Assembly (NCBI GenBank): GCA_024276825.1
Contig: JAJRWI010000037.1
Coordinates: forward strand, 28,786-92,785
Direction of reading: 5' to 3'
From: an archaeon
Lineage (GTDB): Archaea > Asgardarchaeota > Thorarchaeia > Thorarchaeales > Thorarchaeaceae
DNA: 64,000 nt
Part shown: positions 1 through 64,000 of the stretch, one piece after another
How the letters are laid out: each line of letters begins with the position of its first letter
Numbering within the stretch: position 1 is the stretch's first letter
The notes under the pieces: model-generated
What the model was told of the DNA's origin: nothing
Database searches by the model: none
What the model saw: only the letters and a program-made list of their open reading frames with translations
Position numbers and translations under genes: made by a program

Positions 1-828
1 GGTCTCAAGCCTACAATCGAATGTGATGATCTGGATGAACTGGAATCAGAATTTCACGCATTAGGACAACGTATCCTAGAACAAGGATTACCTAATGAGC
101 TCCAACCCTTTGTGATTGGGTTTGCTGGGTACGGGAATGTATCAAAAGGAGCACAGTCACTATTCGACATCCTTCCTCATGAAACTATATCTGTAAATCA
201 ACTAGAAACCCTTGAGCCTAAGAGCAATATAATCTACAAATGCGTTTTCAAGGAGGAGGACATGGTTGAACCAATTGATCCCAATGATAGCTTTGAACTC
301 CAAGATTACTATGATAACGGGTCATTAAAATACCGTGGTATCTTTGAAAAGTACATCCCACATCTTATCGTCCTGATGAACTGTATCTTCTGGACAAGCA
401 AATATCCTCGTTTGGTATCTTGTGACTTTATTCGTGAGCACTGGAGAAGCAGAAATCGGAAACTGCGGATTGTTGGGGATATATCTTGTGACGTTCGCGG
501 AGCAATCGAATTCACAATAAAGTGTACCACCCCTGGACACCCTGGTTTTACTTACATACCAACTGAGGATAAAGGACATCTTGGCGTAGAAGGTGATGGT
601 CCAGTTGTAATGGCCGTTGATAATCTACCTACCGAACTACCTAAGGAGTCTTCGACATCCTTTAGTGAAACTCTCCTTCAATTCATTCCTTCTCTAGCCA
701 AGACTGATTTCACTGTTGATTTTGACAAATTGGATCTTCCTAAAGAACTCAAGCGTGCAGTAATAGTGTATCGTGGATCACTGACCAAAAACTACTCTTA
801 TCTCGAACAACATCTATCTAACCTATAG
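1..828 (+). CDS. Lysine-ketoglutarate reductase / saccharopine dehydrogenase (LKR-type domain), 5' truncated by the window edge
   Basis: GYGNVSKGA, NCIFW..KYPRLV, DISCD and MAVDNLPTELP motifs of the AlaDH/PNT-like LKR domain. The frame is open from position 1. Directly upstream of SDH. Confidence 0.8.
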   Translation, partial: GLKPTIECDDLDELESEFHALGQRILEQGLPNELQPFVIGFAGYGNVSKGAQSLFDILPHETISVNQLETLEPKSNIIYKCVFKEEDMVEPIDPNDSFELQDYYDNGSLKYRGIFEKYIPHLIVLMNCIFWTSKYPRLVSCDFIREHWRSRNRKLRIVGDISCDVRGAIEFTIKCTTPGHPGFTYIPTEDKGHLGVEGDGPVVMAVDNLPTELPKESSTSFSETLLQFIPSLAKTDFTVDFDKLDLPKELKRAVIVYRGSLTKNYSYLEQHLSNL

Positions 829-840
829 GGGATGTAAAAA

Positions 841-2157
841 ATGAAACGAGTACTTTGTTTAGGAGCAGGACTTGTGGCTCGTCCATATGTTCAATATTTA
901 TGTAAACATGGTTTTCACGTCACTGTGGCCAGCAGAACGAAGAGCAAGGCCAAGCGCCTTATTGAGGGCTGTGAGAATGCAGAAGCTGTGGTCTTTAACA
1001 TCAAGGATGATGATGAACTCCTCGAGGAATTGACATCAAATGCCGATTTGATATGCTCACTACTTCCCTATACATACCATGTCAAGGCAGCAAAGATTGC
1101 AATTCGTCACGGCAAACATTTCTGTACCACATCATACATCTCTGAAGAGATGCAGAACTTAGACAAGGAGTCCAAGGATGCGGGTGTTCTGCTCTTAAAT
1201 GAGTGTGGCGTAGATCCCGGTATTGATCACATGAGTGCAATGAAGATAATCGACCACATACACAAGAATAATGGGAAAGTCGTCAGTTTCACATCCTTTA
1301 CTGGAGGTCTCCCAGCACCTGACTCAAACAATAATCCCTTCGGATACAAATTATCCTGGAGTCCACGTGGTGTACTTCTAGCTGGTAGAAATGACGCTCA
1401 CTTTCTCCGTGATGGAAAAGAAGTGAAGATTCCTGGTTCTGAACTATTCAACAATTATGAGATATATGAGGTTCCAGGGATGGGCAAATTCGAAGGTTAT
1501 CCAAATAGGGATAGCATGTCATATATTGACATCTATGGAATCCCCGAAACAAAGACAATGCTACGTGGCACTTTTCGTAATTTGGGATGGTGCAGCACAC
1601 TCAAGAAGATTGCTGATCTCGGACTACTTGATATCACTGAGCGTGACCTCTCAGGCCTTACTTATGCTGGAATAATGAAACAACTGATATCATCTACTAA
1701 TAATGATGTCAAGTCCGATGTTGCAAACTATCTCAATCTCTCTCCTAATGATTTGATAATTCAAAGACTTGACTGGTTGGGTCTGTTTACTGATGAGAGT
1801 ATACCTTCTGGAATTACCACCTATCTAGATGCCTTGTGCCATCTGTTTGAAGAGAAGATGCAATATGCTCCTGATGAACGTGATATGATTGTCATGCACC
1901 ACGAGTTCATTGCAGAATACCCCGACCGTAAGGAGAAGATAACCTCCACCCTGATAGATTATGGGATTCCGAATGGTGATAGCTCAATGTCAAGAACCGT
2001 TGCGCTCCCAGTTGCAATCGCAAGCAGGATGATATTGGGGGGCAAGGTCAAGTTAACAGGAGTCCACCGACCGATAATGCCCGAGCTCTACGAACCAATC
2101 CTCAAAGAGCTCAAGGAATATGACATCACTTTTGATGAAAGAATCACTACACTATAA
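841..2157 (+). CDS. Saccharopine dehydrogenase (L-glutamate-forming, Lys9-like)
   Basis: LGAGLVA Rossmann motif; SLLPY, NECGVDPGIDHM, GGLPAP, YKLSWSPRG, YPNRDS, RGTFR motifs. Confidence 0.9.
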   Translation: MKRVLCLGAGLVARPYVQYLCKHGFHVTVASRTKSKAKRLIEGCENAEAVVFNIKDDDELLEELTSNADLICSLLPYTYHVKAAKIAIRHGKHFCTTSYISEEMQNLDKESKDAGVLLLNECGVDPGIDHMSAMKIIDHIHKNNGKVVSFTSFTGGLPAPDSNNNPFGYKLSWSPRGVLLAGRNDAHFLRDGKEVKIPGSELFNNYEIYEVPGMGKFEGYPNRDSMSYIDIYGIPETKTMLRGTFRNLGWCSTLKKIADLGLLDITERDLSGLTYAGIMKQLISSTNNDVKSDVANYLNLSPNDLIIQRLDWLGLFTDESIPSGITTYLDALCHLFEEKMQYAPDERDMIVMHHEFIAEYPDRKEKITSTLIDYGIPNGDSSMSRTVALPVAIASRMILGGKVKLTGVHRPIMPELYEPILKELKEYDITFDERITTL

Positions 2158-2186
2158 TACCAAGGGCTCTCCTCTGAGAGCCTCCT

Positions 2187-2810
2187 TTATTTATCCATTT
2201 GAATCTGAGTTGTGGCCAAAATCTCCTCTGCTTTCTTGATCTCTTTTTGAACCTCGTCCAACTCTGTCTTTAGTCTGTAAGTATAACCAGTTCGGTTGCC
2301 ATAACGCTCTAGATGACCCTTTCCACTGTTCCACATTCTGGCCAAGTAAGTAGATGCTGTGCTTTTTGGAAGGGCCTCCCCAAATGTTGCCTCATAGATT
2401 TCAACAACATCCAACGATGAAAACTTTCCATGTTTGAATGATGCATAGATCACAATCTGAAGCTTTTCAAAATTGCTCATTGAGTCAATATTCATTTTAT
2501 CAATTACTTCTTCCGCTCTCTCTTCAAACTTAATCTCAAACTCAATTCCTGTGCTTGTTTCAAGAAACACCTTAAATTTCTCAAACATCTCTTCTATATT
2601 ACCTTTGACTTGAAGGCTGGACTCCTCACCATTGGTTTCATCAATGATCTTAATTTTAAAGTCAAAAGGTGCATCCGTCAAGGAGAGAATTCTCTTAAAT
2701 CTCCGTAAAGCCTCATTTGGCATAACATACTTGCACTGAAACACCTCCCGCAATCCAGGACCTGAACTATAGGTGAATTCGTAAACATAATTTGTCCTGT
2801 TTCTAGTCAT
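2187..2810 (-). CDS. Hypothetical protein with C-terminal winged-HTH-like domain
   Basis: C-terminal FSSLDVVEIYEATFGEALPKSTASTYLARM...LERYGNRTGYTYRL resembles a wHTH helix-helix-wing. Start uncertain. Confidence 0.55.
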   Translation of the reverse strand: MTRNRTNYVYEFTYSSGPGLREVFQCKYVMPNEALRRFKRILSLTDAPFDFKIKIIDETNGEESSLQVKGNIEEMFEKFKVFLETSTGIEFEIKFEERAEEVIDKMNIDSMSNFEKLQIVIYASFKHGKFSSLDVVEIYEATFGEALPKSTASTYLARMWNSGKGHLERYGNRTGYTYRLKTELDEVQKEIKKAEEILATTQIQMDK

Positions 2811-2848
2811 AATTCTTTACCACCCAGGAGGTAATGCCATATCTATCC

Positions 2849-3282
2849 ATTCACAATTAACATTGGCAATAATCAAATAAATGTGAGTATGTGAATTGAA
2901 CATATTGACACAATATACTCATACTATGTAAATAGCTATATCCGCTCCATCCAGCAGTTCTCTTAAATATTATTGACTGAGATTGCCGAATTATGATAAA
3001 TAAAACATGTATAAGTCTGTTTCATTGCTTTTGAACGTTATCTCCACAGATTTCATCATTCACATATCTCATTATTTTGTGAATGAAAAAATACTCATGT
3101 CATATCTCTTATTGTCATATTCCAGTGGAAACAAAGGGGTGGCACCATTCACATGATATTTGTGTCATTATATCCCTCCATTTGTTGAAAAGAACTTTTT
3201 GAATTCCAATAATGAATATTATATTCACAATAATGGCGCCATTCACAGGCATTCATAGTGAGCCAATGTGAAAGATGTGAAA
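2849..3282. repeat. Cluster of ATTCACA/TGTGAAT heptamers in a candidate oriC
   Basis: Exact copies at 2849, 2890(rc), 3058, 3078(rc), 3147, 3223 and 3241. Variants at 2882, 3251, 3267 and 3276. Confidence 0.75.
3120..3140 (+). promoter_or_regulatory. Origin recognition box (ORB), Orc1/Cdc6 binding site
   Basis: TTCCAGTGGAAACAAAGGGGT fits the archaeal ORB pattern (TCCA...GAAAC plus G-string) and lies in a 530-bp AT-rich intergenic region. Confidence 0.75.
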
Positions 3283-3340
3283 CATAAACTTTGAGCAAAT
3301 TTTATTGAGTTCTAATAAATCTCACAGCTCTTAACTTATC

Positions 3341-4345
3341 TCACTGAGGCATCATTAAATCACATGGATTAGATCCCAAAACTACTTGGCAGAACTTGTC
3401 CTCTGACCTATGATCATGAACAATCTCAAGAGTTCCCTCGACTCTAACTATCATCCCACATTTTGCCTGTTCAGTAAATCTTCCCCTATAACTTACTATT
3501 TGCTTTATTCGTTTGTCATTTTCACAACTAACTCTGTATGTACAGGGCGTAAAAATTGAATCATTGTCATCAATAATCTTACAAAGAAAATGCCCTCTTC
3601 CCAACATTTTGTAGGTAATATCATAGTATTGCACTCCAACTTCATGAGGATATTTTACTAGTCTGATATAGAATGGATATGACTGAAAAATCCCCTGCAG
3701 CACTTTTCTCTTCTCTATCTCTCTCAATCTGGTCCAATTATGACAATCTCCCCACCTGAACCTTGTGATTTCATCGAGGGCCAGACCCTCATAACGCTTG
3801 ATTTGTGATTGAAGTTCAATATCATTCTGCAATACTTCGAATACTTTTCTTGCGTTTACTTCACCATATACTACCAAATCAATATCAGATTCTGGGGTAG
3901 CGAGACCTGCTAATATGGAACCTGTTATTCCAAATGCCCTTGGCGATGCGCCTGATTTTGATACTAACAAATTAACCAATTTTTTCGCAGCATTAGCAAC
4001 TGGGCATACTTGATAGTCATCATCATTCATCAAGCATACTGCTTTGACTGGATTAAGAACCTCTTTAAAATCTTCAAATTTTACAGACTGCAACACTCTA
4101 TCATTTCTAGAATCATACCAGAAATATTTTGGATAATTCTCCCGAAGAAACTTCTCTCTCTCTAGCAGGTTATAGATCTTCATATAATGTATATTCTCTC
4201 TAATTCTTGGTGAGTCCTTACAAATTGGGACATATCGCACATAAGCAATTTTTCTATCATCTGGATGAATTACTCCCTTTACTTCAAATATTAAATTATC
4301 AGAGGTGACTATAAAATAGCCCTCTATTGGATCCGGATTGTTCAT
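3341..4345 (-). CDS. Archaeal predicted nucleotidyltransferase (pol-beta superfamily)
   Basis: GITGSIL...SDIDLVVYG (GS..DxD motif); N-terminal FEVKG..HP..R..AY.RY. Confidence 0.75.
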   Translation of the reverse strand: MNNPDPIEGYFIVTSDNLIFEVKGVIHPDDRKIAYVRYVPICKDSPRIRENIHYMKIYNLLEREKFLRENYPKYFWYDSRNDRVLQSVKFEDFKEVLNPVKAVCLMNDDDYQVCPVANAAKKLVNLLVSKSGASPRAFGITGSILAGLATPESDIDLVVYGEVNARKVFEVLQNDIELQSQIKRYEGLALDEITRFRWGDCHNWTRLREIEKRKVLQGIFQSYPFYIRLVKYPHEVGVQYYDITYKMLGRGHFLCKIIDDNDSIFTPCTYRVSCENDKRIKQIVSYRGRFTEQAKCGMIVRVEGTLEIVHDHRSEDKFCQVVLGSNPCDLMMPQ

Positions 4346-4405
4346 TTGAATACGACCTTTACGTGGTGAGTTAAAATAAAAAGACTGACTGTTAGCTACT
4401 AAATC

Positions 4406-5626
4406 ATGACTTCTGCTATAAATATACGAACCGATTTTCCAATTTTGAAAAACAATCCTGAGCTTGTTTATTTGGACTCAGCCAGTACAACTCTGGTACC
4501 AGAGAAAGTAATCTCCGCATCTGCCAAATTTCTGTCTGAAATTGCTGTTGTATCTAGAAGAGGAGCTCATCACCTAGCTGTGGAAGGGGGACAAATAGTT
4601 GAAAGAGCGCGTGAGAAACTGGCTTCTTTTCTCAATACAGAACCCGCGCTATTATCATTCCAGAAGTCAATCTCCTCAGCAATTGCATCATTAGCCCTTG
4701 GTTATGATTGGAATGGTAAGAAAAGGGAGAGAATCGCCGTCCTGATGAGTGAGGAGAACTCTATACTTGTGACTCTAATGAGAATATCTGAAATAATGGG
4801 ACTCGCTATCGATTTAATTGAAGTTGATGGTTCTGGGTCTGCATCAATTGAAAGTGCAAAAGATATTATTTCTCAGAAAACTGGTCTAGTTGCTGCAAGT
4901 GCCGTTGTTGTAGGTACTGGTGCCCATAACCCCCTTTTTGACTTGGCAGCGATCACACATGAAGCAGGCGCTCTTTTGGTATGCGATGCGTCCAGAATGA
5001 TTGGATTCCAGCCAGTGAGTATTTCCGATCTTAGTTGTGATATTGCATTATTCTCAGGAAATCTTGGTCTGATGTCCCCCCCGGGACTTACAATCCAATG
5101 GACCAATGAAGAGGCATCACAATCCTTGCTGCCTGGCATAGTCGGTAGCTCTAGTGTTTCCGATGTTACTGCAACCTCTTTTCAAATTGCATTATATCCC
5201 GACAAATTTGAATCTGGAACCCTTAATATCCCTGCCATAGCTGGATTAATAGAATCAATAGATTATCTCAGCAAAATGCAAAACTCTGGCGCCTACGAAC
5301 ACCTCTCCTCAATATCGAAATATCTCTATGAACGACTAAGAGGACTTGATAATATTAAACTTTATAGTCCAGAAAATGGCAAAAACTTGACTATTTTTGG
5401 CCTAAACATTCAAACAACAGATGATACAATCAACTGTCATGACGTTGCATTGTTCTTAGATGACCTAGAGATAGCCACTCGAAGCGGGCTTTTGTGTGCA
5501 CATCCATTTGTTCGAACATTATCCCAAGATGGAATAATACAACTCTCTCTTCATATATATAATACAAGGGATGATATTGACCACTTCATTGAAGCTATAG
5601 AAACAATTGCCAATGAATTGACGTAG
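4406..5626 (+). CDS. SufS/cysteine desulfurase-like class V aminotransferase-fold protein (PLP lysine absent)
   Basis: IRTDFPIL, YLDSAST, FESGT and RSGLLCAHP present; the SGHK motif reads SGNL. Confidence 0.8.
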   Translation: MTSAINIRTDFPILKNNPELVYLDSASTTLVPEKVISASAKFLSEIAVVSRRGAHHLAVEGGQIVERAREKLASFLNTEPALLSFQKSISSAIASLALGYDWNGKKRERIAVLMSEENSILVTLMRISEIMGLAIDLIEVDGSGSASIESAKDIISQKTGLVAASAVVVGTGAHNPLFDLAAITHEAGALLVCDASRMIGFQPVSISDLSCDIALFSGNLGLMSPPGLTIQWTNEEASQSLLPGIVGSSSVSDVTATSFQIALYPDKFESGTLNIPAIAGLIESIDYLSKMQNSGAYEHLSSISKYLYERLRGLDNIKLYSPENGKNLTIFGLNIQTTDDTINCHDVALFLDDLEIATRSGLLCAHPFVRTLSQDGIIQLSLHIYNTRDDIDHFIEAIETIANELT

Positions 5627-5646
5627 CAAACATAGGAAAGAGCTGA

Positions 5647-5810
5647 TGAACTGTAAATCTCAGAAGCGGAAAGATCGTGCAAAGTTATCATGTCAATCAG
5701 AATTGGGGCCATGACAAAAACTTGATGTTTCCACTTCTACTATCAGAAGATGGGAATGCATGGTCCTTGCTCGGACGGTTCATCTTTCGATGATAAGTTT
5801 AGAACATCCA
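5647..5810 (+). mobile_element. IS607-derived mini-element, copy D (shortest class, degenerate)
   Basis: Aligns by eye with the other four copies. MerR-HTH remnant (VSTSTIRRWE) joined at GAAtGCA to the right-end segment. End coordinate approximate. Confidence 0.7.
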
Positions 5811-5904
5811 TAGATCTCAGTAAAGAGATTTATTGAAGTTTTTTCTCACCAGTGAGAAAGGCTTATTTATACTCGGCCATCACTCCAATCAAATTCCAGC
5901 AACG

Positions 5905-5982
5905 GCCCCGGTAGTGTAGTCCGGTCCAGCATGAGGGACTCTCGATCCCTCGACCCGGGTTCAAATCCCGGCCGGGGCACCA
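5905..5982 (+). tRNA. tRNA-Glu(CTC)
   Basis: Acceptor GCCCCGG/CCGGGGC, anticodon arm AGGGA-CTCTCGA-TCCCT, TTCAAAT T-loop, encoded CCA. Confidence 0.95.
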
Positions 5983-5993
5983 CTACTTCCATA

Positions 5994-7973
5994 TCAAGAA
6001 CCGATAAGATATCTCTGTCTTAGAAAAGGGGCAATTGCTGAAAAAACAATCGTCATACAACTTGCTAGCAATCCATTAATCCCAATACCTTGGGCTGCAT
6101 GAGCTTGAGCTTGATTAATAATAATGAAAAAGGTTCCACTGGACTGAGCTAGCCCATTTATATGCCGCGTTTCATAATACAATAAGAATGTGCCATTCGA
6201 ATTGGGCATTGGAATGCTTAAGTAAATCACTCCAGATTCATCACTTTTTGTATAACCCTCCTGCTCAAGCCAATAGTAATCAAAGTCCAATCCATGAATT
6301 TGTGTTCCATTTCGAGCTATTGTTAGTAAATACATTGAAATTTGCCTTAATGGAACTACAAGACTATATGAAATCATAATAACATCGACAGGAATCTGGT
6401 GGGAAACGTGATATTCGTATCTGAACTCGCTTGAAAGATAATATGACGTATTATCTCCTTGAAAAATTAAACTCACATAATCAGGTCCATTTTCAGACTG
6501 TGCTCTACACTCGATAGATGCATATCCGCTCTCATTAGTAAGGATAAATTGGTGAAAAGATCCATTTTCCTTTGAAACTAGGAATCCCACTTCTGAAAGC
6601 GCCCCCACACTGTCCTCTAATCTACATGTCAGAGTAATTCTTTGCATGGGCATTGCATAGCCGCAAATGCTCTCGGCAATTATATTGAACCTTGGCTTTG
6701 ACCAAACATTAATGGTAATGTTCAATGTCTTATTACTGATAAATGGTTGATCAATTATAACAACGGTTAACGTTCTTGGTCCGTTTGGTCCAATCGGAAT
6801 GTATGGAATTTGGACCCTTTCAGTATTTTTTGTCTTAGTCCAATATGTATAGTTAGAAATTTGATCTGATACCCCAATAGTCATATTTTCATAGGGCCTG
6901 CCAAGAGCATCATTTATTGACAAAATTAAACTTGAATAAGAATAGGCAACAACCCTTTCGGGCAATATTGTCTTTAATATTGCCATACTATATACATTAA
7001 TTTCCATCTTTAAACTAGCTTTTTCATATCTGTAATTTCCTGAAAACTGCACTCCAATTATATGTTTACCAATGTCAACTGTGTTATTAATTATTATGGA
7101 GATGTTGGCAATACCTTCGCTATTTGTTATCCAAGTTCCCAAATATGTGTTATCAATAATAACATCAAGTTCTATCCCACTTAGTGGAATATCATTCGAA
7201 TGAACATAGAAAACTAAATTCATTGAATCATTAAGATTTGCATCCTTATTAACAAATCCAAACTCACTAATTGCAACTTGCAGTTGACGATATTCAATAA
7301 TGACGGTTTTAACAGCACCAAGACAAAACAATTGATCACTGTTAACGCTGACTAATTTCACAGCATTTGTTCCCAAATTAAATAAGGATGAATTATATTC
7401 AATCTTAAATTTAAAATAACCAGATGAATTTGTGAATGTTGAAAAAATATACTGATCATTAACAAAGGCTGATACACAGATGTTTGAAACACCATTGCCC
7501 ACATCATCGACTATTCGTGCGCTGATTGAATAATTATCTCCAGGGGCAAGAAGAGTATCATCTGACAATATGAGAATCTCTGTTCGTGAAAAAATTGTAA
7601 TCACAGTCCATTGAGCTGAGGGATCTAAAAACAAACTGTCATTCCCTCTGAATGTTGAATTAATTAATGTTTCACCAAGTGGCTGCGTCAATGGAATGTC
7701 CCATTGAATTGATGCAACTCCATTCTCATCTGTCAATGCCATTCCAAGAAAAATGTCATTTGTTTCATCATAAAACTCTATTCTCTGATTCGATATTGGA
7801 TCACCATATGTGATATTTTGTAGAAGAACTGCTGTAATAGTGATAGTATCCCCCCTACAAATTGGGGTTTCCTCCGCATTTACAAATACTGCTCCATTAT
7901 CCAGTATCATAATGACTGAAATTGCTATTGTTAATATTGCTAGTAATCGAGGAGCATTCATCATTATCACCAA
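5994..7973 (-). CDS. Secreted or membrane-anchored protein with repeated Ig-like beta-sandwich domains
   Basis: N-terminal signal peptide, recurrent TDENG/TNSSG/TNSEG/TNESG turns, many NxS/T sequons, C-terminal hydrophobic helix followed by RQR. Confidence 0.7.
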   Translation of the reverse strand: MVIMMNAPRLLAILTIAISVIMILDNGAVFVNAEETPICRGDTITITAVLLQNITYGDPISNQRIEFYDETNDIFLGMALTDENGVASIQWDIPLTQPLGETLINSTFRGNDSLFLDPSAQWTVITIFSRTEILILSDDTLLAPGDNYSISARIVDDVGNGVSNICVSAFVNDQYIFSTFTNSSGYFKFKIEYNSSLFNLGTNAVKLVSVNSDQLFCLGAVKTVIIEYRQLQVAISEFGFVNKDANLNDSMNLVFYVHSNDIPLSGIELDVIIDNTYLGTWITNSEGIANISIIINNTVDIGKHIIGVQFSGNYRYEKASLKMEINVYSMAILKTILPERVVAYSYSSLILSINDALGRPYENMTIGVSDQISNYTYWTKTKNTERVQIPYIPIGPNGPRTLTVVIIDQPFISNKTLNITINVWSKPRFNIIAESICGYAMPMQRITLTCRLEDSVGALSEVGFLVSKENGSFHQFILTNESGYASIECRAQSENGPDYVSLIFQGDNTSYYLSSEFRYEYHVSHQIPVDVIMISYSLVVPLRQISMYLLTIARNGTQIHGLDFDYYWLEQEGYTKSDESGVIYLSIPMPNSNGTFLLYYETRHINGLAQSSGTFFIIINQAQAHAAQGIGINGLLASCMTIVFSAIAPFLRQRYLIGS

Positions 7974-8093
7974 TGATTGTAAATTCTCACAAATTCTAAC
8001 TCTCCGATAACTAATAATCTCCTACAGGAAAATCTGTGGAGTTCTTATGTCGCGCAGAATACTATTATGTGATCAGAGGTTGAGGTCTTCGCA

Positions 8094-11000
8094 TTGCTAT
8101 CTTTCAAACATCCTCGGAAAAACCATTTAAAAACAAATGGAGCCCCCCCTTCATACATCCAAAAAATGCATAGATTTGTTGATAAATTTTGGATTTTTGT
8201 AACTCTAACAAATATATCATATTTTCTTATTGTGTACATCCTTCCCCTTTATACGACTTTACCCGTTCCCTATATTCCCACAAAATCATTTGTTGAGATT
8301 AGCCTATTTTTATGCACATTAATAATAAGCGGGCTTTTGCTATGGCATCGACTAGCACTTGATAAACTCAAATTAGAAACCGAAGACTTTCTATTAATAC
8401 TGAGCTATGGAAAAATGAGAATTGCCACATGTTGTCTAGAGATTGCATCAGTACCTGGATCAGTCACCCTTGATTCCGACTCAACCCCAAAATACAACAC
8501 TGCCATGTTGCTTGCAATCAGAGAGGGAATGTGTAAGAAATGCAACATTACTTACGAAGTTGGTATAGTCGATATGAAACCCTATCTTCGTATCTTCATT
8601 AGTTCTGTCCACCAGAATATCTCGGTCTTACGCGATATATTGCATAGAGAAGCTACCAGAATTGAAGCAATTCTTCTTGCGTCTTTAGGAAATGTTGAAC
8701 TAGAACTAATAAGAGGTAGATCTTTGGCGGATGCCGTGGTTTCATTACCTTCTAACATTAGCTTAGAAGATATAGACGGCCTTGTAAGAAGCACCCTTGA
8801 GCACCAAGCACTTTTGATAATTAGTGGTACTCCCTCAATTTCGCCCACTCAATCTTCATCTCAGATTGGGTCTCTAATATCAGCTGCTTTGCGTCAAGGC
8901 GACTCAATACGTTTTGTATGTACTTTCTCAAAAGCATCAATCGGAAAGAATCGCAAGAGTATGGAGAGTGAGTGGAAACATATTCGAGAACGAGAAAAAA
9001 GAAAGGAGGATACATTGGCTGATCAGATTGCAAAACGAAAACTAATCAAAGATTTTGATGAAACTTATGACAATGTTGGTTGGTTCAACACTTCTACATA
9101 TGTAATTTGCACAATTCATGATGATAAAGAAAGGCGAATGATAACCAATAGGATCTCTGGTCTGATACTTTCAATATGGGGTGGAAGGGGACTTTTGACA
9201 ATTAGGGAAATACCCATCAATACTCGCCGCCTAGTTAGAATAATAACTCGTCGTCATTTGCATGCAACTTCTATGCATGTTTCACGACTTGCAGCTTTTG
9301 TCAACACTCCCGTTCAGTATACTCCAGCTATTAGTCCTGTTGAAACGCCAGCCTTCAGTACTCCCCTGCCCTCCTTTGTTGAGAATGAAATTAATATTGG
9401 ACATGTGATATATGGTGGCCGAAAGATAAGCAAGGCAGGTCTAAAAATTGAATGGCTTAGAGAGCATATTGCCATACTTGGTGCCACTGGAACTGGGAAG
9501 ACCACTTTGGTAAAAAGAATAATGGCACAGTTATGTATAACAACTAAAATCCCGTGGTGGATTTTTGATATCAAGGGATCCGAATATGTTGAACTTGTTC
9601 AGAAGGCTGACCCGAGCATTTTAGTAATAAAGCCAGGTTTTGACTCTGGCTTCTCAATTGGCATATTAGAAACAGAAAGTGACGATGTGCAATATATGGT
9701 GGAGTCCACATTTCAACTATTGCGTGAACTATTGAAGGAACATAACACATCCTCGGAATTGACACCTGCAATGGAACGGCTCTTATATGAATCATTGATT
9801 AAACTTGCATCATCATAAAATCAGTCAATCACTGGTTTGATAAGCATTATTCAATCATTGTCTAAGAATCAAGAGTTCGGTGACTTGACCCGTGATGCAC
9901 TTATTAATCGCTTGCAGATTATCACGAGAAAACCTCTCAAAACTATATTCAGCACTAAAAGGCCTACGAAACTAGCCGATTTACTCAATAGGAGAGTAAT
10001 ATTTGATCTCAGTTATGTGGCCAGAAAGGGTGGACTTGATACAGCACGGTTTCTTTATAATCTGGTGGCCAAAAGAATTTTTGATAATGCAATGCGTAGA
10101 GGCATCAAGCAAGGCCTTCATCATGTAATAGTACTGGAAGAAGCAAACAATCTTGTACCCGAAAGCTATATTCGCTCATCATCTGCAGATGTGACAACTG
10201 GCGAATCCATGGTAATGCTGCAGAGGGCCACTGGTCAAGGTGTTATTGTAGTATCAACAAGACCAAACATATCCTCTAATATACTTGCAAATACAGCGAC
10301 CAAGATAATGTTTAGACTACCATATGATAGTGCAATTGGCGCTAGATTCCTGTCTCTAGATGAATCCCAAGAACGCTATTTGCGAATGTTGAAATGCGGT
10401 AAAGCTATTGTTGTAATGCCACACACAGAAGCCTTTGAAATTATTACCGAACCCTTCATCATGTCTGATTTCAAATCCGACGAAACTCATACTGGTTCTG
10501 AAGCGATCGAATATGGCCAAGAATCATTTGAACCAATGGAGTCAACAAGAAAGTCTGTAAAAGTGTTTGATAGAAACCCCGAGATATCTACTCATGTTGT
10601 TGCTTGGCTCGCATCACAAAAGATGGCAACCGAAGATCAATTGGTAAAGTTGTTACGATCAATCAACAATAGCATTGACAAATCTGATGCACAGGAGATA
10701 ATCAGTGACCTCGTATCAATCGGATCAATCGAACGTGAAGCCATCCCATTAGTGGATGGGGGTGCAATCTTTGCATTGCCTGGTCATGGACTAGAATCAG
10801 TCAGAAATGTAATATTAGAATTCATTAAAGAACGTCTTTACAAAACTAACATATCTGATACCGAAACGGACCCAATTGACCTGATAATTGATGATACTGC
10901 TATTATGATTATCACTGAACACATTACATCCTCACTTATTCATTTGGTCATCGAGAGAATAAAGTCAGTAATGATTGAACTGGGTCATGAAGTATCTCGA

Positions 11001-11825
11001 TTAATAGTCATAGTTCGTGGAAGTGTTGCAGCTGCAAAAATTCGAGAGATAATAATGAAAATGAATGAGTTTGATGCTGTTTCAATCATATCAGCATTTC
11101 CAAGTACATTAGAGAAACTTGTAGAGGAAATAAATCAATCAATATCTGATACCAATGAAATTCAATCCTCATATGTATCAACCAATCCCCCTTCTGAGAA
11201 TTTAATCGAGGCTGTTCATGATGTGGGCCATGCTTCGCATCGCGAAATTCAGATGCGATTATGGACAAGCTTGCTTCAGGAATTTGTGGAATCTTCTGAC
11301 GGCAGGTTAAAATGGCATCGCCTTCTCAATTTTATTGAAACAACATCAGTCCAATCATTGAAGAGCCGAACGATTCCTCTTAAGGCGGAAGATGGACGAC
11401 GTGCTTTGACCGAACTCCTTGCTGATGATGTGCTTGTTGCAATACGCTTTACAAGCAATTATACGTATAATAATATGGATGCAGGTCTCTGGGTTGTTAA
11501 TAGTACAGTTTTGGAAGAAATCAGAAATGCAATTACCAGATCTATTTTTGAGCAACTTGCCCAAAAGGGAATTAGCTCGCAAAATAACCATGGCTTTTTT
11601 GACCTTTGCGATTCACATCAATCATACATCGTATTTCCCACACAAGAGCAATTAAAAACAATTCTTGATATCACAAACTCAGAATATTGTAGAACTTGTC
11701 ATACAAAAAGAATTCTATGTATTCTACCTGCTTCTGAATATCTTCCAGATAATCAAAACGTACCTAATAGTTGTAAAATTGTTACCTTGGACTCAGAGTT
11801 TAAATTTATTCTAAATATGATATGA
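8094..11825 (+). pseudogene. Membrane-anchored HerA/VirB4-like (DUF87) ATPase interrupted by one in-frame TAA at 9816-9818
   Basis: ORFs 8094-9818 and 9837-11825 share a frame. Walker A HIAILGATGTGKT is in the first, Walker B VIVLEEAN in the second. Two N-terminal TM helices; likely start ATG 8166. Confidence 0.7.
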
Positions 11826-11832
11826 AATCTGA

Positions 11833-12627
11833 CTAGAGATTGAATCTTGTGCATGGAACATTTTCGCCCTTAAGGACCTTTTCCAGTCTATGTGATGCAT
11901 TAAGATTGAATATTACCACTTCAATACCCTCTTCTGCCAAGTTTAGCAGCTCCTGCAATTTTAAGCTCATACCCCCAGTAACATCAGTCCCACTGGATGA
12001 TTTAGCAGCTCTTAATACAGTATTCCTATTTTGAGCAGTAATCTCAGTTATCAACTCAGCCTTAGGATCAACCTTTGGGTCCTCTGTAAATACTCCGTCC
12101 ACATTAGTTCCTAATAATACCCGACTCACACCAAGTTCTTTTGCTAGATGAGTGATAATAACATCTCCACTAAGAATGCTTGCTCCACGACTCTCGTCAA
12201 AACATACATCACCATGCGTAATAACTATTAAATCAGCTTCAAGTGCCCGACGTATAATATCCATGGGGAATGATGATATTTTTCCATCCTTCATCAAAAC
12301 AAATGAAAATGGATTAATTATTACTGCCTTATGATGTTTCTCCCAAAAAATATGCTCCACCCTTGATGATAATAAACTCATATTATGTCTAATTTCAGGG
12401 ATACCCTGCAGCAGTTTCTTTTTTGGCGTTGTATCATTCCCATATCCATATTTATAAGCGGCTTGGTGTCCATGTGCGCCACCCCCAAGCACTAAAAGCA
12501 CATTGCCCTTATATGAGGTAATGTCTTCAACAGCATTTTTAATTACATCCTCATTGATTTTTGGGGGCGACTCACTCTTGAAAGTGATTGATGATCCCCC
12601 AAACTTGATAATAATTAAATCTCTCAT
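11833..12627 (-). CDS. Isopentenyl phosphate kinase
   Basis: IKFGGSSIT, GGGAHGH, HGD, SGD, DVTGGM..K motifs of the amino-acid-kinase family IPK. Confidence 0.85.
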   Translation of the reverse strand: MRDLIIIKFGGSSITFKSESPPKINEDVIKNAVEDITSYKGNVLLVLGGGAHGHQAAYKYGYGNDTTPKKKLLQGIPEIRHNMSLLSSRVEHIFWEKHHKAVIINPFSFVLMKDGKISSFPMDIIRRALEADLIVITHGDVCFDESRGASILSGDVIITHLAKELGVSRVLLGTNVDGVFTEDPKVDPKAELITEITAQNRNTVLRAAKSSSGTDVTGGMSLKLQELLNLAEEGIEVVIFNLNASHRLEKVLKGENVPCTRFNL

Positions 12628-12751
12628 CTATAACTCACAATATTGAGAAAGAAACATCATTTAAAATTGACGACCTCAATTGTGACTGCAAGACAACCTT
12701 TTTATCCAAATATTGCAGAAAAACCTTGAACTCCAACAAAAGGGGTCCTGA

Positions 12752-13069
12752 TTGCATATGACACAGAAAGCACGAATTAGGCTCTCAAGTACCAGTACTG
12801 AACACCTTGATAGTGTATGTAATCAAATCAAGAGGATTACCCGAAAGACTGGTGTCAGGATGGCTGGTCCAATTCCTCTCCCAACTCGACGAATGGTGAT
12901 TCCAACTAGGAAGACCCCCTGTGGTCAGGGCTCAGAATCATGGGACAAATGGGAAATGCGAATACACAAACGTTTGATTGACATTGATGCAGATGAACGT
13001 GCAATCAGACAAATCATGCGTATTAACATTCCTGACTCTGTCTATATTGAAATAGAACTGACTGGCTAA
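12752..13069 (+). CDS. rps10: 30S ribosomal protein S10 (uS10)
   Basis: [31 protein letters not shown]. Confidence 0.97.
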
Positions 13070-13134
13070 GCTTAACACTTATTTCCTTTTACTCCTTTTT
13101 CAATCTGTTAAATACATAATTGGAGTTCCGCTAA

Positions 13135-14958
13135 ATGTGTGGGATTATTGGCGTTGTTCAAAAGAAAGGCGATGCAGCACCCTTTCTTCATCAGGCCCTT
13201 AAACGATTAGAATATAGAGGATACGACTCTGTTGGTATTACTACCATTTACAATAATCAATTATTCACTAAAAAAGATAAAGGGAAAATTGATGAAGTTC
13301 ATGCATCATTGAATCTTGATGATCTCCCTGGCCCGATTGGAATCGGACACACAAGGTGGGCAACTCATGGAATCCCATCATTATACAACTCGCATCCACA
13401 TTTCGATTGTGACAATAAGATTGCAGTTGTCCATAATGGTGTCATTGACAATTTTCTTGAACTCCGTGAGGAATTAAAACAGAAGGGGCACAAATTCCAC
13501 TCTGAAACAGATACCGAAGTAATTCCACACATGATAGAGGACTACATGAAAAATGGAATGGATCTCAAATCCTCTGTACGTGCTGTAAGCGAACGGATTG
13601 AGGGGACCTATGCAATTGTAGTAATGACTACACTTGAGTCAGACAAGATAGTATGTACACGTGATGGAAACCCACTTGTAATTGGGACGCGGCCAGATGC
13701 ATCTTATGTATCATCAGATATACCAGCATTCTTACCAATGACTAATGATATGATCCTTCTACTAGATGGAGAGATTGCCACTTTAACAACTTGTGGTGTG
13801 TCCATTGAAAAAATCTCAGATGGAACCCCTGTTAAACGAGACGTAATAAGAATCAGCTGGACTGCAGATCAGGCCCAAAAGGGAGGGTTCCCACATTTTA
13901 TGTTAAAAGAAATTCATGAACAACCAATGGCAATTAAAAACACCCTCCACCTTCGTTCTGATGCAATACGACCTGCAGCTGAGATGATTCTTAACTCAAA
14001 GAAAGTGTACTTGATTGCAATGGGTACATCAGGACATGCTGCAATGGCCGGAAAACACATGCTAGCCGCACTTGGTGGAATATTTTCAACTTTTGAGCTG
14101 GCCAGCGACTTCCCTGACACGATATATGGAACATTAACTGAAGATGATTGTATAATTGCAATTACTCAATCAGGTGAAACCACTGACACAATTGCTGCAG
14201 TGAAATATGCCAAGTCCTTCGGGGCAAAAGTAATAGCAATAACCAACGTTATTGGTAGTTCGATAACACGAATTGCAGATCACACAATAATCACACAAGC
14301 TGGCCCTGAAATTGGAGTTGCTGCAACAAAGACATTCATGGTTCAACTGACCGCACTTGCACTATTGGCACTCATGCTTGGCGAAACAAATTCATTTCTT
14401 GATCAAAACACACTTAGAAAAAAACGGGAGTCACTCACCAAATTGCCCGATATTGTTTCTGATGTTATTGCAAAATCTGAAGAGCATGCACGAAGGCTAT
14501 CTGCTATTCTTTATGATAGACCTAGTTTCCTGTTTTTAGGTCGCGGCATCTCAATTGCAACCGCAAATGAGGGTGCATTAAAGCTCAAGGAAATATCATA
14601 TAATCATGCAGAAGGCTACTCAGCTGGCGAGTCAAAGCATGGACCAATTGCATTAGTTCATGATGGATTTCCTGTAGTTTTTGTCATTCCTAATGATGCG
14701 ACTCGCAATCGAATAATAGGAAACGTTATGGAAATGAAAGCACGTGGTGCAACTATTATCTCCGTTATCGAAGAGGGTGATAATGATCTGATTGAATTGT
14801 CTGATCATTATATTACGATTCCCAAGGGTGTCGAACCAGAATTCTCAACGATTCCGTTTGTAGTTCCACTACAACTCTTTAGTTATTATATGGCAATTAA
14901 GAAAGGGCATGATCCAGATAAGCCCAGGCACCTTGCTAAATCCGTCACTGTATTATAA
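13135..14958 (+). CDS. glmS: Glutamine--fructose-6-phosphate aminotransferase
   Basis: MCGI start, EYRGYDS, GHTRWATHG, QSGET, LKLKE, C-terminal AKSVT. Confidence 0.97.
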   Translation: MCGIIGVVQKKGDAAPFLHQALKRLEYRGYDSVGITTIYNNQLFTKKDKGKIDEVHASLNLDDLPGPIGIGHTRWATHGIPSLYNSHPHFDCDNKIAVVHNGVIDNFLELREELKQKGHKFHSETDTEVIPHMIEDYMKNGMDLKSSVRAVSERIEGTYAIVVMTTLESDKIVCTRDGNPLVIGTRPDASYVSSDIPAFLPMTNDMILLLDGEIATLTTCGVSIEKISDGTPVKRDVIRISWTADQAQKGGFPHFMLKEIHEQPMAIKNTLHLRSDAIRPAAEMILNSKKVYLIAMGTSGHAAMAGKHMLAALGGIFSTFELASDFPDTIYGTLTEDDCIIAITQSGETTDTIAAVKYAKSFGAKVIAITNVIGSSITRIADHTIITQAGPEIGVAATKTFMVQLTALALLALMLGETNSFLDQNTLRKKRESLTKLPDIVSDVIAKSEEHARRLSAILYDRPSFLFLGRGISIATANEGALKLKEISYNHAEGYSAGESKHGPIALVHDGFPVVFVIPNDATRNRIIGNVMEMKARGATIISVIEEGDNDLIELSDHYITIPKGVEPEFSTIPFVVPLQLFSYYMAIKKGHDPDKPRHLAKSVTVL

Positions 14959-14976
14959 CTCAATCAGTCACGATGA

Positions 14977-15189
14977 TTAAGGGAATAGGCTAGTAATACT
15001 ATTCCAACTGTCTTGTAATACTTGTAATAATGATGTCACAACATCTTGTGCCCATCCAGTTGCTTGAAGAATTACTGCAATTACAATCGATACAGTAACA
15101 ACAGCAATCCCCAATAAAAGACTCTCTTCTACAAGTGGTCCGCCTCTCTCATCATTTAATGGATTTTTCTCACACCTCATAAATAACAC
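14977..15189 (-). CDS. Small Flp/type IV pilin-like protein
   Basis: Class III signal-peptide-like ERG|GPLVE (Glu at +5) followed by a hydrophobic helix; downstream of a pilus ATPase. Confidence 0.6.
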   Translation of the reverse strand: MLFMRCEKNPLNDERGGPLVEESLLLGIAVVTVSIVIAVILQATGWAQDVVTSLLQVLQDSWNSITSLFP

Positions 15190-15335
15190 CTCTAATTGGG
15201 TTAACCATTTTCTTTTAATCTGCTAATCACCATTTGACACTCAATAGCTCATCATCATCACTCCTAATAAACTCGTGAAAACAAGAATAATCGCTAATAC
15301 TTGATGACATGAGTGGAATGAGCTGAAACCACAAC

Positions 15336-17027
15336 TCATACAGACTCTGATATTAAAGACATAATGATATTAAAAGTTAGAACATCATCTAGATTTTTAG
15401 TGTCATTTTCTTCTCTCAATCTCGATCTGATTTTACTAATGAAAGCCTCTGGCTTTTTACACCCATACTCAATTAATCGGAGAAAAAATGCGCCATTACT
15501 TGACCAGTTCCATATGGATGCATCATTCTTATTAATATCAAAAAGTGTATTAAGTCCAACAAAACTCAGCACTCCCTTCTCAATACTTCTTTCCGTTTCA
15601 ACAACCTCCCTCACAATGCGCTTTGAACTGCCTGGAATTGGTCTGCACATAGTTACAATAATGTCCATCAAAGCAATATTTTCAGAATTCTCTCCCAATG
15701 AATACTTCCATCTAGAAACAAGCTCTGATGCAGACCTGCTATGACAAGTCTGAATAGTATGGAGTCCTGCGGCCATTGATTGAAACAATGCATTCACATG
15801 ATCTCTTGTTTGAACCTCCCCAAGTATCATATAATCTGGAGACCTATGCAGGCTTTTTATTATTTCATCTTGTTTTCTATATATGCCCATCCTCTCATCA
15901 AAAGGGTCCACTCTAATTCGTGCCTGATGGTGCTCGTTGCTGACTCTACTTTCTACTACATCCTCAATGTATATTTTCCTCCAATTTGTAGGTGTTGCCA
16001 TGTCTAATGCATTCAATAATGTTGTCTTACCTGAACCTGGCTCGCCAGTGATAGTAATATTAAACCGAAGATTTACAGCAATAATCAATACAGCGGCAAC
16101 TTCTAAACTGATTGTGTTATTTAAAACAAGATCAATAATACTGAACGGTCTTGTTGCAGCCCTTCTGAAAGCAATCTGAAATCCATCTGTACTCAAAGGT
16201 GCTACAGATGTTGACACGCGCAACAGTGCTTTGTCAAACCTGAAGTCCATCTTCAATGAGGGATTCCTTCTGTCTAAATGTAGATTACTCTCCAGTCTAA
16301 ATATTGTGGTGAGCTTTTCGACTTCTTTTGTGCTAATAGTAAAATCACAAAAACACCTTCCATGACGCCGATGGTCTATGTATACAGGCGTTTCTGGGCG
16401 ATCTAAAAAAATCTCTTCAATCTCCCCGTCATAAAAGAGGGGAATGAAACCCCTCAAAATAGACTCTTGATGAGATGCAATAATTGCCAGCTTCTCACGC
16501 GTCGGCTGCGCCATCTCTGGCAGATAATCTCTCAAATAATCATTAATCAACCGCCTTTTTATTACTATTCTATCATTGAATGTCAACTTTGATATGCTAA
16601 TTCCTTTTGTTATTTTCCGCATAGAAGCACGAAGACTCTCTAGCAGATCATGTTCAAGTTTTGATTTAATAAGGGGCTGAGAATGATAATAGTGTTCATG
16701 ACGCTCTGGACTTTTGGTGATAATTGATAAATATTTATCATTCTGATATGCATCAATTATTGTTCCATGTTTCAACATATCCTCTAAAGACACTCCAAGA
16801 AACACTGTATTCCATAATCCTCCCATCCATGGTGGACGATTTGAGGTGCGGTCATTGTTATTTTGCAGATGTACTAAATTTCTACTTTTTTCAATAATCA
16901 TTATCTTATCCAAACTTGGACTTATTTCCATCAATTTTTTGCAAGACAAACCTTGAAAAAAATCACAAGTATTACAACGGCCCTCTGGACATGTTATTAT
17001 ACTAAAAGGATTAATCATGATTTGCAC
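15336..17027 (-). CDS. Type II/IV secretion ATPase (CpaF/TadA/FlaI family)
   Basis: GEPGSGKTT Walker A, IED..E Asp box, R.PD..ILGEV Walker B, TCH His box; N-terminal Cys cluster. Confidence 0.85.
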   Translation of the reverse strand: MQIMINPFSIITCPEGRCNTCDFFQGLSCKKLMEISPSLDKIMIIEKSRNLVHLQNNNDRTSNRPPWMGGLWNTVFLGVSLEDMLKHGTIIDAYQNDKYLSIITKSPERHEHYYHSQPLIKSKLEHDLLESLRASMRKITKGISISKLTFNDRIVIKRRLINDYLRDYLPEMAQPTREKLAIIASHQESILRGFIPLFYDGEIEEIFLDRPETPVYIDHRRHGRCFCDFTISTKEVEKLTTIFRLESNLHLDRRNPSLKMDFRFDKALLRVSTSVAPLSTDGFQIAFRRAATRPFSIIDLVLNNTISLEVAAVLIIAVNLRFNITITGEPGSGKTTLLNALDMATPTNWRKIYIEDVVESRVSNEHHQARIRVDPFDERMGIYRKQDEIIKSLHRSPDYMILGEVQTRDHVNALFQSMAAGLHTIQTCHSRSASELVSRWKYSLGENSENIALMDIIVTMCRPIPGSSKRIVREVVETERSIEKGVLSFVGLNTLFDINKNDASIWNWSSNGAFFLRLIEYGCKKPEAFISKIRSRLREENDTKNLDDVLTFNIIMSLISESV

Positions 17028-17094
17028 CTGATTGATAGTGAAATATTATATTTGTAAGATATCATCTACTGTTACTGACTAACTCAATAAAATC

Positions 17095-18153
17095 TCATAC
17101 AAACACAGTTTCTTTGTGCGTTTTCAAGTACTCACTCACGACTCGCTTTATCATACTGTAATGGTCTCGAATACTATACTCTGCTACATCAGTTGCCTGT
17201 GATGCCAGTTTCTGTGTGAGTACTGATTTGCGTTGATAGTCTGCTGCAATCAGCTTGTCACTTGCGTAAGCTGCAGACACAGTAAATATGAACGGATTTC
17301 TCCCACCTCTCCTTGCAGGAGATATTATCGAGATGACCTTCATCATATACTTCCTGAGAAGGTTTTAGTATTCCTTTAATTCCCATCCACGTATTTTGAC
17401 TCTCTTGATTATTTTCGAGTTATTTATCAGCATTGACAGCACTCTTGGCAGATAATCTGAAGGCTTACGAATAGTCGGAGCATGTCCCAATGAGATTTTT
17501 AACCGAAAGGCCTCTCTTACAATTGCTCTTACATTAACTCTATGACCTGATCTCTCAAAAGCATCTGCAATTTCCTCTAGCGTTATTGGTGCACCATTTC
17601 CAAATTCACGAATCGATATTAGTAAACAAACAGCCATCAGTAAAATATTGTTTGCGACTCTCTCTTGTGATTCATTTAACATCTTTTTATACAAATATGC
17701 AGTCCGGTCCCGCACTTGCTCACACAACATGAGCATTTTAGAAACATGATTTAATGCTCTTAGGGCCCGATACTTTGCCTCATTTGATCCAATTCTGACT
17801 CTTGAGCTATATACAAACTTGAGTCGCCTGAATTTTTTCTGTTTCTGTGCTGAAAGAGTCTGCCCACCAGCATCACGAAAGAACCTGTCATTATGATATC
17901 CAATATAACTTCCAAGCCCATCAACAATATGATGTCTATTGCCCAAAGAACCGTATACATCTGCATCAGGGCTGTCGCTTTGTTGTTCGTTTCCCATCTG
18001 AAAACTTGGGCTGACATAGTCCCGTGAGAAAACAACTCCGCAATCACTACATACAACAAAGCCCTTGCTCGTTACTAGATTCCCAGAACATTCTGGGCAT
18101 CTCCATGATGATATCCAATATGTATCCTCTGTGTCATTAGCCACAAACCACAC
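17095..18153 (-). pseudogene. Divergent transcription initiation factor IIB (TFB) homolog interrupted by one in-frame TAA at 17365-17367
   Basis: Zn ribbon CPEC..CSDCG and cyclin repeats (GRNP....SAAY, TQK.LA...V.EYSIR). The two ORFs share a frame: KEY*NLLRKYMMK. Confidence 0.7.
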
Positions 18154-18390
18154 CCATCTTAACTAGGATTCGATTTGATTTGTGAATTTCAATCTATGTT
18201 TGTTCTGTCAATCGACATTCTAGTTCCATCACAGGGGTTCTATACTCCCTATAGAGTACAATACCAGAGTGGCCAGAATCAGGGATGACCGAAACTAATC
18301 TAAAACTCATCAAAAATTAAAAACCTCTTCACAATTTGATGATTGCAACTATCATGGTTATCTTTGAAAAAACACCGTTGACCATTTGAA

Positions 18391-18768
18391 TCATATTATT
18401 GCAAGATAGAACTTGTCAGATTCAAATGCCCTTTTCTTGGCAGGCGTTGGCTTTATTATCATAATCTCCACCCGTAATCCTCCTACTGAGCCCACCACCT
18501 CTATATTCTCTCCTGATTTGACTCTGAAGATCTTTGACTCTACATGAAGCCTTGCCTTCTCACCCTGAGATATTGGATTGGAATCGATAATTACATCAAC
18601 ACTCTCTTTTGGCCGAAAACTGCTTGATAGCGCATCTGGAAGGTCCATGGTCATCGAAAACCCAGACTCCTTTGATGATATTTTGACGTTCATTAATCTT
18701 CTCGTGTCTGTTTCCTCAATTGCATTAATTTTGGCACCCTTAAGCCGTATGACCATGATTAACGTCAC
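18391..18768 (-). CDS. RNA polymerase subunit Rpo8 (RPB8-like)
   Basis: About 125 aa beta-rich protein with MTMD and SVGGL motifs (SxGGL of RPB8/Rpo8). Confidence 0.6.
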   Translation of the reverse strand: MTLIMVIRLKGAKINAIEETDTRRLMNVKISSKESGFSMTMDLPDALSSSFRPKESVDVIIDSNPISQGEKARLHVESKIFRVKSGENIEVVGSVGGLRVEIMIIKPTPAKKRAFESDKFYLAII

Positions 18769-18959
18769 CTCACTTAATACAACAATCCTCTTTCATCCAG
18801 TACTTGAATTAAACCTTGTCATTGAACTTTATTACATCATGCACCTATATTTCAACATGCTATGATGGTAATGAGAAATTATGGGAGTTTAATAGGATTT
18901 AGTAACAACACAATCATGACTACCCCTTGAGGTAGCACTCTGAATGACTAGGTCAACTG

Positions 18960-21725
18960 GTGTGTTACACATTACTAATAGAATTAAATGAAATGGTGAT
19001 GTTGCTATTGAACAGGTCAATCTTACTCGCATCCATGGCAGCTGTCCTTTTGGTCGCATCAATAGTGACTCCCGTTTCTGCTTACAATTTCGAGTACTAC
19101 TATTTCAAGACTGACAAGCTTGTTTATGAGGTTGGAGAAACAATTGATATGGTGGCAAAACTACTGGCTGAGTTTAGTAGTGAGGGTTGGTGCTATGTTT
19201 CTTTCGAAGTCATAACAGATCAAGGATCGATATTTTACGACTCTTACATGATCCCATCATCCTCATCACCCCAATACCCCTCTTCTAGTTATACCATACA
19301 TCCACAAGATACACAACCTGGTATAAATGGCACCTCATCTCAGGCAATTTTTTTCGTCAAGATATTTGATACACTATCTGACGAGCTGACAGATGTAGTT
19401 GATATTCAAATTAATCGTGGTAGTTTGGAGGTCATATCCCTCACACCTACATCTATCGAATATGGCATGAATACAACTCTTCAATTTAAAATACAGAGTA
19501 CTCACACAGAATTGATTCCATATGCGGGCCGTCCCGTTTCAATCCTATTGGAGGGATATTCTAATGAAACAATTTTCGCATATAACACGACCACAACAAA
19601 TGATGGGACCCTTAATATCAACTGGAATGCCACAACAGCCACACCCAACTCTTATAATCTGACAATTAGCACGCCCGGGGACTTCGATTTTAAGCCCATT
19701 TCGCAATCATTTGATATCACAGTGAATCCTGCAGGTTCATCGATTAATATTATCAACTATAATGACACGCTTTATTGTGTTAATCCTGACAAGACTAACA
19801 TCAACAATCTTACAGTCCTTGTGGAGCATATTGACAAATCAGGTGTTCCAATTACCAATAGCAGTATTTATTGGAAGACAGACTTCTCTCAAGGCACATT
19901 CACTGAATCTAGCCTTGGGACATATCTGGCATACATTCCAGTCAATACAAGCCCCAGAACAGTGATTGTGAATCTGTCTTCTTATAATCCACTGTATATG
20001 TCTGCAAATCTCTCACTTGAAGTAATCGTTCAGAAGAGGCCCGTATGCATACAGCTCTCTTCAATTGACAATGCAATATCAGGAGAACCCTTGAGAATCA
20101 GCATCAATGTTTACGACAATCTTACAGGCACTGGGATTGAAGCAGTTCAATTAACTATGAATCTGCAAATCAATGATAATTATTCCATCTCGTTATTTGG
20201 CATGACTAATCAGACAGGATGGGTCTTCTTCTCAACAAATATTCCTCCTGATACTTGGGGCAGCGCCTCTTTAAAAATAACCACGAATGATACTCAGTAC
20301 TACGATGCCTCAATTCATCAAGAATTATTCAATGTCACTTTCAATCCCAACATTACAATTAATGTCATACAACCCCCAATTATTGGAAATGAAACCATAC
20401 TCCAAGTACTTCTAACTGATCCAGCAAGATGCCCTCTCCCTTGGGTGAATATTAGTTGCTTTGATATATATGATAACCTGATTGCCTCCTCTATTACGGA
20501 CATTAATGGACTGTCCACACTTATTTGGTACGTGTCCAATAATAGTGCATACCTTCTTACAATTACTCTAATAATATCTGAAAATACATCTCTATTTCTC
20601 CACTCATACTCTTTGACTGCAAATTACTCAGCACTTTATCCTGTGCGATTTACATCAAGCACGAGTTTCTATGAATATCAACGTGGGGACAATGCAACCA
20701 TCTCTCTGAATCTGACCTCGGATTATTTGAATGACTCGTCATTGATGGTCAGTATCAATGATTCTCTAGGCGATTTCAGTCTAGATATAATTGTAAATAT
20801 TAATGATCCAATTGACCTACTTCTTCCAACATACTCATTTAGTCAAGTGGGGCCTCACACCCTACAATTCCGTGTTACAAACGAGTCAGTCTGTTTGACC
20901 AATGATTACCAGATTGTCATCTATTTATTTGGCAGTTTAAACACGAACATATCAGTCTTTTCAGCTTATTATGGCAATGGACTATCATTGAATATCACCT
21001 GCGTTGATGATGCTGAAATGTTCCTTCCCCTTGTGAATATGTCGTATTTAATTGATTGGGACCCCTCCACTGAAATTCTTTTGAAAAACATTCCTTGCAA
21101 TACACCCATAACCCTCCCGCTTCCATCAATAATCACTTTAGGATATCACACATTCTCAATTAATATATCCCGTTCTTGGTATCAATCAAGCAGTATTGTA
21201 ACTCAGATGACCGTTAGACTATATACCAAGATAGTACTAAACATCACTATTGTTCCCTATATCCCTTCTATTGAATCATCAAGCAATTCTCATGATGTTA
21301 ATACCGAAATAATTTCATCCGGATCAATCATTAGTCCGCCACCTATTTTGTTCAACATTACAACTTCAACATCACCAGCTGATGCTCTTTGTACTTCCCT
21401 TGAAAGCTGCCCTAAATTCAGCTCAGGTACCAATATTCTGTCCACCGTATTTGAAAACTCTTCAATCACTCTGTCTGGAAATGGCCATATTGCTCTCAAT
21501 CGAAGCGAACGAATCTTAGATGATATATTTTCATCAAACAATAACTCCTCTACTGCACGAGATGTACTGCCAAATGATATTATTCCCCACTCAGCTCTCT
21601 CTGGTCCAGAAATAATCACGTCCGTAAGGGAATCCAAGTTATTTCGAATTTTGTTATTGATTCTCCTGACTAGGTCATTATGGACTTTTGGGTCTGATGT
21701 CTTTCTGAATCCCTGCAAATCATGA
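18960..21725 (+). CDS. Large secreted Ig-like repeat surface glycoprotein
   Basis: Signal peptide ending VSA, TDKLVYEVGETI motif, TTNDG/TNQTG/TDING turns, many sequons. The last ~145 codons overlap korA on the opposite strand. Confidence 0.7.
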   Translation: MCYTLLIELNEMVMLLLNRSILLASMAAVLLVASIVTPVSAYNFEYYYFKTDKLVYEVGETIDMVAKLLAEFSSEGWCYVSFEVITDQGSIFYDSYMIPSSSSPQYPSSSYTIHPQDTQPGINGTSSQAIFFVKIFDTLSDELTDVVDIQINRGSLEVISLTPTSIEYGMNTTLQFKIQSTHTELIPYAGRPVSILLEGYSNETIFAYNTTTTNDGTLNINWNATTATPNSYNLTISTPGDFDFKPISQSFDITVNPAGSSINIINYNDTLYCVNPDKTNINNLTVLVEHIDKSGVPITNSSIYWKTDFSQGTFTESSLGTYLAYIPVNTSPRTVIVNLSSYNPLYMSANLSLEVIVQKRPVCIQLSSIDNAISGEPLRISINVYDNLTGTGIEAVQLTMNLQINDNYSISLFGMTNQTGWVFFSTNIPPDTWGSASLKITTNDTQYYDASIHQELFNVTFNPNITINVIQPPIIGNETILQVLLTDPARCPLPWVNISCFDIYDNLIASSITDINGLSTLIWYVSNNSAYLLTITLIISENTSLFLHSYSLTANYSALYPVRFTSSTSFYEYQRGDNATISLNLTSDYLNDSSLMVSINDSLGDFSLDIIVNINDPIDLLLPTYSFSQVGPHTLQFRVTNESVCLTNDYQIVIYLFGSLNTNISVFSAYYGNGLSLNITCVDDAEMFLPLVNMSYLIDWDPSTEILLKNIPCNTPITLPLPSIITLGYHTFSINISRSWYQSSSIVTQMTVRLYTKIVLNITIVPYIPSIESSSNSHDVNTEIISSGSIISPPPILFNITTSTSPADALCTSLESCPKFSSGTNILSTVFENSSITLSGNGHIALNRSERILDDIFSSNNNSSTARDVLPNDIIPHSALSGPEIITSVRESKLFRILLLILLTRSLWTFGSDVFLNPCKS

Positions 21726-22429
21726 GTTGATCCTGTAATTAGCAGATTATGTCCATCCCCAAATCTAGGCATTATGGCATGCCCATCATCATCCTGTTCA
21801 CCATAAGGGCGTTGGCCCCTAAATGCAAACCTTCTCCTTACAATATGATCTCTCTCTTCATTGATTATAACTCTCTCTCGTGAATGTGCAACAACCTCAT
21901 CAGTGAGAAGAACTACTGGGTGTCGCAGGTATTCTGATATGCGAAATGCTTTGATTGTCAACTCAAAAGTTTCTTGTGCTGAATTCGGAGCAAGAACAAC
22001 ACTCTCATAATCTCCGTGAGTGCCCCATCTTGATTGCATGATGTCCCCTTGCGCAACTTTCGTTGCTTGCCCAGTACTTGGGCCTGCTCTCTGGACATCA
22101 ACAATTACAATTGGGGTCTCAGTCATGGCAGCATATCCGATATTCTCCTGCATGAGACTGAATCCGGGCCCTGAAGTAGCAGTCATTGATAAGACACCTC
22201 CCCAAGAGGCTCCGATTATTGCTGAGATCGCTCCAATCTCATCCTCCATCTGAAGATAGACGCCTCCAAGTTCTGGCAACTTGAGTGACATTATCTCTGC
22301 AATTTCAGAGGCAGGAGTGATTGGGTATCCTGCAAAAAACCTGCATCCTGCAGCAATTGCAGCCTCTGCACATGCTTGATTTCCCTGCCAAAAATGCACA
22401 CCATCACTTTTTCTGGTCATGAGCAGCAC
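21290..22429 (-). CDS. korA: 2-oxoacid:ferredoxin oxidoreductase alpha subunit
   Basis: GYPITPASE, QMEDEI, TATSGPGFSLMQE, QRAGPSTG. Confidence 0.9.
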   Translation of the reverse strand: MLLMTRKSDGVHFWQGNQACAEAAIAAGCRFFAGYPITPASEIAEIMSLKLPELGGVYLQMEDEIGAISAIIGASWGGVLSMTATSGPGFSLMQENIGYAAMTETPIVIVDVQRAGPSTGQATKVAQGDIMQSRWGTHGDYESVVLAPNSAQETFELTIKAFRISEYLRHPVVLLTDEVVAHSRERVIINEERDHIVRRRFAFRGQRPYGEQDDDGHAIMPRFGDGHNLLITGSTHDLQGFRKTSDPKVHNDLVRRINNKIRNNLDSLTDVIISGPERAEWGIISFGSTSRAVEELLFDENISSKIRSLRLRAIWPFPDRVIEEFSNTVDRILVPELNLGQLSREVQRASAGDVEVVMLNKIGGGLMIDPDEIISVLTS

Positions 22430-22490
22430 TCAATGAAACTCCCACTTAATCATTTGATAAAGCTTCACATATGAAATCTCAAAAGTCATA

Positions 22491-22664
22491 GACAGCCTGA
22501 ACTTGTTCAAACTTGTCATTGGAGGATGAATCAGTCTGAACAAGGATCATGCGTTTCCATCTTCTGAGAGTGGAAGTTGAAACACCTGTTTCTTTGCCAT
22601 GACTTCTGCTCTGACCAACATGACATCTTTGCACAAGTTTTCCACTTCTGAATCTCACAGTCCG
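22491..22664 (-). mobile_element. IS607-derived mini-element, copy E (shortest class)
   Basis: The reverse strand reads GVSTSTLRRW joined at (G)AAACGCA to the right-end hairpin CTTGTTCAGAC...GTTTGAACAAG and the terminus CAGGCTGTC. Confidence 0.8.
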
Positions 22665-22699
22665 ATATTCTTTTATCAATATCAACAATCATTGGACCA

Positions 22700-22804
22700 G
22701 CGACCGTAGTCTAGTTTGGTTAGGACGGAGGCCTCCCAAGCCTCCAACCCGGGACGGCTTTGTGCATACACGCCGCGGGAATTCAAATCCCGGCGGTCGC
22801 ACCA
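22700..22804 (+). tRNA. tRNA-Gly(CCC) with 28-nt intron at 53/54 (22754-22781)
   Basis: Anticodon arm GAGGC-CTCCCAA-GCCTC. BHB: CCCG/CGGG helix with GG|A and AA|T bulges; removal restores CCGGG-TTCAAAT-CCCGG. Confidence 0.9.
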
Positions 22805-22845
22805 CCTTTGCAATTATATTTATGAATATTAGCTATCTGCAGTCT

Positions 22846-22925
22846 TGTGGCGAGTAATGATTGGTATGACCCCTATGAGTTTGTTTCGAACAATGATATG
22901 GATCTTGAGTGCTGAACTCGCCACA
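22846..22925 (+). ncRNA. Candidate box C/D guide sRNA
   Basis: 10-bp terminal stem TGTGGCGAGT/ACTCGCCACA, C-like ATGATT, C'-like ATGATA, D box CTGA at 22912, TATA-like tract about 25-30 nt upstream. Guide is complementary to a Leu(CAA)-type anticodon loop. Confidence 0.6.
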
Positions 22926-23025
22926 CATTACTTTCGGCCACCTCTATTACTAATGTTCATTTAAACGAACAACGCACGCAATCCTTAAAAGAACATGTTC
23001 TCCAAAATACCATGGGCAAGGGACA

Positions 23026-24222
23026 ATGCACGATTTTATGGAAGATGAGCTCAATAGACCATCCGTAATCAAGAATGAATACTATCTGTCCATTGACTAT
23101 GTTCCAGATAATCTCCCCCATCGCGATAAAGAACTCCGAACTCTTGCACAGGGATTTAAAGTCCTAATCAACTCTCCTGGAAAGACCAGCTTGAAATACA
23201 TCATTGAGGGTCCTGTTGGCACAGGAAAGACTGCTGTTGCTAAATTGTTTGCTGATAAGATAATATCATCAGCAAATCTCAGGGGGATAAACTTGCATCA
23301 AATCCATATCAACTGTAGGATAAATAAAAGCCCCTACTTAATATATCTAAAGATATTACGAAAATTCCGACCCAATTTCCCCCGCAGAGGGCACTCTCCA
23401 GAAGAAGTACTGCAGATGATTATTGAAATCCTTGATCAAAACGATCTCTACTTGTTATTGATTCTGGATGAACTTGATTACTTTATTAAACAAAAGGGCG
23501 CTGATATCCTCTACGATTTGACCCGACTAATGGATGACCGACTAAATGAACCTCAGCGCATATCCATAATTGGAATAGGCAGAAGAATTCGTCTAGACGA
23601 GAGTGTGTTCGACCTGAGTACACTTAGTACTCTACAACAAAACATAATACGCTTTGACAAATACACAGTTCAAGAACTCTATGACATACTGAAATACCGT
23701 GTTCAACTTGCCTTTGAAGAAGATGTAGTAATGGATGAAACATTACAAGTAATATGTGACATCGCATCTGAGCGTGGAGACGCGCGATATGCTATTGAAT
23801 TGTTATGGCGTGCAGGAAAACAGGCTGATGCATTAAATTCTAAAAAAGTAATTCCTGATTATGCTAGGCGTGCAAAGTCTGACACACATCCCGAATTGAG
23901 ACGCGAAATATTTTCTGCCTTACCCTTTCACAACCAACTATTATTGATAGCGGCGGCTAGAATATTAAAGGAATCATGTAGTGCTTATGCAACCATAGGT
24001 GAGGTTGAAGACATGTACCATTCAGTTTGTGAGGAATATAATGAAGAACCACGTGCTCATACGCAAATATGGGAATGGGTCCAAGACTTATCAGCCCATG
24101 GTATAATCAGCTCAAAACGATCTGGGCAAGGGCAGCGCGGGCAGACAACCTTGATTGGTATATCCGATGTCCCAGCTGATCTATTGGAGCAATTCCTACT
24201 GAGTTTCATTGAAAACCGGTGA
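23026..24222 (+). CDS. cdc6: Orc1/Cdc6 replication initiator
   Basis: YVPDNLPHR, GPVGTGKT, LDELD, GDARYAI, C-terminal wHTH with G.RGQT. Confidence 0.95.
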   Translation: MHDFMEDELNRPSVIKNEYYLSIDYVPDNLPHRDKELRTLAQGFKVLINSPGKTSLKYIIEGPVGTGKTAVAKLFADKIISSANLRGINLHQIHINCRINKSPYLIYLKILRKFRPNFPRRGHSPEEVLQMIIEILDQNDLYLLLILDELDYFIKQKGADILYDLTRLMDDRLNEPQRISIIGIGRRIRLDESVFDLSTLSTLQQNIIRFDKYTVQELYDILKYRVQLAFEEDVVMDETLQVICDIASERGDARYAIELLWRAGKQADALNSKKVIPDYARRAKSDTHPELRREIFSALPFHNQLLLIAAARILKESCSAYATIGEVEDMYHSVCEEYNEEPRAHTQIWEWVQDLSAHGIISSKRSGQGQRGQTTLIGISDVPADLLEQFLLSFIENR

Positions 24223-24229
24223 TTGCATT

Positions 24230-24511
24230 ATGACTTCCAACATATCACGGACTGTGCCAATTGAAGAGATACTCTCCTCAAAAGGTAGAATAAAAATTCT
24301 AAAAGTACTCTCCAAAAGCTTGGAATTAAACATCTCTGAGATATGCCGACAAGTGGGACTGAATCATACGTCAACAAAATTGCATCTACAAATTCTCATA
24401 AAATCAGGATTGGTTGAGGAGAAAGTATTTGGACGCATCAAGATTTATCGCTACCGTATTGAAGATATGCGCGCACGCGCTTTACGAAACTTGCTGGAGA
24501 TCTGGGTGTAG
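24230..24511 (+). CDS. ArsR-like winged-helix protein
   Basis: LSSKGRIKIL...LNISEI....LNH....HL..L...GLVEEK.FGR; coupled to cdc6. Confidence 0.75.
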   Translation: MTSNISRTVPIEEILSSKGRIKILKVLSKSLELNISEICRQVGLNHTSTKLHLQILIKSGLVEEKVFGRIKIYRYRIEDMRARALRNLLEIWV

Positions 24512-24514
24512 ATA

Positions 24515-25330
24515 TTGATTGAAACACTAGTCCGTATTTTTTATCTTGGTACAAACTATCATGGCTCACAATGGCAGCCTGGAATCCGCACAATACATGG
24601 TGAGTTGCTAGATGCATTAAGTCAATGGCAAGACTCCACTGTGTTTCCAGATGCAGTATGTTTTGCAGGTAGAACAGACAAGGGAGTCCATAGTTTTGGC
24701 CAACTTGCTTTAATCAAATCAGAGTCTACAATCAATATTGATCGTATCAATAGATATCTTCCCCCTGATATTGTCCTTTGGGCATACCGCCCTTCGCCAA
24801 AGGGATTTAGGCCTCGGTTTGACACACTCATAAGACACTATTGCTATTTCTTTAGCCGAAACTCCAAACTCAATTTGGATGATATGAGAACAGCACTTCA
24901 ATATTTAATTGGTACTCACAACTTCTGCCAACTGTCAAAACCTGATGGCAATCGCCCTCCTATAACAACAATCCTTAATGTGTCTCTTATCGATCAAAAT
25001 GATGTTCTGTGCCTTGATATTATTGGCACTAACTTCCTCTGGAAACTTGTTCGGAAAGTCGTTACCCTAATCAATCAAATTGGATTTGGCGACTACGCTC
25101 CCTCTATTGTTCATGATATATTAGAGAACAATATCAATATTCGTGGTGGAATTGAACCAGCTCCACCAGAGGGCCTCTTCCTTATGGAGTCCGTTGTTCC
25201 CTTTACCTTCAAAACAAGCAAGAATGCAATACGCAGAATTAAATCTTTAATGAAAGACAAAATAGAATCTTTGAAACATCAACTGATATCACTCACTGCT
25301 TTCTTCAATTCTATCCTCGGCCATCAATAA
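24515..25330 (+). CDS. truA: tRNA pseudouridine(38-40) synthase
   Basis: YLGTNYHGSQ, AGRTDKGVH, FLWKLVR, APPEGL. Confidence 0.9.
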   Translation: MIETLVRIFYLGTNYHGSQWQPGIRTIHGELLDALSQWQDSTVFPDAVCFAGRTDKGVHSFGQLALIKSESTINIDRINRYLPPDIVLWAYRPSPKGFRPRFDTLIRHYCYFFSRNSKLNLDDMRTALQYLIGTHNFCQLSKPDGNRPPITTILNVSLIDQNDVLCLDIIGTNFLWKLVRKVVTLINQIGFGDYAPSIVHDILENNINIRGGIEPAPPEGLFLMESVVPFTFKTSKNAIRRIKSLMKDKIESLKHQLISLTAFFNSILGHQ

Positions 25331-26525
25331 TTGCCTTTTTGACACCTAACCACTCACTGATTTGTACCCTTATTTTTGGAGTTCTCTTGATTAAAACATC
25401 TATTAATTTAAGGTGTGTTCTTTGAATCCTTTTCTTGCTCACACCTGTAGTCATTGCTAACCTCTTAATCAGACTCATACGTTTGGTCCTTCTTCTATTT
25501 CCCTGCCAGACAAGAAGTGGCCAAGTTGGCTCTGTATATCTTACTTTTTTAAAAGAAGTTGTCTTGCGACTTGTTGCAATTCCTGCTGAGAGAAAATCAT
25601 AGACGTATGAGAGCAATCTCCAGTCTTGATTGATTGAAATCTTTCCAATTAGAAAATCAGCATTAGAAAGCGCATCGTAGGCATCCTCAAGCTCCCTTGG
25701 CAACTCTAGATGCAAATGGATGTTCTCCTCAAGCCATAAGAGCAGCTTCTCATGGTCTATATCAACCTCACTAATCACCATTTTTGCAGTTCTTGCATTG
25801 TTTGCCATCAATAGTCTCCTTATGGCATTTTCAATACCCCTTCGTACATCTCTTGAAGCAAACTCTGGCACTACAGATGTCATCCCCCCCTTGATATGAG
25901 CTTCGAGGTCTGAAATTGCTGCTCGCAGATCCCCCCTTGCATTCTCAACAATATATTCAAGCACAACATCATCAACATGAACCTGTTGACTCTCAATGAT
26001 TCGTCTTAGTACATTTAACATGTCCTTCTCTTGAATAGTTGAAAATCGAAAGACTCGTGAAACCTTAAACAAATCCTTGATTTTGGGATTATCAGGATCG
26101 TTTGCAGTCATAACGATTGGATGCAACGTTATGCTCAAAACCTTTAGAATTGCTCCAATTCCTCCTCTGTCACCAGTACCAGACAGTCCGTCAACCTCGT
26201 CGAGCAAAATGAGACGCAACTCACCCCCAAGGGTTTCTTGAGTGGCAGCCTGCATAACCTGATCCTCAATGACTGCCTTGTTCCGTTTGTCACTTGCATT
26301 AAACTCAACAATTTCCAATCCTGCATCCTTTGCCATTGCCAGTGTTGTTGCAGTTTTTCCAACTCCTGGCGGCCCAATTAGTAATGCCCCTCGTTTTTCA
26401 GGCATTTTCCTAAACCATGTGTTCAACCACTCATTGAATCCTTTGATGGCATCTCTATTTCCAACTACTTCTTTCAAGCTTGTGGGCCGATAAAGTTCAG
26501 TCCATGGTAATGTACTCTCACTCAT
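25311..26525 (-). CDS. rfcL: Replication factor C large subunit
   Basis: PWTELYRP, GPPGVGKT, EFNASDKR, DEVD, GDLRAAI. Confidence 0.93.
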   Translation of the reverse strand: MSESTLPWTELYRPTSLKEVVGNRDAIKGFNEWLNTWFRKMPEKRGALLIGPPGVGKTATTLAMAKDAGLEIVEFNASDKRNKAVIEDQVMQAATQETLGGELRLILLDEVDGLSGTGDRGGIGAILKVLSITLHPIVMTANDPDNPKIKDLFKVSRVFRFSTIQEKDMLNVLRRIIESQQVHVDDVVLEYIVENARGDLRAAISDLEAHIKGGMTSVVPEFASRDVRRGIENAIRRLLMANNARTAKMVISEVDIDHEKLLLWLEENIHLHLELPRELEDAYDALSNADFLIGKISINQDWRLLSYVYDFLSAGIATSRKTTSFKKVRYTEPTWPLLVWQGNRRRTKRMSLIKRLAMTTGVSKKRIQRTHLKLIDVLIKRTPKIRVQISEWLGVKKAIIDGRG

Positions 26526-26549
26526 TTTCTCTCACTTTACTGAATTTGC

Positions 26550-27500
26550 TTATTCTCCAGTCACTCTAGCAAGCAAAGACGTTAATTGGACTTCTCCATC
26601 TGCCCCTTCTGAAATCCTGTATTCTGCATCAGCAGTTTGTTTTAATAATCGCATTCTAATATCCTCAGGCAATTCCTCATCAATAAGTAATCGATGAATT
26701 TGTCTGACTAGATCGACAGGCGATATCCCCTGCTGATAAAGCAGACCTCTTAAAATCTCTACGCTCTCAATATACTTCTTCTCCCTTGCATTATCAAGCA
26801 TCTGCTTAATGAGCCTTGGATCGGCACGACCTGAAATTGCATAGACAATTTTTGAGGTCACCTCTTTTCCAGTTGAAGCGGCAGCCTGCAACAGATTGAT
26901 TGCGGCTCGCATATCGCCTTGAACCAGATATAGGATACTTTCTATTCCATCCTTACTTACTTTTACCCCCTCTTTTTTAGCAATGTATCCCAATCTTGCT
27001 GCAATATCCTGATCATCCAATCTGGCGAATTTAAAGATTGCACATCTGGATTGAATGGGTGGGATTATTCTACTTGAATAGTTACAAATCAGGATCATTC
27101 TACAAGATGATGCATATGCCTCCATTGTTCTTCGAAGAGCATGCTGAGCATCTGCGGTTAGATGATCTGCCTCATCAAGAACCAATATCTTAAAGGGCGC
27201 CCCACTCGCAGGAAGGGTCCTTGCAAAACTCTTGATCTGATTCCTGACAACATCTATGCCTCTCTCATCACTTGCATTGAGTTCCATGAAATTACGGTCG
27301 AAAGAATTTCCAAATAGGTCTCTTGCAAGCGCTATTGCAGCAGTTGTTTTACTGGTTCCTGGGGGGCCAGAAAAGAGACAATGCGGCAGAGCTTTTCTCT
27401 CGACAAAATTACTCAGTTTTTCAATAATTGCCTCTTGCCCCGCTACATCTTTTAATGTCTTAGGCCTATATTTCTCTGTCCACAAATCCATCTCCATCAA
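26550..27500 (-). CDS. rfcS: Replication factor C small subunit
   Basis: WTEKYRP, ELNASDERGI, DEAD, QSRC motif. Confidence 0.95.
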   Translation of the reverse strand: MMEMDLWTEKYRPKTLKDVAGQEAIIEKLSNFVERKALPHCLFSGPPGTSKTTAAIALARDLFGNSFDRNFMELNASDERGIDVVRNQIKSFARTLPASGAPFKILVLDEADHLTADAQHALRRTMEAYASSCRMILICNYSSRIIPPIQSRCAIFKFARLDDQDIAARLGYIAKKEGVKVSKDGIESILYLVQGDMRAAINLLQAAASTGKEVTSKIVYAISGRADPRLIKQMLDNAREKKYIESVEILRGLLYQQGISPVDLVRQIHRLLIDEELPEDIRMRLLKQTADAEYRISEGADGEVQLTSLLARVTGE

Positions 27501-27573
27501 GGCAAACCATCCACACTTTTATTTCATCAACTCAATATAAGGGACACAGGAAAATATTCGTTGTGCCTTTAAA

Positions 27574-28182
27574 TTGCTTGTTGAAATAGAACCACATTGG
27601 TTGGTGAAATCTATGAATCTTATACCATCTCATGAAGAAGAACTTGATCGCATTCAAATGGAATTCTTAAACGATAAGCGTGTCTGTGAGTTTCTACGAA
27701 ACACCCCAGAAATTGCCATTGGCAGCCAGACCATTGGGCCCTTTAAGAAAGGGAGTAGAGCTGAGCTTCCAAATTGGATTATTGAAATTCTCAGAAGTCA
27801 AAAAATTGCACGTCTAATACCAGCCGAAAACTATGACTCCTCAAGAGTTATTGAAAATCTATATCGTGAAGAGCAAAAAAAGAAACACGGCTCATTACAG
27901 ACCCTTCCCCCATTCCTATATACTGCAACCAATCGTCGTATCTTCCTGCTTCAATGTGACAAGACCACCTTGGATCCAGTTTCTATTGACGAGATTGAAC
28001 GCTTGCAGACCCGATTAAACTCATTAATTGAAACCCGGCAACTCAAAATCATTCGGGCTGCAACATCAAACGCGTGCTTAAAATGGCAGGCTCATCTGAC
28101 GCGAGAAGAACGAATACTATGTGAACAAATATCAAGCATAATCACCTCATGGAAAAAGCAGACAATCAGATGGAATGCATGA
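27574..28182 (+). CDS. GINS complex subunit (Gins23/Psf2-like)
   Basis: N-terminal B domain (GPFKKG...LP.W) followed by a helical A domain (LP..LY, R..KI); directly upstream of MCM. Confidence 0.7.
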   Translation: MLVEIEPHWLVKSMNLIPSHEEELDRIQMEFLNDKRVCEFLRNTPEIAIGSQTIGPFKKGSRAELPNWIIEILRSQKIARLIPAENYDSSRVIENLYREEQKKKHGSLQTLPPFLYTATNRRIFLLQCDKTTLDPVSIDEIERLQTRLNSLIETRQLKIIRAATSNACLKWQAHLTREERILCEQISSIITSWKKQTIRWNA

Positions 28183-28325
28183 GTTTCAGTTGTAGTCTTA
28201 CAGGAGCTTAAATAAGCACAACTAAAAATAATATCTGGAAGATGATTCTCCATTAGTCTGTGCAGTCACACATTACATCCATGTGAATGTAAGCAACTTT
28301 GGAGCAGATCACGAGGCGTGTCTGA

Positions 28326-30401
28326 ATGTCCGATATGCAATCTAGATTCATAGAGTTTCTACGAAATTATAAGGATGAACAAGGCAATCCAATTTATCTG
28401 TCGAAAATAAGGCAACTCTCTCTTAATGAAGAAACCTCCATTGCGGTTGATTTTCAAGACCTCTCAGCATATGATATTGGTTTCATCGATGATGCTGATA
28501 AACATCCTTATGATTTCATTGAACAGGCGAAGAACGCCTTGATTGATATTTTACGAGTGGAGGATCCTGATTATCTAAGTGACTTTGAAGATCCCTACTC
28601 AATCTTCAAGGTCAGGATTATTAATTATAGTGAATATGTGCCGCTACGAGCCATTAGATCAAGGCATATTGGGAAACTAATCAAGATCAGTGGAATAATG
28701 ATGCGAGCCAGTGAAGTCAAACCCCTCTTGCGAGTAGGAGCTTTCAGATGCAAGGCATGTAAAACATTAATATATGTCAATCAAGAAGATGGACAATACA
28801 CAGTTCCCGAATCATGTACCAACCAGGACTGCTCTTATTATGGAAAGCGACCACCAGTACGCCTAGATCCACTCGAATCAGTATTTGAGGACTGGCAGAA
28901 AGTACGAATCCAGGAATCTCCCGAAGAACTGCCCCCAGGACAGATGCCCCGGTCCATTGACGTCACCTTTCGCGGGGACATTGTAGATATATCACGTCCT
29001 GGAGATATGGTCAAAATCACTGGAATTTTGCAGACCACCCCTGACTTCTCTCGAAGAGGTGCAAAACTTGCGACATTCAATATTTACATAGAAGCCAATG
29101 GTGTTGAGGTTTCTGAGAAAGAATACGAGCAGCTAGAGATATCCGAAGAGGATGAGAATAAGATTAAGGAATTAGCCGCTGATCCTTATGTGCATGAACG
29201 CATTTTTGCATCAATTGCTCCATCAATTCAGGGCCATGAGATAATAAAGGAGTCAATCGCTCTGCTTCTTTTTGGTGGCGTTGAAAAAACTCTGCCAGAT
29301 GGCACTAGATTGAGAGGTCGCTCAAATATTCTTATGGTTGGAGATCCAGGAACTGGTAAGAGTCAGATTTTGAAATTTGTTGCTGATTTGGCATCACGTG
29401 GTCTCTATACTTCTGGAAAGGGTACAACAGCTGCTGGTCTGACAGCTGCAGTTGTACATGACACAGACACTGGAGCTATGACTTTGGAGGCTGGGGCACT
29501 TGTTCTGGCTGATCAGGGAATCGCATGCATTGATGAATTCGACAAAATGGACCCAAATGACCGTACTGCCATCCATGAAGCAATGGAACAGCACACTGTG
29601 AGCATCGCCAAGGCTGGAATTGTGGCCACACTCAACGCTAGAACTTCAATACTCGCAGCGGCAAATCCCGCCCTTGGTCGTTATGAATCATCTCTTTCTG
29701 TTCAGGACAATATAAAACTGCCATTCACGATACTGTCTCGTTTTGATTTAATCTGGATTCTGGTGGACACGGTCGAGGCAACAAAAGACAGAGAATTAGC
29801 GCAATTTATTCTTCAGATGCATCAGAGAAAAGACCCACATGAACAAGACACAACATCAATCATCCCTCCGGACTTCCTTAAAAAATACATTGGATATGCA
29901 AACCGTTATGTAATTCCACAGCTGACTGCAGAAGCAGCTGAGGAGATTGAGAACTTTTATGTAGAATTACGCAAGACCGCTGAGGGTGGGGATGCCCCCA
30001 TACCCATCACTGCACGTCAACTCGAGTCTCTTGTCCGTCTTGCCGAAGCACGTGCAAGAATGGCCTTACGCTCCAAAGTAATCAAAGAAGATGCACGAGC
30101 TGCAATTCGTCTTATGGAAGAATCACTTCGTATGGTAGCATTGGATAAAATAACTGGGAAGATCGATATTGACCAAGTTGTATCAAAGATGAGTGCATAT
30201 CAAAGGAGCACCTCTGATAAGATTCTGATGGCATTGAGATCATTTGAAGATGAAGGAATCTCCGTTGTTAATGAAGACCTCTTAATTCAACGGGTTGTTG
30301 AGCTGGGCGAGTCCAGAGAGGTGGTTGCATCTGTAATTGCAAAGCTTGAGAGCGAAGGAATACTATACCGTCCTCAAGATGGGAAGATAAAACGTGCTTA
30401 A
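28326..30401 (+). CDS. mcm: MCM replicative helicase
   Basis: GDPGTGKSQ, IDEFDKM, SRFD, ITARQLESL; no intein. Confidence 0.97.
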   Translation: MSDMQSRFIEFLRNYKDEQGNPIYLSKIRQLSLNEETSIAVDFQDLSAYDIGFIDDADKHPYDFIEQAKNALIDILRVEDPDYLSDFEDPYSIFKVRIINYSEYVPLRAIRSRHIGKLIKISGIMMRASEVKPLLRVGAFRCKACKTLIYVNQEDGQYTVPESCTNQDCSYYGKRPPVRLDPLESVFEDWQKVRIQESPEELPPGQMPRSIDVTFRGDIVDISRPGDMVKITGILQTTPDFSRRGAKLATFNIYIEANGVEVSEKEYEQLEISEEDENKIKELAADPYVHERIFASIAPSIQGHEIIKESIALLLFGGVEKTLPDGTRLRGRSNILMVGDPGTGKSQILKFVADLASRGLYTSGKGTTAAGLTAAVVHDTDTGAMTLEAGALVLADQGIACIDEFDKMDPNDRTAIHEAMEQHTVSIAKAGIVATLNARTSILAAANPALGRYESSLSVQDNIKLPFTILSRFDLIWILVDTVEATKDRELAQFILQMHQRKDPHEQDTTSIIPPDFLKKYIGYANRYVIPQLTAEAAEEIENFYVELRKTAEGGDAPIPITARQLESLVRLAEARARMALRSKVIKEDARAAIRLMEESLRMVALDKITGKIDIDQVVSKMSAYQRSTSDKILMALRSFEDEGISVVNEDLLIQRVVELGESREVVASVIAKLESEGILYRPQDGKIKRA

Positions 30402-32658
30402 TGATTCTGATACTGTGAGTGTGATAATAACGAGAATAGATGAAATTCCAATAAACCAAAGAATAATCAAACTACTCACATCCTTGGGCATTAAAACTCT
30501 GTTTCCACCCCAAGAACGGGCCCTCGAAACTGGTGTGTTGAATGGTCGAAACCTTATACTTGCTATACCCACTAGCTCTGGTAAGACCCTGGTCGCTGAG
30601 ATATGCATGCTAAAATCAATCCTCAGTGGAAATGGCAAGGCCATGTATTTGGTCCCTCTCAGATCACTTGCATTTGAAAAACACAATGAATTCAAAAAAT
30701 ACGATCATCTGGGAATAAAAACAGCAATTTCAGTAGGAGACTTTGACACCACCTCTCAAGAGTTGCAAGATGCTGATATAATAATATTGACAACTGAACG
30801 CGCAGACTCGCTCATTCGACATGGGGCAAACTGGCTCCCAGAGATTGGAATTGTTGTTGTGGATGAGATACACCTCTTAAATGACCCTTCACGAGGTCCG
30901 ACCCTTGAAATGGTGGTGGCTACAATTCTGAATACAATGCCCAATGTTCAAATTGTTGCTCTCAGTGCAACAATATCAAACGCTGATGCAATTGCTCATT
31001 GGTTGGATGCTGAATTAGTAAAGAGCACATGGAGACCAATATCTCTCAGAGAGGGGGTTTATTTCAATGGCAATATAATGTTCGATGATGGGTCCTCACG
31101 ACCAGTTGAAAGAAAACGAAACAACGAACTAGCCAATTTGGTCTGTAGCATCCTAGATGAAGATGGTCAAGTACTGGTATTCGTATCAAGTCGAAGATCA
31201 ACAATCAGTGTAGCACGAATTCTTTCAAGGTATGTAAATCCCTATGTGTCCGATGAGTCCAGAGAATATCTACGCTCACTGGCACAAAAAATAGGAGGGG
31301 GTCGTTCAATACCCGAAACCTCCCGCATTCTTGCACGGACCATAATGAATGGTGTGGCCTTTCATCATGCGGGTCTTTCAAATCAGGAACGCATCCTTAT
31401 TGAAAATGCCTTCAAGAGCAATCATCTGAAAGTTATCACTGCTACTCCTACACTTGCTGCAGGCGTGAATCTGCCTGCACGAAGGGTCATTATTAGGGAT
31501 TATAGAAGATACGAGTCTAGTCGCGGTAATTACCCCATTCCAGTCCTAGAGTACAAGCAAATGTCTGGTCGAGCTGGGAGGCCTAAATACGACTCTTATG
31601 GTGAATCCGTGCTCATTGCAAAGTCGGAATACGAACTTGACTCTCTCATGGAACAATATGTACTATCCGAACCTGAAGAAATAACTTCAAAATTGGCGTC
31701 ACAAAAGGCCATGCGCTTTCATCTGTTGGCTTTGATCTCAAGCAAAATAGTAAATACGACAAATGACATTGACTCGTTTCTTGCAAAGACATTTTTCTCA
31801 TCACAGTTTGATCAACATATTATCACGGAATATATTCAATCTGCACTTGACTTTCTTGAGAATAGTGGACTGATTCATCAAGAAGATGACATCTTATATG
31901 CCACCTCATTTGGCAAACGCACATCAGATCTATATATTGACCCCGAGTCTGCAATACTGTTTCGAGATATACTCTCTCAGAACCCCGATGTTTCAGAACA
32001 ATCTGTCATTCACCTCATTTGTCACTCTCCTGACCAACCTGTCTTTTATCTGGGTGGGACTGAAGTTGATGACTATAGCGCTTTTGTGGACGCTCATGGT
32101 GATGAATTCCTAGTTCCGCCACCAGATTACTGGGACGAGCGAGCAGACCTGATCTCTTACTTGGCAGAAATCAAGACATCATTCGTCCTTTTGGACTGGA
32201 TGGATGAACAAACTGATAGAGAAATAACTGAACGATACAATATTGGAGTTGGGGATATACATAGGTTTGCTCAAATTGCGACTTGGCTTCTGTACTCAGC
32301 CTCTGAGATTGCCAGAATATCAGCATCAAAAGAGATTGCCAGCTTTATTAGAATGCTCAGTGATAGAATGAAACATGGTGTACGTTCTGAGATACTCGAA
32401 TTAGTCCGGCTGAAGGGTATTGGCCGAGTCAGAGCCAGAATGCTGTACAACCATGGTGTAAAGAGTCTTAGTGATCTCCTCACAATAAACCCAATACAAC
32501 TTGCCAGAATCCCAACCATTGGGACAACGCTTGCAAGATCAATATTGAAACAGGTTGGAATTAAAATGGATGAGATGCCCGAAGTAGCACCTGAAGAGGA
32601 TCCATCCGAACTGCTGACAACGCTTAATCAAACATCTCTGGATGATCATGACATTTAG
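30394..32658 (+). CDS. hel308: Ski2-like DNA helicase Hel308
   Basis: PTSSGKT, DEIH, SAT, HHAGL, TPTLAAGVNLPA, QMSGRAGRP, C-terminal HhH. Confidence 0.93.
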   Translation: MLNDSDTVSVIITRIDEIPINQRIIKLLTSLGIKTLFPPQERALETGVLNGRNLILAIPTSSGKTLVAEICMLKSILSGNGKAMYLVPLRSLAFEKHNEFKKYDHLGIKTAISVGDFDTTSQELQDADIIILTTERADSLIRHGANWLPEIGIVVVDEIHLLNDPSRGPTLEMVVATILNTMPNVQIVALSATISNADAIAHWLDAELVKSTWRPISLREGVYFNGNIMFDDGSSRPVERKRNNELANLVCSILDEDGQVLVFVSSRRSTISVARILSRYVNPYVSDESREYLRSLAQKIGGGRSIPETSRILARTIMNGVAFHHAGLSNQERILIENAFKSNHLKVITATPTLAAGVNLPARRVIIRDYRRYESSRGNYPIPVLEYKQMSGRAGRPKYDSYGESVLIAKSEYELDSLMEQYVLSEPEEITSKLASQKAMRFHLLALISSKIVNTTNDIDSFLAKTFFSSQFDQHIITEYIQSALDFLENSGLIHQEDDILYATSFGKRTSDLYIDPESAILFRDILSQNPDVSEQSVIHLICHSPDQPVFYLGGTEVDDYSAFVDAHGDEFLVPPPDYWDERADLISYLAEIKTSFVLLDWMDEQTDREITERYNIGVGDIHRFAQIATWLLYSASEIARISASKEIASFIRMLSDRMKHGVRSEILELVRLKGIGRVRARMLYNHGVKSLSDLLTINPIQLARIPTIGTTLARSILKQVGIKMDEMPEVAPEEDPSELLTTLNQTSLDDHDI

Positions 32659-33737
32659 AAATGATACTCCGCTAGCTCAGAGTGCACTGCCTTGATTATC
32701 TCTCTTGTTCGATTGATTGAATGGTCACTCTCAACATTCAACTCCTCACTCACTTTGACCTCTTCACCTGCAATCTCTTCTAACAGATTCTTGGTACATT
32801 TTGAGAGTACATCCAAGTCATATCCTCCTTCTAGAAAGAACACAAGCCTTCCATTGCAGTGCTTCTCTGCCATTTCTACAAGCATCCTATTCATCATTGC
32901 AAATCCATTGAAAGTGAGACCAAGAGAAGTGAGTGGGTCTCTTAGGTGCGCATCAAATCCAGCAGACACAAGTATGAACTCTGGCTTGAAGCTCGATGCA
33001 GCCTGTTTCACAACATCATTGAATACAATCCCATAGGATTTGTCCCCCGCTCTTGGATATAATGGCACATTAATGTTGTATCCTATTCCCCTCCCTACTC
33101 CTATCTCATCAATAAAGCCAGTTCCAGGGAATAATGTGCGTCCATCTTGGTGAATACCTACGTACATGACCCTGTCGGTCGAAAAGAATGCATGCTGCGT
33201 ACCGTTGCCATGATGTGCATCATAATCTACAATCATAACACGTTCAAGTTTCCTGTGTTCAATGAGATGATTGGCTGCGACCGCAATGTTATTGATAAAG
33301 CAAAACCCAAAGGCCCTCGATGGCTCTGCATGGTGTCCTGGTGGTCGGCATAGTATTAATGCATTATCAGTAACACCATCAAGTATATTGTCCACGGCCA
33401 TTACTCCACCACCCGCCGCGATGATAGCTGCATCATAGGTGTGCCTATTAGCTTGAGTATCGAGTGTAAAATATCCACCACCATTCGCAGAAACTTCCTT
33501 TACCCTCTCCAAATATGCCCTATCATGAACCGCCAAAACATCCTCGAAACTTGCTGCCTTGGGCGTAACGAGCCGTATCTTTTCTATGTCCAATAATCCT
33601 GTTTCTTTCAAATATGACATTGTGTGCAGAACTCTTAGGGGCGACTCTAGATGCCCCAAGCTCATCTCATGCTTTGTGAACACATCATGATACACAAGAT
33701 CCGTCATTACAACTCGCTTCCTCTCAGTACATTGCAT
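32655..33737 (-). CDS. Histone deacetylase family (class II-like) protein
   Basis: RPPGHHA, GFC, DYDAHHGNGTQ, SAGFDAH, LEGGY. Confidence 0.93.
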   Translation of the reverse strand: MQCTERKRVVMTDLVYHDVFTKHEMSLGHLESPLRVLHTMSYLKETGLLDIEKIRLVTPKAASFEDVLAVHDRAYLERVKEVSANGGGYFTLDTQANRHTYDAAIIAAGGGVMAVDNILDGVTDNALILCRPPGHHAEPSRAFGFCFINNIAVAANHLIEHRKLERVMIVDYDAHHGNGTQHAFFSTDRVMYVGIHQDGRTLFPGTGFIDEIGVGRGIGYNINVPLYPRAGDKSYGIVFNDVVKQAASSFKPEFILVSAGFDAHLRDPLTSLGLTFNGFAMMNRMLVEMAEKHCNGRLVFFLEGGYDLDVLSKCTKNLLEEIAGEEVKVSEELNVESDHSINRTREIIKAVHSELAEYHF

Positions 33738-33832
33738 AATCAGTCATACACAAAGACTCGCTTGATACTTTGTTGATGTGGCAAGCTTTATTTTATCTTG
33801 TGCTGGTCAAGAAGTCAATCTTCAGCAAGCAT

Positions 33833-33970
33833 GGGTCGGTAGTCTAGCTTGGTATGATTCTTGCTTGGGGTGGTTCTATTCATAAGAATGGAATCCCAAC
33901 CTGCAAGAGATCGGGAGTTCAAAATAGTGCAAACATGCCTTGCATTATGAAGTTCTCCCCCGGCCCACCA
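33833..33970 (+). tRNA. tRNA-Pro(GGG) with two introns: 37/38 (33871-33901) and 59/60 (33924-33953)
   Basis: Both inserts form BHB motifs (TTGG/CCAA and TTCA/TGAA central helices). Removal restores CTTGC-TTGGGGT-GCAAG and GGGAG-TTCAAAT-CTCCC; CCA encoded. Confidence 0.9.
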
Positions 33971-33984
33971 TCCTCTTTTCTTGT

Positions 33985-34575
33985 TCAAGACCTTGCCAAG
34001 GCCTCACAGACTGTTTCATAAATTGGTCCCGAGGATGTGAGCGTACTCTTTGTCAATCTGACAGTATCTATGGCCATGTCACCAATTCTCTCATCCGCCA
34101 ACGACTCAAGATTTCTCATTAGTTGTTCTCGGTTCTTAATGAAACGGACTCTTGCAATGGTGATATGCGGGACAAACTTGCCTTCTGGGGGGTAACCAAA
34201 CTCATGCAATAACTCATCGATTTGCTCTTTCAGGCTCTTCACCATGTCCGCATTATGAGTGACTCCAACCCAAATGACACGAGGTCTTCTATTGTTGGGA
34301 AATGATCTAACTCCTCCAATGGACACATTAAATGGAGTGAAACTGATTCTCTCGAAACGTGAACAGATATCATTGACTGTTGAAACTGGAGTATCCCCAA
34401 GAAAACGGACTGTGAAGTGAATATTTTCCATCTCAACAAGCTTCATCTTTGCAGACCCTTTGTCCAGTCTGTCTTGAATTTGCTTTATTCTTGATAATAA
34501 TGAATCATCTTGAATATCAATACTGAAAAACACTCTCAATGAATTGACCATTAGTAGCACCAGCTTCGATTGCAT
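33985..34575 (-). CDS. thpR: RNA 2',3'-cyclic phosphodiesterase (2H family)
   Basis: Paired HxT motifs (HFT, HIT), PRVIWVG, GPIY. Confidence 0.9.
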   Translation of the reverse strand: MQSKLVLLMVNSLRVFFSIDIQDDSLLSRIKQIQDRLDKGSAKMKLVEMENIHFTVRFLGDTPVSTVNDICSRFERISFTPFNVSIGGVRSFPNNRRPRVIWVGVTHNADMVKSLKEQIDELLHEFGYPPEGKFVPHITIARVRFIKNREQLMRNLESLADERIGDMAIDTVRLTKSTLTSSGPIYETVCEALARS

Positions 34576-34632
34576 TAATTCTTTAAGTCATAATATGACT
34601 TGTTTTTATCATAGGGAGTGAATGATTAGACT

Positions 34633-35169
34633 ATGAAGCTTGTCATTATCACAGGAATGCCTGGTGCAGGAAAGAGCGTTGTGGCCAACATTTTCAGGGA
34701 ACATGAATATCCAGTTATAGTAATGGGTGATGTCATTCGCGAGCAGGCCAGAAGAAGAGGCTTGGACCCAGACTCCGAATCTACAAAGAAGATAATGCTT
34801 GAACTTAGAGAACTTGATGGACCTGGTGCTGTTGCTAAGAAGTGTTTAGCCATACTCCAATCACAAGAATCGAACATTGTGGTTATTGAGGGCTGTCGAA
34901 GCCTTGCTGAAGTTGACGTCTTTGATGATTTTGCCACTGACCTCACAATAATATGTGTTCACTCTTCACCCAAGACACGCTTTAGACGATTACAAGAACG
35001 TGGAAGAAAGGATGCCCCTCCCGATTGGTTGGTGTTCAAGGAGCGGGACATGCGCGAGATAGCAGTTGGCTTAGGGGGGGTCATTGCCATGGCCGATATT
35101 ATGATAGTAAATGAAGGACCGCTTGAAACCCTCAGGAAGAAAACAATTGAAATCTTGGAGGGCCTTTGA
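34633..35169 (+). CDS. P-loop kinase (UPF0200 / dephospho-CoA kinase-like)
   Basis: GMPGAGKS, MGDVIRE, RFRRL..RGR.D. Confidence 0.8.
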   Translation: MKLVIITGMPGAGKSVVANIFREHEYPVIVMGDVIREQARRRGLDPDSESTKKIMLELRELDGPGAVAKKCLAILQSQESNIVVIEGCRSLAEVDVFDDFATDLTIICVHSSPKTRFRRLQERGRKDAPPDWLVFKERDMREIAVGLGGVIAMADIMIVNEGPLETLRKKTIEILEGL

Positions 35170-35596
35170 CTTGCAAATCACAATAAAGTGCCCCGTGTAT
35201 CCTACTGAAGATGTTGAATGTGTGAAGACGGCTTTAAACACATTCTTCCCAAATGAGCGAGTCAACATGCTAAACGAACTGGGTCATAATGTGCTGTCTT
35301 TAGTCAGTAATGATGAAAGTTTACTCATTGCATTAAGGGAGCATATTTACTCACTTCGAGTCATTGATGCTGTGAGAGCAAAGCTGCTGTCAAACTGGGA
35401 CGGCCAAGAAACTACCCTTTATCTCGATAAGCAATCCGCCTTTGTAGGACGCCTGAAGATCGTGGACTATCCATTAATTGATCCACCATTGGGGAGCATT
35501 GAAGTGACCCTAGCTTTTGAGAGTCAGTCCCAATTTGACTCATTCGTCAGGTGGATTACTCCGCCCACAAGAGATGGCGTGATTATAGAAGAATAG
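35111..35596 (+). CDS. UPF0201 / DUF54 RNA-binding-like protein
   Basis: VYPTED...V..A..N.FP, I.DA.R, KQ.A..G, PPLG.I. Start uncertain. Confidence 0.7.
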   Translation: MKDRLKPSGRKQLKSWRAFDLQITIKCPVYPTEDVECVKTALNTFFPNERVNMLNELGHNVLSLVSNDESLLIALREHIYSLRVIDAVRAKLLSNWDGQETTLYLDKQSAFVGRLKIVDYPLIDPPLGSIEVTLAFESQSQFDSFVRWITPPTRDGVIIEE

Positions 35597-35622
35597 ACTT
35601 GCTATTACTTGAAACTGCTGAA

Positions 35623-36648
35623 TCAAAACTCAACAACGACAATCTCGCGAGTCAATCCGCTATGTACTCGTATTTTGACTCTGCATACTCTTCTAAAACC
35701 CAATGAATCAATCATATCACTAACACCCATCTCACTACTTGCTGAAACACATAGTGTTCCCCCTTTGGAAACAACATTGGGAGATAGTGTCAAGAAGTTC
35801 CAAAGCAACTTTATTGCTCTCTCTCCTCTAGTCGAACTGACTCTTCCATAAGGCGGATCAGTGACAATGTGGTCACAACCAATGATTTGCATATGTCTCG
35901 CATCACTCTGAATGAGTGTGAACCTTGAAGGGTCAATGTCTTTTAGATTTGCCTCTGCCCCTTGAAGAAACCTCCATGAAAGGTCAATTCCAATAGTCTT
36001 TGCCCCTATGATGGCAGCCTCACATAAGATTCCGCCTCCCCCACAAAATGGGTCTAACACAGTTTCACCAGTCATTATTCTTGCAAGATTACACATACTT
36101 CTGGCCACAATTGAATTCATCATGGATGGATGAAACCATGGCTTTCGACCTGGTGTCCGCTTAATCAACTCTCCCCTCAATCTTGATATTTTACTTTTAC
36201 ATAGAATTACATTATCAGGCATAATGACTACTTGGATTTTTATATCTGAGGACTCTAAGTCTACTCTTGCTCCAGTCCTGTCCTTGATTACTCTCCCAAC
36301 GAACCTTGAAAGATTTGGCCCTATACTCACTCCATAATCTTTGGCAAAATTGACATGTCTGACGCTGAAGCTCTGCGTGGAATCAATCCAATCATCAAGT
36401 GCAATATTTTCCATTTCGCGGTATAGTTCTTCAATTGAATCAAACATACAAATGACCTCGCCTGCCTCCCGAACATATGCAGCACGATTTACTATAAGGT
36501 CCGTAGGATCAATGGGTGCATTAAACAAGAAGACCCTGCCAACCCACTTTGAATCATGAACTGAAGTCTGAATGGATATCAATGTTTCAAGCTCTGCCTT
36601 CCCAAGCTCTACATTCTCACCAACTATTATTGAATAGTATGTGTTCAA
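35623..36648 (-). CDS. THUMP-domain tRNA (guanine-10) methyltransferase, Trm-G10/Trm11-like
   Basis: PWFHPSMM, LDPFCGGGG, TDPPYG, VHSGLTR. Confidence 0.85.
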   Translation of the reverse strand: MNTYYSIIVGENVELGKAELETLISIQTSVHDSKWVGRVFLFNAPIDPTDLIVNRAAYVREAGEVICMFDSIEELYREMENIALDDWIDSTQSFSVRHVNFAKDYGVSIGPNLSRFVGRVIKDRTGARVDLESSDIKIQVVIMPDNVILCKSKISRLRGELIKRTPGRKPWFHPSMMNSIVARSMCNLARIMTGETVLDPFCGGGGILCEAAIIGAKTIGIDLSWRFLQGAEANLKDIDPSRFTLIQSDARHMQIIGCDHIVTDPPYGRVSSTRGERAIKLLWNFLTLSPNVVSKGGTLCVSASSEMGVSDMIDSLGFRRVCRVKIRVHSGLTREIVVVEF

Positions 36649-36681
36649 GGAAACGCCTCACAAATCCCTTTTGTCAAGCTA

Positions 36682-37539
36682 TCAAATCTCTTCGTACAAG
36701 TTCTCTCCTCCAAGGAACACTCTCTGCAACTCACCATATAGCATTTCAACACCCTTCATCTCCTTTGCTGACACAGGAAGCACAGTGACAGTCCCTCCTA
36801 GGTCTTTTAACATTTGAAGTGCTGAGAATGCATAGTCACGAACAAGCCCTGAAGACATGTTGTCTAATGCCTCTTCTAATTCATATGGCTCTTCACTCCA
36901 TTGCAAGACCTCCTCTATCTCGGTGGGTGAGAGTATGTCAATCTTGCTGAGTAGTGTCAACTGTGGCAGCCCAAATCGAATATTGATTGAAAATCCTAAC
37001 AGCATTGACGAGAGGTAACCCGTTGGTGTTCTTGCTATATTGGCATCCATTAGATATAATGAAACAGATGGGTCTCGATCACCCAAGCTTGATACCAAGA
37101 GAGGTCCAGAATTTCTATATGCAAAAAGTTCCATCTGCCCTGGACAGTCAACAATCACATAATCCCTGCCAAAGTCCACAATCTCTTCACGGATATATGT
37201 GACGTGGCTTACAGCCATGTCTAGTGATGCAACGAGGGCTCCATTTGGCCCTAACCCAAACTTACTCATTACTTCTCCATAGTCCACATACTCTCTAATA
37301 TCAACATCACTTGTGTAAGGTGGCTTTTCAACGCCTGGATCAAGATTAACAACTGTGGCACTCAAGTCCGCAGCTGTAAGCCACTTCTCAAGAGATGCGC
37401 TCAATAATGACTTTCCCGAACCTGCAGTTCCAATAATGAATATCCAATACATTTTCTGACCATTATCAATGAATCCCGAGATGCCTTTATCCCTTTTCAT
37501 TAGGTGGACTAAGCGACTCACCACTATGTATATCAGCAA
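36682..37539 (-). CDS. GPN-loop GTPase
   Basis: GTAGSGKS, NLDPG, LGPNG, DCPGQME, SKID. Likely start at MYWIF. Confidence 0.92.
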   Translation of the reverse strand: MLIYIVVSRLVHLMKRDKGISGFIDNGQKMYWIFIIGTAGSGKSLLSASLEKWLTAADLSATVVNLDPGVEKPPYTSDVDIREYVDYGEVMSKFGLGPNGALVASLDMAVSHVTYIREEIVDFGRDYVIVDCPGQMELFAYRNSGPLLVSSLGDRDPSVSLYLMDANIARTPTGYLSSMLLGFSINIRFGLPQLTLLSKIDILSPTEIEEVLQWSEEPYELEEALDNMSSGLVRDYAFSALQMLKDLGGTVTVLPVSAKEMKGVEMLYGELQRVFLGGENLYEEI

Positions 37540-37601
37540 TAATATTGTAATTGATTTACTAATGATATGCTGAACTTAATCCTACTCACAGGTGAGCATC
37601 T

Positions 37602-38894
37602 TTGAAGCCCATAATCGAGATAAACGACCCAATACATGGGTTTATCAAATTATCTGAAGTAGAAACAAAGATCATAAACTCTAAACCATATCAAAGGCTC
37701 CGTAGGATTAAACAGTTGTCTGGTGGGCATTTTGTCTATCCCACGGCAGAGCATACTCGCTTTGGACATTGTATGGGTGCTATGTTCCTTGCTGGCCTTT
37801 TAAGCAACAGAATTTTGCCAAGTATTGATGAATTAGACTCCCTTCAAGATGTTCGTGTAGCAGCTCTTCTTCATGATTTGGGACATGGCCCCTTCAGTCA
37901 CGTCTATGAGGACGTTCTCTTGGAAAAAAGAAAGATGAATCATGAAGATGTGACGGAGTGGCTTATTTGTAATAGCGAAATTGGTGATATACTTGAAGAT
38001 GCAGGCATATCAAAACATAGGATTGCAGATCTTGTTCGTGGGCGCAGAAGGACAAAGAAAGATGGGGTCATCAGTGGAATAGTTGCAGGACAAATCGATG
38101 TTGATAAAATGGACTATCTAATACGCGACTCATTTTATTGTGGTGTCAATTATGGACTTGTGGATATTCACCGTCTGATTAGTAGTCTTGAAGTTTCGAA
38201 AAATATGGATGTTGAATTTGACATTAATGCTCGGGGCGCAATAGAATCATTTCTTGTCGCACGCTATGAAATGTTTCTCAATGTCTACTACCACAAGGCT
38301 GTGAGAGCTGTTGAGGTCATGCTGGTCAAGCTGATGAATGCAGCTGATTCTGTTTTGGGCCTGACGGATTTCTCAACACCTGAAGAGTTCTTACAACTTG
38401 ATGACATATCTTTAATATCTCGCGCTCGCAAGGTAGACCCTAATGAATCAGAAGATGCAAAAGAAGTAAATGAAATGATGACAGCTCTTGACTCCCGTAC
38501 ATTATACAAATCATCGTTTGAAAAAATTCTACATACCGACGATAGATTTGTTTCAAAAATTCTCACAAAAAGAAAAGTCAGAGAGAGCATCGAGGAGGAA
38601 ATAGCAGAAAAGGCAGGCGTACCAGCAGAAGATGTGATTGTGGACGTACCAACATTGCCATCTGTTCCATATAACCCCTATCAGTCCAATCCCATGGAAA
38701 TCAAAATATTCGAAATTATAGATGGCAAGAAAGTTTCGCGCAATCTGTCTGAAATATCAAATATTGCCGAGATGATGAAGGTCTACTTTGACTTGATACG
38801 AGTATACACTTTTGACAAACACAGAATAAAGGTTGGCCGTGCTGCAAGAGAGATATTTCAAGAAGTTCCTGAAGCGGCAATGATTCATATGTGA
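37602..38894 (+). CDS. HD-domain phosphohydrolase (SAMHD1/dNTPase-like)
   Basis: DPIHG, QRLRRIKQL, EHTRF.H, LLHDLGHGPFSH, DKMDYL.RD. Confidence 0.88.
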   Translation: MKPIIEINDPIHGFIKLSEVETKIINSKPYQRLRRIKQLSGGHFVYPTAEHTRFGHCMGAMFLAGLLSNRILPSIDELDSLQDVRVAALLHDLGHGPFSHVYEDVLLEKRKMNHEDVTEWLICNSEIGDILEDAGISKHRIADLVRGRRRTKKDGVISGIVAGQIDVDKMDYLIRDSFYCGVNYGLVDIHRLISSLEVSKNMDVEFDINARGAIESFLVARYEMFLNVYYHKAVRAVEVMLVKLMNAADSVLGLTDFSTPEEFLQLDDISLISRARKVDPNESEDAKEVNEMMTALDSRTLYKSSFEKILHTDDRFVSKILTKRKVRESIEEEIAEKAGVPAEDVIVDVPTLPSVPYNPYQSNPMEIKIFEIIDGKKVSRNLSEISNIAEMMKVYFDLIRVYTFDKHRIKVGRAAREIFQEVPEAAMIHM

Positions 38895-39106
38895 TATTTG
38901 ACAAAAAAATCAATTAACATACCATAATGGCAATGACCGGACCCGTATTAATGGGGAATGACTTCTTTAGACACAATCACCAATGCTTATGTTTCCAACG
39001 TACAACAAACAGTAAAATTCTGTTATCTTAAGAAGACCACTTTTTCCTGTGAGATTATATAGTATCATACCGAATTGACCTCTGAAAGTAATTTAGAGGT
39101 GTACGC

Positions 39107-40054
39107 TTGAACAACGAATTAAATGATGCATTAGAAAACATCAAAATGATCTCGGGGGTTGAGAACGTCATCCTAGTTCAAAAAGATGGTCTTCCAATCG
39201 CAAGCGCTGGAGTCTGGTTCAGTAAAGATGAGGTGTTTGCGGTATCTTCAGCCACCTGTGCAATTTTCGGAGTGGCCCATTTGATTCATGGGGACTTCAA
39301 GTACTTGTTGATGGAATCTGAAACTTCTAAAGTGTTCATTGCATCTTTGCCCTACGACTCTAATTACTTTCTAACAATCACCACTGCGCCCCGGGTGAAT
39401 CTGGCAGCATTGTTCATTGAAATGCGATCCAGCCTGTCCCAAATATCATTTCTGCTACAGCAGTACGTTGACGGCCGTCTTCCACCACTCAGATCATATA
39501 GCCAAGATGAAACCCAACATGTGCTGAAAGGGTTTTCAGTTGCAGAATCAACATACTCAACCCATTCTCTATCCAGATCAATCCTTTCGCTTGATAGATC
39601 ACAAGCATTATCCATAAGGACAATTTTGCGTCAAGTCAAGGATAGCATCCCCAATATTGACTCAGTCTTCCTAGCTCTAAACGGTGGTGTGAGAATATCA
39701 CTAGACAGTTTTACTAACGATCGGCTTGCAGCAATGTCATTTGCTCTCTATGATGCCTCCGAACGAGTGGTTCAGACATTAAGAAATAGTTCCCTTGATT
39801 CTGTTCTATGTGAAACCGAACGCACTAGACATATTCTCTATTCAATTCCGAATGGTGTGTTTAGCCTCTGGGTTGATAAGAATAGCCAAAAACTTGGACT
39901 GATGCGACTTCTGCTAAAACATTACATTGATGAGATTAAGCGCATCTTGAGTTCGGTATCAGCCATGAAGCCATCAATTCCAAAAGACCTCAGGGAGCTT
40001 CTACTCTCAGGCACTGCAGATAGAAAATTACTACTTGCGAGGGAGGAACCATGA
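39107..40054 (+). CDS. Tandem Roadblock/LC7 (MglB/LAMTOR-like) domain protein
   Basis: Two ~120-aa repeats (GV..VILV..DGLPIAS...VNLA.L; NIDSVFL...GG.RIS...KLGLMRL). Confidence 0.75.
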   Translation: MNNELNDALENIKMISGVENVILVQKDGLPIASAGVWFSKDEVFAVSSATCAIFGVAHLIHGDFKYLLMESETSKVFIASLPYDSNYFLTITTAPRVNLAALFIEMRSSLSQISFLLQQYVDGRLPPLRSYSQDETQHVLKGFSVAESTYSTHSLSRSILSLDRSQALSIRTILRQVKDSIPNIDSVFLALNGGVRISLDSFTNDRLAAMSFALYDASERVVQTLRNSSLDSVLCETERTRHILYSIPNGVFSLWVDKNSQKLGLMRLLLKHYIDEIKRILSSVSAMKPSIPKDLRELLLSGTADRKLLLAREEP

Positions 40055-40965
40055 CCTATTCAATATCGCAATTAATTGACCTTTTGGGTGAGAGATTTCC
40101 CCTAATACTAAGTGCAGTCCTATGTCGATTGCCAATATTAATAACTGGGAAAGATGCTGAATTACTGGATGATCTGACAGATAGTATCTCTCATCTCTGC
40201 TTGCATAGACATATACTTGTATTCTGGCGTGATTTTACAACCCAAGATGAACTATTGTCAGTCTGGGCTGAGGAAAAACATGATTATGAAATAATAAGAA
40301 CAACAGTCTGCAGTTTTTCGTCAAGTATCAATCTTGCTATGGAACGAATCAGTCATTTTATGGGGTGGATTATTGCTGCTCCACTTATCAAGTCATGCGA
40401 TTCGAGCCCCTCCCCAGCACTAGAATCCATCATCACCTGCATTTTGGAAACATCACCCAATTGTGGCATATTGGATGTATCGTCCCCCTCAGCCATTAGT
40501 TTCTCTCTAGCAAAAGATGATTATGCAATATTTGAAGTTGAAAAGAAAATAACTTCTAGAATACTAACCAGAAAGAGAACATCACTGGAACGAATTAGAC
40601 GATTACTCAAGAAGTCATTACGTAACATGAAAAACTCCAATCACATAATATCAGTAATATTGAATCTTGATGACGAGTCGGAAAAGCTCACTCGTGATAT
40701 GTTCAATGAAGAGATTAATGGGTTTGTCCATGCTGCCCGAAGAGCGGCGACTTTACTCTCACGAATCCGCCTTGCAAGAGAGCTTGGTGCTACTACTACT
40801 CTAACTGAAAGAAATCTGTTTGAGGCTATTGGCTGGGATGGTGGAACACTCCACGAATTGATTAGATTCATCAAAGCAGAATGGCATGAAGACTTCTCTG
40901 ATTGTGTAAAAGGAGGTACACTCTCAGGCCTTGGGGCTTGGGTTGACAGTATGTGGGGGACATAA
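40051..40965 (+). CDS. Hypothetical protein, possible DENN-like alpha/beta domain
   Basis: Translationally coupled to the Roadblock gene (ATGA overlap). LSAVLCRLPILITG resembles the cDENN helix-strand. Confidence 0.45.
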   Translation: MTYSISQLIDLLGERFPLILSAVLCRLPILITGKDAELLDDLTDSISHLCLHRHILVFWRDFTTQDELLSVWAEEKHDYEIIRTTVCSFSSSINLAMERISHFMGWIIAAPLIKSCDSSPSPALESIITCILETSPNCGILDVSSPSAISFSLAKDDYAIFEVEKKITSRILTRKRTSLERIRRLLKKSLRNMKNSNHIISVILNLDDESEKLTRDMFNEEINGFVHAARRAATLLSRIRLARELGATTTLTERNLFEAIGWDGGTLHELIRFIKAEWHEDFSDCVKGGTLSGLGAWVDSMWGT

Positions 40966-40978
40966 CGGAGGTTGTCAA

Positions 40979-41551
40979 ATGATCATCGACTATGGGAACC
41001 AAACAATTAACATCAAAATAGTGTTCTTTGGTCCTGCAATGAGTGGTAAGACTACTGCTATCAGATGGCTTTTTTCCACTTTTGATCAATCAGACAAGTT
41101 AACATCAATCGAAAATACTATAGGACGTACCATGTTTTGCGACTTTGGGACAATTCCGTTTCAATTGAATGAATCTTGGACTATTAATGCCCATGTATGG
41201 TCTGCCACTGGACAGGACTTTTATCGTTCAACTAGAGAAGTTGTACTAGTAGGTACTGATGGAATAATATTCATTGCCGACTCACAAGATCACCTGATTG
41301 ATGAGAACTTCTCAAGTTGGAACGAGCTAATGTCCATAATCGCTGAGTCAGACCGAGCTATTCCTGTTGTAGTCTGTTTGAACAAACAGGACCTTCCCAA
41401 TGTGATTGATGAATCAACTCTACGAGATCATCTTCAGATCCCAAATGCAATTCCTGTGTTTCGAAGCATTGCAAGGAATGGTGTAAATGTTCTCGAGGCG
41501 TTTCAATATTTGTTTCAAAATGCAATTCATACTGGTGTTCTAGCACATTAA
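40979..41551 (+). CDS. Small GTPase, MglA-like
   Basis: KIVFFGPAMSGKTT, RTMFCDF (compare MglA RTLFFDF), atypical G3 SATGQ, NKQD, SIA; GGAGG RBS before ATG 40979. Confidence 0.85.
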   Translation: MIIDYGNQTINIKIVFFGPAMSGKTTAIRWLFSTFDQSDKLTSIENTIGRTMFCDFGTIPFQLNESWTINAHVWSATGQDFYRSTREVVLVGTDGIIFIADSQDHLIDENFSSWNELMSIIAESDRAIPVVVCLNKQDLPNVIDESTLRDHLQIPNAIPVFRSIARNGVNVLEAFQYLFQNAIHTGVLAH

Positions 41552-41599
41552 TCATAACTCTTAGGTTCCGAATGACTTAAACGTCAATTATGTTGGTGC

Positions 41600-43330
41600 A
41601 TGGAATGTCATCCTAACTTTAGATACTATCAAACAAATCTTGGAGTACCTATATTGAGGTCTAGTGGAGAAAACACACGTTTCGTAATAGTCACTGGCGG
41701 AGTGCTGTCAGGCATTGGTAAAGGTGTGACTACCGCCTCACTTGCAAAGCTCTTTCAGTTTAGGGGCTATTCTATTAGAATTATTAAAATAGATCCTTAC
41801 CTGAACATAGACCCTGGAACACTCAATCCAATTGAACATGGTGAAGTATTCGTCACAGATCAGACATGGACGTTTCAACCAGTCAATGATTTCTCTTTTA
41901 GAATCTCAGAGATTGACTTAGACTTTGGCACTTATGAACGCTTTACTGGGATTGATGTTCATCCATCACAGAACATCACATCAGGACAGATATATACATC
42001 CGTCATTCTGGGCGAACGCAAGGGAAGCTTTCTAGGACGTACCGTTCAGATTATACCCCACGTCACGGATCAAATCAAGAGTAGAATATGGGATGTTGTG
42101 AACAAGCAACCAATCCCTGATGTGCTCCTTGTTGAGATAGGTGGCACTGTTGGCGATATCGAAGCAATGCCCTTCCTAGAAGCAGTACGTCAGTTGGCAA
42201 GAGAAGTAGGCAGGGACCGCATTGCATTTGTCCATGTGACATTAGTGCCATACATACATTCAGTTGGTGAGTTTAAGACAAAGCCCACCCAGCACAGTGT
42301 TCGTACACTACAAGGTCTCGGTCTTCAACCTGATATCATTGTTTGTAGGGCTGAAGCCGAACTCTCAAGATCTGCAAGAGATAAGATTGCCCTCTTTTGT
42401 AATGTCCCTGAGGAACGAGTAATATCGAATCCTGATATCTCTATCATTTACAAACTCCCCCTAAATTTTGAAAAACAGGGTCTTGGTGACGTCCTCATTA
42501 AGCATCTACATCTTGAACCCCACTCTCCTGAAACTGAGTCTTGGGCCAAGATTGTGGAGTCTTTCCAAGGGCATAATAAAACCCTGGTCATCGCCATGCC
42601 TGGCAAATATACATCACTTAGTGACTCGTACAAGAGCATCAATGATGCCCTAGCACATGCTTCTGCAGAAACCAAAACAAAAGTTCAGATTAAATGGATA
42701 GAAACTGAACAAAACTGCGATACTGAATGTCTCATAGACTATATGACTGATGTAGATGGTGTCCTCCTGACCCCTGGCTTTGGCGAACGCGGGGTTGAAG
42801 GAATGATTAATGCTGCAAGTATATCTATCGAACAAAGGATTCCATTCCTTGGTATTTGCTATGGTGGACAGCTTGGTACTGTGGCATTCGCTCGGTCAGT
42901 GATGCATTGGGAAGGAGCTCACTCAACAGAAGTTGACCCTCACACTCTTTATCCTGTTGTGGACCTATTAGATGAACAAAGAGCAATTGAGGACAAGGGT
43001 GGCACGATGAGACTTGGGGGGCAAGAAGTAAAAATCGTCGAGGGTACACGTTTACACTCAATATATGGGTCCTCCTTGGTGAGGGAACGGTTTAGGCACC
43101 GCTACCATCTAATTGCTCGGTATATTGATAGAATGAAAGAAAAGGGCCTAATAATATCCGCCTACGATGAGAGTGGGCATATCATAAATGCAGTTGAGCT
43201 GGAGAAGCACCCCTTCTGGATTGGTGTTCAGTACCACCCCGAATTCAACTCACGTCCAGGACAGGCTCATCCTCTTTACGTGGCCTTTCTAAGGGCCGCT
43301 ATGGAATACAAAAGGATGAGGGAGAATTAA
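41600..43330 (+). CDS. pyrG: CTP synthase
   Basis: GGVLSGIGKG, KIDPYLN, KTKPTQHSV, GICYG, QYHPEF. Confidence 0.96.
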   Translation: MECHPNFRYYQTNLGVPILRSSGENTRFVIVTGGVLSGIGKGVTTASLAKLFQFRGYSIRIIKIDPYLNIDPGTLNPIEHGEVFVTDQTWTFQPVNDFSFRISEIDLDFGTYERFTGIDVHPSQNITSGQIYTSVILGERKGSFLGRTVQIIPHVTDQIKSRIWDVVNKQPIPDVLLVEIGGTVGDIEAMPFLEAVRQLAREVGRDRIAFVHVTLVPYIHSVGEFKTKPTQHSVRTLQGLGLQPDIIVCRAEAELSRSARDKIALFCNVPEERVISNPDISIIYKLPLNFEKQGLGDVLIKHLHLEPHSPETESWAKIVESFQGHNKTLVIAMPGKYTSLSDSYKSINDALAHASAETKTKVQIKWIETEQNCDTECLIDYMTDVDGVLLTPGFGERGVEGMINAASISIEQRIPFLGICYGGQLGTVAFARSVMHWEGAHSTEVDPHTLYPVVDLLDEQRAIEDKGGTMRLGGQEVKIVEGTRLHSIYGSSLVRERFRHRYHLIARYIDRMKEKGLIISAYDESGHIINAVELEKHPFWIGVQYHPEFNSRPGQAHPLYVAFLRAAMEYKRMREN

Positions 43331-43331
43331 T

Positions 43332-44489
43332 TTGGACCATAACCTTGACAGAATGCTGTTTCAACTCGTTGAAGAGATTAAACGCATCGAGAGCATTAGA
43401 ACCAAATTTGGTCAGGTGATGAGATCAATCAAGCCCGATATTGATCTGGGCCGATATCCCTCAATCTCTTCAAGCCTTCTTGAAACCGCATTCACCACAA
43501 CCGTTTCCCCCACCTCCCTCTCAGGACTCATTACTGCTGGTGTTGATGGGGGACTGGTAAAAAAGCGTCTTAAATCAATGGACCTAATCTTGACTCGTGG
43601 TATCTCTGTTGTGTTTCGATTCGGGACCGGTGAGGGCCCAGATGTTGAGTTCGTTCCTAACCCCTTTCCCGAACCAATAATCAAACCAGTCATGCAATCG
43701 TTGTCCAGTGTTGAGTTAGACCAGCTGGCCTCTCTTGAACGGATATCCACAGAGATTCAAGTCACATTGAACCTCTTGAAGGAATTCCATATTGACATTA
43801 TTCTTATCGATGGAAGCCTAATTCATCATCCCCGAGACCGCCCTTCCACAGCTTCGCCCGTGTATGAAAAATATCAGGAAACCCTTGCTCTCTATAGGCA
43901 GCTCTATCACAAGGTGAAAAAGAGTCGTTCGACACTTGTAGGTGTTGTGAAAGACAGTCGGTCTACTCGCTTAGTAAACATGCTTGGTGAGATACTCCCT
44001 CATATCATCCGAAAACCCGAAGTATTCGAGAAAATTCAAGGTGTTGACTATCGGTGGCTGCTAAAGATATCAAAAGACAGTGACTTATTGGATACTTTTC
44101 TTGATGAGGGTGAGCGAACTTTCGCCTTTAGAATGTCCTATGAACTGGGGGACAACACCTCCCTTCCAGATGATATTAAAAATTGGGCCTCTCGGATTTG
44201 GATCACATATTTGAAGACCGCTCGTGAAGACTCGCCCATTAGAATCGAGGTGCTTGGTAAGGAAGGGGTTGATCCAGTCGCCCACATTAACAAAACTCTA
44301 TCTGCAATACTCCCCCTCTCCTATCACCACCCAGAATATGGGTTACCCTCCCCTATTGTGGAGGCAGATGCCCGTGCTCGTATCACTAATCACGAAGCGC
44401 GACTTGTTATCGACCGTCTACTCGCTCTATCTGGTCTGTCTTACTCTCTCATAGAGCAACGCAGATCACGAAACCCATTTGGAGGTTGA
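43332..44489 (+). CDS. nurA: NurA nuclease
   Basis: GVDGG, IDGS, GVVKDS, YG.P...EAD..A; precedes herA. Confidence 0.85.
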   Translation: MDHNLDRMLFQLVEEIKRIESIRTKFGQVMRSIKPDIDLGRYPSISSSLLETAFTTTVSPTSLSGLITAGVDGGLVKKRLKSMDLILTRGISVVFRFGTGEGPDVEFVPNPFPEPIIKPVMQSLSSVELDQLASLERISTEIQVTLNLLKEFHIDIILIDGSLIHHPRDRPSTASPVYEKYQETLALYRQLYHKVKKSRSTLVGVVKDSRSTRLVNMLGEILPHIIRKPEVFEKIQGVDYRWLLKISKDSDLLDTFLDEGERTFAFRMSYELGDNTSLPDDIKNWASRIWITYLKTAREDSPIRIEVLGKEGVDPVAHINKTLSAILPLSYHHPEYGLPSPIVEADARARITNHEARLVIDRLLALSGLSYSLIEQRRSRNPFGG

Positions 44490-45996
44490 TCAAATGGAAC
44501 CACCACATTTACGACTCGGAACTGTGATTTGTACTGATAATGGGCCCAATGTTCTTGAATTCTCGTTTGTCACTGATGACTCTGGAAGCGAGGTAATTGT
44601 TCGCAGGGGTCAGTTTGTTTCAGTCATTACAAAACATGGTACTATAATAGCCCGTGTTCAGAACCTCATTCGCACAAATAGATATTATCAACATGCTGAG
44701 GCCGTACGTGAATACCAGTCACGCGGCGAACCTCTACGCTCAATATTTCCAACAGACCGCTGGATGTATACAATTGCTGAAGCACGAGTGCTGGGTTTAT
44801 GGGCTGACAATCACACCACTCGTCCATACTTTGCAGTTTCACCAGGTGCGGTTGTCAGACCAGTTGATGATGAAACTCTATCATCATTTCTTGGCATAGA
44901 TAATCATGGCGGATTGAAGCTTGGGACTTTGGCACATCACGCTGTGGAATTCACTCCTAATCTGTCAGGTCTACTCTCAAAACATCTTGCAATTCTGGCT
45001 ATGAGTGGTGCAGGAAAGTCATATTTTGTTTCGGTACTATTGGAAGAATTGCTGTCCAGATCAAAGGAGTCTGGCCGCCTTGCTACAATCATTATTGACG
45101 TTCATGGTGAATATTCATATCTGAATGAAATTGACCCCCAGACTCTCGGAAAGGCCTCTGTAGAAATAGAACATGTGCGTGGTTCACATTATCAGATTGC
45201 CGTTGACTCATTGACCGTTGAGGGGCTTGCCTCGTTTGCAATTGAAATGAGCCCAGTTCAATTAAGGGATCTGAAACGAATTATATCTGGGCTCCGACAA
45301 GGATTTGATCATGGATACACCCTGAAAGACATAATCGAAGCAGTAAGAATGGATGAAACGATCAACAAGAACACAAGGGACGCTCTTATTGGTTGGATCA
45401 GTAATTTGGAAAGCACTAACCTCTTTGGAAAGGAGGCTACTCCGAAAATTGAGAACATGATCCGACCAGGCAAGTTGACAATAATCGATCTCAGTGATTT
45501 CATCTCACTCCGAAAGAAACAGATTATAGTTTCAAACCTAGCTCATGAACTACTCAGCAAAAGACGCTCGGGAAAGATCCCTCCCTTCCTATTGATTCTG
45601 GAGGAGGCGCATCAGTTTTGTCCCGAGAGTCGACAAGAACTGGCACTTCCAAAAGCAAGGATTGAAACAATTGCCAGGGAGGGCCGCAAGTTCTTTGCAC
45701 TTCTCTGTCTTATTTCACAACGCCCTGTGAAACTATCAACAACTGTATTGAGTCAATGTACTAATCAGGCAATCTTCAGATGCACCAACCCCTATGATCT
45801 CGAACACATTGGTCGTACAAGCGAGGGGATTGATAGGGCTGCGCTGGACGCAATAACAACTCTTGAAGTCGGAGAGGCCCTCTTCATTGGTGAGTGTGTG
45901 ACTGTACCAACGTTTGTCAAAATTCGTAAACGCCTTTATAATCCTCCCCATTCACAGACTGACCTGTTTGAAACAATCAAGAAATATGACAAATAA
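44479..45996 (+). CDS. herA: HerA helicase
   Basis: HAS barrel, HLAILAMSGAGKS, DVHGEY, EEAH, AREGRKF, SQRP. Confidence 0.9.
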   Translation: MEVDQMEPPHLRLGTVICTDNGPNVLEFSFVTDDSGSEVIVRRGQFVSVITKHGTIIARVQNLIRTNRYYQHAEAVREYQSRGEPLRSIFPTDRWMYTIAEARVLGLWADNHTTRPYFAVSPGAVVRPVDDETLSSFLGIDNHGGLKLGTLAHHAVEFTPNLSGLLSKHLAILAMSGAGKSYFVSVLLEELLSRSKESGRLATIIIDVHGEYSYLNEIDPQTLGKASVEIEHVRGSHYQIAVDSLTVEGLASFAIEMSPVQLRDLKRIISGLRQGFDHGYTLKDIIEAVRMDETINKNTRDALIGWISNLESTNLFGKEATPKIENMIRPGKLTIIDLSDFISLRKKQIIVSNLAHELLSKRRSGKIPPFLLILEEAHQFCPESRQELALPKARIETIAREGRKFFALLCLISQRPVKLSTTVLSQCTNQAIFRCTNPYDLEHIGRTSEGIDRAALDAITTLEVGEALFIGECVTVPTFVKIRKRLYNPPHSQTDLFETIKKYDK

Positions 45997-46229
45997 TGAA
46001 CCGTAAATTTCAGAAATGGAAAACTTGTCATGTCAGTCAGAATTTGAGTCATGGCAAAAAGACTTGGTGTTTCCACGTCTACCCTTGGAAGGTGAGAACG
46101 CAAGGGACTGTTCACCCCACTCTCAAGAAACCCGATGAGTGGTGACACTTGTGAGGAAGGGCTGAACGCATGGTCCCTGTTTAGACGAATTCATCTCTTG
46201 ATGACAAGTTTGGATAAGCTCAGGTCGTC
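45997..46229 (+). mobile_element. IS607-derived mini-element, copy A (~235-bp class)
   Basis: Encodes the remnant MAKRLGVSTSTLGR*ERKGLF; high visible identity to 55987-56230; ends CAGGTCGTC. Confidence 0.85.
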
Positions 46230-46241
46230 AATAAAGTTCAG

Positions 46242-46661
46242 TCATGTTGATGCAACATCTACCATCTGTCTTGGTGTGTTATCTATTGACACATCCCACT
46301 CAATCCCACTCGGATAGTTGAAATCTGGTAAACACCTACATCTAGCAATCCACTTCCAGCAGGGGGCGCCATTTACTCGTTCAAGTTGATATAGATTGGC
46401 TGTGGTCGCATTTATCTTGACCTCCAAAATGGTCCAATCTGGTAACGAGTCCAAGTCTGCGACTTCAAGGACCCATTTACCACTCTTTGCTTTTATTATG
46501 CGTGAAAGATAACATCTGAATGTCTTTCCATTTGCATCCTCAAGCAATACTGCCACATGGGGGCGCGAAATTGGATCCCACTGAATTGGTGTTGCTGGTC
46601 GTCTTACTAGCACATGGGTTTCAGCTTGATTCGAAATCTCATGTGATTTCCGGTGGGGCAT
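46242..46661 (-). CDS. Hypothetical protein
   Basis: 139-aa ORF filling the gap; no recognisable motif. Confidence 0.5.
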   Translation of the reverse strand: MPHRKSHEISNQAETHVLVRRPATPIQWDPISRPHVAVLLEDANGKTFRCYLSRIIKAKSGKWVLEVADLDSLPDWTILEVKINATTANLYQLERVNGAPCWKWIARCRCLPDFNYPSGIEWDVSIDNTPRQMVDVAST

Positions 46662-46851
46662 TTATATCTCCAATACTGTTTTACAAAAATGTGCATATAA
46701 GGAATGACCGTTCAAAGCAGGGGAAAAAACCCAAGCTAGACGCCCTCTAGGAGGAATATTTTAAGCATCTCGCCGAAGGCCTTAGTGAACATTACGCAAC
46801 ATGAATGATTAACTTGTACCATTCAAATCAAATCTTAACAATTGGCCATTT

Positions 46852-47169
46852 CTAATAGTCATTGTTTGCTTGACTTGGGTGTCCGATTACCAAAGGGCGC
46901 GCCTCGTATATTGACTGCACTAATTTCTTCCGGGCACTTACTAATAATCTCCATATAGTGCCTCGAGAAATTCCCATTATTCTACCTGCCTTCTCTTGGT
47001 ACATCCCCACAAGATCAACTAGTCGTAATGCTTCCAACTCTGCTTTGTCAATGAATATTGGGGTTTCACTACTAACTGGATCTGGTACCAGTCTGTCTGC
47101 CTTCGGGTGCTCACTAATTCTTGGTTGAATTGGCAGTCTCCCTCTACTGCCTCTTCTTCTTCGATGCAT
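46852..47169 (-). CDS. DUF134 (UPF0251) HTH DNA-binding protein
   Basis: ELEALRLVDL.G..QE.A...MGISRGT.WR....ARKK. Confidence 0.88.
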   Translation of the reverse strand: MHRRRRGSRGRLPIQPRISEHPKADRLVPDPVSSETPIFIDKAELEALRLVDLVGMYQEKAGRIMGISRGTIWRLLVSARKKLVQSIYEARPLVIGHPSQANNDY

Positions 47170-47241
47170 AATACTTCACCAATAATATACTGAATCTCCA
47201 TTAGTACTCTTGCAACAGTGCAATGATGGAATGACTTAAAT

Positions 47242-47257
47242 ATGTTCATATGCACAT
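47242..47257. promoter_or_regulatory. Imperfect palindrome ATGTTCATATGCACAT, candidate DUF134 operator
   Basis: Lies between the divergent DUF134 and DUF5320 genes; same ATG-N10-CAT geometry as 50186-50201. Confidence 0.5.
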
Positions 47258-47287
47258 TTTTAATAGTGTGCATAGACACAAAAAAAG

Positions 47288-47590
47288 GTGATAATAATGA
47301 GTTATGGATATGGTCGTGGGTGTGGTGCTAACAGACAGGGTGCATGGCCTGGCAATGGTCCTTTCAGACATCTTCCACCATGGGAAAGGCCTGGCTGGAT
47401 ATATGGCCCAGGATCATGCTGGACACTAGGACTTAGAGGTGTACCAGTGACAAGCACCCCATGGTTCTCACAGGTCACTGATATTGAAGTTCTCAAGAGC
47501 CAAAAAGATGCGCTTGAGAGCCAATTAAATTCACTGAAACAATCTATAGAACAGATTGAGAAACGGATTAAAGAACTAGAAACCAAATGA
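47288..47590 (+). CDS. DUF5320-like protein
   Basis: Gly/Arg/Pro-rich N-terminus (WPGNGPF..LPPWERPGW) plus a C-terminal coiled coil. Confidence 0.7.
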   Translation: MIIMSYGYGRGCGANRQGAWPGNGPFRHLPPWERPGWIYGPGSCWTLGLRGVPVTSTPWFSQVTDIEVLKSQKDALESQLNSLKQSIEQIEKRIKELETK

Positions 47591-47629
47591 TAATCTGCGG
47601 AATTACCATCATGAACATCAATAACACTT

Positions 47630-48490
47630 CTATTTGATGAGTTCCATAATCTGCTTCCACATGTCAATCAATAAACTTACTATCTGATGGTCTGCAGCGA
47701 ACTCGGGCAGAGTCTTCGCTGCAACCATTGACTCCGTCATCATGGGATCAAATGGGATTCTCCCTAGAATAGTAATACCTTTGTCCTCACTATATTGCTC
47801 TATCCGTCTAGTATTCTCTAGATTGAGATCATACTTGTTTATTATGACCGCTGCCTTCGTTCTAAATCTACTTAACAATGAAAAGACTCTCTCCATGTCA
47901 TGTATCCCTGACATCGTTGGCTCAGTGACAATTATGCCCAATTTTATCCCTGAAATGGTGGAAATTACTGGGCATCCAATACCTGGTGACCCATCAATTA
48001 GTACTAATTCTTTCTCATACTGCTTGGCCAGTCTGACTCCAAGACGCCTTACCTCGGTCACCAGTTTACCAGAGTTTCCCTCCCCTGGGAGTAGTTTAGC
48101 ATGTGCCATAGGTCCATATCTGGTCATTGACCTGTAGATATATCCCGAGAGTCTGTCATTCATCTCTATTGCATTAGCTGGGCATACCAACTGACAAACT
48201 CTGCACCCCTCACATGCTATCTGATCTATGACTGGTGGATGAGCAGAATCAAAACGGCAACTAGACTGACACAGTCCACACTCAGTACATAACTCTGGAT
48301 TTATTTCAGCAACCTTGGATCCATGAAATTCCCACTTGTTAACAACATCTGGATTGAGAATAATATGCAAATCAGGTGCGTCCACATCACAGTCTGCAAG
48401 GATTAAATCTCCAGAGATTGCAGCAAATGCGGTGGTGATAGTAGTCTTTCCAGTTCCCCCTTTACCACTTATGACAGCAATCTCAATCAA
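47630..48490 (-). CDS. MinD-superfamily ATPase with inserted 2x[4Fe-4S] ferredoxin
   Basis: SGKGGTGKT, DCDVDA, CxxCxxCxxxC twice, DGSPGIGCP, VTEPT. Confidence 0.88.
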   Translation of the reverse strand: MIEIAVISGKGGTGKTTITTAFAAISGDLILADCDVDAPDLHIILNPDVVNKWEFHGSKVAEINPELCTECGLCQSSCRFDSAHPPVIDQIACEGCRVCQLVCPANAIEMNDRLSGYIYRSMTRYGPMAHAKLLPGEGNSGKLVTEVRRLGVRLAKQYEKELVLIDGSPGIGCPVISTISGIKLGIIVTEPTMSGIHDMERVFSLLSRFRTKAAVIINKYDLNLENTRRIEQYSEDKGITILGRIPFDPMMTESMVAAKTLPEFAADHQIVSLLIDMWKQIMELIK

Positions 48491-49322
48491 TCACTTCTAC
48501 CTCCCTCTTTATCCTTGCTAATAAATCTTGAAACCTCTCTCTCCACTCTGGCAACTCCTCCACGAAAGGTGCTCCTCTTGAATATAACTCCGCAATTCTC
48601 TTGTCAAATGGGATTTCCATGACGATTGGAGCGTCTAACTCCTTACATCGAATCTTATAATCAAAACCCCCCAGTCCAGCCTTATTCACTATGACTCCAA
48701 AAGGAATTCCCAAAGGCCGTACAACATCAATTGCCATCGACAAATCATGAAATCCAAACGGCGTGGGTTCAGTGACAAGAAGTAGATAATCTGAGTTTTG
48801 AATGGTTTCGATTACAGGGCACGATGTCCCGGGAGATGCATCTATTATTGTGATGCCATTAGGATTAGCATACTTTTTCACTGCCTTGATAACTGATGTG
48901 GCAACAGGTTCACCAATATTCAGTTTACCATATACTAGTCTTATGTTGCCCTTATACCCCACATAGATTGTGCCCACCTCTCTCTCAATCTCATAGATTG
49001 CATTAGTGGGACATACCATTTTGCAGCCGCCACATGAGTGACATAACTGATCATAGATTATTACCTTCTTACCAATGAATATTGCATGGAACTCACAGAA
49101 CTCACTGCACTTTTTACAAAGAATACAGCTGTCCATATTTACTCTTGGAGTTGGCACAGTCACAGGTATCTGTTCATCAATGTCTGCACCCAACAATATA
49201 TGATCATTTGGTTCTTCTACATCACAGTCTAAGATGCTAACATTATCGAGAGCCAGCGCCAGATTGACTGCCACTGTGGTCTTACCTGTACCTCCCTTTC
49301 CAGATGCCACTGCTATCTTCAA
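48483..49322 (-). CDS. MinD-superfamily ATPase with inserted 2x[4Fe-4S] ferredoxin
   Basis: SGKGGTGKT, DCDVEEPN, CxxCxxCxxxC twice, VTEPTPFG. Confidence 0.88.
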   Translation of the reverse strand: MKIAVASGKGGTGKTTVAVNLALALDNVSILDCDVEEPNDHILLGADIDEQIPVTVPTPRVNMDSCILCKKCSEFCEFHAIFIGKKVIIYDQLCHSCGGCKMVCPTNAIYEIEREVGTIYVGYKGNIRLVYGKLNIGEPVATSVIKAVKKYANPNGITIIDASPGTSCPVIETIQNSDYLLLVTEPTPFGFHDLSMAIDVVRPLGIPFGVIVNKAGLGGFDYKIRCKELDAPIVMEIPFDKRIAELYSRGAPFVEELPEWRERFQDLLARIKREVEVID

Positions 49323-49345
49323 TATGACCCAACCCTTTCAAATAA

Positions 49346-49714
49346 TCACTTGTAGTGTGCGTCAATGCACCCCTCAGTCAGTTCTACAAGCACTCCTCGA
49401 TGAAATGCCTTTACCAAATGGTCTACAGAGTCACTGTTTGCTCTTAACACTGGAATTGACCTATTCTGAAAACCTGCAAGTCCTCTCGGACCCATTCCTG
49501 CTACAATCACAACATCTGGATTCAACTCCAAGATGATGCTATGTGCATGTCCTCTTCCACCTGTGTGCTCCCCTCGATTGGGTTGAACCTCCTTGTTAAC
49601 TACTTGGCCCTCATCACTTAACTCAATAATTGCAAAGTAACTGGCCCTGCCAAAATGCTGTGCAAGTCTGACTCCCTCGGGATCATCAACAGGAATCACT
49701 AGTCTTGGACTCAA
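49346..49714 (-). CDS. NifB/NifX-family protein
   Basis: HFGRA.YF, GMGPR. Confidence 0.8.
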   Translation of the reverse strand: MSPRLVIPVDDPEGVRLAQHFGRASYFAIIELSDEGQVVNKEVQPNRGEHTGGRGHAHSIILELNPDVVIVAGMGPRGLAGFQNRSIPVLRANSDSVDHLVKAFHRGVLVELTEGCIDAHYK

Positions 49715-50149
49715 TTACCACCCTCCTCCACGACCTCTGCCTCTTCCTCGGCCACCGCCTCTGCCGAATCCTCCTCCACGACCGCCCCCCATTCCAAGAT
49801 GAGATAACCCTGCACCTGCAATCTCCGTGAGCGTACCTTGCTTATACCTTTCAACCACTTCCTCCACAGTTCCTATGGTACTGGTCATGATTCTAATTCC
49901 CGCACTCTGAAGAGCTGGGTATGCGTTTGGTCCAACACTGCCTGTAATTACCACATTTACGCCATATGATGATACAGTCTGTGCGGCCCTGATTCCCGCG
50001 CCTCCCGCTGCACTTGCTGCATCGTTGGGAATTGCATCAAATTGCATCGTTTCGGGATCTACAATTACAAAATACTGACATCGTCCGAATCTGGGATCAA
50101 CCTGGGACTCCAATGTTGGTCCAGTAGATGTCACACATATCTTTGTCAA
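49715..50149 (-). CDS. NifB/NifX-family protein with Gly/Arg-rich tail
   Basis: DPRFGRCQYF, GGAGI.AAQ, VGPNA, tail GMGGGRGGGFGRGGGRGRG. Confidence 0.85.
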   Translation of the reverse strand: MTKICVTSTGPTLESQVDPRFGRCQYFVIVDPETMQFDAIPNDAASAAGGAGIRAAQTVSSYGVNVVITGSVGPNAYPALQSAGIRIMTSTIGTVEEVVERYKQGTLTEIAGAGLSHLGMGGGRGGGFGRGGGRGRGRGRGGGW

Positions 50150-50180
50150 TTCTCATTACCTCTCTATCTTTGACCAACTC

Positions 50181-50206
50181 TTTTTATGAATCATGATTCA
50201 TAAAAA
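50181..50206. promoter_or_regulatory. Perfect 26-bp palindrome upstream of the NifX/MinD operon
   Basis: TTTTTATGAATCA|TGATTCATAAAAA, overlapping the expected TATA region. Confidence 0.65.
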
Positions 50207-50295
50207 CTAATCGGTGCGCCCACACCTCTTCTAAAAAAATTTCCATAACTTTTTACATGACAATGTTGAACTAGTTTCATTCAAGAAAGTTCAAG

Positions 50296-51525
50296 GTGCT
50301 AATGAGCATGGGATTCAGTGTGGGTATAGTCGGAAAGCCATCATGCGGGAAAACATCTTTTACTAATGCAGCTTGCATGACCGATTTCAAGGTTGGAAGC
50401 TATCCTTTTACAACAATTGAGGCGAATGTGGGAGTTGCTCATGTGAGAACAGAATGTGTATGCAAAGAGTTCAACGTGGATGATAATCCACAGAACAGTA
50501 TATGCATTGATGGCATTAGACTGATTCCCGTTAAACTAATTGACGTTGCAGGACTTGTGCCTGGTGCGCATAAAGGTCGCGGAATGGGAAACAAGTTTCT
50601 AGATGATCTGAGACAGGCAGATGTTTTAATACATATCGTTGATGCAAGCGGCGCACTTGACGCTGAAGGGCAGGAGGTTTCTGAAGGAACATATGATCCT
50701 GTGGATGATGTGCGATTCCTAGAGAAAGAGATAACCGAGTGGATTCTGGGAATAGTTCAAAAGGACTGGCGAAGAATCTCTGGCCGTATCAGATCCGAAG
50801 GGGCAAAACTCGATGAAATGCTCCTAGAAAAGCTCTCAGGTCTCAATGTAAAAAAGGCCCATATTCTAAAGGCAATTCGTGAATCGGGCTTGAAGGCAGA
50901 AAATGCTGACAAATGGAATGATGATGAGATTCGAAGATTCATAAGAACCCTCCAGCAGATTGCAAAACCAATCATTATTGCGGCCAATAAGATTGACAAG
51001 CCCGATGCACAATCAAATTATATACGGCTCAAGGAGGCCTTCCCAGACTATCTAATAATGCCAGTCAGCGCTCTTGCTGAACGAGTATTAAGAGAGCTCG
51101 ACAAGAAGGGCATCATTAAGTACATTCCAGGTGATACTGATTTTGATATTATTCAACCTGAAAAACTGAATGATAAAGAGATAGCTCAACTGGAGAAGAT
51201 TAAGGGAGAAATCCTTCAGAAATATAATGGAACTGGTGTTCAGAACATTCTGAACAGTGCTGTGTTTGACTTTCTTCATATGATAACAGTCTATCCTGTA
51301 TTTGATGTCAACACCCTGTCGGACAGCAATGGGAATGTCTTGCCTGATGTCTACCTCGTTCCTGAAGGTATCACAGCAAAAGAGTTTGCAGGAGTAATCC
51401 ATACTGATCTCATGGAATCATTTATCCATGCCATCGATGCAAGGACCAAGATGCGAATATCTGACAAGCATGTTCTTGAAGACAGAGCCATTATTAAGAT
51501 TGTCAGCGCAAAAGGCGCAAAGTGA
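50296..51525 (+). CDS. ychF: OBG-family YchF-like GTPase/ATPase
   Basis: GKPSCGKT, YPFTTI, DVAGLVPGAH.G.G.GN.FL, NKID, C-terminal TGS domain. Confidence 0.88.
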   Translation: MLMSMGFSVGIVGKPSCGKTSFTNAACMTDFKVGSYPFTTIEANVGVAHVRTECVCKEFNVDDNPQNSICIDGIRLIPVKLIDVAGLVPGAHKGRGMGNKFLDDLRQADVLIHIVDASGALDAEGQEVSEGTYDPVDDVRFLEKEITEWILGIVQKDWRRISGRIRSEGAKLDEMLLEKLSGLNVKKAHILKAIRESGLKAENADKWNDDEIRRFIRTLQQIAKPIIIAANKIDKPDAQSNYIRLKEAFPDYLIMPVSALAERVLRELDKKGIIKYIPGDTDFDIIQPEKLNDKEIAQLEKIKGEILQKYNGTGVQNILNSAVFDFLHMITVYPVFDVNTLSDSNGNVLPDVYLVPEGITAKEFAGVIHTDLMESFIHAIDARTKMRISDKHVLEDRAIIKIVSAKGAK

Positions 51526-51530
51526 TCTTA

Positions 51531-52070
51531 CTACTTAGTTATCCTCTCTCCCAGCAACCGGTATTGGCCCGACAAAGGAAGATACGTGAACAACTCCATC
51601 TTGCTAGGTGTAAACTTGCCTGACTCGTCCATAACGCCATCATCAACATGCACTGCTACGACCTCTGCAATGAACAAATCATGAGCTCCAAGACTCACAA
51701 CCTGACTTGTCTTACACTCAATGTTAATGGGGCACTCTTCTATCAATGGAGATGCCACTTTAGACGCTTTGCCTTCAGTAAGATTGCACTCTGCGAACTT
51801 GTCATGGTCCCTGCCTGATTTTGTCCCGCAGAACACCGTTGCATCAAATAGATCTCTTGAGGGGATATTTAACACAAAATCTCCCGCATTTTTCACAAGT
51901 GCATGACTGAACCTGTTTGGTCTTATCCCCACTGCAACTGTTGGCGGATCGCTACAGACATTTGCGACCCATGAAAGCGTTATTATGTTTGATCTTGGAA
52001 TTCCAGCAACACTCAACAGGACTACAGGACACGGCACAACTGCCGTGGTTGGTCTGATATCTTCTTTCAT
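51531..52070 (-). CDS. Flavin reductase family protein
   Basis: P.PVVL, GTKSGRD.DKF, P.IEEC...EC, GAHDLFIAEV. Confidence 0.88.
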   Translation of the reverse strand: MKEDIRPTTAVVPCPVVLLSVAGIPRSNIITLSWVANVCSDPPTVAVGIRPNRFSHALVKNAGDFVLNIPSRDLFDATVFCGTKSGRDHDKFAECNLTEGKASKVASPLIEECPINIECKTSQVVSLGAHDLFIAEVVAVHVDDGVMDESGKFTPSKMELFTYLPLSGQYRLLGERITK

Positions 52071-52166
52071 ATGTGAACAGATTCTCCTTCCTCAAAAAAG
52101 CTTACGACAGCAAGTTTAAGTTTAACTTGACTTGGTCTGACTCAATAACTCAGAGAGGTTGTCAGT

Positions 52167-53078
52167 ATGGCACGAGTGTTAGTTGCAGATCCGATAGCTG
52201 ACTCAGCCAGAGTCAAGATAGTAGAGGCAGGTTTCGAAGTGGTGGTTCGAGATAAGGAAAATGATGGTCCTCTGACAGAGCAAATCAAGGGCTTTGATTG
52301 TATAATAGTTAGAAGCGCTACAAAGGTGACCCGTGAAGTCTTCGAAGCGGCTGATAATCTAAAACTTGTTGTCAGGGCGGGTGTAGGACTCGATAATGTT
52401 GATCTTGAAGCGGCAAAAGATCATGGTGTAAAGGTATTGAACACCCCAGAGGCCCCCACAGTTTCAGTAGCAGAGATGGTCTTTGCCCTAATGTTTGCTC
52501 TAGCACGAAGAATCACACAGGCAGACAATCTGATGAAGAGGGAAGAATGGGCTAAAAAGAAGCTTAAGGGTGTTGAACTATGGCAAAAGACCCTCGGCAT
52601 AATTGGGTTTGGACGAATTGGATATGAAGTGGGTAAGAGGGCAAAGGTTCTAGGAATGAAGGTCCTTGCCTATGATGTGGTTGACATCGATAAACTCTGC
52701 AAAGATATTGGGGCCAAACGCGTTGAGTTCGATGAACTACTAAAGAGATCCGATTTTGTTACAATTCATGTACCACTACTCCCGCAGACCCGTGCACTCA
52801 TCAGTAGTGAACAGTTCAAGATGATGAAGGATGGCGCTTTTCTAATCAATACAGCTCGTGGTGGTGTTGTAGATGAGAAGGCACTTTTGGAGGCTCTGGA
52901 TGCTGGACTGATTGCAGGAGCAGCGCTTGATGTGTTTGAGAGTGAACCTCCCACCGACTGGGCCATCGCAAGACACCCCAAAATAATTGCAACCCCACAT
53001 TTATCATCATCAACAGTTGAGGCTCAAGTCCGGGTTGGTGAACTCACTGCACAAAAAGTGATTGATGAACTGACCTAA
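52167..53078 (+). CDS. D-2-hydroxyacid dehydrogenase (short SerA-like)
   Basis: RAGVGLDN, GFGRIG, INTARG, DVFESEP, TPH. Confidence 0.88.
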   Translation: MARVLVADPIADSARVKIVEAGFEVVVRDKENDGPLTEQIKGFDCIIVRSATKVTREVFEAADNLKLVVRAGVGLDNVDLEAAKDHGVKVLNTPEAPTVSVAEMVFALMFALARRITQADNLMKREEWAKKKLKGVELWQKTLGIIGFGRIGYEVGKRAKVLGMKVLAYDVVDIDKLCKDIGAKRVEFDELLKRSDFVTIHVPLLPQTRALISSEQFKMMKDGAFLINTARGGVVDEKALLEALDAGLIAGAALDVFESEPPTDWAIARHPKIIATPHLSSSTVEAQVRVGELTAQKVIDELT

Positions 53079-53084
53079 GCAATC

Positions 53085-53726
53085 TGAAATAGTAATCTTC
53101 AGATGAATGAAAGATATTCAAACTTGCCACGTTAGTCAGAATTGGAGTCATGGCGGAGAGGCTTGGAGTTTCCGTTTCCACTCTCTGAAGATGGGAACGC
53201 AGGGGACTCTTCTTACCCACTCTCAGGACACCCAGTGGGGACAGGCGTCATGAGACCTCCCCCAACTGATCATCCAACTCAGAGAGGAAACATGCATCAG
53301 TCTATGCACGGGCCTCATCATCGGTTTTTATACAAGCTTAAATTATGTCTGATGAATTCCCTATTGGACTAGCACACTGGGCATCGAAGAAACCCAGACG
53401 TACGAAAGCCCGAGGGAAGAAGACTTCTCGAGGGAGGTCCTTACCTCCTCGCAGCCATACTGCATTGCATTGGAAGGGGTCCGCGGTGGCAAGGACCATG
53501 CAGAGCACTCTGTGTGAGTACGACGACCCCCACTGTGTCCGGAGATGATGCGACCGGGGCAACACAGGGGGGCGGAGGCCAGTTCTGCGACAGTGCAGAA
53601 AAAGTCCCTGCAAACACTGGACATGTTCTGGTGGGTGGTAACACCTGCAGGGGAAGGGCTGAACGCATGAGTCCTGTTCAGACGAGTTCACCACTGTGCG
53701 ACAAGTCTGAACAGGATTAGGTTGTC
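53085..53726 (+). mobile_element. Degenerate IS607-family element, copy C (tnpA remnant, probable tnpB remnant, right end)
   Basis: LVRIGVMAERLGVSVSTL*RWERRGLFLPTLRTPSGDRRH (MerR-HTH), then YARASS (serine resolvase YARVSS), then a GC-rich eroded coding remnant, then the perfect hairpin CCTGTTCAGAC/GTCTGAACAGG. Confidence 0.85.
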
Positions 53727-53744
53727 ACCAATCGTTACACCTTT

Positions 53745-53788
53745 AAGGATCCCTTATGGAATTCAACTTGGTTCCATAAGGGATCCTT
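53745..53788. repeat. Perfect 17-bp inverted repeat upstream of rpl15e
   Basis: AAGGATCCCTTATGGAA-N10-TTCCATAAGGGATCCTT. Confidence 0.8.
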
Positions 53789-53885
53789 GTTCCTTTGTGT
53801 TGGCGGATGAGTCCGCTTGGGATGTGGCCCGCTTCGGGCTGAACCACAAACAAAGAGAATAGAACACTGCAAAGGAAGTAAGAAT

Positions 53886-54467
53886 ATGTCAGCATACAAG
53901 AGAATGAATGAAATCTGGTTGCAACACCAGAGAGAACGATCTGACCTCGTCAGAAGTAGACTGATTATTTGGAGAAAGCAAGGCACTATTGTACGTCTTG
54001 AACGCCCAACCCGACTGGGACGAGCAAGGTCTCTGGGATACAAGGCAAAACAGGGCTATATCATAGTGCGAGTTAAGACAGGTCGTGGTCCTAGAGAAAA
54101 GCCTAGACCAAGGATGGGGCGAAAACCACGAAGTCTGGGAGTCACAAAATATACCCCTCAGAAATCAAGACGTTGGATTGCTGAAGAACGTGTTGGAAGA
54201 AAGTTCCCCAATTTACGAGTACTGAACTCATACTGGGTTGGGTCTGATCATAAATGGGTCTGGCATGAAGTAATTCTTGTTGATCCAAACCACCCTGTGA
54301 TATACAACGACCCACACATCAACTGGATATGTGATTCCGTTCATAAGGGTAGAGAAAACAGGGGCCTTACATCTGCTGGGAAAAGAAGCAGGGGTTTAAG
54401 AAGAAGAGGGCGTGGTGCTGAAAAGATACGCCCCTCCCTACGAGCACGCGGTAATCGTGGCAAGTAG
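53886..54467 (+). CDS. rpl15e: 50S ribosomal protein L15e
   Basis: MSAYK, RPTRL.RAR.LGYKAKQG, LRVLNSYWV, RGLTSAG. Confidence 0.97.
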   Translation: MSAYKRMNEIWLQHQRERSDLVRSRLIIWRKQGTIVRLERPTRLGRARSLGYKAKQGYIIVRVKTGRGPREKPRPRMGRKPRSLGVTKYTPQKSRRWIAEERVGRKFPNLRVLNSYWVGSDHKWVWHEVILVDPNHPVIYNDPHINWICDSVHKGRENRGLTSAGKRSRGLRRRGRGAEKIRPSLRARGNRGK

Positions 54468-54482
54468 TTGGATGGAATATTC

Positions 54483-54941
54483 ATGCCCATTGTCGACCGG
54501 ATAGAGGCCAGAGCATACTCTTACGAAACAGAAGTGACTGAGCGAGTAGTATCTGCTGTAGTCAATCTATTTCCAAGTGATATCCGTCCAAGCCTTGAAG
54601 TTCGCACACAAAAGACTGATGGACACTCACATACCACAATTATCGTGGTCAATGCCCTTCTCACTGGGAACAGAAAATGCACGGGTGCCTTTGATCACAT
54701 GATACATAGACTGAGTCATGAAGACCGACGAAATCTTCTGCGGTCATTGGATCTTCGCCTTAACGATGACTGCGTCCTCTTTCTAAGGTTCGATAAGCAA
54801 CAGGCCTACCTTAATGAAATAAGGCTTCAAAATACTCCCGATGTGATAAGAGTGCAGGTTCATATACGATATTATCCGCGCTGTGATAGGAAACAAGCTA
54901 TATCCGATCTGCAGGAATTACTTGAGAGAGAACTTGATTAA
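54483..54941 (+). CDS. RNA-binding protein (COG1325-like) of the rpl15e-RNase P operon
   Basis: ETE...V..A, GH...I, LFLRFDKQ.A; conserved archaeal position after rpl15e. Confidence 0.75.
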   Translation: MPIVDRIEARAYSYETEVTERVVSAVVNLFPSDIRPSLEVRTQKTDGHSHTTIIVVNALLTGNRKCTGAFDHMIHRLSHEDRRNLLRSLDLRLNDDCVLFLRFDKQQAYLNEIRLQNTPDVIRVQVHIRYYPRCDRKQAISDLQELLERELD

Positions 54942-54991
54942 TAAGTGTCAAAATGCATTTGCAAAGTATCTAAACCAATGAGTGAATGTAA

Positions 54992-55681
54992 ATGCATGTC
55001 GATATGAATGTCAATATCACCAAGCCCGAGCAGATACCCCACTTTGTAAAGATGGCCAAAAATATGGGCCTTGATGGTCTTGCTGTTACATGTAATATCG
55101 ATAAACCAGTTATAACTTTCGAAGATGGATTTCGTTTATACAAACGTGCATGTCTCAAACAGGCCACCCTGCCCGCCTTGAAAACGAGGGTCTCACAAAT
55201 AAGAAGGTTCGTGATGATTGTTGCGGTTCCACTCAGGTCTGTCCAACTTGCAAACTGGGCAGCGGACGATGCAAGAGTGGATTTACTTACATTGAGTGGA
55301 ATATCAAAGGAAGAGTCTTTGAAGTCATCGACTGCACGGCTTGCAGCCTCATCAGGCACTGCATTGGAGGTACAGATGGCATCCCTTCTCACAAACTTCG
55401 GGCTTGATAGATCAAGGGCTATTAAGACATTTCGTGAGTCCATTCGGATTGCACAGTCTGCAGGGATGCCAATCATCTTATCAAGTGGTGCCAAATCACC
55501 AATGATGTTGCGTTCTCCTCGGGCCATGCTTCACATTGCCAGACTTTTAGGGATTGACGACCCAGACTTTATGGAGAATATGTCCCATACTATTGAAAAA
55601 ATGCTATCTCAGAATCAACGAAAGCTCAGCAATGACTACATTGCTCCGGGAATGGAAATTGTGTGGAGGCCCGATCAATAA
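54992..55681 (+). CDS. rnp3: RNase P protein component 3 (Rpp30)
   Basis: PHP-like fold, RVDLL, IILSSGA.S...LRSPR; operon context. Confidence 0.85.
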   Translation: MHVDMNVNITKPEQIPHFVKMAKNMGLDGLAVTCNIDKPVITFEDGFRLYKRACLKQATLPALKTRVSQIRRFVMIVAVPLRSVQLANWAADDARVDLLTLSGISKEESLKSSTARLAASSGTALEVQMASLLTNFGLDRSRAIKTFRESIRIAQSAGMPIILSSGAKSPMMLRSPRAMLHIARLLGIDDPDFMENMSHTIEKMLSQNQRKLSNDYIAPGMEIVWRPDQ

Positions 55682-55989
55682 TGAGAACTGAGCGAAAGAG
55701 GTATGTCAGATTCAGACTCTTCAGAGATGGCCCTCCCATCAATGAGAAAAGACTGGCAATTGAGATTCGAAGGAATCTATTGTCCCTCTTTGGTGAGATT
55801 ATTGTTGCTGACTCGAAGTTCTTTCTGACCCAGTATGATGAAACCAATGGGACAGGAATCCTACAATGCAATGAGAAAACTCTAGAGCACGTACTGACTG
55901 CAGCATCATTACTATACAAGATAGACGACACACTTGTGTCATTTAAGCCTATCAAGACTTCAGGCACAATCAAAGCAGTTCAAAAATGA
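55681..55989 (+). CDS. rnp2: RNase P protein component 2 (Pop5/Rpp14)
   Basis: ERKRYV.F, LFGE, GILQC, TSGTIK. Confidence 0.85.
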   Translation: MRTERKRYVRFRLFRDGPPINEKRLAIEIRRNLLSLFGEIIVADSKFFLTQYDETNGTGILQCNEKTLEHVLTAASLLYKIDDTLVSFKPIKTSGTIKAVQK

Positions 55990-56230
55990 AACTGTAATAT
56001 TCAGAAGTGGAAAGGTTGTGCAGGCTGTTGTGTTAGTTGTAATTGAAGTCATAGCAAAGAAACTTGGAGTTTCCACATCTACTCTTGGAAGGTGAGAACG
56101 CAAGGGACTGTTCACACCCACATTCAAGACACCAGTGGGTGGTGATACTTGTGGTGAAAGTGCTGAACGCATGGTCCTTGTTCAGACAAGTTCATCTTCT
56201 GATAACAAGTTTGAATAAGTTCAGGTCGTC
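55987..56230 (+). mobile_element. IS607-derived mini-element, copy B (~240-bp class)
   Basis: Remnant IAKKLGVSTSTLGR*ERKGLFTPTFKTP, joined at GTGGG to the right end; ends CAGGTCGTC. Confidence 0.85.
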
Positions 56231-56661
56231 CTTTCTTCACAATCATGCCTTTCCACAATCTCTACTCTCACCACTTGAGCCTCATCATTTTTTAAAACAT
56301 ATGCACGACTTGTCCAATCTCCACTAACCTTTGAGGCTATAAGCCAGATAACCGGGTTTAAGCGCATAAATTGCAGGTCTTTGAATGAGGGTCTTGGAGG
56401 TGCAGGGTGTGAATGATAGATTGCAATTAGGGCTTCACCACGTTCTTCAGCTTCAATGAGATGCCTATACTCTTCCTCTGGATCAATTCTGAATGAAGTG
56501 CGGGGGTTGGATGACACATTCTGAACAGTTTCTAGACTTTGTACTATTACCCTGTTTCCAATCACAACCCCAAACAGCAACACGGCAGCCTCATTGGGGA
56601 GCATTTCCTCAGCAATATTGTGCAGCCTGATGATAAACTCCTGAGGAATCACCAGTATCAA
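56221..56661 (-). CDS. JAMM/MPN+ metalloprotease (desampylase/deubiquitinase-like)
   Basis: PNEA..LL.G and the YHSHP....PS..D JAMM motif. Confidence 0.88.
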   Translation of the reverse strand: MILVIPQEFIIRLHNIAEEMLPNEAAVLLFGVVIGNRVIVQSLETVQNVSSNPRTSFRIDPEEEYRHLIEAEERGEALIAIYHSHPAPPRPSFKDLQFMRLNPVIWLIASKVSGDWTSRAYVLKNDEAQVVRVEIVERHDCEERTT

Positions 56662-56679
56662 TTTACTGAACCAGCCTGA

Positions 56680-57141
56680 TCAGAATGCTGACTTAATGTC
56701 TTCAAGAACAATACAGGTTTCTACATCTCCAACGCCAGTGAGTTTTCCAAGTCGTTTTTCTAGAAACTGCCGGAGTTCAGAGAGGTCATTCACTGTGACC
56801 TTCAGCATAAGTCCACATGCGCCATCTAGAAAATATGCCTCATTGACCTCGTCATATTCATTTATTTTATCAGCAATCAGTGTGGCCTCTTTCATTAACG
56901 TCTTGACACGGATGATAGCTCTTATACTCTTCCCAATCTTCAGGGGATCTATTACTACCGTGAACCGTTTTATTACACCTTCGTCAATTAACCGTTTCAC
57001 GCGCCTTCGAATTGTGACCTCTGTACGTCCTACAGCTTCTGCAATCTCTGTGAACGATCTTCTGCCGTCCTCTTGCAACATTGAGAGAATCTTTGTATCT
57101 ATCGAATCAAGTTTCAAAGCGACCGCCCCATGATGAGTCAA
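56680..57141 (-). CDS. Lrp/AsnC transcriptional regulator
   Basis: LDSID.KIL..LQEDGR.SF.EIA..VG......RRVKRL...GVI. Confidence 0.92.
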   Translation of the reverse strand: MTHHGAVALKLDSIDTKILSMLQEDGRRSFTEIAEAVGRTEVTIRRRVKRLIDEGVIKRFTVVIDPLKIGKSIRAIIRVKTLMKEATLIADKINEYDEVNEAYFLDGACGLMLKVTVNDLSELRQFLEKRLGKLTGVGDVETCIVLEDIKSAF

Positions 57142-57202
57142 ATCTGATTTGGCTCAGGCAAGTCGCTCATCGTACAAATACATTTCGAATTATGAACAGA
57201 AA

Positions 57203-57220
57203 TGGACATTATAATGTCCA
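57203..57220. promoter_or_regulatory. Perfect 18-bp palindrome upstream of the Lrp gene
   Basis: TGGACATTA|TAATGTCCA; AT-centred dyad, candidate autoregulatory site. Confidence 0.5.
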
Positions 57221-57293
57221 CATTGATTCATGTTTATATCCGTATTCATACTTGACCATGTGCGCAGGTGGACAGACCTTTGTTCACTATCGC

Positions 57294-58127
57294 TCATAAC
57301 ACACGTAATTTCTCGTTCAATATTCTGTCTTCCCTCCCTGCCATGACCGCATAGAGCTCGATGTGTTCAATCAGCTGGGTCGCACTCTTAATCTTCTGTT
57401 CTAACAGCTCCTGAATCTGAAATATTCCCGATGCATTATTCATCAATACCTCTATTCTGACTGTCTTTTCTTCGCCCCTCTTGATTACAACTCTCTCTAT
57501 CGCCATTGCCGAGGCAGAATGAATATTAACACTCCCTGCCTCAAATGGAATTCTAGCTCTTCCGCGAGTCATGTCTGTGGCATCTGCAATGCCTACAATG
57601 CCTGCCTCTATTGTTTCAGGGTGAATCATCTTATCATGACTGTGAATCGCATGGAGCACATGATTACGAATATGCACCTGTTTCCGTTTATCCCTTGGAT
57701 ATGTCTTTGCAAAAATTTTGTCCAGTATTGGCAGTGCCAGTGCCACTGAAAATGCACTATGCCCCTGTCTATGTACACTCATCCCTATATCATGAAGATA
57801 GCAAGCCAAGAACACTATCAACTGGGCGTCCTCAAAAGTCCCAGTACCCTCCTGCACAATCGATGGCTGTACTCCCACACTCAACGTGTTAAGAAGCTTT
57901 AATCCATTCATGGTCACTATCAACGAGTGTGTGTGTCCGTGGTCTGAGTACCCCATCCTGTCAATCGCCATTCTGTTCGAGTCCTCTAGGGTGGTCTGTA
58001 CCTCAACATCCTGCTCAAGCATCTCAAATGCGGTTATACACATCTTGTTGCCTTTGAATTGTTTTTTCACTCGATCCTTGAGTGTTGTATGCTTTATTGT
58101 CGTCTTGTGCTTTGTCCTCTTTGACAT
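57294..58127 (-). CDS. HD-domain phosphohydrolase (COG3294-like)
   Basis: RMGYSDHG..H, YLHDIG..VHR, AD..DM..GRAR, IH..SA. Confidence 0.8.
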   Translation of the reverse strand: MSKRTKHKTTIKHTTLKDRVKKQFKGNKMCITAFEMLEQDVEVQTTLEDSNRMAIDRMGYSDHGHTHSLIVTMNGLKLLNTLSVGVQPSIVQEGTGTFEDAQLIVFLACYLHDIGMSVHRQGHSAFSVALALPILDKIFAKTYPRDKRKQVHIRNHVLHAIHSHDKMIHPETIEAGIVGIADATDMTRGRARIPFEAGSVNIHSASAMAIERVVIKRGEEKTVRIEVLMNNASGIFQIQELLEQKIKSATQLIEHIELYAVMAGREDRILNEKLRVL

Positions 58128-58344
58128 GTTTCATCTCCTCAATCATGAACTCTAATTACATAATGAGAACTCATTAATCTGTGCTGTCACAATGGTTATC
58201 GCCAAATGACATCAGACAAAGAATATCTATGAACCACTCAGGTAATTAATAACTTGGATACCATGAGTGTCCACTCTGCCAAGTATACTACTTTGTTTCT
58301 ATCTCTTATTCCCTTCTCTCAATATGAAATTATGCTTGTGGCAT

Positions 58345-58755
58345 TCATAAGCGTATCGGGTTCGGTCCGATTCTTCTTATCTCCTCTGCGAACTGGTTGA
58401 TTTCAGCAGCAAACTTGTCCCCCTCAGCAGCACTCACGAATACCATCTTCACTCGCTCTTCATTTAATCCCAACTGCCCAATCAGCTTCCTTGCAAACCG
58501 CACTCTCCTCTCTGCCCCCAAGTTCCCTGTCTTGTACGCACAATCTCCAGGGTGGCAGCCTACCACCAACACACCGTCTGCTCCCTCCTGCAATGCCTTT
58601 AGAATAAAGTTTAGGTCCAACCTTGCTGTGCATGGCATTCGTATTATCCGCGCGCTTATGTCGTACTGCAACTTCATTGTTCCAGCTAAATCGCTGGCTG
58701 CGTACATACATTGCATACATCCAAGGACTATAATTTTCATGTCTTTTGGGGGCAT
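58345..58755 (-). CDS. mvhD: Hydrogenase iron-sulfur subunit MvhD
   Basis: CxxCxYAASDLAG, IRMPC, GADGV...GCH.GDC.Y..GN, SAAEG; start set at MPPKD. Confidence 0.88.
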   Translation of the reverse strand: MPPKDMKIIVLGCMQCMYAASDLAGTMKLQYDISARIIRMPCTARLDLNFILKALQEGADGVLVVGCHPGDCAYKTGNLGAERRVRFARKLIGQLGLNEERVKMVFVSAAEGDKFAAEINQFAEEIRRIGPNPIRL

Positions 58756-58868
58756 AAGGGGAACCTCAAAGATTATTGAGTAAGGAAGCAAAATGTAACC
58801 CCAATATATTCTTTGACATTTGAAAACATCTCTTTGTGTAAATGAATTGATAGCCGTTTTTATGGGGG

Positions 58869-58899
58869 AAAAAGGAGGGCCTGGGAGTACCCAGACCCT
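58869..58899 (-). terminator. Hairpin plus T-tract after the MFS gene
   Basis: Minus strand AGGGTCTGGG-TACT-CCCAGGCCCT-CC-TTTTT, starting 8 nt after the stop codon. Confidence 0.55.
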
Positions 58900-58906
58900 G
58901 AGAATA

Positions 58907-60178
58907 TTATGTCTTTGCTCTGATCGACTTGAGCACAAATGTCAGAATCACTGCGACGACTGCAAGGATACCACTGACGAGGAATGCCATGTAATATCCA
59001 TAGACTTGGCCAAAGGTACCAACTACCAGCGCACCGATGAGGCCTGCAATACCATATGCAGTGAAGACAACACCATAGTTCTTGCCAACATTCTCAGTCC
59101 CGAAGTAGTCTGCAGTGGCAGATGGGAACAGTGCAAAATTACCACCGAAGCAGAACCCTATGGTTGAGGCAATGACAGTGATTACAATCCATGATGTTCC
59201 CACTGGAATGAAGGCAAATGCAAACATTGCAATGGCAAGAATTAAGAACATCAGGGCGAAAGTGGAGGTCCTTCCAATCTTGTCAGAAACCTTGCCCCAA
59301 ACAATTCTGCCAGCGGCATTGAATATTGACATGATTCCAGCGATTAAAGCACCCAATGCCAATGTTTCAACAATGGGATCAATCCCAATGGCTGCTGATA
59401 CCACATTTCCCAATGTCATCAGTCCTGCAGTGGCTGCCAGTATGAACATCAGCCAGAGCACCCAGAAACTGCCTGTCTTGATCATCTCGCTAGGCATCAC
59501 ACCAGTACCTGCACCATCAGCAGTTGTTGGGGGTGGGACGAACCCCTCTGGGAGCCAACCGGCAGGTGGGACCACAAGAAGCTGTGACCCAATGACCACA
59601 AAGATGAGATAGATGGCACCTAGGATTATCAATGGGTAACCTATGTATCCCTCATAGAATGCAATAAGGTACTGCTCCACATAGTTAAAGATAAGAGCAC
59701 CCCCCCCAAATCCTGCGACTGCTACTCCAGTCATCAGACCTTTCTTATCGGGATACCATTTCACGAGTGCCGCAATTGGGCAGACATAGGCAAAACCAAT
59801 TCCAGCACCTCCAATGACTCCATAGGTCAGCACAAGATAGAGTGTACCTTGAATCATATCTAGTCCGAGAGTGTCAACAAATCCTGCCATTGCAACTCCT
59901 AGACCTAGAAGAATGCCGCCCACGGTTGCCACTTTGCGGGGCCCAACACGGTCCTGCCAACGACCTGCAAAGATCATGAATAGTGCAAATGATGCCAGTC
60001 CAGCCGCAAAGGGCAGATTGGACAAAAGTTTGTCCCAACCATATAATCCACCCTCGGAGGTTGATTTGTATAAGGCTTTTTGGAATATGCTCCACGCATA
60101 GATGGAGCCCAAGCACAATTGAACAATAATTGCGCCCACCACAACTAAGCCCCTATTTCCGATTTTCTCTTCTGTCAT
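58907..60178 (-). CDS. OFA-family (oxalate/formate antiporter-like) MFS transporter
   Basis: LGSIYAWS, GRWQDR.GPR, KWYPDKKGL..G...AGFG, GRI.WG.VSDKIGR; about 12 TM helices. Confidence 0.88.
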   Translation of the reverse strand: MTEEKIGNRGLVVVGAIIVQLCLGSIYAWSIFQKALYKSTSEGGLYGWDKLLSNLPFAAGLASFALFMIFAGRWQDRVGPRKVATVGGILLGLGVAMAGFVDTLGLDMIQGTLYLVLTYGVIGGAGIGFAYVCPIAALVKWYPDKKGLMTGVAVAGFGGGALIFNYVEQYLIAFYEGYIGYPLIILGAIYLIFVVIGSQLLVVPPAGWLPEGFVPPPTTADGAGTGVMPSEMIKTGSFWVLWLMFILAATAGLMTLGNVVSAAIGIDPIVETLALGALIAGIMSIFNAAGRIVWGKVSDKIGRTSTFALMFLILAIAMFAFAFIPVGTSWIVITVIASTIGFCFGGNFALFPSATADYFGTENVGKNYGVVFTAYGIAGLIGALVVGTFGQVYGYYMAFLVSGILAVVAVILTFVLKSIRAKT

Positions 60179-60702
60179 GGATATATCACCATTTATTCTC
60201 CTTTTGGATTGCAGGACAGGGTCATTGAGCCCAGCAATCCTATATCAGATTTTTTGGGTGAATACCACCCTGTTCAAGCCTGTCCAGAAAATTACCTCTC
60301 TAAAAGCCTTCCTGAATCTTCCTAGTTACCTGCAAACCTCAAGAATTAATATGATGGAAAAAATTGAGTGTAAGGCCCTGAATTATCAGGGCCCGCTATG
60401 AATTTAGAATGGCTCAGGTTGTGGGCCACCAGTTGGGGGATCATTTCTGTAATTCATTTTTATCAATGATTTATGCTTCAGAAAACCCCCTATTCCTCAC
60501 GAAACCTATCATACTCGCGTAGACCTGCAAAAATAGAAAATAATTGCAGAATCAAACACATATGGCTTTAATTATTGGTAGAGTTCTTAAGGAACCTTAT
60601 AGAATTATAAGACTGCATTTTCAAGCTTGTAGTTCCTTTGCCTGAAAAATGACGAGTATCAGATTGAATTAGAATTTGTTTTCCCATTAAATCAAACAAT
60701 GA

Positions 60703-60809
60703 TGGTGGGCCCGGCCGGATTTGAACCGGCGACATTTTGGCCACAACAGCGTATGCTATCATGTCCGCCTTATCAGAGCGGCGCAATAACCAGGCTATGC
60801 CACGGGCCC
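60703..60809 (-). tRNA. tRNA-Ile(GAT) with 29-nt intron at 43/44 (60736-60764)
   Basis: GGGCCCG acceptor, CCGCT-CTGATAA-GGCGG arm. The insert folds as a relaxed BHB; removal leaves the 5-nt variable loop ATGTC. Confidence 0.88.
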
Positions 60810-60872
60810 ATCATCGATGTAATCCCAATGATTTACGGGTTCAGTTCAAGATTGAAGTCGATAAAAACATTG

Positions 60873-61763
60873 CTACTTATGCGCCTCTGGAACTGCCCTT
60901 TGAATTCTGGTCAAAGACAAATCTGCCTCACTCTTTGATATTTCAAAGATGATGGGCTTGGAAAACTTGTCCTTATGCAGAAGTGAGATGAACTCTTTTA
61001 TTGGCATGTCACCCACTCCAAGTGCGACATGGTCTTTATGTAATGGAACGCCATTGCACTCCTCATAGCTGCCATCATGCAAGTGAATCTCAATGATTCT
61101 ATCATGATGCTTCTTGTAGAACTCTATTACTGACTCCTCACCCGAATACTTGGTCAAAAGATGTCCAGTATCAAAGCATATACCAACATTATACTCATCA
61201 ATCATCTCACGAGTGAGTGAGAATGGAAACTCCACATTCTCCACAGCCAAAAGGCGTGGGTCAATCTCTGAACCTGCAAGTATCTCTTCAATACTTGTTG
61301 AGGCATATGACAACATATAGCTGCTGATGATGTTTCTTATATTGACTGGAACATCAAGTCGTGAGAACTCTGCAGCAAGACTCCCCGTTGCATGATATAC
61401 ATATGCTTCTGGTTCAAGTTTCTCAGCTTGTTTGATTGCAGAGATTATTGTATTCACGGATGCAGAACGAATCTTATCATTAAATGATGCAGGTTCAACA
61501 GACCAAAGAGGGAGATGCACTGTATATGAATGTCCGAGCTCATCTTTTAGTTCGACTAGCTTCTCAATCTTGTCATCATCAAGAGAGTTGGGTAGAATAT
61601 ACTCAAGGTCCATGCTGACCTCAATCAATTCGTATCCTGCCTCAACACTCTCTCTGATTATATCAACAATGTTGAATCTACTAAAATCGGGAACACCACT
61701 GACCATAATCCTATCCAGAATAGGCCTGAACTCCAGAGGCATCAGTCCAAAACGCAGTCCCAT
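60873..61763 (-). CDS. AP-endonuclease-2 / xylose-isomerase-like TIM-barrel protein
   Basis: TVHLP, VEN, FDTGH, IHLHD, DH..LG.G, IFE metal ligands. Confidence 0.8.
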   Translation of the reverse strand: MGLRFGLMPLEFRPILDRIMVSGVPDFSRFNIVDIIRESVEAGYELIEVSMDLEYILPNSLDDDKIEKLVELKDELGHSYTVHLPLWSVEPASFNDKIRSASVNTIISAIKQAEKLEPEAYVYHATGSLAAEFSRLDVPVNIRNIISSYMLSYASTSIEEILAGSEIDPRLLAVENVEFPFSLTREMIDEYNVGICFDTGHLLTKYSGEESVIEFYKKHHDRIIEIHLHDGSYEECNGVPLHKDHVALGVGDMPIKEFISLLHKDKFSKPIIFEISKSEADLSLTRIQRAVPEAHK

Positions 61764-61794
61764 TGATCTCTCCTTCCTATGAGATAATGATATA

Positions 61795-62283
61795 TCATCG
61801 CCATGACTTTAGAGTCTTTAAATCATGTTGTTCAATTACAGGATCGACCTCTAGGACTTCTACTTTTAACATCTTGTCACCCTGCCTGATTTGTTTAACA
61901 ACCTCAAAGCCCTCGGTGACTCGACCAAAGACAGTGTGCCGCCCATCAAGATGCTTGCAATTGTTCTCATTAAGGACTATGAAGAACTGACTACCTCCAG
62001 TGTCCCTGCCAGCATGTGCCATCGACAGGGCCCCATTGACATGCTTTTGTCTGTGTCCCCTAGTTTCACATGGGATTGCATAGCCAGGACCCCCACTACC
62101 GGTGCCAGTTGGGTCTCCCCCCTGAACAACGAAGTCATCAACCACTCGATGAAAGGTGAGCCCATCATAATACCCCTTCTGGACCAATGTTATGAAGTTC
62201 TTCACGGTATTTATGGCATCATCATTCCACAGTTCAATCATGATAATGCCACGCTCAGTTTCCATTCGGATAATATTAGCCAT
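61795..62283 (-). CDS. Cyclophilin-type peptidyl-prolyl isomerase
   Basis: [40 protein letters not shown]. Confidence 0.95.
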
Positions 62284-62400
62284 GTTTGAGATCTCCTCTT
62301 AACAGACCAATCTATCAATATGATAAAACTTCTGTGACTCCGCGATAATCATAATTTTCAACCAATATGACACTATTATAAACAACTCATCAATCAGGTA

Positions 62401-63615
62401 ATGCAGACAATGGTTCAATACAAGAGATATCAAGAGGGAAAGACAAGTTTCCTGACTGCAGATGTGGAGCTATACAGTGCTGAGAAGGGCCAGCCTACAG
62501 CAGACCTCCCAGTCTTCATGAACCCACGAATGCAGATCAACAGAGACCTCTCAGTACTGTTCCTTGCAGCTTACTTAAGAAAGGAAAACATCAAATTCAT
62601 CTGCGAACCATTGGCAGGGTCAGGAGTAAGAACACTCAGATATCTCAATGAGGTTCCAGGATCATTTCACGCGGTCATGTTTGACACAAACCCCTTGGCT
62701 ATAGAAACCGCCTTGATGAATATTGAGAATCTTGGGTTTCAGGAACGATGCAGGGTAATCCGTGGCGATGCAAGACTGCTGTTGTTGACGGAGTCCCGCG
62801 GAAAGAGGTTTGATTTTGTTGATATAGATCCATTTGGGTCTCCCGCACAGTTTCTAAATGCAGCTGTCCAATCACTACGACCAAAACGAAGCATTCTCGC
62901 AATGACTGCTACAGACATGCCAGCACTCTGTGGTGTTTGGCCAAAGGTCGCAATGAGAAAATATGGTGGATACTCGATAAGGGCGCCATTCACCCATGAG
63001 ATTGCAGTCAGATTATTGATCTCTCTTGCTTATCATGTTTCAGGCTTGAATGACAGGTCTATTGAACCTCTTGCCTCTTTGAGCACAGATCACTATGTCA
63101 GAATCTGGGTGCGGGTGCTCCCAACTAAGACAAAGTCAAACATACAATCCAAAGACATGGGATTCATCAGGTTCTGTCCAAATTGCATAGCGTATGATAT
63201 ACTCACAATCAAGGACATAGATGCTCACTATAGTTTTACTCATGCTATCACTGATTGTAAAGGACCAATCCGGATTGCTGGTCCTCTGTGGATAGGCCCC
63301 ATATTCTGCCCTGATTTTGTGAGAGATGCACACAGTCTGCTCACTGAGGATTGGGGGTTCCACCGAAAGTCGGGAAAAATAATCAATGCCATGGCAGAAG
63401 AGATTGACCTTATGGACTACCTCTACACCGACTTGCATGCTTTGTGTGATACCTATAACCTTGTGTCACCAAGAAAGAATGTGGTCATGGAAGAGTTAAT
63501 CAGAATTGGGTATAAAGCAACAAACACCCACTTTAGACCCACTGCTATTCGTACAGATGCTCCGGTGTCTGAAATTATACAGGTCCTGAAAACCCTCTCT
63601 GGAGATGATGACTGA
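62401..63615 (+). CDS. trm1: tRNA (guanine26-N2)-dimethyltransferase
   Basis: VF.NP.M..NRD.S, GSGVR, DIDPFGSP, TATD...LCG, GPLW.G, THF. Confidence 0.92.
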   Translation: MQTMVQYKRYQEGKTSFLTADVELYSAEKGQPTADLPVFMNPRMQINRDLSVLFLAAYLRKENIKFICEPLAGSGVRTLRYLNEVPGSFHAVMFDTNPLAIETALMNIENLGFQERCRVIRGDARLLLLTESRGKRFDFVDIDPFGSPAQFLNAAVQSLRPKRSILAMTATDMPALCGVWPKVAMRKYGGYSIRAPFTHEIAVRLLISLAYHVSGLNDRSIEPLASLSTDHYVRIWVRVLPTKTKSNIQSKDMGFIRFCPNCIAYDILTIKDIDAHYSFTHAITDCKGPIRIAGPLWIGPIFCPDFVRDAHSLLTEDWGFHRKSGKIINAMAEEIDLMDYLYTDLHALCDTYNLVSPRKNVVMEELIRIGYKATNTHFRPTAIRTDAPVSEIIQVLKTLSGDDD

Positions 63616-64000
63616 TGGGGCGTCCCAAGAAACCCCGAAGAAAGGAACACTACTATCTGGCTGCCAAGAAACATGGGTACAGAGCACGGAGTGCCTATAA
63701 ATTGCGCCAGATAATCAAAAAATACAGACTATTGAAGAGTGTCAACAAGGTGGTCGAACTGTGCTGTGCTCCTGGCGGATGGACCCAAGTGCTATTGGAG
63801 TTTGATCCAGGGCTCCAGATTGTTGCCGTGGACTTAAACATGATGGATCCCTTGCAAAATGTCAGGTTTATTCAGGGTGACATCACAGACCCTGAAGTGT
63901 TGAACGATATCGAACGTCTCACTGAGGGATCTGTTGAACTCGTGTTGTCTGATTGCTCACCAAAGGTCAGTGGGAATTGGGAACTGGATGCAATAAGACA
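63615..64000 (+). CDS. rlmE: 23S rRNA 2'-O-methyltransferase RlmE/FtsJ, 3' truncated by the window edge
   Basis: Not in the ORF track. Manual translation gives MGRPKKPRRKEHYYLAAKKHGYRARSAYKL...ELCCAPGGWTQ...GDI...SDCSP. Confidence 0.9.
   Translation, partial: MGRPKKPRRKEHYYLAAKKHGYRARSAYKLRQIIKKYRLLKSVNKVVELCCAPGGWTQVLLEFDPGLQIVAVDLNMMDPLQNVRFIQGDITDPEVLNDIERLTEGSVELVLSDCSPKVSGNWELDAIR

Follow-up and report, generated by a model that had tools for sequence, protein, structure and literature searches.

Insertion sequences of the IS607 family (IS607, IS1535, ISC1926) carry a MerR-HTH serine recombinase on the left and tnpB with its RNA on the right. They have short direct repeats, no terminal inverted repeats and an imperfect inverted repeat unequally far from the two ends, and TnpA of IS1535 coats 8 to 78 bp (Chen et al. 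2018, PMC6188088). In CboIStron, experiments established that TnpA-S acting in trans excises and integrates a gene-less mini IS607, and they also established TnpB/omegaRNA homing; the omegaRNA extends to the right end and directs TnpB to the donor joint, and the target motif lies immediately beside the left end (Zedaveinyte et al. 2023, PMC10690162). PATE-like IS200/IS605 elements, which have IS605 hairpin ends and are mobilized by a Y1 transposase, are protein-less and consist of ends and an omegaRNA for a TnpB encoded elsewhere (Meers et al. 2023, PMC10055086). SMN1 of Sulfolobus, a natural gene-less element of 320 bp, is reported to depend on the ISC1733 transposase (PMC3718332).

The family described here is no new kind of system, as gene-less IS607/IS605 derivatives and stand-alone omegaRNAs have already been described. 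Its relics imply the IS607 gene order, and its retained left end of about 80 to 120 bp is comparable to the stretch coated by TnpA in IS1535. In contrast to the IS607 family, both genes are gone, the termini lack GG, the flank reads TGRR rather than (T)GGG, 7-bp repeats flank two copies, and no autonomous member with these ends is known. The layout of omegaRNA and target motif is that of CboIStron. However, the CboIStron mini-IS was engineered and contains a group I intron, whereas this family is natural, archaeal and intronless (no Rfam match), its omegaRNA is much larger (about 350 nt), and the end and target sequences differ. Unlike PATE-like elements, it has IS607-type ends and a serine-recombinase relic. 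With SMN1 it would share the status of a natural archaeal non-autonomous element mobilized in trans, but there is no sequence relationship, and the available text on SMN1 reports neither omegaRNA content nor a nested deletion series (PMC3718332).

We analyzed a window of 64,000 nt, meaning the whole stretch of DNA under study, from an archaeal MAG whose assembly is 98% complete. Five segments of it are very probably members of a family of about 20 gene-less IS607-type derivatives, with short (S), middle (M1) and long (L) classes represented among them:

5647 to 5810, plus strand: S-class copy; after the left end and the tnpA HTH stub, the GAACGCA junction leads into a degenerate right end, of which the last ~95 nt remain
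22491 to 22664, minus strand: S-class copy (alignment and nhmmer), between the gene at 21290-22429 (minus) and an intron-containing tRNA at 22700-22801
45997 to 46229, plus strand: M1-class copy; junction ..CC(A)GTGGG/TGGTGA, TGA stop in the HTH frame
53085 to 53726, plus strand: L-class copy of 642 bp; left end, tnpA relic, TATA-like box, full omegaRNA scaffold, right end
55987 to 56230, plus strand: M1-class copy; same junction and TGA-stopped HTH as the 45997 copy

An earlier note on this DNA had picked out these intergenic segments as homologous. Alignment upheld this for all five, with boundaries on conserved blocks and good to about 4 nt. All start with a TGAA-like tetranucleotide followed by C(A/T)GTAA..TTCAGA, and all except the degenerate 5647 copy terminate in AGG(T/C)(T/C)GTC, so that the common motifs and the single exception stood as claimed. 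The 5647 copy was nonetheless recognized by nhmmer at both its left end (E 1.1e-26) and its right end (E 2.2e-10); it begins 20 nt past the stop of the open reading frame at 4406-5626. The 45997 copy fills the spacer between convergent open reading frames, leaving gaps of 0 and 12 nt, and AATAA occurs at either flank (45992-45996 and 46230-46234). Searching the 2.94-Mb assembly with nhmmer profiles yielded 16 to 17 left ends and 17 to 18 right ends at about 20 loci. Eight of these lie on the 92.8-kb source contig, exactly five of them in the window. The expectation of many more copies genome-wide therefore failed: the loci number only about 20 and are strongly clustered on this contig.

The L copy preserves most of the family's parts:

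53117 to 53128, plus strand: left arm of a subterminal inverted repeat, TTCAAACTTGCC; family consensus CA[A/G]ACTTGTC
53150 to 53320, plus strand: dead tnpA stub with MerR-type HTH (Pfam MerR 34.5 bits) and YARASS, interrupted by two in-frame TGA stops
53325 to 53332, plus strand: second TATA-like candidate, TTTTTATA
53336 to 53343, plus strand: TATA-like box, GCTTAAAT, 22 nt upstream of the first omegaRNA helix
53366 to 53726, plus strand: omegaRNA scaffold of about 350 nt, from the tnpB 3' tail region through the right end
53700 to 53712, plus strand: right arm of the subterminal inverted repeat, GACAAGTCTGAAC

The frame GVS(T/V)STL(R/G/*)RWE is present in each of the five window copies. With TGA read through, the MerR HTH scored 43.8 and 34.5 bits against a Pfam cut-off of 28.2, which confirms the proposed dead MerR-HTH frame. 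The L-copy relic also matched positions 3 to 65 of the NCBIfam IS607 transposase NF033518 (E 1.5e-5, under the full-length cut-off). YARASS, the serine-recombinase catalytic motif already pointed out in this copy, occupies 53303-53320 and shares its frame with the ATG at 53150. Across the relics this motif reads YAR(V/A)SS, and between 17 and 57 of the first tnpA codons are retained. The IS607 origin was thus borne out by a tnpA stub with HTH and catalytic serine on the left, a tnpB tail with omegaRNA on the right, and the lack of terminal inverted repeats.

Comparison of filled and empty sites, as the earlier note had advised, supports the view that the family has moved. Same-genus genomes have empty orthologous sites at three of the five window loci (53085, 55987 and 22491). 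One genome (G001) lacks about 637 nt at the 53085 locus and is about 246 nt shorter over the 55987 interval; in another (G002) the site orthologous to 22491 is shorter by about 161 nt, with host homology continuing through ATCGGA. The family ends do not occur in 85 further genomes of the host family. Together with the further copies elsewhere in the genome, the empty sites bear out both mobility and non-autonomous status. The comparison also refined the boundaries: because of an empty site in a same-genus genome, we read the first 4 nt (TGAA-like) as probable target DNA and not as part of the element. The idea that two other stretches, the conserved 21 nt leading up to the first GG of the left end and the TYGTCA that follows AGG, are a repeated target rather than part of the element was rejected, as the G001 empty site has neither.

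The omegaRNA fold comprises 85 pairs and is 96.6% paired in an alignment (A4) of 19 sequences. Double, compensatory changes affect 43 of the 85 pairs, compared to 19 in shuffles, none of 500 of which attained 43, and 6 to 16 in slid controls. The same RNA lies directly after the RuvC-III segment (..ADKNG(S/A)INI..) of 558-aa TnpBs in three genomes (G002, G005 and G010), and in the source genome it follows a 549-aa TnpB on contig C24. A full foldable omegaRNA is confined to the L class (53085-53726, a copy on C4, and contig-end copies), with the M and S classes retaining just the last 60 to 130 nt. Rfam at gathering thresholds returned only tRNAs and an eL15 leader for the whole window and nothing for the elements, and at E<=10 it gave no match to a ribozyme, intron or omegaRNA family in 53000-53800; a group I intron or IStron reading was dropped because Rfam found no such family. 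The TATA-like box recurs at the same 22-nt spacing in other long copies and in mini-elements with unrelated ends (G003, G008 and G018), and is not found at that spacing in tnpB-linked versions; it is a putative archaeal promoter for the omegaRNA.

These features leave some room for a bolder but rather improbable reading, in which the long form would be a living, protein-less, promoter-equipped guide-RNA transposon lineage. Having lost its genes once, it would have diversified under selection for the omegaRNA fold and a near-invariant 125-nt 3' module, either depending on the TnpA and TnpB of others or being co-opted as trans guides for the resident TnpB; its insertion might follow an atypical IS607 reaction that targets TGRR, lacks a GG core and sometimes duplicates 7 bp. 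It is unlikely that the long copies have ceased to be mere parasites and are now selected, promoter-driven guide-RNA genes, a domesticated or hyperparasitic set acting in trans for the single resident TnpB. The last ~125 nt of long-type copies are 95 to 99% identical, with tnpA relics at only about 60% and omegaRNA arms at 70 to 80% with compensatory changes, which would fit such selection, as would the conserved box spacing, the one tnpB of the same clade in the source genome, and IS605 PATE elements with omegaRNAs to be acted on in trans (PMC10055086). However, a search of their own genome with the 24-nt putative guide flanks returned the flanks themselves and chance-level matches only, as selfish homing predicts and unlike a host function. 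Moreover, the resident TnpB's own omegaRNA is considerably different from those of the mini-elements, and homogenization of the right ends is a possible alternative source of their identity.

How the short copies arose bears on whether deleted forms have transposed. In the L copy, GAACGCA occurs at 53195-53201 and 53661-53667, and GTGGG at 53235-53239 and 53631-53635. Deletion at these microhomologies, as the earlier note had named them, accounts for the shorter copies, but not deletion of the 642-bp form itself: in the tree the short copies are a sister subfamily to the long one (support 98/96). Nor did the three nested size classes hold, as the genome contains at least five junction classes. 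A single clade of the six GAACGCA-junction copies was rejected (AU p=0.023, for a group defined after a first tree had been inspected); therefore the GAACGCA deletion recurred, and a shared junction alone is no proof that a deleted form was mobilized. Because the S-class junction recurred, not every short copy need have moved as a short form.

Taken further, this recurrence could mean in-place decay only, full-length IS607 insertions being trimmed independently at the same repeats with no transposition of deleted forms. A 7-bp direct repeat can seed repeated deletion, and one copy (C28:13916) combines a right end of C7/L type with the S junction, as well as the GAACGCA copies failing to form one clade. 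We nevertheless consider decay alone quite improbable. The long-form junction has no microhomology, carries the unique sequence GGTTTTTRTAYRAGCTTAAAT and is common to at least four loci; the four long copies are 86% identical across it, compared to 60 to 81% between their tnpA relics. The two window M1 copies (45997 and 55987) have a common junction and derived changes, including GR*ER, and pair in the tree (86/88). Finally, no full-length copy survives in the genome. The claim that deleted forms were mobilized thus stands in part: transposition after gene loss is well supported for the long form and is plausible for the already deleted ~240-bp form, and shared junctions do not establish it for the GAACGCA copies.

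Every copy retains, on the left, about 120 nt with three occurrences of the direct repeat TCAGA(A/C), one arm of a subterminal repeat and the start of tnpA. On the right, it retains at least 95 nt with the second arm and the 3' end of the omegaRNA. This imperfect inverted repeat of 11 to 12 bp has its arms at unequal distances from the two ends, 36 nt on the left and 25 nt on the right. Its arms covary between subfamilies (CAAACTTGTC with GACAAGTTTG in S and M copies; CAGACTTGTC with GACAAGTCTG in L copies), and the left arm is a putative TnpA binding site. The description as MITE-like without terminal inverted repeats is right about the termini, whose tips show only a 3-nt TGA/TCA symmetry, but it missed the subterminal repeat; with flanking repeats also irregular, the likeness to classical MITEs extends only to being small, non-coding and multicopy. 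The end sequences are (TGRR)C(A/T)GTAA ... AGGTYGTC(AG), and the flanking TGRR is most often TGAA. The GG typical of IS607 is absent from the termini, most copies have no GG before the left end, and no consistent core dinucleotide common to both junctions was found. Another IS607 relic of this genome (C81) has TGGG/..AACGG ends.

That a target-duplicating transposase moves the family, the tnpA stub being incidental, is very unlikely: flanking 7-bp repeats at two of 11 copies (7/7 and 6/7, with 0 of 110 mismatched pairs reaching 6), AATAA at a third copy and termini without GG speak for it, whereas the other nine copies, young long-type ones included, match at most at 3 of 7 positions, there are no terminal inverted repeats, the stub sits exactly at the IS607 position and the end architecture fits IS607.

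The missing parent, the lack of terminal GG and the abutting direct repeats at two of 11 copies, which an IS607 element is not expected to produce, weigh against an IS607-type family. The intact IS607 parent with the same ends that the earlier note told us to look for did not turn up: no tnpA and tnpB pair with these ends was found in the genome itself, in 85 genomes of the host family or in public genome and metagenome contigs. The Resolvase domain (PF00239) had no matches in the source genome. Across the 86 family genomes, NF033518 matches were 33 to 50% identical to the relic at the protein level, and by nhmmer their loci showed no nucleotide similarity to the family ends. The nearest intact TnpAs are only 40 to 50% identical, and a search of 5.8 billion proteins with the relic gave one unrelated TnpA from a high-GC bacterium (50% identity). 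Exact degenerate end patterns had one chance match in genome_contigs and none in metagenome_contigs. The parent may be a repeat missing from the MAG. Since no TnpA is detectable in the assembly, the family is either now immobile or moved by an unassembled driver.

Under the preferred reading, a gene-less IS607-type family, the parent would have consisted of a left end, a serine-recombinase tnpA, tnpB with its omegaRNA, and a right end. A single deletion removed most of tnpA and nearly all of tnpB from the 642-bp form and left the whole omegaRNA scaffold. Shorter forms stem from deletion between copies of two short direct repeats, GTGGG and, repeatedly, GAACGCA. An IS607 TnpA acting in trans would coat the end repeats, excise a circle and insert it next to a TGRR motif, most often TGAA, with no regular target duplication. 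ISC1733, the element on which SMN1 is reported to rely, is presumably a member of the IS607 family too (ISfinder). The long form would be transcribed from its own TATA-like box, and its omegaRNA would load TnpB supplied in trans. With the flank 3' of AGGTTGTC as guide, TnpB would then cleave the donor site once it is empty, in the manner of TnpB homing.

The family represents a natural deletion series of an archaeal IS607-type element, and the series shows that the parts retained in cis amount to about 120 nt of left end and about 95 nt of right end, together with the covarying subterminal repeat. A large omegaRNA fold has been kept by a gene-less lineage through long divergence. These elements offer a compact test substrate for serine-TnpA transposition and for TnpB/omegaRNA pairing in Asgard-type archaea.

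The five homologous segments that an earlier note had described in the window are real, and the coordinates given for them match conserved blocks of gene-less IS607-type mini-elements.

5647-5810, plus strand, short copy
22491-22664, minus strand, short copy
45997-46229, plus strand, middle copy
53085-53726, plus strand, long copy
55987-56230, plus strand, middle copy

At the start of each, a TGAA-like tetranucleotide precedes C(A/T)GTAA..TTCAGA, and all except 5647 terminate in AGG(T/C)(T/C)GTC. A profile built from the five copies detected about 20 loci across the assembly (G000; 2.94 Mb, 82 contigs, 98% complete), in which separate end profiles gave 16 to 17 left-end and 17 to 18 right-end matches. 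Both ends are present at 13 loci; the others are contig-end halves (C47, C36, and C12 at both ends) or one-ended fragments (C67, C24). All copies are intergenic, often taking up the whole spacer between genes. Eight loci lie on the window's own 92.8-kb contig (Poisson ~5e-7). Such clustering makes the window a hot spot; it does not sample a very abundant family, and the expectation of many more copies genome-wide did not hold. Contig C12 (14.5 kb) has inward-pointing long-type right halves at 1-262 and 14230-14487, and C47 (1-343) and C36 (1-330) end in matching left halves whose final 107 nt are mutually 100% identical. The 14-kb segment of C12 is probably bracketed by two inverted long copies, at which the assembly broke.

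On the left side, approximately 65 nt of non-coding left end are followed by an ATG and the frame M-A-K/E-K/R-L-G-V-S-T/V-S-T-L-R-R-W-E-R, which in the long copies extends to ..TPGGHRRYE...VYARVSS. If the in-frame TGA codons are read as sense, the MerR HTH score of this tnpA frame exceeds the Pfam cut-off, and the relic aligns with positions 3 to 65 of the NCBIfam IS607 transposase model. YAR(V/A)SS is the catalytic motif of serine recombinases. The previous reading of a dead MerR-HTH frame, and of the YARASS motif of an IS607 TnpA in the 642-bp copy, was confirmed.

The 642-bp copy has a GC-rich right part, which is conserved in eight further genomes belonging to the same family-level group. 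The same sequence lies immediately 3′ of the RuvC-III motif (..ADKNG(S/A)INI..) in the 558-aa TnpB genes of G002, a same-genus genome, and of G005 and G010, and downstream of a 549-aa TnpB on contig C24 of G000. Since the TnpB reading frame continues through part of it, the stretch is both protein tail and RNA. The consensus fold from an alignment of 19 sequences (A4) has 85 pairs, with standard pairs in 96.6% of cells; 43 pairs changed on both sides, compared to 19 in shuffles (0/500) and 6 to 16 with slid partners. The right part is the scaffold of the omegaRNA, the guide RNA of TnpB, for the TnpB clade seen at C24, G002, G005, and G010. The copy thus runs from left end through tnpA stub and omegaRNA to right end, the arrangement of an IS607 element minus its genes. 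In the long copies, GCTTAAAT is located exactly 22 nt upstream of GGACUAG, the first omegaRNA helix. It occurs at the same spacing in mini-elements with unrelated ends (G003, G008, G018) and is absent at that spacing from the tnpB-linked omegaRNA versions; we infer that it is a predicted archaeal promoter for the omegaRNA.

Identity among the long-type copies is 95-99% over the final ~125 nt, 70-80% in the omegaRNA arms (with compensatory changes), and ~60% in the relic. The highly identical block has the same start in all long-type pairs, and the pattern points to constraint on a putative 3′ module (TnpA sites and guide-proximal scaffold), not to patchy gene conversion. Homogenisation of the ~125-nt right-end module might instead account for it. 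The lineage of the long form apparently remained under selection at the RNA level. The only tnpB of the assembly (C24:45302-46951, locus L050, 549 aa) has IS605-like hairpin ends and adjoins the downstream side of a tRNA gene, of which a partial 3′-end copy (GCTCGCTCCGGGC) recurs past the element, like an attachment-site duplication.

None of the mini-element copies has terminal inverted repeats, as previously noted, but an 11- to 12-bp inverted repeat is present subterminally, at 36 nt from the left terminus and 25 nt from the right. Its arms (CAAACTTGTC paired with GACAAGTTTG in short and middle copies, CAGACTTGTC with GACAAGTCTG in long copies) change in step between subfamilies, and the left end carries TCAGA(A/C) three times. 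The same end architecture has been described for IS607, IS1535, and ISC1926, and TnpA covers 8-78 bp of the left end (Chen et al., PMC6188088). This architecture accounts for the retention, in every copy, of about 120 nt of left end including the tnpA start. At 22491, host homology in G002 extends through ATCGGA, so the four bases aligned to the consensus TGAA are host DNA in this copy. We read TGRR as a candidate target (TAM-like) motif, with the element proper starting at C(A/T)GTAA; the TGGG motif of CboIStron is comparable (PMC10690162). On the right the element closes with AGGTYGTC, after which AG often follows; terminal GG is absent from the mini-element ends. Abutting direct repeats match at 7/7 positions in one copy and 6/7 in another, one copy has AATAA, and nine are without.

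To the right of the 45997 copy, the flanking sequence (46230-46253, AAAGTTCAGTCATGTTGATGC) has 17- to 20-nt near matches on C36, C74, C8, and C33; lying inside the 3′ end of an ORF (46242-46661, minus strand), it may belong to a paralogous gene family or to a different repeat. Directly 3′ of the long copy is a perfect 17-bp palindrome (53743-53790, AAGGATCCCTTATGGAA / TTCCATAAGGGATCCTT), just upstream of an Rfam eL15 ribosomal-protein leader (53803-53850); the sequence of G001, another same-genus genome, differs there. Outside the window, copy C28:13916 has the final ~46 nt of its right end duplicated in tandem (C28:14083-14123), directly after the first AGGTTGTCAG.

Genome-wide, the three nested size classes recognized in the window became at least five.

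Junction classes of the mini-elements (L, long; M1 to M3, middle; S, short)
L, 640-680 bp: window 53085, C4, contig-end halves
M1: window 45997 and 55987, and C35:55994 (extra 33-nt deletion)
M2: C24:27934
M3: C7
S: six copies, including window 5647 and 22491

A tree built on the 188 shared columns places L with M2 in one clade and every S, M1, and M3 copy in the other (98/96 support). Thus, the short copies descend from a sister lineage and are not, as had been claimed, deletions of the 642-bp form. Forcing the six S copies into one clade costs 14 log-likelihood units (AU p=0.023, for a grouping named after the first tree had been seen), and an S junction is combined with a C7/L-like right end in copy C28:13916. 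Deletion between the paired GAACGCA repeats therefore occurred at least twice. The L junction, a unique sequence without microhomology, is common to the long copies C28L (window 53085) and C4L and to C47 and C36 at 83-100% identity, whereas their tnpA relics are only 60-81% identical; this deletion was a single event, after which the gene-less element spread and diversified. Junction sharing as a mark of mobilised deleted forms consequently stands for the L junction but not for the GAACGCA junction, which recurred.

Comparison of filled and empty sites, proposed in the earlier note, revealed empty sites at three of the five window loci in same-genus genomes (~70% nucleotide identity), and the copies are not at orthologous positions in all relatives. 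G001 is without ~637 nt at 53085 and ~246 nt at 55987; at 22491 the G002 flanks are contiguous, with ~161 nt missing. Synteny with G001 is broken at 45997, and at 5647 the tRNA alone matched. The mini-element ends had no match in the 85 other genomes of the family. Two tRNA genes, at 22700-22801 (102 nt) and 60706-60809 (104 nt), were found by Rfam and missed by ARAGORN, presumably due to introns.

An intact tnpA+tnpB IS607 parent with the same ends, which the earlier note had proposed to look for, was not found in G000, the family genomes, or public contig collections. The G000 assembly has no resolvase domain, and the end patterns matched nothing relevant in public contig collections. A large protein search with the relic returned a single bacterial TnpA, which is unrelated. 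Intact IS607 TnpAs (18/86 family genomes) have no end similarity and are 33-50% identical to the relic. The only other TnpA relic in G000, on C81, belongs to another family, with TGGG|..AACGG| ends unlike those of the mini-elements. A 2.5-kb repeated element could have dropped out of the MAG. The C81 relic (C81:166331-166743; locus L043, 1370-1930, minus strand), unrelated to the mini-elements, consists of a TnpA stub of 136 aa fused to a C-terminal fragment of TnpB; its ends are canonical, TGGG|TAGCGCG ... ACAATGAACGG|T.

Relatives carry multicopy gene-less elements of ~560-600 nt with the same omegaRNA and other ends, at the following loci.

G003, G008, G018: L027, L029, L030, L034, L036, L039, L041
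G005, G020: L024, L028, L032, L035, L038, L040

The elements of one group are CTAG-flanked with TGTCAGA repeats; in the second group, both ends bear ATGTAAGAAA and the right end has an IS605-like hairpin.

We take ISC1733 to be an IS607-family element. SMN1/ISC1733 of Sulfolobus is a natural precedent for a gene-less element reportedly moved by another element's transposase (PMC3718332), the mini CboIStron is an engineered gene-less element mobilised by an IS607-type enzyme (PMC10690162), and PATEs are gene-less IS605 elements with omegaRNAs (PMC10055086). Some end features of the present family are atypical. The observation is correct, and the mini-element family is a further case of already described gene-less elements.

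Follow-up and report, generated by a model that had tools for sequence, protein, structure and literature searches.

The closest described counterparts of the element analysed here are the IS200/IS605 and IS607 transposons, exemplified by ISDra2 (PMC8612924) and the IS607-type CboIStron (10.1101/2023.11.20.567912), with which it shares a structured RNA on the tnpB strand, the omega-RNA or reRNA of TnpB. In an IS607-type system that was tested, TnpB activity was abolished by most omega-RNA disruptions and required the pseudoknot (10.1101/2023.11.20.567912). Stand-alone omega-RNAs without an effector act in trans (PMC10691335, citing earlier work), and PATE-like gene-less elements encoding omega-RNAs have been described (PMC10055086); the idea of a trans-acting, stand-alone omega-RNA is therefore already published and not new. 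In Asgard archaea, the tnpB genes of aCas1-linked TnpB groups are followed by a conserved GTTCACTCA motif, with a variable stretch ahead of it (PMC10691335). On the side of transposition, IS607, IS1535 and ISC1926 have in common with the present element a serine-recombinase tnpA with an N-terminal MerR-like HTH (PMC6188088). IS607 ends combine near-terminal inverted repeats with short TnpA-binding motifs (PMC6188088), and an IS607-type TnpA_S needs no more than 60 bp of right end for excision (bioRxiv 10.1101/2023.11.20.567912).

How does the present locus compare? The window, i.e. the whole stretch of 64,000 nt that was analysed (G000:C28:28786-92785), stems from a thorarchaeal assembly (G000; 2.9 Mb, 82 contigs, 98% complete) and contains copies A to E of a mini-element (Table 1). 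The original prediction had seen in the right-end hairpin of these copies the scaffold of an omega-RNA, and in the copies themselves possible protein-free guide loci. The stem and flank sequences quoted there are all present, and the four flank words are correct. We consider it likely that the hairpin is the terminal stem-loop of an omega-RNA/reRNA, which persists at the right end of internally deleted versions of an IS607-type element (serine tnpA plus tnpB). Whether these derivatives still act as guide genes is a separate matter, on which long and short copies have to be judged apart.

Table 1. Coordinates of the mini-element copies, scaffold parts and host features in the window
Feature	Position	Strand	Details
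Copy C, gene-less IS607-type mini-transposon	53091-53726	+	~636 bp; delimited by end matches to other copies and by empty sites
Left-flank word TGAAA of copy C	53085-53089	+	candidate target or TAM-like motif
tnpA 5' remnant	53150-53257	+	dead serine recombinase, MerR-like HTH; MAERLGVSVSTL-(in-frame stop)-RWERRGLF..RTPSGDRRH
Scaffold 5' domain	53403-53595	+	in decayed remnant of the tnpB C-terminal tail
5'-domain hairpin	53539-53557	+	loop GATGA (53544-53548), candidate pseudoknot partner
Scaffold 3' domain	53596-53727	+	132 model positions: two nested helices, small hairpin, linker GAACGCA, terminal hairpin
Terminal stem-loop, copy C	53671-53683 / 53705-53717	+	loop 53684-53704 with TTCAC
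Subterminal inverted repeat, right-end copy	53700-53719	+	consensus ATGACAAGTTTGAACAAGTT; overlaps 3' arm; predicted TnpA contact
Host flank past copy C	53727-53746	+	ACCAATCGTTACACCTTTAA; guide if copy C is transcribed as omega-RNA
Copy A, right end	46164-46229	+	arms 46174-46186 / 46208-46220; ~100 nt of scaffold left
Copy B, right end	56165-56230	+	arms 56175-56187 / 56209-56221; ~100 nt of scaffold left
Copy E, right end	22491-22556	-	arms 22546-22534 / 22512-22500; shortest class, 72 nt of scaffold left
Copy D, degenerate right end	5754-5824	+	broken 3' arm
serA-like dehydrogenase gene	52167-53078		one side of copy C
eL15 leader	53803-53850		other side of copy C
rpl15e	53817-54467		other side of copy C

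Copy C and the mini-element family

Copy C, whose right end occupies 53630-53726 and whose left boundary is accurate to ~3 nt, is a true insertion: the orthologous intergenic site is found without it in a genome of the same genus (G001) and in one of a second genus (G003). Conservation among the copies drops to 38% immediately after 53726. The host word AATCGTTACACCTTTAAG, which starts at 53730, is present exactly at the G003 empty site and diverged, as AATCGCTACATCTTTAAG, in G001; this flank has no second match in genome G000. Between AATCGTTACACCTTTAAG and the eL15 leader lies a perfect 17-bp inverted repeat (AAGGATCCCTTATGGAA / TTCCATAAGGGATCCTT, 10-nt loop, 53745-53788), at the position of which two relatives have a different hairpin (GGCTCGAC..GTCGAGCC; CTCAGC..GCTGAG). 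The 17-bp repeat may belong to the rpl15e leader, as a part not yet annotated.

GG is absent from the element ends and the target. The left end starts with ~(A/N)GTAA, the right end reads GGTTGTC and is mostly followed by AG, and a core dinucleotide other than GG is possible. The left flanks have a loose TGAAC word in common (T10 G10 A9 A11 C12 of 15 copies, positions -12 to -8 before the left-end anchor), upstream of which the sequences are unrelated among copies. This word could be a target motif or, putatively, a TAM. As to the origin of the ends, the peptide of the dead tnpA remnant matches the N-termini of resolvase-domain ORFs in relatives with 44-57% identity (tblastn), and this HTH remnant at the left end marks the mini-element ends as derived from an element with a serine-recombinase TnpA and N-terminal HTH.

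Throughout the genome, direct repeats and nhmmer revealed 19 right ends and 15 left ends, belonging to size classes of about 150, 205, 250-290 and 640 bp. The copies are 75-93% identical and hence old. The short classes arose by internal deletion between short repeated words, namely GAACGCA, which forms the deletion junction of copy E, and CCAGTGGG/CTGGTGGG. What the deletions left is the start of tnpA, a variable amount of scaffold, and the right end. Copy D, a weak nhmmer match (C28:34538-34588; E 1.3e-6 genome-wide, 3.2e-8 in a smaller search), had rightly been called degenerate.

Copies at contig ends (C47, C36 and both ends of C12) were considered as autonomous parents and rejected: they can be aligned to copy C without a break at its deletion junction, and thus look like further members of the 640-bp class. 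These contig ends (C47:1-318, C36:1-267, C12:1-263 and C12:14229-14487) break at the same two scaffold points (copy C positions 333 and 392), and C12 is flanked by right-end halves on both sides. Copy number is under-counted, since the assembly is tangled over a conserved word at four contig ends. A tnpA of either kind (PF00239, PF01797) was not found in the 98%-complete assembly, which makes present mobility doubtful.

A second degenerate IS607-like remnant is located on another contig (G000:C81, ~166.3-166.8 kb, L002); it comprises a TNB zinc-ribbon match in a 62-aa frame and, close by on the same strand, a tnpA HTH-like match. The window also holds three tRNA genes (5905-5979, 22700-22801 and 60706-60809), two of which are long (102 and 104 nt) and probably contain introns. 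The left end of copy E lies ~30 nt from the tRNA gene at 22700.

The terminal hairpin and the probable omega-RNA scaffold

What is the hairpin a part of? A 47-nt word inside copy C recurs, at 80-94% identity, in multi-copy sequences of 16 related genomes, where it lies within tnpB tails, and copy C can be aligned over ~325 nt to the tnpB 3' tail and the region downstream (17 loci, 14 genomes). In all aligned loci, similarity ends at one common point, the right end. Eight tnpB-bearing loci (seven from relatives plus contig C24 of G000) contain a conserved region that extends from the tail codons to the point where similarity stops, and copy C retains a remnant of the tail and the same right end. 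The scaffold of related Thorarchaeota is a structured RNA of the same sense as tnpB and ~320-390 nt in length, with its 5' end within the final ~110 codons of the ~550-aa tnpB and its 3' end at the transposon boundary.

Covariation among the relatives is strong. A plain MAFFT alignment of 13 relatives yields 29 pairs that are 88.9% paired, with 15 both-sided changes, a level reached by 0/500 shuffles; across alignments of relatives, both-sided changes affect 15-22 of the 29 pairs, and 32 copies from two other genomes are 94.2% paired. G-U cells far outnumber A.C cells (142 vs 15 and 83 vs 19), which points to an RNA on the tnpB strand. In the 5' part, helices 2-7 are backed by covariation; a helix guess at scaffold columns 12-18/25-31 was out of register (55% paired) and was dropped. 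A candidate pseudoknot helix joining the GATGA loop to TCAC(T) of the terminal loop is 91% paired and nearly invariant. The hairpin is also found beside solo tnpB genes with no tnpA nearby. In one relative (G013), a subfamily of orphans (L081, L083, L087, L089, L091, L099) has retained the stem, with the TCACTCA loop swapped for a short loop, GTTCCTAGAAC; the candidate pseudoknot would be lost in these loci.

RNAalifold, applied to a MAFFT alignment of G000 copies and relatives, missed the terminal hairpin, with the 3' arm misaligned by 4 columns; model-based alignment recovered it. A covariance model (R1) built from 13 sequences, all from genomes other than G000, matches copy C over its full length (1-132) with 66.1 bits (E ~1e-18) and the tnpB-adjacent copy on contig C24 with 80.9 bits. 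It further detects six full-length orphan domains in G000 at 58-71 bits and, weakly, one on C67 at 32 bits. In the model-based alignment, a type that is biased towards structure, 8/10 pairs of the terminal helix change on both sides between the G000 lineage (TCCTGTTCAGAC / GTCTGAACAGGA) and the relatives (TTTCTTGCAG / TGTAAGAAA). Since pairing is kept through these both-sided changes, the hairpin can be placed at the 3' end of the scaffold, as its final stem-loop, next to the variable flank. Its identity as the terminal stem-loop of an omega-RNA scaffold is thus well supported, and the proposed correspondence between right end and scaffold was borne out: the right end is homologous to the covarying RNA at the 3' end of the relatives' tnpB. 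The suggested comparison with known omega-RNA models, on the other hand, gave no family. RAGATH-18 and the other curated omega-RNA-like families of Rfam 15 gave nothing in 52950-53900, whether the gathering score or E up to 10 was applied, and nothing in three related loci with E up to 1; tRNAs and the eL15 leader were the only Rfam matches.

Within G000 alone, by contrast, covariation is weak. Among 18 copies, 84.5% of cells are paired, compared with 82.0% in shuffles, and both-sided changes occur in 4/17 pairs, which 214/500 shuffles attain; most changes are one-sided G-U. Restricted to the 13-pair stem, the same copies are 84.6% paired, with both-sided changes in 3/13 pairs. The covariation on which the original prediction built is strong among the relatives and weak among the G000 copies by themselves, where its own caveat, that transitions alone also create G-U pairs, proved apt. 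The arms of copy C (5' GTCCTGTTCAGAC, 3' GTCTGAACAGGAT) form 12 Watson-Crick pairs and one G-U, such that the stem described as perfect is so in its 11-bp core, the 13-bp version containing the G-U. For copy E, a compensatory change had been claimed; the pair is real, but there is no clean two-state swap, as 10 copies have U-A, 6 long copies C.A, and copy C alone C-G. Pairing in the inner TCAT/ATGA stem reaches 84%, and its letters also make up a candidate pseudoknot loop.

The 3' arm probably serves transposition as well. Together with a few bases (ATGACAAGTTTGAACAAG) it is the inverse of a left-end word, AACTTGTTCAAACTTGTCAT; the inverted match amounts to 17/20 in copy E and 11/11 in copy A, and the right-end model also finds a left end in reverse. 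Left end and right-end 3' arm hence form a 20-bp imperfect inverted repeat near the termini. By analogy with other IS607 elements, the 3' arm is the likely TnpA binding region. It would then play a dual role, as a stem of the scaffold and as the right-end inverted repeat in which IS607 TnpA-binding motifs occur, and no copy that was still mobile could have dispensed with the hairpin region, regardless of RNA production. The inverted-repeat role alone can explain why small copies retain the hairpin. Likewise, the 72 nt left in the shortest class suit the need of the recombinase, for which 60 bp are enough for excision, rather than that of the nuclease.

Guide genes or transposition relics

The original prediction depended on a tnpB-like gene. 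G000 indeed has one intact tnpB (contig C24, 549 aa) with D, a shifted E and D at the RuvC positions. NADRN plus a glutamate six residues before the zinc finger were found in 6/6 genes checked, and GIDLG in 5/6. Inactivation of RuvC was considered, as the canonical RuvC-II glutamate is absent, and ruled out since the shifted glutamate is present; this arrangement has been described for some TnpBs and Fanzors (bioRxiv 10.1101/2023.08.09.552727). These TnpB-family genes match PF07282, and against NF040570 (guided TnpB) the G000 gene scores 102 bits, above the cut-off of 100, and a tested relative 83 bits, below it. The nearest protein cluster of the G000 gene is from Thorarchaeota. Its product is ~52-57% identical to the TnpBs of the relatives, the clade that the minis resemble, and the gene's own scaffold has a different terminal hairpin.

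Scaffolds outnumber effector genes. Across 41 genomes, scaffold matches are in several-fold excess over tnpB-core matches (e.g., 79 vs 9, 47 vs 15 and 30 vs 8; in G000, 9 vs 1), and in many genomes of the family, orphans reach 3-9x the number of tnpB matches. In the 79-vs-9 genome, one scaffold adjoins a tnpB core match among the ~24 matches listed. At three loci (L051:598-2524 in G036, L053:3-2544 in G023 and L054:4867-7003 in G013), a ~555-aa tnpB adjoins two conserved divergent genes: one of ~230 aa, with 35% identity between genera, and one of ~500-600 aa, with 41% identity and a C-terminal D...E-x-K nuclease-like word (GRIDLV..ILEVKTK). Neither neighbour has a Pfam match or a homologue in G000; the arrangement represents a fixed neighbourhood or else a mobile unit of larger size.

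Which copies retain enough scaffold? R1 scores copies A and B at 11.1 and 11.0 bits, the level of random matches, and does not find copy E. These three preserve 72-100 nt of the ~320-390-nt scaffold, without the 5' domain and the candidate pseudoknot partner, and short copies also lack helices 1-3 (the nested helices) of the 3' domain. Their hairpin is present with G-U pairs and some mismatches. Compared with shuffles, copy C (-38.4 kcal/mol, z -2.8) and copy E (z -3.0) fold well, and copies A (z -0.25) and B (z -0.6) no better than chance. In copy C and about seven other long orphans of G000, the 132-nt 3' domain is complete, and the 5' domain is present in some of them; copy C itself has lost one scaffold helix, located across the tnpB stop codon, as well as ~50 nt of its 5' domain, and shows one mismatch in the candidate pseudoknot. 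Of the copies named in the original prediction as protein-free scaffold loci, copy C is therefore the only credible one, while A and B score as noise and E is not recognised; the accompanying worry that the shortest class might keep too little for a full scaffold was justified. On sequence grounds, copy C and the other long orphans alone are plausible as guide loci; the short copies (A, B, D and E) are, we infer, transposition relics rather than guide genes.

That all minis, including the 150-200-bp classes, are working protein-free scaffolds which carry different guides and serve a TnpB or domesticated relative in trans would agree with the hairpin being retained in nearly all copies, with G-U exceeding A.C cells among G000 copies (46 vs 20), with higher conservation of the right-end arms (0.81-0.82) than of the loop (0.72) and left end (0.71), and with the intact tnpB. 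Against it, copies A and B score at random level and E is missed, the short copies are devoid of helices 1-3, the whole 5' domain and the pseudoknot partner, and the A and B hairpins do not surpass their shuffles. Given further that omega-RNA disruptions in the tested IS607-type system mostly ablated TnpB activity, with an essential pseudoknot (10.1101/2023.11.20.567912), and that the flanks lack a second target in the genome, this possibility is highly improbable, and current guide activity of the short copies has a correspondingly slim chance. If small copies kept the hairpin for transposition, could the inverted repeat be a DNA-level signal and nothing else, a transposase site or cruciform with no RNA role even in full-length elements? 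The 3' arm is, after all, the inverted left-end motif, IS607 elements have inverted repeats close to their termini as well as motifs bound by TnpA (PMC6188088), the shortest minis approximate the length needed by TnpA_S (10.1101/2023.11.20.567912), and the subfamily in one relative has lost the conserved loop and retained the stem. Yet the stem is one section of an uninterrupted covarying structure extending ~300 nt upstream, into tnpB, its arms co-change between lineages in a way that a protein-recognised half-site should not tolerate, the bias of G-U over A.C on the tnpB strand is strong, and the hairpin accompanies solo tnpB genes without a nearby tnpA. We regard a purely DNA-level signal as very unlikely.

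The strongest competitor concerns not the origin of the hairpin but its present use: all copies, copy C included, might be inert relics whose structure was inherited from a functional parent and has yet to decay. We give this not quite an even chance. The missing tnpA and the age of the copies (75-93% identity) point in this direction, as do the internal deletions in the scaffold of copy C and the comparison of copy C with its closest long relative, where paired positions are not more conserved than unpaired ones (changed, paired vs unpaired: 18% vs 24% in the 5' domain, 8.6% vs 5.6% in the 3' domain). However, differences between long orphans at paired positions mostly keep the pair (copy C vs the C12 copy: 2 both-sided, 4 one-sided, 1 broken), and the 3-9x excess of orphans over tnpB matches in many genomes fits continued amplification. 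Current guide activity of the long copies is possible but doubtful. If they do act, on what target? Compared with the rest of the genome, the 18-nt flanks of the 19 copies gave no further exact match, and the few matches with 2 mismatches are at about chance level; flanks without a second genomic target fit homing at the empty site better than regulation of distant genes.

Returning to the reading that we prefer, a terminal omega-RNA stem-loop surviving on IS607-type deletion derivatives, the following course may be envisaged. Internal deletions at short repeats turned an IS607-type element into gene-less minis. Copy C and the long orphans would be transcribed and then bound in trans by a compatible TnpB, which would be directed to cut the empty site, specified by the ~TGAAC left-flank motif and the right flank. 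Cutting of the empty site would in turn favour re-copying of the element. A bolder extension, in our view unlikely, is that the gene-less loci with a full scaffold supply a few shifted-glutamate TnpBs with a scattered collection of guides acting in trans, copy C being one guide. If true, this would be an arrangement with many guides, intermediate between a selfish homing system and a CRISPR-like array and situated in the archaeal lineage closest to eukaryotes, and the target of the copy C guide would be the conserved word immediately upstream of the rpl15e leader.

Relation to known systems

The analysis provides a covariance model for an omega-RNA family that is absent from Rfam and belongs to Asgard TnpBs in which the RuvC glutamate is shifted. 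A single sequence seems to have two roles in it, as a stem of the nuclease RNA and as a likely recombinase binding site. Moreover, minis that are possible guide genes can be separated from mere transposition relics, which matters for the counting of "orphan guides".

Relative to the IS607 family (PMC6188088), the ends described here are likewise asymmetric, with an imperfect inverted repeat near, not at, the termini. They differ in reading ~AGTAA...GGTTGTC instead of GG, and G000 has no intact tnpA. As in stand-alone omega-RNAs and PATEs, both ends and an omega-RNA are combined without an effector gene, and effector-bearing copies exist in the genome. The cited PATE cases are bacterial and of IS200/IS605 type, whereas the present ends are of IS607 type, with an HTH remnant of tnpA(Ser), and come from an Asgard archaeon; unlike in PATEs, most of the small copies have lost the scaffold.

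Like the known TnpB omega-RNAs, the scaffold begins within the 3' part of tnpB and runs as far as the right end of the transposon, with the flank in the position of the guide. A left-flank motif common to the copies and a plausible long-range loop-loop (pseudoknot) contact are further parallels. Unlike them, it has no match in Rfam 15, is unusually long (~320-390 nt), lies under a C-terminal tail of ~110 aa, and has termini other than the usual GG. Finally, the layout recalls that of the aCas1-linked TnpB groups: the hairpin loop of the relatives reads G(T)TCACTCA, and before it comes a variable stretch that follows a conserved T. It has been suggested that this variable stretch may be the guide (PMC10691335). 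Here, the corresponding stretch is the 5' arm of the hairpin and co-changes with the 3' arm; the variable stretch before TCACTCA thus looks like scaffold.
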